Notes under the pieces: model-generated
Told to the model about the DNA's origin: nothing
The model's database searches: none
The model's input: only the letters and a program-made list of their open reading frames with translations
Translations under genes and position numbers: made by a program
Assembly (NCBI GenBank): GCA_904063045.1
Contig: CAJFCJ010000016.1
Location: 744,001-808,000 of the forward strand
DNA from: Dimorphilus gyrociliatus
Lineage: Eukaryota; Animalia; Annelida
DNA: 64,000 bases
Direction: 5' to 3'
Shown here: positions 1 through 64,000 of the stretch, piece by piece
How positions within the stretch are numbered: the first letter of the stretch is position 1
Layout of the letters: each line of letters opens with the position of its first letter

Positions 1-59
1 GAGAGAGAAATTTAAAAAAAAATACACAGGATAAAGTGAAAATGGAAGAAAAACCGGTT

Positions 60-1094
60 TCATAATTCAGTCGGCTTATTCCTCATTTTCTCAGTTTCTG
101 ATTCTTTTCCTAAGCTTTTCCTTTGGCATGTTCGTAGCAATTGTATGGAACTTCGGCGATGATTTACATCAATTATTAAACAGAATAACGAATTGAATGA
201 AAATTGTACGGTATTTGCCAAATTTGCTAAGCTTAATGAAAATCTAAATGCTAGGGAATATTCGTGATCGCATATTAAGAGATCAACTAAATCTAAAACC
301 TCACTAGGCGTTGCCAAAATGGCAATCATCAAAGCCAGAACAATAGCCGCTATAAGAGCTCTTCTGGTAGCCTTCTTCGTCCTAGTACTTTTTGAAATGG
401 AACATGTTCTTAATTGCTTAGTTATTAAAACAAAGCAAAAGCAGAGGATTACTAGTGGTATAAAAAATCCAATTGTTGACCAGGCTAATTTATATGCCAA
501 CTGCTTGCTCTCTTGCTTAGATGCACCACTCTCTTTTGGGACTATTGTGGACCATTTTGTACCATTCGTATTATTCCATCTGTGCGACTGCTGTGTAAGA
601 AAATCTGGAACGTGTCCTAAAACACAAATAAAGAAGAGCGTTAGAGTGGCCGCTGATAAATATCGAGGATGCACAATTATTGCTGCCAAGTCACTCCAAC
701 AAATGCAGCAGTAATGGCATAGTACAATTAAAGTTGCCAATAGAACGGATAATCTGGATAGCATGTTCAACATTGCCGTACTATATAGGGCGTAGTAAAA
801 TGTGAAATTCTTTTCTTCAAACCAAAACCGATTCGCGTCTTCGCTTGCTTTTGGTATGGCCATTATGCATATCAGAAAATTAGACATTGCCCAAGATGTT
901 AAACAAATTAATAACGACCTCTCGATCGATATTCTAATATAAGAACTATGATTTGGCCATTTTTTTGAGCGTCTAGCCTCCTCCGAGAAAACTATACGCG
1001 ATGTGAATACAACAACGTTTAAGAAGTTTCCTAAGACGCCGCAACAGCTTATTAGAGGTATGGCAATATGATCAATAACATTAGTTCCCGTCAT
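60..1094 (-). CDS. Divergent rhodopsin-like (class A) GPCR, peptide-receptor type, 344 aa in one coding exon
   Basis: Seven hydrophobic segments. TM1 GVLGN, TM5 GFFIPLVIL and TM6 ILATP are recognisable; TM2, DRY and NPxxY are degenerate. A minus-strand acceptor (ttttctcacag, exon start 1117) lies 23 nt before the ATG with no in-frame stop, so an upstream exon is possible. Confidence 0.9.
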   Translation of the reverse strand: MTGTNVIDHIAIPLISCCGVLGNFLNVVVFTSRIVFSEEARRSKKWPNHSSYIRISIERSLLICLTSWAMSNFLICIMAIPKASEDANRFWFEEKNFTFYYALYSTAMLNMLSRLSVLLATLIVLCHYCCICWSDLAAIIVHPRYLSAATLTLFFICVLGHVPDFLTQQSHRWNNTNGTKWSTIVPKESGASKQESKQLAYKLAWSTIGFFIPLVILCFCFVLITKQLRTCSISKSTRTKKATRRALIAAIVLALMIAILATPSEVLDLVDLLICDHEYSLAFRFSLSLANLANTVQFSFNSLFCLIIDVNHRRSSIQLLRTCQRKSLGKESETEKMRNKPTEL

Positions 1095-3892
1095 TAAAAT
1101 GTTTGAACCTCTTGAATCTGTGAGAAAAAAGAAAACTATAAATAAAATTGACTATATCTCTATTATCTAGACTATTTTTCAGTTGTGTTTCAAGTATATT
1201 TCTTTATCTTAACCATTTTAAAATGTCCCAGACGGTTAGGTGGTTTTTGTGTTGTTATTAATAATATATTGTTTTCAGTTCCGTAAACTTGCTATATATT
1301 GTCTATATTATGCTTAGAATAACAAGAGCTTAAAAACAATTTTGACAAAGATAAAAGAACAGAAAACAGTCTGAAATATGACCGCTTTCCTTTTCATTCC
1401 GATGAATAGCATTTGCTGGCGATCACTTATTTATTAAGTACAAAAACTTGGAATATTTTTAGATAACCATCACTATTGAAATAATATCAAAGATTTAAAA
1501 TTTCTCATATCAAACATCCAAAAGTTATTAAGGGATATTAAATGAAAATGACTTTATCCTTAGCATTAAACTCTTTATTTCCATGGCTATGTAAGCTATT
1601 AACATTCAAAGTATAAAAATGAGTATATCGATAAGAGGGAACGAGCGAAAGAGAGAGAGACAGAGACAGAGAAACGCTATCAAATGAAGATAAATCCTTT
1701 TCTCTCTCTCAAATGAATTTAATTTAAAATTATTTTGACATTAAAAGAATTCATATTTCTATAATCGGAACTAATTGGATGCAAGCATATATATTGTATA
1801 AATTATTTTACATTGTCAATATTGAAATACATCATGCAAAAAAACAGAAAATGAAAATTCTTTTGATTTCTATCGTTAATCCATAAGAATACTGTTGGAG
1901 TTGAAAGAGTATTTAAAAAAAAATATTGTACTTTCTACCTCTGCAAGTATCTTCGATTTTCGATTATCAATAAAATAAAATATAATAATCTAAAACTTTT
2001 AGAATACTTTGGTTTTTTTTTTAAAAAGAAAACACCGTAGGAAAGAAATTGCTTTTATGCAGTTTTAATATATATAAAGTATATACTATACATGTAGGAC
2101 AAAGTAAGGGCGCTGAACGAGTGGACAAGATTTGAAAATAAAAGTGAAGCCATTAAAAGAGTAGAAAAATTAGAATGATAAATAGTACAATTTTGTCATT
2201 AGATAGCAAATATGGAGAGAAAATGGGATAATTATCTACTTTAGATAAAGTTAAAAGAGTATATAATTATTAATTTCTATGTTAAAAGTATAAACAAGGT
2301 CAGTATAATTATTATACCCATATAGTTTTTACAAATGTAAATTTATTATTGTCTACTGTCTGCACTATAACAAATATTTTACATTCAATACTGATTATTG
2401 AAGATACTATTACATAAATTCATTTATTACAAAGTCATCCATCCGCGTAAATAGAACTAGAGAGAGAGAGAGAGAGAGAGGGAAAGAGAGAAAAGGAGAA
2501 AGAAGGAGAGAAATGGAATAAATAGAGCAATTATATTATTTCGATACAAAACAACAAGGAGAAAAATATAAAAAAAAAACTTTAATAAAAAAGTACACAA
2601 ATAAAAAATTATAACAGAATTTATTCTATAACGCAAATATATTTTAACTAAGTGGAACAAATGGAGCAAAAGTAACGTGTATAAAGAAAAGAAAACGCTT
2701 ATATTTCTGTAACCAATTGAATAAAGTATTGTGTAGATAAGCAAAATAATAAAAAAGACATTAAAAACATTTATTATTAAAATAAATATGAAAAAAGCCT
2801 AATTTCTCTAGCAAGAAATAACAATCAATTATTCTTCTTTGTTTTATATATAGTATCTCTTTCTCTCTCTCTCGCTCTCTCCAGTGTTCTTGCTGTACAC
2901 ATATATATATATACATAGAGTATATGTATAGTGTGTATATGTATCACATGTTGCCTTAACATCTCTTTCATTCTATTCAAAGTATAAACTTTTAGATAGT
3001 TAACTGGTAAAAGAGAAAATACAGTTATTCCCTTCAAATACATTATTGGTAACTTTATGCTATAGATTCTTGTATTAATACATTTTAAAGATATTTAAAA
3101 CACTCTTATAGAAATATGATACATTTTACACATCATATTCTGCTTTTCATCAATATAAATGTCATCAAGATTTTACCTTTTTCTTTCATATTTCTCTTTT
3201 GCTTTGTTGTGTTTATCCTAATATTTTTTATGCCCAAAACTTGTTTCATTAAATATTAGTAAAAGTGCGAAGAAGAAAAATAAGGATAGAATATAAAAAC
3301 GGTTTATTTAAATCTTCCTACTTCTTCTTCTTCTTCTTTATTGAGGTGTTTTAATTAAAAAATATCAGTATTTATTCTTTATATTTTTCTTATTCTACTT
3401 ATTACGATTAGAATTCCTATGTTCAGTGCGTAAAGTTTAAAATGTAATTTATTATCTTTAAAGGGGAGGTGAGAGGAAGGCAGAAAAACGGGAGGAGAGA
3501 AGAGAAAGAACCGAAAAGATTTAATGCTATTCATCTTCAGTTGAAAATATTATTTTATACCTTTTTCACTAGCTAACTTACTATTATTAACTAACATCTC
3601 AGTATATTCCATTTATTTATTACTCTTTTCTAACTATTAATAAACTACTACGATACCAATAAATAAATACCGTTTGACGGGAGTCGATTTTTCAAAGTAA
3701 TATTGTCGCATTCGAGTATCATAGTGAAACTGACGCTCAGATAGAAACAACTAAGGAAACTGCCACTGGACGGCGTATGTAGACGGCTAATAGGCCTAAT
3801 ATAAATGGCGTCACATTTTATAAATGAAAAAAAATCATAATAATTGCATAAATTTTTCAAAAATAAGAGAGAGGATATAAAATTCTTATAGA

Positions 3893-4161
3893 AAATGATG
3901 AATTTGTGTACAAGTTTGCCTTGTAAGAATAATGGAAAATGTACAATGGACTTTAATAATAAAAACTTTATCTGCGCATGTCCAATTACTTATTCGGGTG
4001 AAAAGTGTCAAAATCCTACTAAATGTTATAATCATTTATGTAAGAATAAAGGACGTTGTTTATTATTAGGTAAACGAGATAGGAAGAGAAACATTTGCAT
4101 TTCCTATTGTACAATTATACTGTATATAGATAAATATATAGACGTAATCCTCTATAAGTGT

Positions 4162-4211
<50 letters not shown>

Positions 4212-5661
4212 TGTATATATACTGTATATATACTGTATGAAATTGAAAATTTAAGCCAAGTTAATTACAGGAGAACATGCCGCCTGTGCTTGTACACCCG
4301 ATTATTATGGAAATATGTGTCAATTTAGAAAGACTATTGGACAGGGGAGAAAATGCGACCAACATCCTTGTAGTAATCACGGTGTTTGTGTAGGTATATC
4401 CTCGTCTGTTGGGTTTAGGTTAGTAACCTTCAAATACTGTTTTACCTTTTCTTTTTTCTTTCCTCCCCTCCCCGCTACTTTTACAAATCCCTTGCTTTCA
4501 CTTAGATGTATATGCGCACCGGAATTTCTAGGCGCCTTCTGTCAAATTGCAGTCGATAAATGTTGGTTGAAACCGTGCAAGAACGGTGGCCACTGTTATG
4601 CTGTTGATCAGAAATACGTATGTTATTGTTTACCACAATTTAGCGGTGAAAATTGCGAAGGTTTGTTACTGTTTTTTTTCATCTTGAAAGTAAATAATAA
4701 TAATAAGAATAATAAGGAAAAAATGAATGTTTTTCACCATTTTCTGACGTTTTCTAAGTAAAACAAAGTAAATATCTTAACTTGTGTTAAAGAGAGTAGA
4801 AATTAATGAAAAACCTGTTTTTATTTACTTTTACTTAAAATGTTTTAATAATAAGAATTTAAACAAAAAGATAATAAATTATTCCATCTGTTTATTGCAA
4901 GTAATTTTCTCAAAATTATCAATTTCTTTGTAATACGAAATTTAATTATATCTCTTATAATGGATTTACAATCAAATGTAATTGTTATTTCATTTATTGT
5001 ATCTTGTATCTACTACTTTTGCTTAATGATATTCCTTACGAGTTTTCTTGAACATTTTATAAGTTTTATATAAATAGATAAAAGACACTGTCAAATCATC
5101 TAGATCTTTTACATGTAGTATAATGAGAAAGTTAACAGCTAATAATCATAGTGCAATGTTGACAAAAAAGGGAATTTTGACGACTTTAAGCATAATTCCC
5201 TAGTGCATAAAAATTACAAACACCATACCTCTATAATTATCTATGTAAAGTAGGATTTTTAGAAAGAGAGAGACAGATAATTGAAATGCTACATAATTAA
5301 TTGTTTTATCTTTTTTTGTATTATATAGTTTTGTTTTTCTAGTGGAAAAAGTGTTTTCTTTTTTAAAATTTCGATAGTAGACTCCTTTCCTCTCCTTTCC
5401 CATCCCCCTGTCAATATTTGATTACTTTGGCTATTCAACTATATATCTTTATATATATATATATAAATTTATATATATATATATATTCTTTGTTATTAAA
5501 CTAGTAGGAAATATCTTAATTAATAATTGATTATTAAACGTTTGATGTTGATAAAAATAATAAGCATAGCATATAAAAAATGTTTAATAACTTTTTACCG
5601 TAAAATTTCTTTCTTCTGTCTTTTTCTTTATATACCTTAAGTAATAAGTAAATTAGACTTT

Positions 5662-5697
<36 letters not shown>

Positions 5698-6684
5698 CTT
5701 AATAGTAGTAGTAATAATATTATAATAATATTAATAGTTAGATATACAAATGATTTTTCCCCAACCTTCTTTTACTTCTCATATTCGACCATTTTTCATC
5801 GGAGGAGAACGATGAAAAAGGGTTGAATTTAGGAAAGTTTTTCTCTATATGAAACATCAAGAGTTGTGGGAGGGAATCATGGTAAAGATAGATAAAGGAA
5901 AGGCGGATATATCTAGTGTTTATGATCAATAATAATTATATGTTTTCCTCTTTCTTTTCAGATTTTGGAAGTGGAAAACTGTTTGTTGTTAAAAGCACAA
6001 GTAAGGAATTAGAGTATTATTTTCAACGATTGTTTACATACATATATATGTAAACATATTGTTTACATAGACAAATTATAGTTTTGTTCTAAAATTACAG
6101 TTATTTTTACCATCTATAAAACAATAATTAGATTAATATACTAATGAATAATATCTACTAAATATTCAGTATGTATGTTTACTTTTCAATTGATCTATTA
6201 TATATAATAGATCTTATAAGTTAATTTCTTTATATAAGAACCTCCAACATATACAATTCATTTATCTGTGTAAGTTTATTAAATTGTCCTTTATTTACAT
6301 ATTTAATTCTTCCATTTATTCCTTTTTCTATTCCTTCCCTAAACTGTACATACATATATATAGTATTTATTCATAATGCTTTTAAATGAAGAAAGATTGC
6401 ACTACTTATTCCCCTTCTCAAGTTTCTTTTATTTAATATTTTATTAGCTATTATTAAATTAATAATTATGAGTTTTCTAATTTGATTAATAAGCTTTTAA
6501 TATGTTAAATCCCAAATGATTATTCTTAATCGAATAGGCTTTGTTTTCCTCTGTACTAAAAAAAGAAATCAGAAGCTTGAGCAAATGAAGTAGAAAGCGA
6601 AAAATGGTGTTTGTATGTTTGTACAGTATGTATGTATTTATATTTATTCCTGTGTGTGCGTATGTGTGTGTTAGCGTGTACGTA

Positions 6685-6720
<36 letters not shown>

Positions 6721-8951
6721 TAACTAAAAGAGTGAGAAGGAGAGAATAAATGGAAAGGAAGAAAATGAATTTTCTAGATGAGTTATAATTTGCAAAGCTG
6801 CCTTTGTTAAAAAATAAATAATCTGTCTTAACAGTTTACGGTCAATTTTACTATAAAGATTTCCAGTATTGGTTCATTTGGGAGTTGTCTTTCGCACAAA
6901 TACAGGTGGACTGTCTTTCTTTTCAATATCCCAAAATAAGCATATTGTTTCAGATGACATACTTCTTACTAGCTACGTTTATGTTTTTTTTTCTTTTGTA
7001 AAATATATAAATACAGTGAAAGAAAAATTCATTCACAGTTATACTTACTGCTATGCTTAATTATAACTTCTCGAAAGATCTTGATGAGTAAGACTTATCT
7101 GTACCATCTAACTGTTTATTAATCTTTATTTATACTTAACTACTGTTGTATATTAGCCTAATTTAAGTCCATAATTGAGGTGTAAATATAATATTTTGTA
7201 CGGTTAAAAGTAATTTTTACTGTTTGTTACTAAACTATGAATAATTTATGTATTTAGTAAAAGTTTTAAAATATTTAATCATATTTTTCCCTTTTAATTA
7301 ATCAATTAATCAATTAGTTAGTTAATTAGTTAGTTAGATAATTTTACAAATACTGTATGTACTATATAAATGAAAATTAATTAGTATTTTCATTGCTATT
7401 TTCTATCAGTTTATAGGATTAATACTGGATTTTTGTATAGAAATCTTAAACAGCTATCATCGTCAATATTTCCAATGCAAAGATCAATTTATTGATTTTT
7501 TTTTATAACTCATAATTGTATAGTTTATTAGATTTAATAGCACAAAGTTACGATTAGACATAATTAATTTGTGCCTCATTTTCCCTCAGCGTCCAACTTT
7601 CATCACTGGTCATTACTTGTTGTGGCAATATTTGTAGCAATTCTACTTGTATCAGCTATTATTACATTTATTTTTCAATGCTTTAATCTTTTGAGAAGGA
7701 TAAAGGGAAGACGTAGTTGTCCTGTTTGCGAAGAAGGTGGTAAAGATATGACTAGAATATATTTGGACGGTCACTGGCACTCCATTGACAAGATTATCAG
7801 TGAAAAGTTCAAGATTGATGGTAACGTATTAAATTGCAATATTACTTATTTTTCATTCCTCGAGCTAGTTTACTTAATTAAGACGATAGAAAGAATCAAA
7901 TATCTGAGCTGGTAAAAAATGAGGTCAAGAAGGAAACACCAACATCTAAAAGAGTCGAATGGAATATAGAATCTAAAAAGCCAGAACAAAAACTCGACAA
8001 GTCTATAGAAAAAAATTTTCTGTAAATTTTCTTCGTAATTGATTCTAGTCTTAATTAATTTAAATAATGGGTGACGTCTTCTGCGATACCCAATCGAAAA
8101 ATCTCGTTGTTGATTGTCATAAGAATTTTCTGTATGAGTGAATTTTCAGAAGAGTAAAGGATGAGAGTAAAGAACTTGAAGAGGTTTCGATCGTTAAAAA
8201 GAAAGTAGGCGATACATTATCCGACGAAGAAAAGATTGGAAAGTCGACTGGAAACAACAGGAATATGGCGCCCAATAATTCAATAAAGTACGATGTGAAA
8301 AGGGAGAATGGGAACAGAGTAAAAGTGTCTATGGACGCGTTAATTTCAAAATCGAGTGGTAAAGAGCTCAGTCAGTCAGGAAAACGCAGTCTTCCATTTG
8401 CGAATGATGACGAAAATCAAACGCAACGAAAATCCGTTGGCTTAAATACATCAAAAATCTATGACGGCCCCCTTTTAAAGACAGATCCAAATTATATAAA
8501 GAACAACACATTAGCCAGTTTTGATGATGAAAATCAATTAGTTAATAAAGATAACCAAAATATTAAAAATAAAGAAATCAATGGGAAAATAACTGAAAAT
8601 CAATCGTCTATTGTTGATCCCAGACGTAAATTGAAAAAATTGAAATCCATTACTTTTAATGAAGTTAATAAAAAAGACGTTAATTTTGATGATAATAATC
8701 TCGAAGAGAAAAATGCACAGGATGTCTTAGAACATAGACTTTCTTCAATAATCAAAGCTAATGAAAATAGTCCACAAAAAATTGAAAAGGATAAAAAATT
8801 AGCATCTAAGATGACATTAACTTCCCAACCTTATTCCGGTCGTTTCTTGAAAGCTGACCCTAGGTTTAAAGAGAAGGAAAGTAACATGAAAAATCAATTG
8901 CATTTTGCAGGAAAAAATATGGACACGAACGTAACAAGCAATCAAAACTAA
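3893..8951 (+). CDS. Single-pass membrane protein with 4 EGF-like repeats and a long K/N/E-rich cytoplasmic tail; 5' end unresolved
   Basis: Phase-consistent GT-AG exons 3893-4069, 4271-4418, 4506-4660, 5962-6000, 7590-7820, 7883-8021, 8150-8951. Four 6-Cys EGF patterns (e.g. CKNGGHC...CYCLPQFSGENC), TM segment WSLLVVAIFVAILLVSAIITFIF followed by RRIKGRR. A candidate upstream exon ends at donor 3775 with the right phase. No signal peptide found. Confidence 0.8.
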
Positions 8952-9879
8952 GGTTACAAGAGTAATCCCAGCTCTTTGTTAGTCTGCTTTTGCCTGTTTT
9001 CTATTTTTATTATATAATATATTCTACAATTGAAAATTGTTGTTTAAACTATAAGAATTATTGAAAAGTGTGCTTTTTATAATGGTAATATATTAGTACA
9101 GTAGTGTTCAAACAATATTATATATACTAATATATATACATATATATTGTATATATACTGTACAGTGTGTATAAAGAGTGTTAAGTACGCATACTATTTT
9201 CAGGTAAAAGTAACATATACTAAAATGAAAACGATTTTAGATAGACAGATGGAAAGCAAATCTAAAGCGTTTTCTACCTAAAAATAGATTTCTATACCTC
9301 TTTTCAGAATAATGCATCAGTTTTAAGCTAGTAAATATTATCTTCATTGCTATAAATGTAAGAGAATACTGTTATCTATTCAAGACAAAATTATCTTGAC
9401 TTTATAGTTTTACTAAGAGGCTGTCGTGTTTACTTTTTCAGATTTTATCTTTACAAGTTTGGCATTGAACTAAGTCTATTTTTACATCTAATAAAAAGAT
9501 AAAACTAATCTATATATAACATTTACAGTTAAAAAATTTCTTGAACTATAATTACGATAGACTCGCCTTCATTCTCTCTCTCTCTCTCTCCCTCTCTTTC
9601 TCTTTCACACTCTCCTCCTCCTCTCACTCTCTCAACCTACCACCTTATTATAATATTCAAATTAGACTAGTGAAATGTAAATTTAATTTGAAAAAAGTAA
9701 TAAACCAAGACCAAGAAACTTTTAACTGGGCGAATTATACCGAAAACGTAACTTTTCTTTTTATTCTTATCGATTATAGAGAGGAAAAAGAGGGGGCGGA
9801 GCAGACGAGGGAGAAGATCTGGCTACAAGTACATCTGAGTTTAAAAATGTGTATCAATTTCTATAAAGAGAATGCATTT

Positions 9880-9990
9880 TTAAGAGAGGGAGAGAGAGGG
9901 AAGGAAGAGGAAGGAAGGAAGGCAGAAGGGAAAGGAAGAGAGGGAAGGGAAGGGAAGGGAAGGGAAGGGAAGGGAAGGGAAGGGAAGGAG
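9880..9990 (+). repeat. Purine-rich GGAAG/GGGAA simple repeat
   Basis: Visible degenerate pentamer array; explains the tail of spurious ORF 9541-10008. Confidence 0.9.
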
Positions 9991-12490
9991 AGAACGAGTA
10001 AGAAATAAAAAGGGTAAGGGAAAATAATACGAAGAATAACTATTAAAATGCTTGATTTTAATAGCTCAAGGACATAAGAGAGATTTGAAAGTTAATGGAC
10101 GAAGTAGATGAAATGATATATATCGAAGTTATCTGTCAATTTCCATTATTCCTTGAAATAAAATAAAAAGGAAAACGTTTTGTGTGCCATGGAAGAAGAA
10201 AAATTCTTATTCATAGTTGAATGAAAGTAGCATATCTTTTTATTTACAGGGATTAATGTACAATCAGTCAAAAAAGTCAATTTACTTTAACACTAAAAGA
10301 AATTATCTGTTTGATGAAACATTATGTTTTCAAATATCAAATATTTTAATTTACTCTAATGTTCGTTTTTGTCAGAAAGAAGAGAGTATTAATTCTTTAG
10401 TCATCTTTCGATTGCGAATACCTTATACATATTAGGGGGTACATTGTTCTTATACGTCTAACATATGAAATTAAATAGACCTGCTAATATCATAAAAGTA
10501 TATAAATAGTCTATAGATACGTTTCTGACTCCATCTCTTCGTTCATCTTTTACTGTCAGTAACTCAATTAAAAGCCACAGGCCAAATCTAAGAGAGTATA
10601 AGTAGATCTTTTTTATACTCATTTTTTTTCCAAGAAGTCTATAATTCCAACACGTTTTATATTGAGTTGATGATCTTTATTGGAGAAGCAAATCATCTCC
10701 TCCAATTGATATTCTTCTGTCTCCATCTTCTTATTACGTATAAATTTAACTAGCAATAAAAAAATGACGTGTAAAGGCGATCTCTTTTTCTTTTTTATTG
10801 TTTCCTAGAAATTCTAAGTATTAGTTATTAAATTACATCATTTTTACCTATTACAGTTAACAGTTTATATAAACGGACAGTGGTGAAATATTCGCGGTTA
10901 TTACTATTCTGGTGAAATCAGTCCACACGTTTCTGACTACAGATACGTTATAAGACATCAATACGTCCAAGAGATGGCGGTAACGGTAGTAATAACTGTA
11001 CAATTTCACTTTGACACTCCTTCTCTATGATATAGTTAAAACTAAAAATTATGTTTATTACTTAAACATTCATATTTTGAAAGTTGGCTGCAAAAAATAA
11101 GAAACTATGCACGGAAAATATAGAGAAAAAGAGGGTTAAAACATATGAAAGAAGAAGAGAGGAAGAAAAGAAGAAAGAACGAATGAAAGAAATGCAGACA
11201 GGCAAAAAAGAATAGAAAAGAAGAAGATGAAGACGAAAAAGAAGAAAAAGAAACAAATAAATAATGAAAGACAACAAGGATAAATAGATAAAGCCATTGA
11301 GTTAGTAGGAATTTATTCAGAATAAAATAAGCGCCAATATTTTATGGACAGACCAAGTTTTGAACTTATAAAAAGCCGATATATCAACATAATACTACAG
11401 TAATATAAAGAAATTAGTAAGATGTCTCTACTAAACGAATACACGTCGAAAGTAACCGAAATAAATCATCCAGATCTTTTAGAGTAGGCTTATATAGAAA
11501 ATATAAATCAAATATATCATAGTTAAAGTGGTTTAATGATTACAGGATGAACACAAAATATATTTTATATATAAGATTTCAATAATCCTATAAGAGAATT
11601 TCTAAATCTATGCATTTATGTAAATCAATTATATCTTCCCACTTTAAATATATTAAGGAGAAGCATAGTCTCGCCTTCAATAGATAATTCTTATCTAACA
11701 TTTCAAAATGTACAGCAAAAATTCTAGTAGGAAACTAATTCTTTTACTCGATAATAATAATAAATTCAATGGAAATTCCCGTCTTTTTTTTATTAGATTA
11801 ATGACTCAAATTGCAAAAACCACTTTTACTTTTTGTAATGATATTCACAGTAATTCAGTTGTGCTCTATGACCGCTAGATGGCATTTAAACCTAACTGTA
11901 ATATACAAGGGAATGGTAATATTGTTAAAAACATAATTATTATATTTGTTTTTGTTCCCTTTTTGGTGAAAAGAGCATACAACTAATGTTAATCGATCCC
12001 TTGGTAAAGTTATATATTGTATTAGTCATAGCTTAATGATCCAATTTCATTAAGTTTTCGTACCAGAAGAAAAAGAGAAATTGAAAGCTTTTGTGTTGAA
12101 GGAAAAGAAGGAATAATTGCGAGTTAGACGTTATATAAATACATTTCTATACGTACGGTATATACTTTATATATAAAACTAAAAATGGTGAAATAACAGA
12201 TGACTTTAATAAAGAAATAAGAAATTCAAGTTGTGAACTATAGGATTAGTTTAATAGATTAAAATATCGATTTGAATGGAAATGGCTAGTATGACTAGTC
12301 AAAGCTTCTGAGTAAACAATTTGTATAGATATAATAGAAACAAAGTGACTTTAATAATGAACATGTAAATTTATACTAAATTATCTTATATAATGTATAT
12401 GTATATTTAAATAATTGTATATTCAATAGGATTAATTGCATGAACAAGTGGACAAACAATCAAATATGCATATAAATATCTCTTTCTCAT

Positions 12491-12529
<39 letters not shown>

Positions 12530-13423
12530 TGTATATGCACATAGCTATAAATATAGCGTATACATTGTGCATTATTTAGAGTCACTTGGAACCTAACCGT
12601 TCATTCATCCTTTTAGCGAAAACTCTTAAATTTCTTCTGCACGCCGTTGAAACTTAAAGAGTTCTAAATAGCTTTCGGGAAAATGATTTTGACCATATAA
12701 ATCTTGCACGAATTCATCTAGTCTCGTTTGATTATAAGTAGTTAATTCTCTTTCTTCTTCATCTTCACCTTTGTCTCTTGTCCTTCTCTTTCGTTTACAA
12801 TCGTTTTCATGATATTTAAAGTGTAATTGGGACTATCGAAAAGAGATATGCTTTAGAATAAAACTCAGTTAATTAATTGGATATAATAGGTGAGATAGAG
12901 GGAAGAGATTAAGATCCTATGAGAGATAATTATAAGTGTTAATGAACTGGGTAAATATGCGTCTCTTTCACAACAAAAGTAACTTTAAGATTTATACACA
13001 AATCAGAAAAATCTCATTTTTCGATATAAAGAAAGGAGGCAAATAATTTGAAACTTTAATGAATTTTATGAATAATGAATTAGATTGTACAGAAAAGTTT
13101 TAATTAAGAAGGAATAAGAAGAAGAAGCAAAGGAAGTCATCAACTGGAATATACTTAATACATAGAGAAAGGGATTAGTAGAAAAGTTTTGCGTTGTATT
13201 GTTTATCTCAAAATTCTATTTACAGTAGAATGTAAAGTTAGAAAGCATAATAAAGAACAAAGAAAGGAAAGGAAAAGAGAATTTATAATTTTATGTTCAG
13301 TGAATTAAGTAAAACGGTTCAATTCTTTACACAACAAGCAAACGTCTCGTTCTGTCTTTATTATTAACATATTTATATTATACAGTAGATCTCAAATAGT
13401 ATCTGTCAGTGTCTTCTTCTTCT

Positions 13424-16400
13424 TCATCGTAGTTCTCGTCTAACCTCTTCAAGCAGCCTCCTAATGCCATCTATCGTTTTAATTAAACAATTCTAAAGTT
13501 TTAATAGAAAAATACTTACCAGTTGCTGTCAAAGTAAGTTTCAAATCAGATTGTTGGCCACCTTTCCAGCATGGAAATAACCCGCAGCTGACTTTGTACA
13601 TTTCCCCTGTTAATCGATTTTTTTCGAAGAATTAATAGAGTGTTTGTCCGAGAATTTTATTTCTTTATATTTTCTCATCATAAAAGAAGAGTAGCTAAGT
13701 TAATGTTTACTCTATGTAATACGATAGAATCTACATTGTCCAGCCTGTTGGTAGACTCGTGACAACGATGCCAATTGAGCTTGTTTTTAAATAGAATTAA
13801 GCTAGTTGTATTTTATCATGGATTTCTCATTCTTCCATCCTATTCCTAGAAATCTGCTCCCTCATACGCAATACAAATTATGTCTAGCTGAATAGGCCCA
13901 TTAGAATAGACGTCACTAATTCCTTTAGTTTTCTTTTATAAAAGGGTTGAAACATGATAACATCAGTAATCATTTTTCTATCTTTTTATTATTAGCCTAG
14001 TGAAAATCGTCTAAATTGTCTTTTTTCCTTATTATATGAGTAATAAATAGCCTTTTAGTTTTGAATACTTTTTAGTAGTAGCCCAACTGTTCATTGGAGC
14101 TGGAAGCGTTAACTTTTCTCATTCTCTCTCTCTCTCTCTCAGAATAGACTTTTATCAAAATGAACATGTTTATATCTTTAAAAATGATATTAAAATTTGA
14201 TTATGGAATTAATTATGGCATTTTTACATTATATATATTATATATATCATATACAGTATATTATGTTCCCTTACACGCATTCGTACATACACTTGCCTAT
14301 CCTCTCTCTATACTTTAACGATAAAAAATTGGTATAATTTATAATAAAAATATAATATTAATAATAATAACGTCTCACATCCCTCACATGCTTAAACTTT
14401 CAAGGTTGCAAGAGCCTCTTTTAGAATATTTGTAGAATAGGCAATTTTTTTCTTTTTTTTATATTAACTCAGAAGAACGTAAAAACGTTTTATTATAGAT
14501 ATATAATAGAAAAAAGACCTTGGTCTGTTGAATAATACTGAATAAATCAATGTATACAGAAAAAAATAATCATCGATCTTAAATTAAAAATTATCTATAG
14601 GCCTATATATCTAGCATATTTCTTTTATATACATAAATATAAACTCACGCACATGTACACAAAATAACACCACCTTTTACGAAATATACTATAGTTGTTA
14701 TCCTATTTAAACTATTTCTACAAAGTAAACAAGAAAGACATTAATATATTTAATAAAAGTTCTTTTTCTTATTTCAAAAGCAACGAATAAGATTGGAAAT
14801 AGATGAAACGATTCAGGGAAGGATAATATTAATAAATTATAGGGAAATGTTAACAGGAAAAACATGAAATTTGGTTTTTTTTGTGGTGGAATCAAGTGAT
14901 GCGAATAATGCAGTTTCGTCTTCCTTTTCTAATGATAATCAATTTTTGTATTAAAAACCCTGACAATTATCAAGATCTAAAAAGGATTTTATACAAAAAA
15001 CTAATTATATTACTCTGTCAAATATACAATTATTTATTTTTCAACTTGTGTAATTTTCTTCTACTAAACATTTTATATAAATATAAAAATAAAGAACAAA
15101 TAGACATAAATACTACTATGATTACTTTAAACAAATGATATACCAGCACACTTATACTTGTATATATTTAATGTATAAATTCTAGAGGTTTTCTTGATAA
15201 AACAATAGAAGTGAACTTGTACGTCCACCTTCCTATTTGGACTATAAATAGAAAAGAATCTATCACTTTCTTAGTTATTATAATAGCTTAACTTACTCTA
15301 TTGATTGATACACATATAAAGCTGAATAACGAGTCGAAATAGACGTAGAATCACACACACATATATATATATATATATGCAGTGTATATATTCTACCTCT
15401 TTCCATATTCAAAGAGAGCCAAAATCAATTGAAAACGAATTTATTCACTTTTTCTCTTCCGAAAAGATAAATGCTTTGATCCAGGGTTACTAATGCCTGG
15501 TAGAAAAAAATCTCTCTTTCTCTCTCTCTCTCTCTCTATCTGTCTTCCAATCTAACTATCTGTCTATCTAACTACCTGTCCGTCCCTCTAAGTCTTTATA
15601 AATTCTTCAATTAATTAGATTCATTTTGTTAATAAATAAAAATAAGCTTTATATAATTATTGATTAGAATTTAAGGAATTTAAAATTATTCCAAGTGAAA
15701 GAAAGAAAGATTGATAGATAAATAGATATATAGATATATAGACAAACAGGCAGGGGCGGATAGACAGAATGAATAAGAAAAAAAGTAAAAAAAATCGGTG
15801 CAATCGTATTTTTTACGTTGTATAATTACAGCAATAAAAATTTGTCAAATTTGCAGCAGATTTCTTGACATTTCACTTGGAATGATTCATTTTTTTATAT
15901 ATTTTCTTGGAAAGTTTCTATTCATTTTAAATATGAAGGAAATTATAGAGAATTAAACAGGAATAAATTCGTTACAATTGGTAAGACAAAGAAAAATTAT
16001 AGTAGTAATTCGTAATTACATATAACAACATGTATATATCCATATAGTTATTTATATAAATATACTTATACATTAAAGCTATATAGTTAATTATTTAGAC
16101 CTTAAGGTTTCTTTTCTATATAATCAATTTAAATAAGTCAATTTAAAACGATTTAAGCAGGTAGTAACAAATATTGGGAGACTAGATATGATAGGGGTAA
16201 TAGTATACACTAGTACCAACCACCAATCAAATACCTACACACTCTTGCATATTTTTGATTTTCAACATTATGATTATTCACCATAGTCTTGTATGTTTCC
16301 ATATAATGCCAACTTAGCATTTATGTATTTTTTGCATGCTAGTTAGGAATTTATTCCTCTATTTCTTATAATAAGAAATAATTAATGGAAATCCTAGAAA

Positions 16401-19400
16401 GATATTACTATAGTATGTATATGCTATATTCATCTAAATACTGTATATTCATACAATATCTTTAATGAAAAGGTGAAGGTCAAGTTTTTCTATTCTAATA
16501 GAAAATATTTTTAAGTAAAAGGGAATGCTTATACGGATTATTTTAATCATAAAATCGGGATTAATGTCGCCATTATACATCTTAACACGATAATACTCTT
16601 TAACAGAGGAATATTTTATGATACTGGGTGTAGTATTCATTCGGCTGTTTGTGCCTTTGAGCTAAACTATTAATATCTTAAATGTATATATGTTTGTGTA
16701 TATATATATGTAAATATATAATGCATATACTGTATATATACAGTGGTCAAAGACATTTTTCATTCCTAATCCTGTTTTTTTAAGGCTATCTCATGCTCTT
16801 TTTTATCGTATCAATTAGTCAAGAAGTATGTTCCCATAAGACGATATTACCTTTGATGAATGTTCCAAATCTATGATTGCTAAATACTCTAAAATTGATA
16901 TAGTTAAAATCTGGAGACATTGAAAAACACCAGAATCACTTTCAAAGATATGGAAAATTTATTATTAAAAGAGTCATTTCCCCAAACTCTTCTATTTAAA
17001 GAGGATATTTCTAATGAAAGTAACAGTAGATTTATTCTTAATTGGTATTACAATTTCTTATCTTATATAGAGGAAAATCGTCAGAAACAGACACCTCAAT
17101 TGGTGTTGAACGGGTTATCATCTAGAGTTTTATAGAGTCTAATATTTTCCAAAATATTTTTACTATTAGAAAAAAAGTGCATAAGAGCGGTAATTATCCC
17201 TTCTTAAAGTCGAAGTGACGCCGCTTCCAAATATAGATTTATTAAAAGAGCTTCACCTTCAAGTGGGATAGCGTTCTTCACCATAAAACCAAAAGTATTT
17301 TAAAGATTTACTATCTTACTATTCTGTATTTCACCTTGGCCATCTCCATCTTCAATTGAAAATTCCCTAGTTTATGCTTTAAAATATAGTTTATAATAGT
17401 CCACAATTTATTAGAAAAAGAAGACTTTTTGTCTACTATCTAGCTAAATTCTTTAGATAAGAAAGAAAGGGCGCTGATTACCTTTGAAAGTGACCTCTAA
17501 AAAAAGGACATTATAGATATGAGAAATTTCTTTATCCCACATAAATACTGTATATAAACATATATACTGGATTACTTTATGATATTCGAGTTTTTCGCCT
17601 TTCTTTAACCCATTTCCTTTCTGCTAAAAGATATTTTTGTTCGCTTCTCTTTCCACGTAACGCCACCTCAAAATATCTTTCAGCATTGAAACGCATTTCG
17701 GATAACACAGTTGAATAGGCTTATAATACCCATATATACACTATATATATATACATAATCTTTTTATTAGATATATTAGGGGAAGTCAGGACAGGACGAG
17801 GATAAACAAAGGTGCTTGTTCTGTCTCCTCTCATCCCCTCTTTATTATTTTTAACTTATTAAGAATTCTATCCCTTTCCCCTCAATATTCTTCCTACCTA
17901 CAAACTCTTTTAATTTTCTTTCATTGTGAAATGTATAATTCATAAACTCTAAGTATATTTGAGAAGAAAAGAGGCTGATAATTTCCAAGGAATATTATTT
18001 ACTTATATGCCTCTTGTTTCATTTGGTTCGGTTTTATCAGTCTTTATATAGAAAATATAGTTGATATAATAATAAAACCAATTTGACTTACTGTAATTCT
18101 CGTTCAACAAGCCATAAATAATTGGATTCGCAAAACTGGCAACGAATATCAAGACCTCGCTCACGACTGAGAAAGTCATATGAGCTTTAACCAGAGAGTT
18201 GTTCACATCACTTGCGTGATACCAGTGAAAGACTTCAACCGCATTAGTAATCTCGTAGGGAGCATGACAAAAGATAAATAGGATGACTATTGCAAGTACA
18301 GTTTTCCTCATTCTGGCCGATGTTATTCTATTTGATTTTCTTGAAATATGTAAAATTCGCCGCATTACCATGGTATAACAGGCGACGATAACTACAACTG
18401 GCAAGCCAAGAATAAACATTAAATCCAGTATAGTAACAGCTTGTAAAGTAGAAGGAGGCATTTCCAAAGAGCATTTAAATGACGAGTTAGTCTCCTTTAA
18501 AGTAACTCTAAAGTAATAGAAATAAAATCTTCCACCCTAATAAAGACTGTTGACAGAATAATCAAAACGACAAAATAACTTAAAGAATTAATTCTTATTC
18601 ATCTTTTTACAATAGTATTAGTCCAAGTCTTATTAAACAGAGTCTTTAGTTATCTGTCAATTTGAATGTTAGTTTTGTAGTTATTACCATTATTAATAGC
18701 TTTATTAGAATATTTTGTTAATATAAATATATACAGGTACTGTATATTTTAATTGTACAATCGCACTTATTACAAGCTTCTTCACCTTTCTTTCTCTTCC
18801 TTTTACAATTAATAGTTATGTATACACACGTTCTGCTCAATAATGGATTAACGGGTCAAAGAAGGGGATTAATAGTCTATAACTTTCTTCTGATCAATAA
18901 AGAATTGAGTTTTATTGTACAAGTGTAAATAAACTATTTTAGAAATGTCTGTTTTAGAGACTTGCCGACTAATTAAAATTCAATAGAATAGATAACACTT
19001 TATAGTAAAATTCTGAGAAATTATGAACGTTAACCCTCAAATAAAATGAATCACATGTATAAATTAATTAAATCATGCTTCAAATGTCTAGAAACTAAAT
19101 TATTAGTTTACATGTTTATATAGATTTTTTATATATACTGTATATAAACATTAGTGCACTTTGCCTTTATGATTTTTACCTTTTTACTGGTTAATTATAT
19201 TTTATGTTTTTAAACAATTATTTCTCTATGCTAACTCCCTCTGTCTGTCTGTCTGTCTGTCTATCTCTCCCTCTCTCCTTCTCCTTCGGATCCGTAGTCT
19301 AAATAAATGTATATGAAATATATTGATTTCTCCAATAATTAGTATTTTACTTATTACATAGAACAGCTATGATAATGAGAAAGGCAGTTAGATAAAAAAA

Positions 19401-20741
19401 AAAGATATGAAAAGAGACGTCGAGGAAGGATGATTGACGTTTTTTCTCTCTCTCGGGTAGCGCCTATCCTGGAAAAAATACCTGAGGTCGCATACTTCGC
19501 ATATAGTAACTAGTTTTGACACGTTCGCTCTTTTAACATACAAAATTTCTTTTTTCTTCTTCTATTCATCCCCCTAAGTATTTATCTTTCAAATACTTGC
19601 TATCCTCTATTCTTTACCCCCAGTCTATCCACTTACCTATATACATTATAAAAGTATAGGGTATTTATACACATTATATATTTTATTACGTAAGAAGGTT
19701 GTTTAGTTTCCCTTAGATTGTCTTTATCATAATCCTAAAAATACATACCTATATAGAAGAATTTTTGGTTTGTAAAAGACACTTTATAATTTTCGTATAA
19801 ATCGTTAAAATTATAAAAATATGGTTGTCGGCTGAATGTTTATATTAATTTTTTCTTAATATAGACTTTATATAGCATGTATCCATATAATGTTAACAGT
19901 CTGTTATAGTAGAAGATCAATTAATTTCCAACTACTTAGTTTGTTTAATTCTCTTTCTCTTGACATAACTTTTATATTGCATTTCTATCTTAGTTTTATT
20001 CCTCCTTCTCTCGCCAATCTCCTACTTCTTATCTATCTACTCAACCACATCGTCTTTCTCGTTTCCCCTCTCTTTCCCTCCCTCTAAACAGTGTTTTTCT
20101 TGGAATAATGTAAAATGCATCACAAATTGACCTAATTAAATAGTGTTTCGTCCTATAGGAAAAGATGCGTAATAGAAAAATATGCTGGTATTATAGGGTA
20201 ACAGAAGTAACGAAGTAAAAGAAAAATATTTCTCCCTTTTATAATAAAACTTTAGAGTTACATTTAATCTTGTTTCGCCGTAGTAAAAATAAATAGTAAA
20301 AATAGGCAAATTAATAAACCATATAAAGCTTATGACAACTTTACCAATGCTGATCCTCCTCCAATGAGATTTTGAAGGATATGTCGCCATCAAACGATCA
20401 ATAGTTAGTACAATTAACGTGAAAACGCTTACAAATTTTGTTGAATGGAAGAAGGCATTCGCAAATCGGCAAACTAATTCTCCAAACATCCATTTATGAT
20501 GATAAGTTGAATGAGCATAAAAGGGTAGGACACTTACAAATAGTATATCGGCAATTGACAAGTTTAAGATATAGTAGTTGGCAACAGATTTCATTCTTAC
20601 ATGTTGCAATCGAGTGATGGTAAATATAAGAAGGCCGTTAGTGATGAAGCCCAAAAAAAAGGTTAATAAATGAAATGCAACAACCGTACTTGCCAATTTC
20701 ATAGATGATGACGGTTCTGTAGAGTTGTTAGCAACAGCCAT
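13424..20741 (-). CDS. Somatostatin / allatostatin-C / opioid-family-like class A GPCR, 4 coding exons
   Basis: Exons 20741-20262, 18494-18092, 13606-13520, 13470-13424 join in phase. Motifs: GFITNGL, ANYYILNLSIADILF, WMFGELVC, LTIDRL, ECL2 Cys, FCHAPY, ANPIIYG, helix 8 NENYREMYK plus Cys. The exon 2 acceptor and C-terminal frame are uncertain (see findings). Confidence 0.85.
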
Positions 20742-20806
20742 CCTCAGTGTTAAAACTATAAATGAGACACTTGCCCTCTCTGTCTCTCGCTCTCTCTTCT
20801 CTCTCT

Positions 20807-20846
<40 letters not shown>

Positions 20847-20904
20847 TTTCTGTTCGTCTCTCACACTCTCTTTTTCGCTTGCTCTCCCTTCATATATGAA
20901 AAAA

Positions 20905-20915
20905 TAGGTGGCGCT
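20905..20915 (+). promoter_or_regulatory. CTCF-like core motif TAGGTGGCGCT upstream of the SSTR-like gene
   Basis: Matches the CTCF core (YAGRTGGCRC), about 165 bp from the ATG in otherwise AT-rich DNA. Confidence 0.5.
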
Positions 20916-21871
20916 TTAAAAAAAAAAAGCGAAAAAAAAACTCCTCCCTTTCTCGTCACCTTCTCACTTTTTTTAACACTTATATATCTACAGTATAAAA
21001 ACTAATTATACATAGAAAATTTCATACTAAATCTGTCCAATTTTACTTCAAGAACAAACAAACTATTTATGCAGCTGACAAGAATTTTGATACTTGTTTA
21101 CGAATAATTGAAATATTTATAAAAGAGGAAATTATTACAACTTAATTCTAATTAATCATTTTCTCCCTCTTCGAATATCTTTACACCTAATTGTAAATCT
21201 ACTTTAATATGTTATAGAATTAGAATAAATTTCCAACATTTTCTTGCTTATTATTCAATCATTCATACAAGTTTGACAACATTTATTAATTTATCTACAG
21301 AAATTTCTTAACATTATACAAAGTGTTTGTTTCTTGTTTTTTTACTTCCTCTTTTTTAACCTTTAGTTATTAATGTAGAACAAAACTAGTCATAAAAAAG
21401 AAAGGGAAGCATAATCTGACATGAGACCTTGACATTGATTGTTCAACTAATTTATCATCATATACTCTTGGCTAATATATTTAATTTAAAGTATATTAAA
21501 TCCCTTTATTACGTTTATCCAAGAGATAAAACGGTGTTATATAGATAAATTAGGGAATAAAACTTGTTTTAATAAAAAAAGAAACGCACCTGGAAAATTA
21601 GTATCATTTTTTTGAACCAAACAAGAAAAGTAATTAATGAAAGTCTTCTCTTTTTTTATTAATAAGTTTCTTTAATCTTAAAAGAATTTCAACAATTCCC
21701 AATTTTTCAGGTATATCTTTTTTATAAGGAATTGTAAAACAGTTAAAAAATTATTTTACAGTATTATAAATTCGCTTCCACAGGTAAATCTATCGATCTC
21801 TTTGGAACAAATAAATAAATATGAATTCTTTCATTTCAAAATAAACACATCATAATATTAATTTACACTCA

Positions 21872-21906
<35 letters not shown>

Positions 21907-24900
21907 TTTCTTCCTTTCATTCTCTTTTCTTCTTTACATATACTCTATTTACAAAACAACTGCAGTAAAGCTTATCAAGCTTGTTTTATCCGTATATTTA
22001 TTCTCTGCATAAAGTTCTGACAGAATCAACGAATGTCTTAAAACGGGATCAATTTTCTTTAAGTTTTTGTTCTGGTTTTTGTGAGTGTACGCTAGCTAAA
22101 CGCTGATTATAGCAATATACTAATGTATACTGAAAAGGAACTTTTGAAAGAGATATATAATTCAACAAAAATATTTAAATAATTAAAGAATATACATTAT
22201 TTTATATACTGTACATACAGTATAATATGTATAGTATACATCGTCGGAAAGAGTATAATGCGAAGAGGTAGTACTAAGCCTAATTAACAGTATTTTAAGA
22301 AGACTTTCAACTGTTTAAAAAAGAATGTAAAACATAAAAATGACTTTTGTGAGTTTGTAAAGAAACGTCAACAAGCATATTTTTACAATTTGTTCTATTT
22401 TATTTTATTTCCTATTCTTTTTCTTCTCTAGTTTTCTTAGATTGAACTAGATCTTAATGGAAAAATGACAAACATAAAAGACGTTAAATAATATTGAAAA
22501 AATGCCTAAAGGCTCTTTGGTATTTCTATTATATAATATACTGTACACACACATATATGCTGTATACTGTATATACAGTATTTATACTATGAAAATGTTT
22601 TTCACCTTAATGTTTCTTCGTCTCCATCTCTTGAATTCTCTTTTATGCTTACAGAGTAGCCGAGAAGAGACGACTATAAACTGTATAACAGGATAAATCT
22701 GCTCCTCTTTTTCTAAAAGATACTATCAGATTACATTTACTTTCAAGATAAGGCATAAAATAAAAGTAGGCGAATAAAATCGTTTACGTGAGGCTTTAAA
22801 TTTGGTTAAAAACAAAACTAATACTGTTCAAGTGACTATTTTACATGCATAAGCAGATATATGTATATATATAGTTCGTTAAGGGTACTTCAATATGAAA
22901 AATACCAGTTTAACCTTTAAAGTGAGATAGGTAAAAATAGATCTTTTTTCATAGTGTAATAGAATATTTATTATGAAGTAAACGGGACGTAATAGGAGGA
23001 AAATATCAATTTCATCGTATTTTAAGGTAAAAATTTGTCAAGTCAAGTATATTTGATGAAATAAATTAAGAAAATGGAAAAAATTTCTCCATGCAATAAC
23101 AACAACAAAATCTCTGTCATTTCATATGAATTCTTCTAACAGGACTGACTGATGGTGTTTACTCTACTTATGTAGAACCTTCTTACGTTAGATTATCACT
23201 GAAAGGAAGCCACTAAAAGTAGCAATAGCACAGTTTGACTCCCGTGTTAAACTCGAGACTACACTTTTTTCGCCAGATCATAAACAAAAATATTTTTAAA
23301 GGCTAATGGACCTCGAAAGAATTTACAATATGAACCAGAACAAGACCTAATAATTACCATAGTTCTACATAAAAACGAGAAGGAAACTTACTTCCGTACA
23401 AAAGAATTTTATTCTTTTCTTTCTATATTTTTTTCACAACAACTTCCACGACTGAACAAAAACTATAATAATATCTGATCACAGTTTTCTACTATTAATA
23501 TCCTGAGAATTTCTACGAAAATACAATAATAAATTTCATTTCGTAAATTATAAAATCAATTTGATAACGGGAAGAAAGAAGAAAAATATACAGAAGAGGT
23601 GGGATAGATGAAAAAAGGAAGGATTTTAACGGTATGATTAGTATAAGACAGGTGATAAACTGCTAGAAAGAAAGAAAGGAGGAATGTCCTTTACATATTC
23701 TTTTATAGATTATTTCCCTTTTTTTTTAAAAGAAAAATCAATTAGAGAAACATGGAAGGATGACTTTTTAACTCTTTTCCGGCTCCAGTAAAGTTCCTTT
23801 TATAATTTTTCCTTCTCATTTAATGCTTTCTTATTTTGTGATTTAATATAATTTACTTCTACTAGATACACTGAATATATATTGTATATATAGAACTTTT
23901 TCTAGATAGAGTGTATATTAATAGGCATATGCTGGTATATAAATATAGGGACATGTACATCGGAACGGAGAGAGATAGAATAGAAAGTATATTTGTTTTG
24001 GCACAAATGAAAACATAGAAATTAGTATATTCCAGGGGTATAAAAGATCAAAGGAAAGAGACTGTTATTTCAGATGAAATTGTTACTATTATAAAAATTA
24101 AAGACTTACGAATTGTCACCCTTTTCCAAGCCATTAGTTTTTTATTCTTTTTTTTTTTACTTTTTTCTTTGATTTTACTAAAAAGGGACTTTTCGAGAAT
24201 ATGAAATGCAAAATAAACACCAAGAATGGGTATATGTCTATAATATATAACAGACGAACAGTAGAATATATGTATATATACCCCCGCTCATCTTGTTTTA
24301 TTACAAAGCGGTATTTACTCGGTAAAGATACTTAGGAAAGACAAATTAGACAGGAAGATCAATCAGATTATTCTATCTTTTATTTAATTTCAAAGCACTT
24401 AAAATATACATAACAACTCTAAACGATTGTTACATTCTTTATTTTACGATCAGACAACTATCCAAACATATTTGAAGGCTATTGTCTGGGGAAAAACTCG
24501 AGACGTCGTCTCTCAAAGTAAAAAGATCGACGGGACGTAATTGATTACTAGATATTGTTCATTCATTTTGAATTAGATATCTCGTTCCGAACCTAAATTA
24601 ATTATATAAGTCTTTAAATCGTTTCATTTAATTAAATAGCATGAAATTTCATCGAAATGACGTCATCATTTGACATGATAATATTCTATTTATGATTTAT
24701 ATATATATATATGAATGTACTATAAACAGTCTATACAATACAGTTAATAAAGAATCGCTGTGTCACGCATTTTTGACATAAAGCTATTTATAGAGAGCGT
24801 TTCTCTTTTAAATACTTCATAGCAGAAATTGTTAATAAAGTGCATATACTGAACCAAATCGACTATGTAACAAAATTGATTGTTCTTCTATAATATATAG

Positions 24901-26740
24901 ACTAAAATATAAACCATATATTTATATATGAACAAACTGTAAATGATTTTTATAGTGCCTGTATCGGTATTATAGGATTTTAGCTATATCTAATTTTTAT
25001 TATTCAATAACCTTGTATAACAATTAAGTCAATTTTTCTTTCCATTATATCATATAAAATTATATCTTTTCAAGTTTTCTTCCTTCTCTTCTCCGTTCCT
25101 TATCTAACCAAATACTCTACAATATTCTTTAAATGGAGTCACAAGAGTTAAACAACCTTCTTTTTGAAGTTTAACGATAATTTGGAATCTTACACTTTGA
25201 AATGTAATCCAATAGGATATTGATAGATTTTTTTTCTTTTTTTACAACGATTCCCATTATTATAACGATAATTCAACCGCAATGAAGAAAACGTTATTTA
25301 AAGAAAGTGGAAACTATCTTTCACGTTATTCTAAATTCTTTTCGCTTGTCTATAATTAATCAAAGTAATAATATATTTTATATGAAAAGATAACTCAAGC
25401 GAATCTATCAAATCCAATTGTCCATTTGAGACCAGTTATTATAATTAGTATCAAACAACATGCACATTACCTAATTGAACAATGTTATCTAAGTTATTGA
25501 GATTTTTTTCATTCTATCAATTTCCCTTGTTTTGTTCAGTTTATCGTAAGGATTAGTCGCTAAATAGGTAAAACCATGATAAAAGAAAAGTCCAAATTAT
25601 ATACTATATATGTGGTACAAATATCTAAGGCTTTATGCATGCATTAATGAAATTAATGAATAGCAATTATATAGATATGAATTCAAGTTAATCAATGATT
25701 TTTTAAACAATAAATCTTTTATACTCAGTGGAACGACATAGATATAAATTTATATATATATACTGTATATGTTTTTACTATACATAGTATATAACTGATT
25801 TCATACAGTATATTCTCGTCTTCATTTCATCACCTTCCATCTTTATTCCTCTTCAATAATTTTCTTTAATAATTAGAATATCCATTGCAAATTAAATAGT
25901 AGGTTAAATTTCTTCTGGTATAGAAACAGGACATTTATAGAATTTTAAAATACATTGATAGATGGACTCTTTTAATTAATAGTAACAAACTAGATATTTT
26001 TTAATATCATGTTGAGTAGATGGTATATTATTTTTTAATGACTGTAAACACTCACTTAGAAGTTATGTAGATGGAGAAAGTGAATATTTCATTATAAAAA
26101 ATGCCTAGGTTTTATTATTAGTGTAATAGTTTACGAAATTCGAGTACGAAATATGACTGCCTCTTCAGCTTGAATGCTCCCTTGAAGAGATCTAGATTAT
26201 TAAGAAATCAAGTTTGGTAAGAATAGAAAAATATACTTTTACACTTTTCTTCCCTCTCCCTTCCCAACCCCCATTCAAAATCTATAGCTTGAATAGTTAG
26301 TAATCATAGATAAATTGATTTTCGCACTAATTTTTTATTACCTATAAGTAAACGGTATTGACTTTTCCAGATTTTTGTAATTGAAGATAGATAGATAGAT
26401 AGATAGAGAAAGAGTATGAGTCAGCGAAAAGATTTGAATTAGATTATTTATACTTTGCCAAACGCCACTCAGTTATGAGCATGATGATAAGTCTTTCCTC
26501 CTATCTTTCCAACTCCAATCAACTCTAAAAATATTCCCATTTGTAATTTAAAATAACGAATATTTTTCTTAAATTGCACGTTTTGTTTCCCTTTCCTCAG
26601 GTTATAACGGAGCAGTCTAACAAGGTTGAGCAATAAAGTGTCTCAAGGCTTCCTCACAGTTGAGAGGCTATTATAGGTTTAAAAATGTGAAATCTTGAGT
26701 ACTAAGCTGCTCTCTTAAGAAGTTTAAGTTAAAAGGAAGA

Positions 26741-26754
26741 GCGAGAGAGCTAGA

Positions 26755-26803
<49 letters not shown>

Positions 26804-26813
26804 AGAGCGAAAG
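26741..26813 (+). repeat. (GA)n microsatellite, one of many
   Basis: Long AG run; similar tracts near 2461, 6686, 20775, 33267, 41557, 43565, 55190. Confidence 0.95.
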
Positions 26814-29800
26814 AGATATTTGTTTAAAATATATTACCTGATGAGATTAATATATATACAAGAAAATAAAAAAGAGGAAAAAAACAAAATCTACATGTTA
26901 AAGCCATTTGTCTTTTTAATAAGCTGAGTATAAAAAAGCTTTGAGAACACTCATAAGGTTAATTAAATTTAATTAAAACAAAAAAAAGAGACTGAAATGA
27001 ATATTCTAGAATATTTACTATTTTTAATAAGCTTCTTTTAATTGAATAAAAAGTTGATTTAAATTTTTAAGAATACTTAAAAACAGTTGTAAAAAGAAAT
27101 AGTAAAAAAAACTACTAATGCATTGTTAAAAGTTCTGCACAGTACACCTTTACTTAACCTTTAAATTGAGTACAGTTTGTTATTTGTTACTTATGTGTAT
27201 GTAAGTTGTTTAATTCTAGGGTAAGAAACAAAATAGAGGTTGTGGAACGAGGAAACAGTGACTTTTAAGCCAATAGAACTAAATATAGACACCAAAGGTA
27301 GGCACAGCAAAGCAGAAGAGAAAAGGAAAAACGAGGAATGAGAAACAACCTTTGTGTTACAAAAGGATTAATTAGTAATTAGAATTAGAACACACGTGTT
27401 GTTCTCTTTTTTTTTTGAGGAAAATACGTTTATTATAATATTTGTGAATGGCAGACAAGACCAGGAGAGATTACTAGTAGTGTTGTCTGTGTTGTTTGCC
27501 TATATCAAGGAAATATTATCTTTTATTGTCATAAAAGTTATGTGTAAGTTAATTAATCAATTTATTAATTAATTAATTAGGTTAGTTAGTTAGTTATATT
27601 TATAACTGGGGATGCTATCCTCTTCTTCTTCCATTAAAGAAGAAAAAGAAAACTAGGTTATAACTTATTTAACCCGTTTTAAACCTGTATTTTACAAATA
27701 TAATAGCTTCGTTGATGACTACAGTTTCTACTGCTGTTGCATGTCTTTTAAACTTTTTTATTTTCCTACCGTTTAAGATTTTCTATCAAAGAACGTTAGC
27801 AGTTTTCATTTTGTCCTCTTTTATATTCAAAACAACAAGACGCTGTAATAAACGCATTAATTTTTTTATCAAAAGAATGATAGAATAGACGCTTATGGAC
27901 TTTGATATCCCCTTTTTTTCTAACTTTTTATTTCTGTATAATCATCTATTAATCATTTACGCTCTCTTTACTGTTTCATAGAATTATATCTGCTTTTCTC
28001 CATAATAATCTTTCGCCTAAACGTATTAATTGTGTATCGACAACGAACTTATAAAGCCAAATCAAAATAGAACCTTATAAAAGGTACATCAGTAAATAAG
28101 TGAATATTCTTGTTTAATAATATTAATAATGTTAATTATTGATTTTTCATATATTCTTTCCTTTTCGTTTTGTCATTTTTTATTCTAATTTATTAAAAAA
28201 TATTTTATTACTAGTCAAAGTTATTATTTCAAATAAACATAATCAAACACGTAAGCTTTTCCTATTGTCTTTGTTGTTTTTTATTTCACTTCTTTGCATG
28301 TTTGATCGTTGGTTTCTTTCTCTCTCTCTCTTCTCTTTTCGGGCAATAACTAAGATTTAACCTATTTTGATGATGGACAACTTACAGTCTTTAATTAATT
28401 GGTTATAGTATTTTCTTTTTATTTGACCTTAAACGTCTTAGAATGTGAATAAACCTATTTCTCTATTTCAAGAAACTTTTTAACGGTTGACTTAAAATTA
28501 TTATATCAATTCTATTTTTATTAAAAAGATACTTTCAATTAACTAATTTTTTATCATGCCTTAAAAATCTAATAGATAATTGACTAATTCAAAGAAATGA
28601 TGCTACCCGGAAAAACAAAATGTAATGAGTGAATAGGGGATTACTGTATCTATAAGCTAAGTAGCTATCTTCAACAGACTTGCCGTTTCTTTGTAACTTT
28701 GATGTAAGATATGTTAGAACAAATGTCAATTTATTTTTATTTATCACTTTTTATAATTCAATTAAGAGATTTTTTTCTCTTATTAACTAGGTTTTCTATA
28801 AAAGTATATTTAGATTCATTCAACTTTTGGGCTTTATACTCTTTTCTCTGTAATAATACTTGGCTATAATCATATTATAATCAATACTATAATGATATCT
28901 TAGTTTGCAGAATAACTCGTATAGTTAGAAATTAGAGAGAAATTTTCCAATAATGCGCAATCAACCTAAAGTAGTATCTCCCCTCTCTCTCTGTCTCTCT
29001 GTCTACTTCTATCTAACCTATATATCTGCGTATCTCTTGTTGCTCGTATCTCATTAACTTTTCCTACATAGTCTTTCCACGTTTATTTTTGTATAGTTTA
29101 TTATGAATGAAAGGAAACTAAATATGAGACCATTCTGTATTAAAATGGATTGTATTTTTTCTTTTTGTATGGAAAGATAAATTTAACAAGTTTTGAAATT
29201 TCTCGGAAATCTTAGACATGAACCTTGATATACTTTATTTAAGTATAAATATCTATACAGTTTATGTTTATATTTATCTCTAAGTATAAAAAGGCTATAG
29301 AGACATTTAATCAATCTTAGAATAAGTAAAATTACACTATAAATAGAAATGTAAGGCATACTTGTACATTGAATACGCATATATAACTATTTATATACAC
29401 ATATATATATTTATATGTATATATATATATAGATTTACTTACAATAAACAGTCTATCGTTATTTATTAAATATCATTTAAGTGAAAATCGAAAATTGGCC
29501 AATTTATGATCTAAAAAAAGATATGCTAAATCATCAAAATAAAATTAGGAAAACATATCGATATACAATTGTCAATGACAACAAAAAACAATACAGCTAA
29601 TTATCTTTGGTTTCAATGCGGTCGTAAACATTTCAATATGTTCTTTTCATCATTTTTCATTATTTATTTCATTTAAAATATTGAAATTAAGAAGAGAGTT
29701 TAATGACAAAAATGCTATATAGCAATATATACAGTATATATATTCTTGTATATAGCATATCACTTTTTCTATTTCCGTCTTTCTTAGTATTTGTCGATTA

Positions 29801-29848
29801 TTCTTAATAATTTATAATTTCAGGTTAGAAAATTGTTAGCCCTCTTAC

Positions 29849-31696
29849 CAGGTCTAGAAATTCAATATATTGTTTTCCTTTACATCTATCCAGCGCCGAT
29901 AAGAATATATAAAGCTTAAATGTACTTCTATATGTAATGTATACGATATATAAATATACATGTTTATTCACAAAACAATTATATATAACACATAAATATC
30001 TATTTAACGATCCAACTTATAAGTCATAATGACGTTGCACCGTGTTCAAATTTATCCGACTATCATAATATTTCACCTGTATGAACATCATGCGCTTAAA
30101 ATTTTATGGTCTTCCGAACCAGCTCCCATTACAGCGTCGCTTCCAGGAATCAATTGTAGGGAGAAAGCTTTCCTAATAAAAAAAATCGGATAAATTTCAC
30201 GTTTATGAATAAATTTGAATTATTATAATAGTTATAGCGTAAAAATTTGATTTTATTTGCCTAGCATCAATACCATCATCACCCCTTCCCTTGACTCGAA
30301 TGGAAAATGGTATGCATAAGGAACAAACCATTTGATAGTTGTGTTATTTAAATTTATGCCAATCATGGTTGCGTAGGGACCTACGTGACACGGTATTAAC
30401 CAAGACGGTTCGCTAACAAACATAAACAAGCAAATAATTGATTTACTGTATATACTTTATCCATTTTTTTATCCCTTACGTCAGCACATCAACGAATGCA
30501 TAATAAGATGATCCTGTACAGTGTTCGTTAAGAGTTCCTGAGCAACATTTTTAGGGACTTAGCTGTCTCACTGGGGACGAAATAATAAATAGTCTATTGC
30601 TATTACTATATTATTACATTCAAACATATTGCAGTGCATTACCTCTGAAAATATTATATGTAGCAACTACTGTTAAATTGCCTTTAGGGAGAACTGACGT
30701 ACTAGCCCACTTAATTCGACCAACAGCCCTAAGAATTGATATCTCCAAGAAACAAAAAGAAGGAAGAAATAAAGGATGCAAATAGTATAGAATTCTTTAA
30801 TTTCTTAATTCAAGTATGACAATACCTGTCAAAAAAACCATTATAAACTTTCATAACATCCAATAGAATGTCAATACAAGATTCTGTATTGTTGAATAGA
30901 CTATAATTGACCAGACTCATATCGAACTGAGTTCTCTCTCCGATCGACCTAAATCTCCAACTGGTTTTTGTTTGCGCTTTCCTTGCAACTTTGCCCAGGA
31001 ACCTATTTTTTTCAAAGTCAATAATAAAGTAAACGATAACTTCTTTTCCGAAGTAAATAAATAAAGTTTGTGTAAATTGATACTATTTTTATAAATGATT
31101 CTAACTCTACCCTATTTGAAAAGAGAAGGGTTTGTCGTTTATCAACAACTCACCATGCTCAGTAGAACGTTCCTGTTCGAGCGTTATAAATAAACATAGA
31201 ACCAAATTTCGTTGGCTAAACTCAATAGATAATTGAAGAAAAGGCAATGTCAAATGAATAAGTTTAAATAAGAGCAAACGATATGTTCGATTATTTACAA
31301 CTTACGTATAGGACGATTTTTATAGCTTGTCTCACTTTTTTAATATTACTGATAGTCGTTCCAGCCTTTCTATCCCTTAATGTCAAGATATAGTTATCTT
31401 ATATAAATCTTAGATTAATATTACATTAAATTAACTTTTTATAGCCTCATAGATCATACTTAACAGACTGTTATGCCTCAGTTTTACTCTTGAATGAGCT
31501 TGCAGAGCAATGACTGAATCTGTATAAAGGTCATCACCGATACGATTTCCACCACAATAATCGAAATAATGATGAAGTGAGGCCATATGAACTATACTTG
31601 TCTCATCATCACCTGCAAAAGAGGCCCAAATGTTTCCTTCACTTTCAATTCTGTCCCATTGCCTCATATTTTATAACCTCCGACTTTCGGGTCTAA
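29849..31696 (-). pseudogene. Unidentified multi-exon gene with in-frame stop codons (pseudogene or recoded gene); about 350 codons traced, both ends unresolved
   Basis: Exons 31696-31460, 31397-31306, 31215-31154, 31002-30826, 30728-30643, 30570-30480, 30412-30274, 30172-30077 and probably 29914-29849. All have GT-AG boundaries and matching phases (introns mostly 60-165 nt). Stops: TGA 31161-31159, TAA 30553-30551, a TAA in exon 30172-30077, and TAA 31673-31671 if the gene starts before ATG 31667. Confidence 0.7.
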
Positions 31697-32273
31697 CTGA
31701 GTAATGTTTATTATCCTAATAAATTGTAAATAGGTGAAAAATGATTCAAGTCACCTGTTTTTGTGTGAAAACCTTAAGATTGACCTTTTGAAGTATATAT
31801 AGTTGTTAGGTCATTAATCGCTAAATAATTAGGGAGAGAAAAAACAAAGCTTGGAGACGCTATTAAGAACTAAACAATCATATAAGACGAAAATAAACTT
31901 TCACAATATCCAATTATTATACTATTATTAACAAATATAATTGCCAAAGTCAAGCCATAAATAAGCGTCCACTTTCCTTCTAAGAAATGATAAGCATTTG
32001 GGACGCCTCTTGTCAAATTTAGTTTACCCTTTACAAAACGAATTAATTAAATAATCCCTTCAGGGCAAAAATATATATGTTTTTATTTCTACGAAACGTA
32101 TTTACGTTTCCTCCAAATTCTAGACAAAAAAATTTACTAGTAGCGGCGTCTATCGATATCAAAAGACCGGAAGTTGTAACCATAAATACCTTTTACCTAT
32201 ATTCATCTCCATTTATTTTTGTATCGCCAGATCAGGTAGAAACCCTTCTACACGTCCTAAAATACACGCACGT

Positions 32274-32307
<34 letters not shown>

Positions 32308-32359
32308 TTATATATATATATATATATATATATACATAGACAGATAGACTTGATGTATA

Positions 32360-32850
32360 AAAGTGAACGACAAGAATATTGGAACACCTCAAATTTTTTG
32401 CGCGACATATTTTTTGGAACAATGTTAAATTGTTGAATTTTTTGACTATTTCTGTATGTGCCCACCCTCTCTTTCTATGCACTTGCTTATTCTACGACCC
32501 ATTCCATCATATAAACTTGGCAATAAGAGTGGATTCCTATTGATAACCTCGTAGCAGCACTTCTTAATCTTTTCTCACAGTTCATGCTCTGACTCCAACT
32601 GTGGGCCATCATAGACCATTGTCTTGGTCAGGTGCCACAGATTCTCAATTGGGCTGAGGTCAGGGCTCCTTGCTGTCCAATCAATGGGCTTGATGTTGTT
32701 GTTTTTAAAGGCTCTTTTCGTTTTCCTTGCTGTGTGACAGCCAGCGTTGTCTTGCTGGAAGAGTACTGCCCGCCCATTTTTGCCTCAGTTTCTTCTATGA
32801 CAGGAAGAGCATCTTCCACAAGTATAAAATACTTCTTCCTAGTAGTATCA
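32360..32850 (-). mobile_element. Degenerate Tc1/mariner transposase fragment with one probable terminal inverted repeat
   Basis: Minus frame reads LFQQDNAGCHTAR...IDWTARSPDLSPIENLWHL...EL*EKIKKC...RISKCIEREGGHIQK*, the Tc1 C-terminal catalytic motifs. Frameshift near 32780 and internal TGA at 32577-32575. TA-AAAGTGAACGACAAGAATATTGGAACACC at about 32358-32388 resembles a Tc1 end. No second TIR seen. Confidence 0.85.
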
Positions 32851-33260
32851 GTATACATTGAAGAGTATTGATATGATAGAAAAGTTAGTAAACTTAGTAT
32901 ATGACTTGTATACACTATGTAGTATTAATTCTACATGGATATACCATGAATATTGCTTTGATATAGTTTAAATTCTTTTATCAAATATATACATTAATAT
33001 ATTAAACTTTCTTTCATTCCCTTCTCCTTTCTTCTTCTGATTTTGTATTCACTATTAGGAAGAGAGAAAGAAACTATTGATTTTTTTAGTGTTGTTTTTA
33101 CTTCTTAAATAGGATGGCATGTAGGCTTTAATTAACACGTTACAGTCCAATAATTGAATGAACAGCTAAGAAGCCCATTACATTTGATTGAACAAGTAAA
33201 AATCTTTGTAGCTCTTTAGGAGTCTTCTCTTATTTATTCATTCGCCTATTTCTCCTCCAC

Positions 33261-33299
<39 letters not shown>

Positions 33300-34273
33300 C
33301 ATCTTTGATTATCTATAATCTAATCAACTTTTGCTACAAAGTTTCTTTCTTCGTTAGCATATACTCTTGAACAATAAAATCTAGAATTTCTTATTGATCA
33401 TGCTCATTTTTCTCTGTAAATAAAAAATATTAATATTATTATTAAAAATGATATAAAATACCTTAATTGAACTGAGAAGCTATTTTAAAAGCTAAGAAAT
33501 ACTGTATACATGAATATTTATAGTATATTCTTTAGAATATATACAGTATATATGCAACATGTATTATTTTGAAGGGCAATATGTACAGTATACATTTATA
33601 CCAACTATTTGCCAATAAGCTTCATTGAATAGTTTATAAATACCTTTAAAGGAGAATGTTGTTGTGCATTCTTCAATATTATTATATGCAGTTTGTATTA
33701 GTATAATAATTAGATTTTATTGAATAAGTTTATCAATTCGATAAATGTAGGTTTAAAATATACAATGAATATTAAAGATTACTCTTTAATTTACATTTCT
33801 CTCCATTTATTTCTTACTCTTCCTTGTCTTCCTTCCTTCATTAATCTTTGTCAAGATGTTTAATAAGAAAAAAGCTTTAAATAAATTTATCCTATATACT
33901 ACATGTGTATATATACCGTATATTTATACTATTTCCTGACTATTTTCTATCCTTTTGTGCCCTCACTTTGGACAAGTATTTGTACAACCAATGGATATTA
34001 GTTTTATAGACGATAGATGGCGATTTCTACCCCAACGGATTACATTTGTTTAATTACTAATTTATCTAAAATGTTTTATGGTGGAAAGTGCCTGAACGGT
34101 GATTCTTGGAATGTATAATAATTAGACTTTATTCACAAGACAACGATTCCTCATTAGAATACTTGTTGATAGACGTGCAGAGTCAAGTACGTTCAACCCC
34201 TTCCCCTAGAGGTGTCTGTTTTACTGCCGATAGACGTCACTGTAATAGAGTTTCGAAATGTTTAAAGTCAGTT

Positions 34274-35806
34274 ATGCGGTGTATTTTCATTCCGTTAACA
34301 TTCTCCGCCTTATTCTTCCTTACGAAATCATGTCCAGCGGAAGAATGCAGCTGCATCGGGGATGAAGTTTTATGCGAGGACCTTCAATTGAACAATATAC
34401 CATCATTTAATTCTTATAACCACCGCTTATGGGATTTATTGGATTTACAAGGAAATAATATTTCATTACTACCTCGATTCTCATTCTCCTCTATTCATGT
34501 TAGAAGACTTATACTGAGGTCCGTTTTCAAACATTTAATAGCAGAAAAGTTGTTAATAGACTTAACGATTAGGCCAATGTTTAAAAACTAGCGAAAGGGA
34601 TATACCCTGGAGAGAAAACTTGTATATCTTTACACTTTTCTTTCTCTTCAATTCCCACCCATCCGCCCACTTTTTTTTTCTTATTTAGATTTATTGCTTT
34701 CGAAATTAACTTAACCATTTGAGCATAAATTGAATATTCAATCAAAATAAATTCTATTACCTAATAGGCTGAGAGAGAGAGAGAGATACTTGAATATTTA
34801 TTGCATTTTGGATATTTAAATTAGTAAAAGAAACAAGAAAAAAATTTCTATCATAGATAAGTTTGTTCTGTTATTTAAGATGAAAATGTTCCTCAGTCGT
34901 AATCCTATTTCATCAATTCATTCAGACGCTTTACATTCTCTTAGTCACGATCTAATTGACTTAAGAATTTCCCGTTGTCGTCTGGAAGTAATTAGCAATA
35001 ATTTTCTATCAGAAATGAGTAATTTGATCCAACTCGACTTATCCGAAAATTTCATTAATACTTTAGGAGATTCAACATTTTACGGTTGTCCGAATCTAGT
35101 CGATTTAAGACTTTGGGGTAATCAAATAAATATATTAACAAATAAAACTTTCTACGGGTTAAGAAACTTGGAAAGATTGGATCTTAGCTATAACGAATTA
35201 GAGGAAATCTTGCCTGGACATCTTTGGTCTTTAAAGACAATTACTACCCTAGATTTATCAGGAAATAGACTTAGAGCTCTAAAGAATAGAACATTTGAAC
35301 AATTAACTAATTTAAAAAAACTCTTCGTTGACCGAAATAGATTAAAGATTATCCAAACGGAAGCATTAAAAGGATTATCAAATCTTCAAGTTTTAACTAT
35401 TCAATTTAATAGCATATCAACATTGTACGATGGTAGTTTTAAATTTTTATCAAACCTTCAGTATTTAGATTTATCCTCAAACGAAATTCAAGTTTTATGG
35501 AGAAAAACCTTTTACGGATTAGCTAAATTATTCTGGTTAAGATTATCTAATAATCGAGTAACAGAACTACACGATGATACATTCCACTATACAAAGGTTT
35601 TAAAGCTACTAGAAATGGACGCGAATAAGTTGAAAAGGATTACTTCGATCCAAGTGAAATCTGTCAATTTAACAACTTTATCGCTACTGCAAAACGATCT
35701 GGAATGCAATTGCGAGTCGTTCTGGTTAAAAATCGGCCAAGTATACGGCTATTGTGAGAAAGATAGCAAAATATTTGTTTTGGGGCTCGAATTTGATTGG
35801 TGCTGA
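34274..35806 (+). CDS. Secreted leucine-rich-repeat protein (signal peptide, LRRNT, about 13 LRRs, LRRCT), 384 aa
   Basis: Exons 34274-34518 and 34897-35806 join in phase 2 to give LILS/RNPISSI. Signal peptide MRCIFIPLTFSALFFLTKS, CPxxCxC cap, LxxLxLxxN repeats, NDLECNC...C...C cap at the stop. No TM segment. Confidence 0.9.
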
Positions 35807-36778
35807 ATAAATACTGCGTTGATTATATACCGCACGGTATATTTATGTATATCCATTTCTACTTAAACAGCAAATATTCTTTTCTTTTCTGTCTCCAGCA
35901 AAGAAGGAAAACCTTTATATCAAATTTAGATAACGATCTACGAAGGGAAGTGAGAAATAGCATATATATATATATATATATATATGTATAAGAAAGATAA
36001 CAAACGGTGCTTTTCCAATAACTAATATCACCTTCTAAACATATTGAAAGAAAACTGATGACATGCTCTTACTTCACAATTAGATCGTTTCCTTTCTTTT
36101 AACGTTTCAAAAACCTCACTTATTAACTTTTAAATATATTTGAAGAGCAATAATAAAGAGAATCGTAGGGAAGAGGAAAGAAAGAAAATGAAGCAACATG
36201 CATCTATACATACATATATAAATGTACACCAGACGGATTGTACTTAAGCTTTCCCACACTGTACCTACAAGATTGACGGAATACTATTCACTAATTAAGT
36301 TCAATGATACTTAAGAAGAGAGGAAATCATTCCTGGTAGACTAATTATATGTTTACAGAAGAAAAGATAGTTGAACATCTAGTTTGGGCCTGAAGTTCGA
36401 TTGGTGCTTAAAATAACTATTGATGTAACAAACATTTCTTTTTTTTTATGCAAACACAACGAAGCAGTTGCAGTTCGATGCAAAAAAAAAGAATAATCAG
36501 GTAATTTTTTTATCAATCACATAAAAAAACAGTTAATATTTAATTCAAAGATCTTCCAATAAAGAAAAAATGTCAATGAAAAGTTTTTTCTTTTACTTTA
36601 TTAATTTATTCTTGTAATTCAATAGAAAACAAGGACAATATAAAGAATGGGAGAGATTGAGGGGGCAGAAGTGGAAAGATTTGTAAAGTGGTAGGAGAAA
36701 GTGGGAAATTCTTTATATAAAGTATACACAGTTTATAGGCTAAGGAAAGAGAGAGAGAGAGTGCCTGTGTGTGTGTGT

Positions 36779-36796
36779 GGGGGGGGGGGGGGGGGG
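36779..36796 (+). repeat. G18 homopolymer after (GA)n(GT)n
   Basis: Counted directly; a G11 run is at 56752-56762. Confidence 0.9.
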
Positions 36797-38194
36797 CGGG
36801 AGGTTGAAGAAAAAGAGACTTTGGTCTATTGGGTTAGAGAGATAACTTGAAGAAAAAACAATCACTTTGCTTTTGCAGGTCAATAGTTAATGTAAACATG
36901 AAAATTTGATCTTATTCAAGTGTTTGTACATAATTATTTCAAATTAAACGGATTTGTAATAATTAACCAATTTATTGATCTTATTATATTATTTTTTTTC
37001 CAATTTTCCTTATATTTTACTTTATTAACAAGTGATAAAAGAAGCCTTTTCAAGCGCAAATAAAAAAGAAAAAAGTGGCACAAAAAAGACAAACATCAAA
37101 GCCATTCCTTAATCTCTTGCAAAAATCTCAAAGAAGGATTAGCCATCCTGATCCGACTGCAATGTTATTGCCGTTGCGAACTAAGTTTATAAACCGCAAA
37201 GTATGGGTTAATATAAATTCGGATCGGAAAAAAAGAAGAAGAATGGCCGGAGAGCGTTTGTTCTTTTTTTTTTGACCTTGACTCTCTTCAGGCTAGAGAT
37301 GTCATCTCTGCAATTTTTTTACCATCCACAAATTCAATTCGTGCTAATAGAGTCACTGATTATTCAATAAAATCTATTTGGAAATATCGGAATGGTGTTT
37401 GCCTCCAACGAAAGTTGAAGGGTAAGTAAACATCACTAAATGGATCATTTCAGCGTTCATAGCTATTTCAATAGAAAAAACTCAAAAGTTTATTTGCATT
37501 TTTACAACAAACAGACGATTGTTTATACAAGTCTCGTCTATACTTGTATGCGTTTGTAGTATTTTTCCTCTTTTTTGTTGTTTTTTTTTTCAACATGAAT
37601 ACGACTTGAACTAGAGCAAAAGCTAGAAATCAATGAGGCGTTGAATTTTTCAAGTTGACTTCGCAGTTAATTAGTCCAAGTGACAAACATTTTTGTACAA
37701 CGTAAATAAAATATGCACAGATTAGCGACTGGTATAGCTTCGATTTGTTCGAATATCGATACTTTGGGAGGCGAAGCATCGTTTATAGTCTAAAATTCAA
37801 TTTGATAGGTCTAATACAACTATCGATCTATCAAAAAACACTAGTTCACATAATTAATCTACAAAAGCTTTGTTAGTTCGATATATCGATAAGATAAGTG
37901 CTTGAATTAATCCAATAAACCTTCAGAAGTGGATCATAGTTGGATTAACAACCGATGGTGGCGCTTTGATCCGCCTCGTTATCCCAACGAGTTAGCGTGA
38001 AATAGTTTTCGTCAGATTTCCCTTTTTTTCCCGTTTTCCCTCTTCCCTGAATTATGATGGATGATACTGAGAAGGCGATTTATCATGCAGAAGCTATTCC
38101 GCCCATCAAATTTCATTTCAATACATAGAAAACATGATAGAAATATATAGACATGCTTCATCATACAGTATATATATATACATATATATATATA

Positions 38195-38731
38195 CAGTAC
38201 AGGTACCCTATTTTTAGCCACTTGTTTTTTTTTTTTTCCAAAAATGAATTTTTCTTTTTTTTGGCCTAAACAAGATGTTTTAAAGAGAAGTTAAAATAAG
38301 GACAACTCATCTATCTTTAAGTGAGATTTATAAAATCTTTGTTTATCACAATAGAAATAAGAAAATTATTGATTTATGCAAACATTGACTAAATTGGTTA
38401 ATTAAGTAAAAGTAGTAAGTGATAAATATTCAAGAATAATTTTCACAAATTATCTAATACTGTTACAAAATGACTTTCATTTTTACCATTCGCAACTTCA
38501 TTATTCTTATTTTAAAAAATATAGAAAAATCGATTTTAACACCTCATTGATGAAAAGATATATTTTTCTTATCAAGTTTGTATTAAATACAGCTTTTATA
38601 ATTCTCAAGTAAGGATAGATAATTTGTCTTCATTTTAATTTCTGGTAAAAACATCTTGCTTAGGCCAAAGTTGAAAAAAAATTTAATTTTCAAAAAAAAA
38701 AATGGTGGCCAAAAATAGGGTATCGGTACTG
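38195..38731. mobile_element. Tc1/mariner-type non-autonomous element (MITE), 537 bp
   Basis: TA|CAGTACAGGTACCCTATTTTTAGCCAC at the left end and GTGGCCAAAAATAGGGTATCGGTACTG|TA at the right end (reverse complements, 3 mismatches). Inner inverted repeat at 38261-38281 / 38648-38668. Flanked by TA on both sides; no coding capacity. Confidence 0.85.
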
Positions 38732-40032
38732 TATATCTGCTTTATTAGATCAAGAACCTTTTACTTACTAGATCACCCCAATTAGTCCTAGTATTCTATT
38801 AAAAAAGGCACACACTCTTGTTCTACTATTTATAAAGATGTAATGGTGCATAAATTTGTATGCATGGAGAAAAAAGACTATAAAGATACATCTAGCGTTT
38901 ATAATAATTTGGCCTAGTATGAAAATCTTTTCATTTTTACAGTTTCCACCTCAATAGACTTTTTTAACTTTAATTATAATGAATGACGGGTAGGAATGAT
39001 TCATCATCGTGTAATTATCTTGTCAAAAGGCCTGGTAGTTTTTCAATTGCGCAATCCCGCAACTTGCGTGACTGCAATAACGGATTATCGCTTTCAAGAA
39101 AAACGTAGCCTCAAAGAGAATTTAATTAAGATGCTGTTTATACAAATTTCTTATTTAGTAGTTTATTATGTGTTCTCTTTTTTTAATTTATTTTCATTAA
39201 ATGTTTATAATTGATCTTCAAATGAAATGAAGCAGAAGATAGAGAGGCTAGCTTTGTATAAGGCACTATATAAACAATAGTACGGCAGTAAGGGAAGAAG
39301 ACTGAGACAAATAGAAAGAAGGATTAACCCTTTTTTTTCTCATTTAAAAGATAAACAGCAAAAGCTGCTTTTTCTTATAACGTAGAGAAATAGAAAGAGA
39401 GAAAGGGAAAGAGAGAGAGAGGGATAGAAAGGCGAAGGAGTCGGGAAAGGGAAAAGAGAGAGAGAGAGAGATGCTATTAAAAGAATTGGAATCTTAAAAA
39501 AAATTCGATAAATACGGTGGAATTACTTTATAAAATATGTTTCTTTTGTAACGCCTTTAAGATACTTGACGCTTTCAAAGCGTTCTTTTAGCACTAATAA
39601 TACATTGCACCTTTATAAATAACAGCATGTAAAATTTCTTCTTTTCATACGCAGAACGTAATCAAAGAGATTAACATAAAAAAGTGTATAGTTAATCGAT
39701 ATTGAATCACTTTTTTGTACATAATAAGTCGTCTATTATACCATTTCTTATCTGTTAAACTCTCTTTCTCTTCCTATTTTTCTCCATTCCCTTTTTGATA
39801 ACGATACTATTGATATAGAATAACTTTTCTCTCGGCTTTATTACTATTATTAACATTATGAACGCTCTTATAGACTCGTATGGTTTTCTTACAGTTTTCA
39901 GTGAAACTCTCGTTTCTAAATGGATGCACTTCATTTAACTTTAGGGTATTTTTTTTTTTAAATAAATTCTATATCAATAAGAATGCACTTAGTGATCTTT
40001 CTCTTTCTCTGCCCTCCCCACTTCCAACCCTT

Positions 40033-40083
<51 letters not shown>

Positions 40084-41582
40084 GTGTGTATACATCTATA
40101 CATAGACCTATCGTACACCGTATACACTGTATGTTGCCAATATGTTGATCTTGATCAAACTATATCCCCCTTGTACTAACAATTCTCTCTTATTTCTTTT
40201 AATATAAAATGTATCAATCAGTTAGGTGTATTAATAACAATATGTATATTCAGTATGTATTTCCTATAGATCTATCTGACTTTCTAAACGTGTATAAATA
40301 TATGAATATACTGTATATATTTATATATAATGAACTACGTAAATTATCTTTATACATGTATATTACATAATATAGAAAAAAAAGAGAATATAAAAAGCAT
40401 AGCTTTAGTGCATATACAAGTATATAAGTCTATTTTCGTCGAAGATAACACCCATTGTATAGGCCTATAGTTGTGGGCGTGTTGTTCGAAGATAAAGAGG
40501 AAGAAATACCGGCGTCGAAAACGGAACAGAAATACGTCTACTTTTTTTTTCTGATCGATATATAGCTTTACTAGACACGCATTTTCCTATTAATAAATAC
40601 ATCTATATACTTTTTATAGTCGTCGTTATCATTGTTTTTATAAATTTTTATACATTTCTATGTATTTTAATATACAGTCTACAGAGAATATGTATATATT
40701 AATATATAATAGATGTATTAATTAATTATTTTACACTAAAATAATTAGTTAAAGCGTTAACCACATAGATCTCTTTATAAACGGAACGATAGAGATAATA
40801 GTCATAGTAATTTTAAGGGCAAACTATCAAAGGTTAACAAGTTTTTATATCAAACTATATTCTCGTATCCTTTAAGGAATAAATACTTTGATAAAGCAAA
40901 ACACAAGAAACTGATTAAGGAGAAGAAACAGGGAACAAGGGATAAATTTAGAGAAATAGATTGAAAACTTTTTACTTTTTGACTAAAATAAGAAAATATT
41001 ATGTGACTATTATAGCCGGAGGTTACTTTTTGTTAGATTAGTCTATTAAACTGGAAAAATTACATAGTCCTTTTGTGGTAAAGGAGGTCGAGTTTCTTTG
41101 ATCTACTTTTATAAAAGTGCAAGAGCAATTAGTAAGGAATAAATGATAGACGAAAATTTGTTCTACTCTTTATTCTTTATTTTCGTCTCCACCCTCTCCA
41201 CCTCTCTCTATCCTTATTTTTCCAATATCCTTCACTCTTCTTTCAACCTCAATTAAATCTATTCTATTCATAGACTTCTTAAATAATATGCATAACGTTG
41301 AAAATATTTTATAATAAGAATAAAAAGAAAGTAAAAATTTCTCTTTAGTAATGAATAAACGGGATAATAGATCATGCATTAATCGTTTTATCTTGCTAAA
41401 ATATGATTCATATCCTGAGGTCAGGGAAAGGTTCCGGTTCTCTAACTACAATTTGTATCATAAGCTAATGACCAGACAGCGTAAAATACATGCTGAAAGG
41501 TGAAAATATAATCTAGAGGCTCTAAACCAGCTTAAAGAGATGAGTAATCCTTTAAAAGAGAGAGAGATAGAGAGAGAGATAA

Positions 41583-41613
<31 letters not shown>

Positions 41614-42092
41614 GAGACAGACAGACAGACAGACAGATAGATAGAGAAATCTTCTTAATTGAAATAAAATTTTATATATCTTTAAATTAATTAGAGTAAA
41701 AAAATTTTTATAGATATATAGAGAGAAATTTTTTTCGAGTTATAAAAACTCTCAAGTCCCTTAATGGTTCTTCCCATCTCCATGAGGGAAGAAAGGAAAA
41801 TGATGAAAAAAAATGTTTTTGATTCATTAGCAAGATCTAATTTTTTATTCATCTAAAGGAATATGCAATAATTGAATTAAAAACGATTTATAGAGTAGAA
41901 CGTTTTACTTAAAAGGAATAAAATATTGGCTTTTTCACTGACATCTTTATATTAAATAACGTCTAAAGTTCCTTACCGGATAGAATAGTGCATCTACATC
42001 AAAAAGATGGATAGTTAAAAGATGACCAAAAAATATAAGGGAAAAGGAATGTTTAAAGAAAGGATATAAATAGGCATCGCGATAGATATAGT

Positions 42093-42137
<45 letters not shown>

Positions 42138-43559
42138 AAAAGAAATAAGTGACACCATAGATATTTGTAAACAGAGATTAAAAGAACGAAGGGAAAGACA
42201 ATTAACGATCATACCCTTAATTTTATGTTAAAATTATAAAAGATTAGGTGGTTAATTGATGAGCACTCTTTTTGATACTAAAAACTAGGTTCGAAATGTT
42301 TCAAGTGGTAATTGTTTGAATGAAACTCACCGGTACGATATCCGCCCTTAACAACCACATTTGCAGTATTGCGGAAGCCCGTCCACTTCACTCCGCTTAA
42401 TTAAAAAAATTAAAGCATAAATGTTCACATTTCATTTAATTCCACAGTGATTAACCTACTTTTTTCCTCTATTTTTTCCTTTCATTCAACACTCCCATCC
42501 TCCACTTCTTCTCGCTCTACCTCCCCTCACCTTCTTATGCCTAATAAGAAAGTGTCAGAAGTAAACGCCAAGTAAAGGTGTATTATTGAAATTAAGGAGA
42601 AGAGAAATAACGCTAGAATCACAGATGTTAAAATCAAAGAAAAATAACAAAAAGGAAAAATAAAAGAGAAATTTTACAAGAGTCAAATAAAAACAACAAA
42701 AAAGTATAGAAGTGGGAAAGCAGCACTCGCTCAAAAGGGAAAAAAACTGCAAGGACTAATTTATAGGGCTGCAGGTGCATGTTTGGTACACTTGGCTTTG
42801 AAATATTCAAAAGAAGAAATGACCGGCAAAGAAGAGATCCGTTGCAGTTGATTGATGCAGGAGAATAAATTGCGTTAGACATAAGGCCTTGGAGACAAAA
42901 AAATTGACGAATAATGAATTAAATGAATATTTATTCGGCATCGACAAAATTGCCTAGTCACGCTTTACAAACAAGACCTCCGACTTTTCATCGCTTGTAC
43001 ACATATACACTTATATATCTATATGTGTATAAATATTAATATATAAACATATATATATATATATATTTATTTATTTATTTATTTATTAGTCCCATTATCA
43101 ATCAAGTTTTTTCACTGTATACAGTAAACATTTGCCAAGCGTCTGTAATTATCCGCAAAGATTATTATTACTATAATCAATCACCGTTGAGTTCATATGT
43201 TTTTTCATTAACCCTGCTTTTTTCAAGACAAGCTAAGGTATAGAGCTGATTTTATTCCTACATTCTTCTCTTTTCCTTTCAACCTTTTACTTTTAAGAAG
43301 AGTTCAATCAATGAATGGATTAGGTAGTTGTGAGCAGCTTTGTCGCAAATATATACTTATATATCAGTATATACTTTTTCATTTATCGCTGAAAGCGGGA
43401 AAAACTTTACAGGATTTTCTCCCTACTAATTACACCTTTTTACCCGATAAACTAAACGGGTGTAAACTTTTTACTGCAAAGTACCCAATAATCGTTGACC
43501 AAAAGAATTGAATCTATATACTGTATAAATGAGAAAGAAAGAGAAAGAGGGGGAGGGAG

Positions 43560-43602
<43 letters not shown>

Positions 43603-44929
43603 AATAAAAAATAAACAAAAATCTGAAGTATTTCTTGTCTTTTTTTTTTAAAAAAAAATGGAAATATAATTAAAAAAATACAGATTCCAATTTTTTCCTT
43701 ATTATTTGTACAATTAACTTTTCACGCCAAAAATTAACGTAAAACGTCGCAATAATTCGTAGTAAATTGACTTTTTTCATTGTTTATCATCTGCTTAATG
43801 GAATTAAAGGCTTTTAAGCCTTCTACACTAATTGTATGAAGAAAAAGGAATAGCATCGTATAAATTGTCTATATTATAATTCAAAGAAAAGGAGAGAGAG
43901 AGAGAGAGTTAGTCATTGCGTGTAAAAAACGAATTACCTCTCTTTTGGCATTATAGGATTAATTTTTATATAGTTTTATTTAATGTATGTAGGAATGACA
44001 TACTGTGGTTATAAATTTATATAAACATATATTCTGTATATAATACGAAATGCTGTACAAGAAAAAATTGTATTAGATAATAAAATAATAATGAAAAAGA
44101 AACAAGGTATATTTTTGTATTTGAAATAAAATGAAAAGGTAGAAAGGGATGAAAAGACTAGGAAATCAATGAGGAAAATTGTGTTTTTCCCTATTGATTG
44201 ACGGAATGGTGAGCACAAGTTGAAAATAAAAAAAAAATGCACTAAAAACTATATAAAAGTGAATTGGAATTGGTAAACAGTGCATAACAAACAAGGTTTT
44301 AAATGGCCCTAATTTTCTTTCTGAACGATGAGATACTTTACATGTTTGTTTGCCCCGTTTGTCGGAACTTTTTACTATATTTCATTTGTTTAATGGAAAC
44401 AAGGAAGGTGAAATTTGAAAGAAGATTTTCGATCGTTGAGGCGAGAAGTTTATTTAACGCTAGGTGGCACTCTTCAACCCCTTGTGATAAACGAGATTTA
44501 TTTAGAATGATAATGATTTATTGTCGTAAGAAACTGTTTATTATTTTTGTTGTTTTTTTTAATACCTTGTCTTGATATTCATGGCGTAACATTGTTGTTT
44601 ATTATGATTTATATTTATCTTATAAATTGCAATAACAATAACAACAAACAAACGACAATATACATAGACATTCGACGACTATGAAGACAAACAACAATTG
44701 ATATGTAAAAAAGAACAAAAAGAAAAATATTTCATGAGTAAATTTAATCATGTATGACAAAACCTTTCAATAAAACTTTGATGTGTTTATGTAGCTATGA
44801 TTATATACGCCTATTAAAAATGTACTACTTTATACATTTTTATACATTTATGAGCAGATCAGATGAAAGTTAAATGCATTATTACGACTATTATCATTAT
44901 TGTTACAATATTTTTTTTCGTTTTTAATT

Positions 44930-44995
44930 CCTTCTCTCTCTCTGTCTGTCTCTCTTCCTCTTGTCTCTTTTATTTTTTCTTCTCTGTTTCTCTGT

Positions 44996-45028
<33 letters not shown>

Positions 45029-45160
45029 ATCTGCCTCCCTACCTTCCTCTCTCTCTCTTTTTCATCTGCCTCCCTCCCTTCCTCTCTCTCTCTCTCTCTC
45101 TCTCTCATCTACCCCCTCCCTTCCTCTCTCTCTCTCCCTCTCTCTATCTCCCTATCTATA
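44930..45160 (+). repeat. CT-rich compound repeat with a duplicated unit (ctcatctgcctccctacc/ctccc...)
   Basis: Pyrimidine tract with about three recurring units; source of four overlapping low-complexity ORFs. Confidence 0.9.
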
Positions 45161-47784
45161 TCTTTAAAAACCTAAAACTAAATTGAATTAGCAAATTTCC
45201 TACCCATTTTCTTTATTCATAAAAATTTGTTAATTTTATTAAGAGAATTAATATAATGAGAATAATCCAATTTGTACCAAAAATAAGAATATAATATCCC
45301 ATTGAAAGGTTTAATAGCTATTGAAATCCTTTTGGGTACAACAAATCTATATTTGGGGAGATAGTTAGGTTTCAAATTTCCTATAAATTCTTAACCGATT
45401 GCTTTAGTGGGATTTGCGTCGCAGTATAAGGCTTAAGTTGACGCTAACTACTTAATTTCAATGCTCGAATCATTCCGCCTTCTTTTCCTGAAGACTATTG
45501 GTGGAATAACCGATCATTGTAAATCAATATATTTCTTGCAATAAGTGTTTTGTTCAGTTTAAAAGAGAAAATTCGTTAAGATATTCTACTGATATTTATG
45601 AACAATATATTACAATATTTAGAATACACATCTATACATATATACATATATAGATATATATAAAAAATTGGGCCATTATTTAAATATTCCATCCGGTGTT
45701 GTCAACACCAACTTTTCTAAAAGAAATTTATTATTCATAGTAGTTAAACACCGCTACGCAAACCATACTAATAGCAAGTTAGATCAATGAATATTTATAT
45801 AGTTAAATAGCTATAAGTTTGCATATAACGTTCTCAATAGACTATCTCCTTATTATTTAATACATTCTACCGGTTGCTTAACCTTGCTACTTTTATGAGC
45901 CTATGCATAGGCAATTCCTATATACTGTAGATCTTTTGCATATTTTTCCTATAAACAGGCAAAAAACTCTTTCCGGTTGTTTTTTTTTTTTCATTTTCTT
46001 TCACTCTATCCTGCTTAGTTATTCTTCCAATCCCATTTCGGTAAAGGAAAGAACAGTTATAACTTATTGATAGAGTAGGAAACATTCGTTCCCAGATTCA
46101 TTTTAAGGGATTACCTTGTTAATCTCTTATATTCCCTCTATACCTAATTAATCTTTATTGTTTTCTTAACGTAAAAAACTGTTGACGTCGCCGAATAGAA
46201 TTAAGAAAAATGCCCGAAAACTAACGCTTTTAAATATTGTACAGTTTAGTATGGATTTATCAGCCTTAAAGCTTTTCCCATAGATTTTACTGCATAATTA
46301 ATAAACGTAATATTTTAGACAATTTACTCTCATCGTTACAGCTTCATGCTTAATTCGCAGTCTCAGATGTTAATTAATTTGCGTTCGTTAGCCCCTCTTT
46401 CGCTTGAATATCACCAATTAACTGACAAAGCGGTTTCATAAAGAAACGTTACCCCCTAATGATTACTCGTTCAGATGGCGCCACTTTACAAACGAGTCAA
46501 TTACAACTAATTGTTGAGGTAATCGACCGCATATTGTCTCCTTTTTTGTTAACGGTAAAAAAATATAAAATAATTATCAGATGCAATGTCGGTGAAATCT
46601 ATAAATTAGTTATATTACGTAATACGTGACATCCTGTACTAATGTCCTAATTATAGAGACACACCAAGAAAGGGAAGAAAAACAGGTATAATTAAAAAAA
46701 GTTATAAATCTAGAGAGAGGGAGAGAGAGAGAGAGAGTGAGAGGGAGAGGGAGGGAGAGAGGGAGATACCTTGACATATAAATACAACTCAAACTAACAT
46801 GTATTCTTTTCTTATCTGGCTATTTAAACTCTCCCTCCTCTCTCTCCTTGCTTTTTACCATCAGCAAAATAGAGACTACATACTACGTACATACTACAGT
46901 ATAAGAAAGATGACAGCTTATAAACTTATCGTTAAACAAGTAGGTGGCGCTATCAGAAATTTTTTTACTTGCAGTAGACAAATGGTAGTGACGTATATGA
47001 AGTACATTATTTCTATACAGATATATTTTAAAGATTACGTAATCTTAGTATATTTTATCATTAAAAGATGAAAAGAAAATATAATGTTTCCACTCTGCTC
47101 TTCCTATCATCTTTCAACGTCATTGAATGGGAATAATTGAATTGTTTCGATATTCGAAGGAGACTTTTCGAATGATAGTAATTTCCAAATGAAAATTAAT
47201 AAAAAATACTTAAAATATATAGAAACTAAACTATAGAGATTTGAGGATAATCCATTATTTTATACATTGAAAGCAAAACGAATGAATATGGTACAAACTT
47301 TCAATAATGCTAGTATTGATAGAGCAATGTAGAGCGAAGAGAATATTTGTTTATATTTTCTATTGTTCGACATAACCGACAACTAAAAAGGTATATTATC
47401 TATTGGCTTTTTTAAATGTTCACCATAGAGGAAATCAATTTGAACTATGACAAACGATAGAGGAATAAACATTCTTAAAATAAGTTTTATTGAATGACTG
47501 AACGAAGAAAGTTTGAAGTTTAGCTTGCTTATGTAAAAAGTTTAATATGAATAAAATTGAATAACATTTCGAAAGGGAAAGGATAATCTCTTTTTCGTCC
47601 ATGAACAGACCACTCTTTTGCTAGTGTATTAAACAAATTATTTTCTTCAGTTTCCAACGAAATACGTAAACATAGATTTTATTACAGCTCCTTTTCTTAT
47701 TGCTAGCCTTTACACAGAACAGTAAGATATTGGCTTTCTATTCTTTCAAGAAATTATTTATGTCATTTGCTGTATAGGAAGAGG

Positions 47785-48070
47785 ATTGTTGCTGTTGGAC
47801 AAAAGTTTATTTAGTCATTTGCAATACGATAGCTGTAAGAATGAAATTGAATATGTTGTCTTTACTGCAGTCGGTGTTGGTATTAGGCGTAATGGTCTAG
47901 GATTTAGAGAATACAATCCTTACATGCGTACCATAACATTTGGAAATACCTAGAACTGTAGGAATTACGAGGAAAAAGAAAGATGATATTCATTTCAAGA
48001 TAAATATAATTAGACCTCGAAGTAGACCAAATAGGTCGCTAAACTACAAATTTGCTGTAAGATTTGTATA
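47785..48070 (+). pseudogene. Decayed partial tandem duplicate of the downstream GT92 gene
   Basis: Translates as IVAVGQK / HLQYDS / AVGVGI...FREY / HLEIPRTVGITRKKKDDIHFKINIIRP, versus IIVVGQK / RLQYDS / PAGIGI...LREY / HFEIPRTVGITRNKADVVDLKINIIKP in the intact gene. Contains a deletion, frameshifts and stops. Confidence 0.85.
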
Positions 48071-48160
48071 GTACTTTTAAATAGTACAAAAAACATGTAT
48101 TTTTCGTTCCATTAGCATACGCTTCCCCTAGTATCAATAGACGAAAGCTCCGTTTTAAAA

Positions 48161-48172
48161 CACTAGATGGCC
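48161..48172 (+). promoter_or_regulatory. CTCF-like motif CACTAGATGGCC upstream of GT92
   Basis: Close match to CCACTAGATGGC, about 410 bp before the proposed ATG. Confidence 0.5.
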
Positions 48173-48572
48173 TCGCTGCCAAGTCTCATATAATATTGTA
48201 TGCGAAAGCTTTAAAGGATTTTCGATTTACTGTTCAAGCAGGGTTCACTTTTATATGCATCTAGCATTTTGTTTTTAAACCATTTTGAAATCTCTCGGGT
48301 TATTAACTAGGAAGGTTAATTAACTTATAAAAGGATTACTTTGATTATATATAAAGGAATGTGTAGCTTAGCCACCTTTCATTCAACGATTAATAGTAGC
48401 TTTATATTGGTGAGTATTACTAAAAGAAATAAATATATAAAAAGAATGTAAAAATATAAACTTTCTTGGTATCATTGAATGCTATCTCCTTCTCTTGTTA
48501 GAATAGCTCTTCTCTCCGCACACCACCCCCTAACCTACATATACAATATTTCTATTTCTTTATAGGTTTAAT

Positions 48573-50126
48573 ATGCTAAAGTTGTTTGTATTACTCGGTA
48601 GTCGTGTCTTGCCAAAGCAATTAATAGCTATATTTATATTTAAATAGTCTCCCATTCTATAGCCCCTTTCCTTAAAAATATTCATATTGTCACACTCTTA
48701 CCTTACAGAAATTAGTCTCATCGCTTATTGGACTATTAGTCTGCTTTCTCTTATATTCTAATTTACAACTAAGAAATGATTTTCAATACGGTGAAAATAG
48801 CCATAATTCAGATATTGAAATATTTTCGGTCGATGAAGATGTAAAGCTTGAACAACAAGAAAGAGATCAATTCAATGACACTGCTCCTGTATGGAGAAAA
48901 ATAAATAATGAACATTTGTACATTTATTCGGCCTATTATGATGATAGAAATTCGCTAGGTTCATGGCCTCAAATCCAGATTATTGTTGTCGGTCAAAAGT
49001 CAACGATGGAAGGTAGCACCCAATTCTGTCGTCTGCAATACGATAGCGGAAAGTTGGACATTGTAGATGCTCTTGTTAATCCAGCCGGTATTGGTATTGG
49101 TCACGATGGTGTATGGCTTAGAGAATATGTCCTTACATGCCAACTGAAACATTTCGAAATACCTAGAACGGTAGGAATTACGAGAAACAAGGCAGATGTG
49201 GTTGATTTAAAGATTAATATAATTAAACCTAATAAACCAAAAGTTAAAAAGGTAATGGCACAAACCTACGGTTCTTATGTGTTTACTTTCATGTAAAGAG
49301 ATACACTCTTTCTTTTCTCTTTTTCTAGGATTTTGGTCTGTGCATTATATGTGCTTTTTGGAATATAGAGCCGTTAAGGATAATTCAATATGTAGAACTT
49401 TACAGATTACTAGGAGTTTCGAAGATCTTTGTTTATAATAATAATTTATACAAAGATTCTTTAGCAACTTTTAAAAAGTATGAAAAGATTGGATTAGTTA
49501 ATGTAAGAGACTTTAAGACAGGATATTTTGTGCATCAAGATCCTGATAGACCGGAAAGCGGATATAAATCTCAGGCTTCCGGAGCGGTGAACGATTGTAT
49601 TTTAAGAAATATGCACGTGTTTAAAAAGTTAATAATCGTCGATCTTGACGAAATAATTCTACCTCATCAGCATGATAATTTTAAAGATCTGATTAACTAT
49701 ATGGACGATCAATTCCCGACCAGCCATCCTGGTAGAAGTTACGTTTTTCGTAATGCATATTTCTTTACAGACTTTCAACAGAACGAAGAATTTCCGCCTG
49801 AATTAACAGTTCTAAGAACTCAAACCCGGGCTAAAGTTAGTAATAAGGGATACTCCGTTAAATCGATAATCGATCCGCAAAGCTGTGAAGCCATGCACAA
49901 TCATATTTGTTGGAAATACACAAAATTACACGATATATCAGGTAGAAGTGTTGAAGTTCCACCAAATATTGGATTGATGCATCATTATAAAAAATGCCAT
50001 TTTACCATCTCAAAATGTGGGAAAATGTTAGCACTTCCGGTAAGTGATGATACCATATTAAGATTTAAAGATAAACTAATAAAAAGTGTTCAAAGAAGAG
50101 CCAGAGAATTTGATATTAAATTCTAA
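48573..50126 (+). CDS. Glycosyltransferase family 92 (DUF23, galt-1-like) type II Golgi protein, about 451 aa
   Basis: Exons 48573-48587 (tentative), 48709-49251, 49329-50126, all phase 0. N-terminal signal anchor; YIYSAYYD, FGLC, YVELYRLLGVSKIFVY, AVNDCILR, DLDEII, VKSIIDP and HNH motifs fit GT92. Confidence 0.88.
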
Positions 50127-50549
50127 TTGAAACATTAAAAAAAAGGAAAGTAAAAATGGGGTCTCAATTACTTTATATTGAATATATTTTTTGTAATAAG
50201 CATCTCAAACAGTGAAAATATAAATTATCTATTTTATTGTGATGTGCAAGATATTTAATAAATTCTCTAATTTGAATGAGTTTCCCCTCTTTTTGAATAA
50301 ATCCTTAGGTAATCTATCACATACTTTGACATTTGCTTATTATTATTCGACTGACTTTTTGAGATATAATAGAGGATAGTATTAGAAATACTTTTCATCC
50401 CCTTTATAAACTAGTACACTCTTATTCGAACAGCTATTTGTATTCATATATTCATATTGGAAGGAATTTTTGTATTGAACACTAGGCCTAGCTGACATTG
50501 CTCATTGTAGTTCAAGGTTGAACACTAGAAGCTTTATTAATCAGGAAAG

Positions 50550-52688
50550 ATGGTTTACATGAGTCGTTTTGTGCTCTTGTCGCTTTTATGCATAGCTTCC
50601 ACTCATTGTAAACTTTACGTAGCGTTTGGTGGAAACGGATTTATAGGCACAGCCTGCATATCTAAATTAATTGATTCAGATCACAAAATTGTGATTGTTA
50701 GCAGAGGAAACTGGTATTTTGACTCTGACAATATTATAAAGCCTAATGTAAGGCAAATTAAATGTAATAGAAGAGAGGAATTATCAAGGTTAATAGCAAA
50801 TTTATCAATATATTAGTTACTAATTGCTAACCGATTTAGATGCGAAGAATTAATGAAATTTATAGATGAAACGGAAAAGATTGACGCTGTCTTAGATTTC
50901 TCTGGAATATCCGACTTTCATTCTGCTCAAGTTTTGAAGCACTTTAATAGAACAAATGTCGAATTTCACCTACATATAAGTACCGATTCTCTATATGATA
51001 TTAGTAAACTAAAAGAAAGTGACAGATACTCAAAAGAATCAGATTCAATTAGACCCAAGAATGAAAAAGAAAAACAGAAAATTGCAGCTTTTAATGATGC
51101 CGACTGGATGTATAAAAATCCCGTTTATCTACCAGATTTTAAAGGTTGAAAGTTCAATTAGTTTATCACCTGGCTTAATCTTTAAACAAGTTCTACAGAA
51201 TGTATAACAATAATAATAACAATAACAACAACTTTTATTTTTCAGTTGAATTGACTGGAGATGACTTAGATTCCTACGGTGATCTTAAATTAGCTGCCGA
51301 AGAGGTTATTGTAAAATCATTCGACGAAGGCAACGCTCCTAACTATATATTTCTAAGACTTCCAGCTGTTGTTGGTAGTAGAGATACCACTTATAGATGG
51401 TGGCTGTATCAACTATGGATAAGAATGTCTCAACATATACCAGAAAATCCTGTACCTTTACCAAAAGCCATTAAAGTGAGTTTTACTTTAAATCTAATTT
51501 AGGACCCTGTTTGATAATTTATTTACATGATTAATGAGAGTATTTTATTTTGAATATTTTGTATGAACGTCATTATTGAAAGGCATAGCCTTATTCTCTC
51601 TTTGAAACTTTTGAACAGTTTTGCAATGTATGAGTTGTTGAAATGTTTTCCAATTCTTAGATCATCTACGTTTGTATATGGATGTTTACCTACCCTTCTT
51701 TTCAAGTAGAACCGAAGGTTTTCAATTGGATTTAGGTCAGTATTCTGGGCTGGCCAGTCTCGAGAGTAGTTTATTTTCTTCTACCTTAAATATTTTAAGA
51801 TGCTCTTAGACGTATGTCAGGTAGTTCCATCTTACATTAGAACATTGTACCTTTTACAGGAATTTCTTGATATTTAATATCAATGTTCAATTGATTGATT
51901 GATGTACTTGTAGGATAGACGCCTTCTGACGAACTTTGTTGCTACATAGCCTCTTAAAGTATCCTTTCTTAGTATACTCTTACAGGTGGAAAATGATCTA
52001 ACTGGTCCAAAGTCAGATGCTGCTAAGATTAGACATAATAATCTTTCATCCCACTTACTCAATTGTGCCATATTTCTTGAACTCTTTCCAAATCCTTTGG
52101 CCCCCACTCCCAGATATTTTCAACATCTCTGCAATTTTATTCAGTTATAGCCCTTCTTATATATATAGTTGCAGTTGCAGTATACCAATTACTAATTGTT
52201 TGCCTCCCAAAAAACAGGATAGACCCATGAGTGTTGTTTACGTTGAAGATGTTGCTACTGTAGTTGAGAACGTTCTAGCTAACCCGAGAGCCTACAACAA
52301 GCCTTATAATTTAGCCATTGAGGAGACGCCAACTCTGACTGAATTCTTAAAAGAAATAGAAGCTAATTTAGGCGTTCGTAAAGCTAATTACAAAGTGGTT
52401 GAGGAAGGCATCTACGCATATCCAGATGTTAGAAGAGGACCTGTAGATATATCTAGGGCAAAAGAAGAATTGCAGTTTAAGCCAACATCCCTCAAAGAGG
52501 TCGTAAGGAGAACAATCAAATATTACGAAGATGCTATGAGTAAACTACCGAAAACAAGAGATGAGTTTCTTAAAATTTTAATTAAAGAAGTATTCAATAA
52601 TCAAAAGGAGAAGTTTATTGATAAAGTCGGAGCTTTATACAATATCAATTTGGATCAACTCAAAGTGAATGTTAAAGAAGAATTATAG
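50550..52688 (+). CDS. Extended short-chain dehydrogenase / NAD-dependent epimerase-dehydratase family protein with signal peptide and C-terminal KEEL, 414 aa
   Basis: Exons 50550-50788, 50840-51144, 51246-51475, 52218-52688 are phase-consistent. GGNGFIG Rossmann motif, HISTDSLY, SYGDLK (YxxxK), LRLPAVVG, VYVEDVA, YNLA. Starts MVYMSRFVLLSLLCIASTHC and ends NVKEEL*. Confidence 0.9.
51520..52160 (-). mobile_element. Degenerate, internally deleted Tc1 transposase inside intron 3 of the SDR gene
   Basis: Minus strand gives an N-terminal HTH (LNKIAEMLKIS...RIWKEFKKYG), a second HTH (LSKWDERLL...FVRRRL) and the C-terminal DWPAQNTDLNPIENLRFYLKRRV at about 51758-51690. Most of the DDE core is missing. 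Confidence 0.8.
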
Positions 52689-53119
52689 AAACATTATGAT
52701 TTGATTAGCATAGTTTTTTTAATCGTGCGCGAAGCTTGTTTATAGATTGTAATGAGTAGTGAAACTTCTAAGAAGTCGAAATTACATTCTGTGCGAGATA
52801 AAACAACTGCTTGACTACTCAATTACACCTGTCAAGTTTCTATTGCTAGATATTAATACAACGCAATTAAGTTTAACCAAACTTAAACCTAATTCTTATA
52901 TAAACCAGCTTAATATCTTAGTGTAAGCAAATATTAAGTATACGAAAGAGTCAATGCCTCGACAGGAAGCTGTTTACTCATATTATTTTCGTATTATTTA
53001 TTTATCTTGATAACGTATTTTCACAAAATATTAAATTTTACATTTACTTATTATTTAAATCTTTATTAAAAAATTTCATCTTTTATTGAGCTAAAAAGAA
53101 AAATATATATTCGGTGCGG

Positions 53120-53132
53120 GTCTCTTGGTAAC
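53120..53132 (+). promoter_or_regulatory. RFX X-box-like motif GTCTCTTGGTAAC
   Basis: Matches the 13-bp GTNYC-N-RGNAAC-type X-box, about 70 bp before ATG 53205, in a GC-richer patch. Confidence 0.45.
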
Positions 53133-53204
53133 AAAAGACGGGCGCCTAGCGATTGGATCTTGAACAGCATAGTTACAAATTTGAACTAAATAAAAAGTGA
53201 AAGA

Positions 53205-54450
53205 ATGGAAAAATATCCAACCGTTCCAGAATTTGACCATCAAACTTCAGGGGAAAATGAGATTTGGAAGGAAATTGATATAATTACTAAACGCCCCCGT
53301 ACCCCTAACTATCCGTATACAGATTTAAACGACAAGATGATTGCCAATATTCAAAAAGTAAGCTTTGTAGTTAAACTAGAGTAAGGAGTTTTTTTTGCAT
53401 GTTTGTTAGTATAGAAATCCAGATCTGCACCATTTTTTATGCCACCAAAATTGGAGAACCTGGAAAAACCAGAGCCTGGAAAAGACGTAAGAACCTTATC
53501 TAGATATATGTATATACTGTATATATTAATATCTATTGTACATTGCACTAGTCTTACTACTTTTAATTAAGTTGGTAAAAGAACCAAAACCTGCATAATA
53601 TATATGTTAATTATAGATCTAGTTAATTCCTTTTTGAGTATTAGTAATAGTTAAATAGTTAAAATAGACGCTAAAGAAGGAAAATCTCTCTGTTTCAATC
53701 TCTTTTCTATCATTGTTGAAAATAAAATGAATTTGATTTATAATCTTTTTTTTTTTTAAAAAAAAACAATAAACAGAAGCAAAATCCATCTTGCCTTTTT
53801 AACAAAGAACTTGATGAGAATCTTATAACAAGAGAAACGGCCTATAGACAGAAGCGCTTCGCCAAACCACATCATACGAATTCTGTAAACAGGAATCTCG
53901 TTAGGATTGAAACTACAGCACCGTTTTGTTTTATAAAAGAGCAAAAGTCAAAGGATTACGATAATTGCCGAGGCTTAGCCTCTGTAAAATGGGGACCAAA
54001 CAGAACTGGTGAAGCGACTAGAAGTCATACTTTTGGTGAGGATGTAGAAAGGTATACAATGATTGACATGCAGAGGAGAAACCCAACAAACTATTCAGGT
54101 CGGGTTGTAATGGATTGCGGTAGACCGGGAGATGGTTATTATGCTGAAAAGTTTCCCTGTAAGTTTTTGTAATTAACTTTTTTCTTTTTTTCTCTCTCTC
54201 TCTGGCTCTCGCTTTTTGTTTTATTAGATTTTCTTTTTCAGCAAGAACAACTTGGTTTGGTTCTAGCGTTCCATTAAATAGGCATTTTGTTCTGCCATCG
54301 GTTTACCCAAAGACGGCTGCAGAGTATGACAAGGATCATATGAATGAAAGAATCTTTAGAGAGAGGTCATCGGAGAGCTGGCCTCATATGACCGAATATA
54401 CAGACAGATACCTGTTGTATGGTAGGACCGGATGTCCATTATCAGGATAA
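53205..54450 (+). CDS. Uncharacterised 271-aa protein, absent from the ORF track; possibly ciliary or sperm-associated
   Basis: Exons 53205-53357, 53415-53486, 53777-54158, 54242-54450, all GT-AG, phase-consistent and stop-free (MEKYPTVPEF...DCGRPGDGYYAEKFPSRTTWFGS...WPHMTEYTDRY...SG*). The ciliary guess rests only on the X-box and composition. Confidence 0.85.
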
Positions 54451-55011
54451 ATCTCTCTCATAGTTGTAAGAAAGCGGAGGAAATTATTTATGATCATTGT
54501 TTAATAATACAATACAATTCAATATCCGACTCCCATTCTTTTTCTATCGCGTAAACAAAAGATGGCGAGACGGTTAGACGCCACTAACGTCCTCTGTCAT
54601 CAAAAAAACATAAATGCAGACGGTTTAATTGCATTATATGTTTACCGAGTTGCAACTTTTTAAGTCAGTGTAAATAAATCAAAGAGTTTAGGAACAAACA
54701 AGAAGTCATTAGAGGACAGACGTTGTATGTAGTTTGAAGAATTAACGAAACAGATTTCTCGGTAGTAAATAGATATATTGTAAATAAAAGTATATATCGA
54801 AACCATAGAAACCTAATAATACATCAATTGCCCAACTTATTTGTAAATTCATTTGTACTTGCTTTGTTTTTTTATTAAATCTATAGCCGATTTTTTCTCT
54901 TTTATATTAATATATAACGTAAATTTTTATTTGAACACAAGGACTTTTGTTGTAACACGTTTTTTCCCCCCTCTGCAATTCACAATTACTGCAATTTTGT
55001 TTTTATATATA

Positions 55012-55042
<31 letters not shown>

Positions 55043-55544
55043 CGTTATCTTTAATCACCGTCACATCTTTTAAATTTATAATATAATTGTTCAATTTAAT
55101 TTTTTACGACTATGTTACAGTAGTCATTAAAAGTACATGAAAATTCAAAATGAATAAATGGAAAATTAGTCTTAAATAAACAAATAACAGAGAGAGAGAG
55201 AGCGAGAGAGAGAGAGAGAGAGAATGAGAAAGAAGGAAAATACAGAAGAACGTACCAAAGGGACGTTGATGATGATGGTAAGGGATGGAAAGTTGTCGAT
55301 TAGTAGTGAATAACAAACTTGATTAATAATTGAATAATATAGAGCAAAATTGATAAAAAGTTGGAGGAAGAGGGAATATGGTCGGGGAAGATTAGAGTAA
55401 AACTATGCGGTTAGTATAAAAAGGAAAACAACAAGTAAAACGCAATCTACAGCAAAATATAATATATCCAAAACAAAGATCGCGAATGAATGAATGAATG
55501 AATAAATAAATGATTGAACGAACGAACGAACGAATGAATGAATG

Positions 55545-55580
<36 letters not shown>

Positions 55581-55857
55581 AATACACAAGGGAAGGTTTG
55601 AGAGTAAAGAAAATAGATAACTGACCGGATTCAAACTCTAAAAGCCTCTTTTCCTTCTCTGGTTGTCTATCTATCTATCTGTTTTTGCTTCTGCCTCTCT
55701 CTCTCTCTCTCTTATTCACCCTCTCTTGCCATGTGACTTTCTCCAGAACGTTTCTATTATAATTTTATTATTCCCTAACATAAATATGTAAAAAAAAAAG
55801 AAAAAAAAAGAAAAATTTACCCTAAAAAGGGTGTTTTTAAAAAAAAGACTGCAGTTT

Positions 55858-56160
55858 TTACAAGGCACAATTAAATGTCAAAGCCTCATCATAAGTAGGA
55901 GGTAATTCATCATTCGATATCGAAATTGTATCATCAGTAATCGATCTCTGCATTAAATTCCGATTCCTTTTTTCTACAATATTAGAAGTTGTTAATCTTT
56001 GTTGTACTACATAATGTCGTAATCTAGTATCCCTTCTTCTTCGACAACAACAATATAGAGCCAGAATTAAGCAGAAAGCTACCCAGAATATGACCGTAAA
56101 ACTCATAAGGAACACAGCTGTGATCATCCCGCCTTCTGAGTAAATCATATCTTCATTCAT
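55858..56160 (-). CDS. Small single-pass membrane protein with Cys cluster and PPxY motif (CYYR1/VOPP1/TMEM92-like architecture), 100 aa
   Basis: Long hydrophobic segment, then YCCCRRRR stop-transfer signal and C-terminal LPPTYDEAL. Single exon with a CTCF-like motif 135 bp upstream. Confidence 0.8.
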   Translation of the reverse strand: MNEDMIYSEGGMITAVFLMSFTVIFWVAFCLILALYCCCRRRRDTRLRHYVVQQRLTTSNIVEKRNRNLMQRSITDDTISISNDELPPTYDEALTFNCAL

Positions 56161-56292
56161 TTTCGTTCAGTTTCCTATCCTTACTATAATTCGAGATCAT
56201 TTGCCAATTTAGACGTTGCATCTAGTGCAGTATGGCTTCTGAATTGCAGATGAAAAGAACGTCGAGGTGGGAATCGATATATATAAAACTAT

Positions 56293-56305
56293 CGCTAGAT
56301 GGCAC
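56293..56305 (+). promoter_or_regulatory. CTCF-like motif CGCTAGATGGCAC upstream of the PPxY protein gene
   Basis: Strong match to the CTCF core, 135 bp from ATG 56160. Confidence 0.55.
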
Positions 56306-57517
56306 TTCAAAAGGTCTTTTTTCATGAAGACGGATGATTTTTTTCGTTTTTTATTTTTTGTACAAGTAGCTATTTTACAAAAGATAAACGAGAAAAAAAA
56401 AGAGAATAGGAAGAGAAGTAACGAAAGATGAAGAAGAAGACAAAAATCAGAGCAGAAGGATACTTTTCTGACTTTCCGATAAAAACGTTTTAGTTATGAC
56501 TAAGTTTGAGTAAACAGTTTTATGAAAATGACTAATAAATCTAATAATAATTATTATTATAAAAAAAAAGACCGGAAAGATGTAAAAGGAGAAAAAAGGA
56601 AAAACTATAAATTATACTAAAACAACTAAAGCGGAACTACTTGTAGTCGGAACGACAATTTTCAAAGGATTGAGAATTCTTATAAATAAGAAAAACGACT
56701 TTCAGGTTACAGGATTGGCAATTGAATACCATGATAAAAAAATATTTTCAAGGGGGGGGGGGAGAGGTGGCAGAAGGAAGGTAGTGGCAGTAGGGGAGGG
56801 ATTGAGCAAAACGAATGTGAAGGGCGTAGTGATAAAAGAAAGAACAAGTTAGGGGGGCATTGAGTAGAAATCTTTTACAGCTTAGAATTTCTTTCTACTA
56901 TAGAAAATAGGCCTGCAAATAGATTAGAGTCTTTTCTTTATATCAACGATTATTATTTCTTTAATTACTGTACTAGTAATGAGAGTGAAAGAGTAGGTAA
57001 GAGAAAAATTTTATGTTGATAACTTAAGATGTAGAAAAGAAAAGAGAGAAAGAGAATTAGAAAGGGAGAGAGAGAGAGAGATTAGTAGTATAATTATATT
57101 TAGTTTTATAGATCAAATTATTATGTCTATAGCATTATAAATCTATGTTGCTAAGAATCAATGTAAATTGATTAGATATTACGTTTCATCCATATTTCGG
57201 AAATAATTAAGTTTATAAATAAAAATACTATATGTACAAAGTAACTTGTGAATTTATCTTGTAAATTTACTTATTTATATAACACCTTATTTAATAATTT
57301 ATGTTATATTTTTATGCATGCTTGTAACAGTTTTATCTATTTGAATATATAGTATATTGCAGTACTGCAATATTTACATCTACTAGTTAAGTAACTAAGT
57401 TTGTTGTAAGAATTAACCCATTCTTAAATAGTGTAGTTTTATTTTATGGTAACTATTTATCAATCTATCTATCCATTCATCTATTCATCCATCCATCCCA
57501 GCTATCTGTCTATCTAT

Positions 57518-57561
<44 letters not shown>

Positions 57562-60500
57562 CACACATACATGCATAATCACTAACTCTATCTTTCCTTT
57601 TCTTCGTTATATAAGAAAAAAATTCAATAAAATTGGATAGAAAAGAGAAAAACAGTAATAATTGTTTCGAAAACGTCTACGGTAAATAGCCTTAAGTAAA
57701 TTCACACCAAACAACTGCTATAGTGGAAAACCTATAAAATTTGAGAAATTGCACCATGTGAAAAAGAAAAATAGAAGAAATATACTGTATACACCTCACC
57801 TACGTTTTTTTCCATTCTTTTTTTCCACTTCCCTTCTGTTACCCTTACACCCTCCTCCCGCCCTCCTCTCCTATTCCCTACTTTTTCAATTGCCTCTTCT
57901 CTCTTCCCTTCCTTTGGGGTTTATAATGTTATACAAAAAATTCAATATATTATATATACAATGTAAATATAGATTATTATATGAAATTTTACTTTTAAAT
58001 CATGTATATGCATGCATAAATTAATTTAATTATTCAAGAAATAAAAGAAAACACGTATACAGTATATGTGATTATTGTTATTATACATGTTATTAGATAC
58101 ATTATTTGTTTGCAAAAGATATATATGAAATGTTTATAAATTAGAATTTCATTCATAAAATAACAGAGTGGAAAGAGAAAAAAAAACAATTGTCCTAATT
58201 TTTATTTATACAAGGTTGAATGAACTAATTTTCAGTCAATAACCTGTTTTAGAAAGAAGATGAATGATAGAATGGAACAGGATATTCTAAGATCTTTTTC
58301 TTACTCTTTATGCCAATATACTGTATATATACTGGATATATGGCTATCTTTTATACTTTTCACGAATTTTTGCAGGCAATTCATACAAAATACAGTATTT
58401 TTCTTTACTTCAATCAGTCTTTTATTGCGTCCACCGAGTGTAGCAATTAACGATGTAAAAATCCGTAAAAATCCATTTTGATTAAAAAATCCCTATTGGT
58501 TAGATTGTTATTTAGTCGGAAAGTTCCTTTATATACTATTTAATAAACTAATTTTTTTCTTATTAATCTTATTCAAATGAAAATTGGGAGAAAACTAGGA
58601 TAAAAATATAAAATGAATAGAAAAAAGTGTGTTTTCTTTTTAAAAACTGCAGAAAAAATTCGTCTAAAAGCAGGTTAATGTTATCATTTAATTAAATTTA
58701 TACTGCTTGTAAATTCTTAACGACATTGTACAGAAGTTAATAACTAACAACGTTCCAGTCTTTTTTTTTTTTTTGCATTTTAGGAAAAAGTCAGGAGAAT
58801 GGAAAGAGAAAGAGCTTTAGAGTTTGTGTTTTGTATGTGGCTGTGTGTTGTGTTTGTGTGTGTGTGAGAGAGAGGGAGAGAGAGGGAAAGAGATGAAAAA
58901 AGATATATAAACCGTGTTGTAAGGAATTGAAGAAGATTAAGAAGTATGTAGAAGATTACAGCGCATAAAATAGAAAAAGAAGAAAGATAAATCAGTTTAA
59001 AAGTCTTTTAGGTCTTGTTTTGTTTTTCAAAAGAAAGATTAGTAAATAAATAGTAAGGAAAAGGTGGAAATTTCAATCATTAAGAAACTAATCGCATTTA
59101 TTTTAATCTAAAGATGTAAATGCAGTAACAAAGAAGGCAAACAAAGTTAATTTGATACCTGAATAAATGAATAACTTAATATTTAAACAACATTTTAAAT
59201 TGGACAAATCTAAATAAAAAGTCGTTCTATTATAATTATTGTTATTATTACTATGATATACAATATGTTAAATATACCCTACAACAACTTAGGTTCAAAG
59301 AACGAAATAGTCTTTGAATTATTATTAACTTGTCAGAAATTCTTTCTTTTCTTCATCTACCGTCCATTTCGCCTATCTCGTCTACCCCTCTCCCCAATAC
59401 TCATCTCTTAATCGGTCCAGCTATCCATCTCTCTTGTATGTAGTAGGTCTATTATAAGTGAGACATAAAGATAAAATATTGCTCTACTTATAAATAAATA
59501 AATATAGCATAAGAGTTAATTCTTAAAACTTTTATAAACAAGTTTTGTACTGCTTAAGATGAATCTCTCTCTTATAATTATTCATTAGCGTACTCTATTT
59601 TCTGTCTTGTATACACAATGTGTACTAAAGATAAAGTATACAATCATAAATGCTACATGTAGACAGTTCATCCTTTTATCTTTCTTAATTATAATATTAG
59701 TTTAAAATTATTGTTCTTTAAACAGTAAATATAAAAAACAAGGGTATTTTCTATTATTGGCCTAATAATGAACTCTATTCAGTTTATATACAATAACTTA
59801 TCCGCATTATAATAAACCAAAAAGGTTAAATACTTAAGGAATATTAGCTTATAAAAGGTTTTTTAGATAGTTTATTATACAGCATTTACTGAATATATAA
59901 TTTATACTATATATCGAATGAAATATACTGCAATATGCTTATCTGGAAATGGAACGAATCGGGTGAGAAAGTGTCAAGCTTGCTAAAGAGTCTAACGACA
60001 AACAATCCATACCAAGCAGTAGTTTTAAGCGTAATAGACGCCTCTCACATTCCAATTGGAATTAATTTCTTTGAAAAGTCGGTGAATAAAGTTCTCTTTT
60101 TTTTTTAAACTGCAATCTCTTATTTGCTTTTTACTAGAAAAATAAATAAGTCAATAAACATAACTGAGGTTAAACAAGAAATACTAACACCTTTTTTGTA
60201 TAAGGAAAACAAGTAAGCAAACAAACAAACAAACAAACAAACACATAACATACGTACTTAAAAACGAATGTTTCTATATTTGATATTTATTAATAAAAGT
60301 GTTTTGTTACTGTTCCTGTGGTTGTTCTCTTTTAACGAATCTATTAGACGGTTTTCGTATATGTCATATATGCTTCCATACTACTAATTCTATTCGCAAT
60401 GCCCTTTTTAAAACTATAGCAAAAGCCGTCTCTACTCTATTGACGTCTCCCGGAAAAGCTGCAAGTTTCGTTAAGATTCGATAACATATAACAACCGAGC

Positions 60501-61598
60501 CATGTATATCTTAAGGAATGAAATACAATTATTTAAGCTAAACCTGTCCAACCGTGTCTTAACCTTGAAGAATACTTAATCAAGTTGAGATTTAAAATAG
60601 TATAGATTTATACAAATTATCGTTATATTTCTAAAAATTCCTATATAGGTGTGGTGATTTCACGCCCTTGCTTCTCTTTAGCTTCATCTCCCCTCTTGAA
60701 GATGTTTTATCAAGTATAATGGATAAAATCTTTATACAAAATAATATTTTTAGGATATTGAACAATAGGATAATCACCTTCCTTATCCCTTCCACCCACT
60801 CCTTCTCTGTGTTTTGTTAACTTTCCTATATAAGACTCTTTAGACTGTAAAAATATAGTGAAAATAATATAATTGCAAATTGTTATCTCAAAGGAAAGAG
60901 ATATAGTCTTTAGCAAGGATAATGCAAAAGAAGTCCTCATTAAAGATGGTAGTTTATACTATTATAAGCCCAAGATACATAGACTATTGATATTTATAAA
61001 ATATCTAATTAGTCATACGGACAAAGCTAAAAAAGAGAAACGGCAAATGAAATCAATATTTTCAAATAAAAATCAATAAAGATGAGCAAGTGTATTTTTA
61101 AACTATATGAATAAATATAAATACAAAGTAAATATAGATTGGGAAAGCGAGAAAAAGAAGGGAAAGAGTAAAATAAACAAAAAGAAAAAAAAAAGTAGTT
61201 GAAGGCCTATATGACAAACTAAAAAGTTGAAAAAAAAAACTGGATGAAATAGTGTATGTGTCAGCAAATATATATATATATATACATAATATACAGTTGG
61301 TATTCTATTACAACATGTTCATATATACTTTACTTAAAGTTTTAATAATAAAATACTGGTAAACTTCAACTCTTTTTCAATACTCTGTAAAGGTATTTTA
61401 TAGTCTTGTATACAACCAACCCTACCTCTTTTCTTTGCTTAGTGAATATATTCGATAACATTCAATATATAATTTACAATTGAAAATGTCTTAAATATAT
61501 ATTATTGCCGTGGATTTACCTTAATGATTACGAATTCTACAACACGAATAATCGCATTAATTAGTAAACCTTTTGCCTTTATGATAGGCCTATCTACA

Positions 61599-61634
61599 AT
61601 AGATGGCGCTCGTAGAGTTCAGAGTGCCATCTAT
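61599..61634. promoter_or_regulatory. Inverted pair of CTCF-like motifs upstream of the MYRIP-like gene
   Basis: ATAGATGGCGCTC, a 10-nt spacer, then GAGTGCCATCTAT; about 200-235 bp before ATG 61836. Confidence 0.5.
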
Positions 61635-61835
61635 AAGTGTCCCTCACGATAACTTTACGTTTAGAGAGCGAATTTGCTTTCGCTGTTAATAACATATTTC
61701 ATGGAAGTTGGCTTTTAGAACAAAGCGAAAAGCGTTTAAAATAACGCCGAAAGGTGATTTATAACGAAACATTCAAGAAAAACAAAGAAAACTAGAAATT
61801 AAACTTGAATATTGGAAGTAGGAAACTTTTTCCAA

Positions 61836-62538
61836 ATGGGTAAATCTCATAACATCAATAAACTGGATTTGAGTGGAATTTCGGAAAAGGAATCAGAAGC
61901 TATTTTAAGAGTAATACAAAGGGATTTCGAATTAAGAGAAGCTGAACAGTCTAGAATAGGGTAAACTGTTATTTTTTATACTAATATTTTTTTTATACTG
62001 GTCTATAGGACTACGTTTTCTCTATTGAACTATTAGAAACATTAATATGGGGAAGGATACATAGATGATATTAGTAATAATTGAATATATTAGAATATAT
62101 AGCAAAAAAAGAGAGTTATGTACAATGAATAAATAGTACCTTGACAATTAAAGGTGATATTAGTTATTGATATTATTACCAAGTATAACGTATTTAGTTA
62201 AATAAATCAATAAAATAATACTTTTTTTATTTATCATTGAAAAGATAAAGAAATATATAGAAAAAAAGAAATTTCTATTTCTTATCTTGCTTTTTCAATG
62301 AACATATTCAATTAATCTTTAATATACTCTACATACTTTAAATATTATTATATCCCTTATTAGCATAATTTATGAATAATTAACTCTTTAATTAATTCAT
62401 TTTTTCTTTTATTTATTTGCTACGGTGTAATGTTTAATTGTGCAATCTATACTACTATATTTATATCTGTAATATTCAATTGATACAGATAGTAGTAATA
62501 AGGGTATAGGTTTGTTATAAGTACAAGTATACACATAC

Positions 62539-62576
<38 letters not shown>

Positions 62577-63926
62577 CGTGTGAAAAGAGTCTATCAACAT
62601 TATGTCTGATAATAAGCCCGTACAAGATCCATCTAATACTGAAAAATGTTATATATAGTATATTAACACTATATAAAAAGAAACGATTGTAGAGAGGGGC
62701 AGAGAGAGTAAGAGTTAAAAAAATGGTTCAGAGAATACTGTTTTTAAAGCCAACTTTACCATATGACGGCTCATATACTGGTTCAAGTTTTATATATACT
62801 GTATATACTGTATATAGCATACAGGAAAAAGTCATATATTAAATATAATATCGTCAAAGCCCATTCTGTAAACTATTTAAGCTATATTACATTGGCCTAT
62901 TTTCACAATTGGTATCTATTTGAGTTGTTTATTAACCTCTTCTAAATGAAAAAAAAATGTCTATGTAATTAATGTTAATAGGGAAATGAACATGGCATAT
63001 GTTACTTTACACATAGTTTGTGAAACTATTTTGGTTTATAGGCCTATCTCTTTATAATTGACAATACTATTTCGCTTTTTATATCTTTATACTTTATAGT
63101 ATGAAAAAAGTTAAGTTTGAAAAAAAAAATTGAATAAAAATTCTTTTATATCAAAGAAAGAAAAAAAATGAAAAGAAAAAGAAACTAGTATTTTCTTTAG
63201 ATTTTTTTCTTTCTTTTTTTAACTCCCTCTCTTTCTCTCTCTTCTGTTTTCTTACTCTGGAAAGTATTATGACTCTTTCTGTTATTTTCCTTTTACTATT
63301 AATTGTTTATTCTATGAATGTTGTTAAAAATAAAAATGTATACAGTGACAGATGGATGTAAAATTATCCAATATATACGTATATTGAGTATAAAGCTTCT
63401 GACGTAATATCATATTTAATACAATATTAAATGGGAATGGGAGGACATGTGTATTTGTGTGGGTGGGGTAAATTGGCTGATATAGATTCGATTTATAAAA
63501 AGGAAACATGCAAACATTAACAAGTATTGAATAGTTTATAGATTTTCTCTTTTTAAACATAGACAAAAAGAAGTTGAAATTACAAAAGAAAGTTCAAGAG
63601 CGGAAATCTTAGCTCAACAACCAAACTTTAACGAAAATTGCTGTATGAAATGCTGTAAAAAGCTAGTATTATTTATTTAATAAATTAATATATACTGTAT
63701 ATAATAATAATAATATTAATAATAATTTCTCTCTATTCAAAAACAAAATGCAGGTTTATTATTCTCTTTAATCCTAAAGTTAAATGCTCTTCCTGCGAAT
63801 TCAATTATTGTAAAAGTTGTTGCATTTTCATTAAAAAGAAATCTGCATACATATGCAAAACTTGTGATAATGACAAACAGTTAAGTGCCTCCACCTGTTC
63901 GTGGTTTTACGACGGTGTTAAAAAGA
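61836..63926 (+). CDS. MYRIP: MYRIP/melanophilin-like (Slac2) Rab27 effector, N-terminal Rab-binding domain with zinc finger; continues beyond the window
   Basis: Exons 61836-61960, 63563-63661 (GC donor), 63754-63926 give MGKSHNINKLDLSGISEKESEAILRVIQRDFELREAEQSRI...CCMKCCKKFIILFNPKVKCSSCEFNYCKSCC...ICKTC...SWFYDGVK, matching the Slp-homology domain (KLDLS, RDF.LR, CCxxCC, WFY). Orthology versus MLPH is not resolved. Confidence 0.85.
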
Positions 63927-64000
63927 AGTAAGTTTTGTACTAAACTTTTATAAAACATGCTATATACAGTATAATTATTCGTCTTTAATAGATTTAGAAG

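Follow-up and report, generated by a model that had tools for sequence, protein, structure and literature searches.

Heptamers of the form TAC(A/T)GTA are present in genome-wide excess in Dimorphilus gyrociliatus and are very probably excision footprints of Tc1/mariner-superfamily elements of the Sleeping Beauty (SB) type, as judged from the sequence. The non-coding DNA would most likely record ~12,000 past jumps, with only a few hundred such elements present in the genome today. An insertion-excision record of this kind had been proposed in the initial annotation of the window (the whole stretch of 64,000 nucleotides analysed); to this proposal are now added triplet specificity, a centre restricted to A or T, ATATATAT-type flanks, mobile CAG...CTG elements in TA tracts, and the lack of a strand bias or a common repeat, with the support for excision being indirect. 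The heptamer matches exactly the canonical footprint of SB, 5'-TACAGTA-3' or 5'-TACTGTA-3' (PMC6943129), which is one reason for this assignment.

Excess and triplet specificity

Genome-wide counts were made in the 77.9-Mb assembly with the reversed motif as the control. The heptamer occurs 24,999 times compared with 12,506 in the control, the 11-mer TATAC(A/T)GTATA 7,166 times compared with 150, and the 13-mer ATATACWGTATAT 4,511 times compared with 33. The closer the flanks come to ATATATAT, the target reported for SB (PMC8934666), the higher the enrichment: ~2-fold for the 7-mer, 14-fold for the 9-mer, 21-48-fold for the 11-mer, and 137-fold for the 13-mer. CAG and CTG make up 7,166 of the 8,192 TATA-SWS-TATA sites and in the TATA-NNN-TATA context are ~21-fold more frequent than the six other triplets of the same composition, a specificity that argues for excision. 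The initial annotation had named, as a possible refutation, an enrichment of CAG/CTG that does not exceed that of other two-GC triplets; this genome-wide difference answers it. The central base is almost always A or T, with 7,166 A/T-centred 11-mers against 268 of the C/G-centred form TATACSGTATA (27:1), as the overhang model described below predicts. CAG/CTG ranks first among the 64 triplets, and no other insert of 1-9 nt between TATA flanks is as frequent, not even the single-transition variant TG/CA (55 versus 44). Outside the TA-phase classes, the most frequent one-GC triplet is CAA/TTG, the single-transition decay product (12 versus 3-7 for the others), which also points to eroding footprints.

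The window contains 54 heptamers (32 TACTGTA and 22 TACAGTA) and 21 11-mers (16 TATACTGTATA and 5 TATACAGTATA), where ~51 and 21 had been counted by hand; all 18 of the 11-mer coordinates listed at that time are right, and the zero-order expectation of ~15 heptamers and <1 11-mer per window is reproduced. Among all 64 TATA-NNN-TATA triplets in the window, CTG (16) and CAG (5) are followed by TTG (4). The six other TA-SWS-TA triplets of the same composition have a mean of 7.2 occurrences each in the window, so that ~14 heptamers are expected and ~40 of the 54 are in excess. Two of the 54, at 38193 and 38727, are junctions of a resident MITE and not scars. The density of 11-mers in the window is 3.6 times the genome average. 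In the window together with 200 kb of contig C1, 55 11-mers are observed with 0.3-4.8 expected and 143 heptamers with 36-110 expected, depending on the Markov order (0-5). The centre of the 11-mers in the window is skewed toward CTG (p = 0.027), and the central base on C1 shows weak regional heterogeneity (p ~0.01). Both count against an excision origin because random resolution alone does not predict them; neither the heterogeneity nor the skew is replicated in a further 550 kb.

Resident elements and genomic setting

The initial annotation had described a MITE with CAG/CTG ends, which is located in a TA tract of the window (Table 1) and is an occupied site of the kind expected to leave TAC(A/T)GTA upon excision. 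The family has ~12 copies, six of them 100% identical, with matches that extend into the TA-repeat flanks and left boundaries that vary, and it appears to have been recently mobile. The terminal repeat occurs 28 times genome-wide, two of these adjoining DDE_3 matches; at C26 and C94 it is placed 300-650 bp upstream of a DDE_3 transposase match on the same strand. A second CAG-ended family is represented by a solo terminal sequence that has 14 copies genome-wide and none in the control, and no partner end for it was found within the window. Two Tc1 relics had also been claimed, one of which is recovered as a DDE_3 match above the cut-off, truncated and lacking recognisable ends, whereas the other gives only a weak match. 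At least 150 DDE_3 matches occur genome-wide, and the residence of matching CAG-ended elements and DDE_3 loci in the same genome favors excision footprints. Counting against this origin, the best-scoring transposase copies retrieved end in TA-TAGGGGG and not CAG, and the CAG-ended families found are small (28 and 14 termini) relative to ~12,000 scars. The D. gyrociliatus genome paper assigns 0.85% of the assembly to Mariner-class transposons and 0.08% to MITEs with matching terminal repeats (PMC7854359), a description that suits both the MITE of the window and the DDE_3 loci. Excision footprints were not found mentioned in the main text or the available supplements of that paper. The putative scars outnumber the resident Mariner-class elements and MITEs by ~25:1 or more.

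Table 1. Positions of the motif and of mobile-element sequences in the window
Feature	Position	Strand	Remarks
TACTGTA heptamers, first half	4118, 4209, 4220, 4231, 7351, 9156, 16439, 16728, 17546, 18089, 18738, 19136, 22207, 22539, 22565, 25761		
TACTGTA heptamers, second half	28642, 30444, 33500, 38727, 40309, 43519, 45923, 52256, 53515, 55010, 56966, 57783, 58319, 62797, 62806, 63693		
TACAGTA heptamers	6622, 9097, 11396, 13221, 13381, 14252, 20989, 21757, 22216, 22574, 25804, 29730, 33542, 33584, 38164, 38193, 43120, 46895, 55116, 58058, 58391, 63965		
Span of all 54 heptamers	4118..63971	none	
Putative scar, 11-mer	4116..4126		CTG centre
Tandem trio of putative scars	4207..4237		period 11, after (TA)18; most likely one scar multiplied by slippage
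Putative scar, 11-mer	14250..14260		CAG centre
Putative scar, 11-mer	16726..16736		CTG; 5 bp upstream of solo CAG-type element end
Solo terminal sequence, second CAG-ended repeat family	16741..16764	+	begins CAGTGGTC
Putative scar, 11-mer	19134..19144		CTG
Putative scar pair, 9 bp apart	22563..22580		CTG then CAG; first is an 11-mer
Putative scar, 11-mer	25759..25769		CTG
Putative scar, 11-mer	29728..29738		CAG
Tc1-type transposase relic, C-terminal part of DDE_3	32578..32784	-	PF13358, E = 2.4e-7, 31.1 bits (cut-off 28.6)
Putative scar, 11-mer	33540..33550		CAG
Putative scar, heptamer	38164..38170		CAG; same TA tract as MITE, 29 bp upstream
MITE	38195-38731		ends CAGTAC...GTACTG; TA duplication 38193-38194 and 38732-38733; within TA tract
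Putative scar, 11-mer	40307..40317		CTG
Putative scar, 11-mer	43517..43527		CTG
Possible second Tc1-type transposase relic, weak	51526..51780	-	DDE_3, E = 0.023, 15 bits, below cut-off
Putative scar, 11-mer	53513..53523		CTG; within low-scoring exon-like ORF, probably not a real exon
Putative scar, 11-mer	55008..55018		CTG, then (TA)14
Putative scar, 11-mer	57781..57791		CTG
Putative scar, 11-mer	58056..58066		CAG
Putative scar, 11-mer	58317..58327		CTG
Two overlapping putative 11-mer scars, 9 bp apart	62795..62814		both CTG
Putative scar, 11-mer	63691..63701		CTG
Putative scar, 11-mer	63963..63973		CAG

The flanks of the sites are symmetric, with a TA periodicity that fades gradually to ~10 nt in the flank matrix. 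Removal of the 5-nt scar from the consensus ATA-TACWGTA-TAT rebuilds the SB target ATATATAT, again favoring excision, and ~14-18% of ATATATAT-type tracts in the sample carry a site. The earlier description of the sites as often inside (TA)n applies to the 13 of 54 window heptamers having a flank of four or more TA units, but most flanks are only 2-4 units long. The sites had been called nearly all non-coding, and exon-like ORFs indeed hold 3 of the 54 heptamers (~10 expected, p = 0.007) and one of the 21 11-mers; many sites are distant from ORFs or between divergent genes. With respect to the closest coding strand, the sites show no orientation bias in a trained coding map (14 same and 20 opposite; 34 and 21, respectively, by raw ORFs). 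Flanks of different sites are unrelated and share no common repeat, and no paralogous alignment extends over any site in the 264 kb formed by the window and 200 kb of C1. Sites are often paired 7-13 bp apart, and the centres of neighbouring sites are independent (14 same and 11 different). The depletion from ORFs, the lack of strand bias, the unrelated flanks, and the independent centres are the behavior of neutral scars.

Excision model and competing explanations

In the proposed mechanism, elements ending in CAG...CTG would insert at TA, with a preference for the TA in the middle of ATATATAT, and the target TA would be duplicated. To excise the element, the transposase would cut the non-transferred strand 3 nt inside either end, each flank being left with TA and a 3-nt CAG overhang. 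The overhangs would anneal with a central A:A mismatch and be sealed by end-joining, with the mismatch resolved to A or T, or alternatively one overhang would be retained and filled in. The site would end up 5 nt longer, as TACAGTA or TACTGTA. Such scars would be neutral and last until eroded by mutation while element number stays low, and this combination would account for ~12,000 scars beside a few hundred elements. Both the derivation of every scar from a real insertion-excision event and the repair route are what we infer from these data.

A palindromic DNA-binding motif, in which half-sites TATAC and GTATA around one A/T are recognised by a protein dimer and maintained through selection, would be compatible with the near-perfect palindrome, the sharp C-W-G core, and the thousands of copies in non-coding DNA near genes. 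It is nevertheless unlikely, as the flank information fades with the TA periodicity and has no motif edge, the sites occur within TA runs and microsatellites and often as close pairs, and such sites are present in ~14-18% of the ATATATAT-type tracts. The sites show no preference for divergent (promoter-side) intergenic regions in the ORF-based map, and it would have to be a coincidence that the motif is exactly a known transposon scar and lies beside mobile elements that match it.

Mutation of TA microsatellites or repair of fragile TA tracts, with no participation of transposons, is a very unlikely source of the motif. A 3-nt interruption shifts the TA phase and therefore cannot arise from (TA)n by substitution. 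The association of the sites with TA runs, the local slippage amplification (4207-4237 and C1), and the likewise enriched AATT interruption are in keeping with such a by-product, but CAG/CTG is commoner than the single-transition variant, is the only one enriched of the eight S-W-S triplets, and has a C/G-centred counterpart that is 27-fold rarer. The by-product also requires C and G to be made from pure TA, and we know of no slippage or hairpin process that does so.

The heptamers could also be occupied-site junctions, marking where copies of an abundant and very AT-rich MITE or dispersed repeat terminate, with ends reading CAGTATA..., given that the window MITE junctions read TACAGTA and TACTGTA, that its repeat starts with CAGTA, and that a second CAG-type solo end is present. 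This identity was rejected and is highly improbable. The sequence is TA-rich and symmetric on the two sides of the motif, neither of which is element-like, flanks of different sites are unrelated and lack paralogous alignments, and the base after TATACAGT is A in 75 of 92 cases. The TIR scan of 264 kb yields one true TIR pair, the window MITE, and the left-end-then-right-end order is not in excess over the reverse (5 versus 6). A sense-strand RNA element, such as a PUF/Pumilio-type UGUAUAUA site (contained in TACTGTATATA) or a 3' UTR microRNA seed match, would suit the CTG skew in the window but is barely tenable and was rejected because orientation to the coding strand is random, the flanks are symmetric, and many sites are remote from ORFs or between divergent genes.

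Known systems and genome compaction

As putative excision footprints, the worm sites resemble those of SB in having the same 7 bp, composed of the terminal 3 bp of a CAG...CTG element between duplicated TAs (PMC6943129), in the A/T centre, and in flanks that rebuild the SB-preferred ATATATAT (PMC8934666). The SB footprints come from experimental excision at single donor sites, whereas the worm sites form a natural genome-wide k-mer excess of ~12,000 that is known from sequence alone. The Tc1 and Tc3 elements of Caenorhabditis elegans belong to the same superfamily, likewise target TA and have CAGT-type ends, and their scars consist of terminal nucleotides flanked by TAs. Tc1 and Tc3 cut with a 2-nt stagger and leave scars based on CA/TG. 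CATG is not one of the ten most frequent 4-nt inserts between TATA flanks, and the signature here is therefore of the 3-nt type, unlike Tc1/Tc3. A putative 3-nt stagger of the worm transposase has indirect support in the length of the scar, 3 nt, and in the 2-nt-type scar not being enriched. Internal eliminated sequences of Paramecium are TA-bounded with a C/T-A-G end consensus from Tc1/mariner-like ends, and their removal from the somatic nucleus is precise, so that one TA is all that stays behind. The TA boundaries and Tc1/mariner-like ends are points of likeness (for context see PMC9808624), but in the worm a 5-nt scar stays and there is no sign of programmed elimination.

The initial annotation had suggested that excision could be a way for a compact genome to lose transposons. 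The scars show turnover and not net loss, each adding 5 bp. A further proposal, that excision without reintegration is a main route by which Tc1-type elements and MITEs have been cleared from gene-rich DNA in this lineage, is doubtful; if it holds, the ~12,000 scars can be counted as traces of a transposon purge that accompanied compaction of the genome. The agent of such clearance may have been a natural transposase that strongly prefers ATATATAT and integrates poorly, resembling in this the engineered SB K248 variants (PMC6943129, PMC8934666). Still less probable is an origin of the scars as junctions left when elements restricted to the germline are removed from the soma in a programmed way.

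Most excision footprints are known from experiments on single loci. If the sites are such footprints, ~12,000 canonical scars, ~1 per 6 kb, form a clean excess that can be counted in the genome of an animal in its natural state, beside a few hundred elements. The scars would provide a direct measure of historical cut-and-paste turnover, since they decay at the neutral rate, as well as a map of target-site use, with scars in ~14-18% of the ATATATAT-type tracts sampled, and would allow a test of whether excision helped to lower the transposon load of a compacted genome. In annotation the motif should not be taken for a regulatory element, and the TA microsatellites of D. gyrociliatus should be expected to bear a characteristic 5-nt interruption. 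Within the TA tracts, slippage multiplies sites locally; examples are the array of period 11 at 4207-4237 and one of period 9 on C1. Another palindromic interruption, AATT, is also enriched there.

Abundance and specificity of the TAC(A/T)GTA sites

The heptamer occurs in the window as 32 copies of TACTGTA and 22 copies of TACAGTA, and a recount found every coordinate listed for such sites in the initial annotation to be correct. When all 64 triplets are compared between TATA flanks in the window, CTG (16) and CAG (5) come first, followed by TTG (4). The 11-mer TATAC(A/T)GTATA is observed 55 times in a 264-kb sample (the window with C1:1-200,000 of the same assembly) compared with 0.3-4.8 expected under Markov models of orders 0 to 5, and among inserts 1-9 nt long with TATA on either side in this sample CAG/CTG is the most over-represented, the TA repeat itself aside, outnumbering the single-transition variant TG/CA 55 to 44.

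Genome-wide counts cover the whole Dimorphilus gyrociliatus assembly of 77,897,245 bases in 349 contigs (W, A or T; S, C or G). The specificity of the pattern becomes clearer with length, with 24,999 matches to the 7-mer TACWGTA compared with 12,506 to the reversed pattern, 7,166 compared with 150 for the 11-mer TATACWGTATA, and 4,511 compared with 33 for the 13-mer ATATACWGTATAT. All eight SWS triplets between TATA flanks together give 8,192 matches, of which 7,166 are CWG, a 21-fold excess per triplet over the six others that upholds the preference for CAG/CTG on which the initial annotation relied. The 9-mer class ATA-SWS-TAT has 15,555 matches, with CWG in 82 of the first 100 matches listed (∼14-fold per triplet). 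A central A or T is 27-fold commoner than a central C or G, for which TATACSGTATA has 268 matches. The 7-mer and 9-mer counts each give an excess of ∼12,000 sites genome-wide, ∼1 per 6 kb, and the density of 11-mers in the window is 3.6 times the genome average.

Flanks, neighbors, and the excision-footprint reading

The wider sequences around the window sites are mutually unrelated, and the immediate flanks are symmetric with a TA periodicity that fades within ∼10 nt. The consensus is ATA-TACWGTA-TAT, and removal of the 5-nt scar leaves ATATATAT, the target centered on TA that is preferred by the Sleeping Beauty transposase (PMC8934666). Most sites have 2-4 TA units per side, with a minority held in long microsatellites, and among ATATATAT-type tracts ∼18% of those in the window and 14% of those in the C1 sample carry a scar. 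Exon-like ORFs in the window are depleted of sites (3 of 54 compared with ∼10 expected).

TACAGTA and TACTGTA match the canonical Sleeping Beauty excision footprint (PMC6943129). The sites are most likely scars of excised Tc1-type elements with CAG...CTG ends and of their MITEs. Such elements would integrate into short TA runs at the central TA, and excision would leave TA and a 3-nt CAG overhang on each flank. Pairing of the overhangs via an A:A mismatch followed by joining would yield TACAGTA or TACTGTA, 5 nt longer than the original site, and scars would pile up while element numbers stay low, accumulating because they are neutral. What is directly observed is the sequence, specificity, and flanks of the sites, together with the mobile elements and their target; from these we infer that excision took place and that the cut was of 3 nt. 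A relative excess of CAA/TTG, which a transition produces from CAG/CTG, fits slow mutational decay of scars. A self-BLAST of the window and C1:1-200,000, used as a paralogue test for the 5-nt insertion, gave no alignment over any heptamer, and no nested scar was seen in six Tc1 loci and the MITE copies.

The symmetric motif could also be read as a palindromic protein-binding site, which we regard as improbable. A strand-specific RNA motif was rejected because the trained coding map shows no coding-strand bias (14 sites on the same strand as the nearest coding sequence and 20 opposite; against raw ORFs, 34 and 21).

Neighboring sites often lie within 7-13 bp of each other, with no dependence between their central bases (alike in 14 pairs, different in 11), indicating separate events and not the copying of one unit, short slippage arrays such as the period-11 array in the window excepted. 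Two three-unit tandem arrays of scars illustrate that a scar can evidently start a compound microsatellite through slippage. There is also a weak hint of a regional bias in the central base. In C1:0-905,000 central A and T are clustered by region (binned permutation p 0.007-0.014), with one run of 13 like centers (p = 0.01), and the window 11-mers are skewed toward CTG (16 compared with 5 CAG, p = 0.027). A global runs test on C1 is not significant, and the clustering was not replicated in a further 550 kb (C1:905-1,452 kb). The pattern shows no relation to the strand of the nearest coding sequence and, if real, could reflect strand-biased repair.

Features of the window and of other contigs of the assembly
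Feature	Location	Strand	Remarks
MITE with CAG/CTG ends	window 38195-38731		537 bp
MITE copy	C54:85-627		95% identity
MITE copy	C108:14,780-15,321		95% identity
Transposase relic	window 32578-32784	-	clear DDE_3
Transposase relic	window 51526-51780	-	weak candidate only
Scar tandem array	window 4207-4237		period 11, three units
Scar tandem array	C1:1,087,166-1,087,196		period 9, three units
AATT interruption	window 32276-32338		example
Class C GPCR genes, tandem cluster (L008-L010)	C1:75,950-95,232	+	ANF_receptor and NCD3G domains

Resident elements and candidate sources

The MITE with CAG/CTG ends recognized in the initial annotation is present as described, reading TA-CAGTAC...GTACTG-TA within a TA tract of the window that also holds a scar heptamer, 29 bp upstream of the element. 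The MITE family has ∼12 copies, six of which are 100% identical, with matches that extend into TA-repeat flanks and differ in their left boundaries, so the family was mobile very recently and targets TA repeats. The MITE terminal repeat occurs 28 times genome-wide, and on contigs C26 (near 816,380) and C94 (near 71,723) two solo terminal repeats are placed 300-650 bp upstream of matches to DDE_3, the Tc1-type transposase domain, on the same strand. In the Sleeping Beauty transposase, residues H187, P247, and K248 govern ATATATAT preference and integration. A second terminal repeat family, starting CAGTGG, numbers 14 copies and includes one that lies 5 bp from the scar at 16726. The CAG-ended families recognized here are all small, and the 264-kb sample holds 1 intact CAG-ended element compared with 55 11-mer scars. 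Two MITE copies, on the small contigs C54 and C108, have equal identity and the same terminal-repeat mismatches; one contig may be a duplicate or haplotig of the other.

The two Tc1 relics claimed for the window fared differently in a profile search followed by Pfam, in which the relic at 32578-32784 was clearly identified and the one at 51526-51780 remained weak. A tblastn search for transposase relics with six transposase copies as queries gave no match. The assembly as a whole yields at least 150 DDE_3 matches, many with open frames of ∼345 amino acids. The best-scoring copies examined, L021 (contig C255) and L025 (C192), belong to a Tc1-like family whose terminal inverted repeats are 187 bp long and end TA-TAGGGGG, with 98.8% identity between copies, and they lie on small contigs of low G+C. 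A further locus, L024 (C270), has a G+C content of just 13.9%, and the contigs of all three loci may be a microsporidian contaminant and not worm DNA. The L021/L025 family was set aside as a source of the scars, given that its ends are not CAG and its contigs are possibly contaminant.

Turnover and genomic setting

The scars show turnover and not net transposon loss, each adding 5 bp, and the proposal in the initial annotation that excision could have helped to rid the genome of transposons finds no support in the present tests. The D. gyrociliatus genome paper assigns 3,793,607 bp (4.87%) of the assembly to transposons, with 0.85% in Mariner-class elements and 0.08% in MITEs, and does not mention the footprints (PMC7854359). 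A non-exhaustive literature search, including that paper and its supplements, found no account of footprints like these in excess across a natural genome.

The window, C16:744,001-808,000 of the assembly, has a G+C content of 29% with long ORFs scarce, and its genes are of ordinary animal kinds, comprising rhodopsin-type receptors in several exons, an LRR protein, and a GT92 glycosyltransferase. Scans of the whole window for tRNA and Rfam families gave no match. Elsewhere in the assembly, class C GPCR genes form a tandem cluster on C1.

TA tracts are also interrupted by a second palindrome, TATA-AATT-TATA, often TATATAAATTTATATA, at ∼10 sites in 264 kb compared with <1 expected. It is equivalent to (TA)n with two symmetric substitutions, and a genome-wide count using TATAWWWWTATA was overwhelmed by plain TA repeats. 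This interruption may have arisen by hairpin-templated mutation or may represent a different type of scar.
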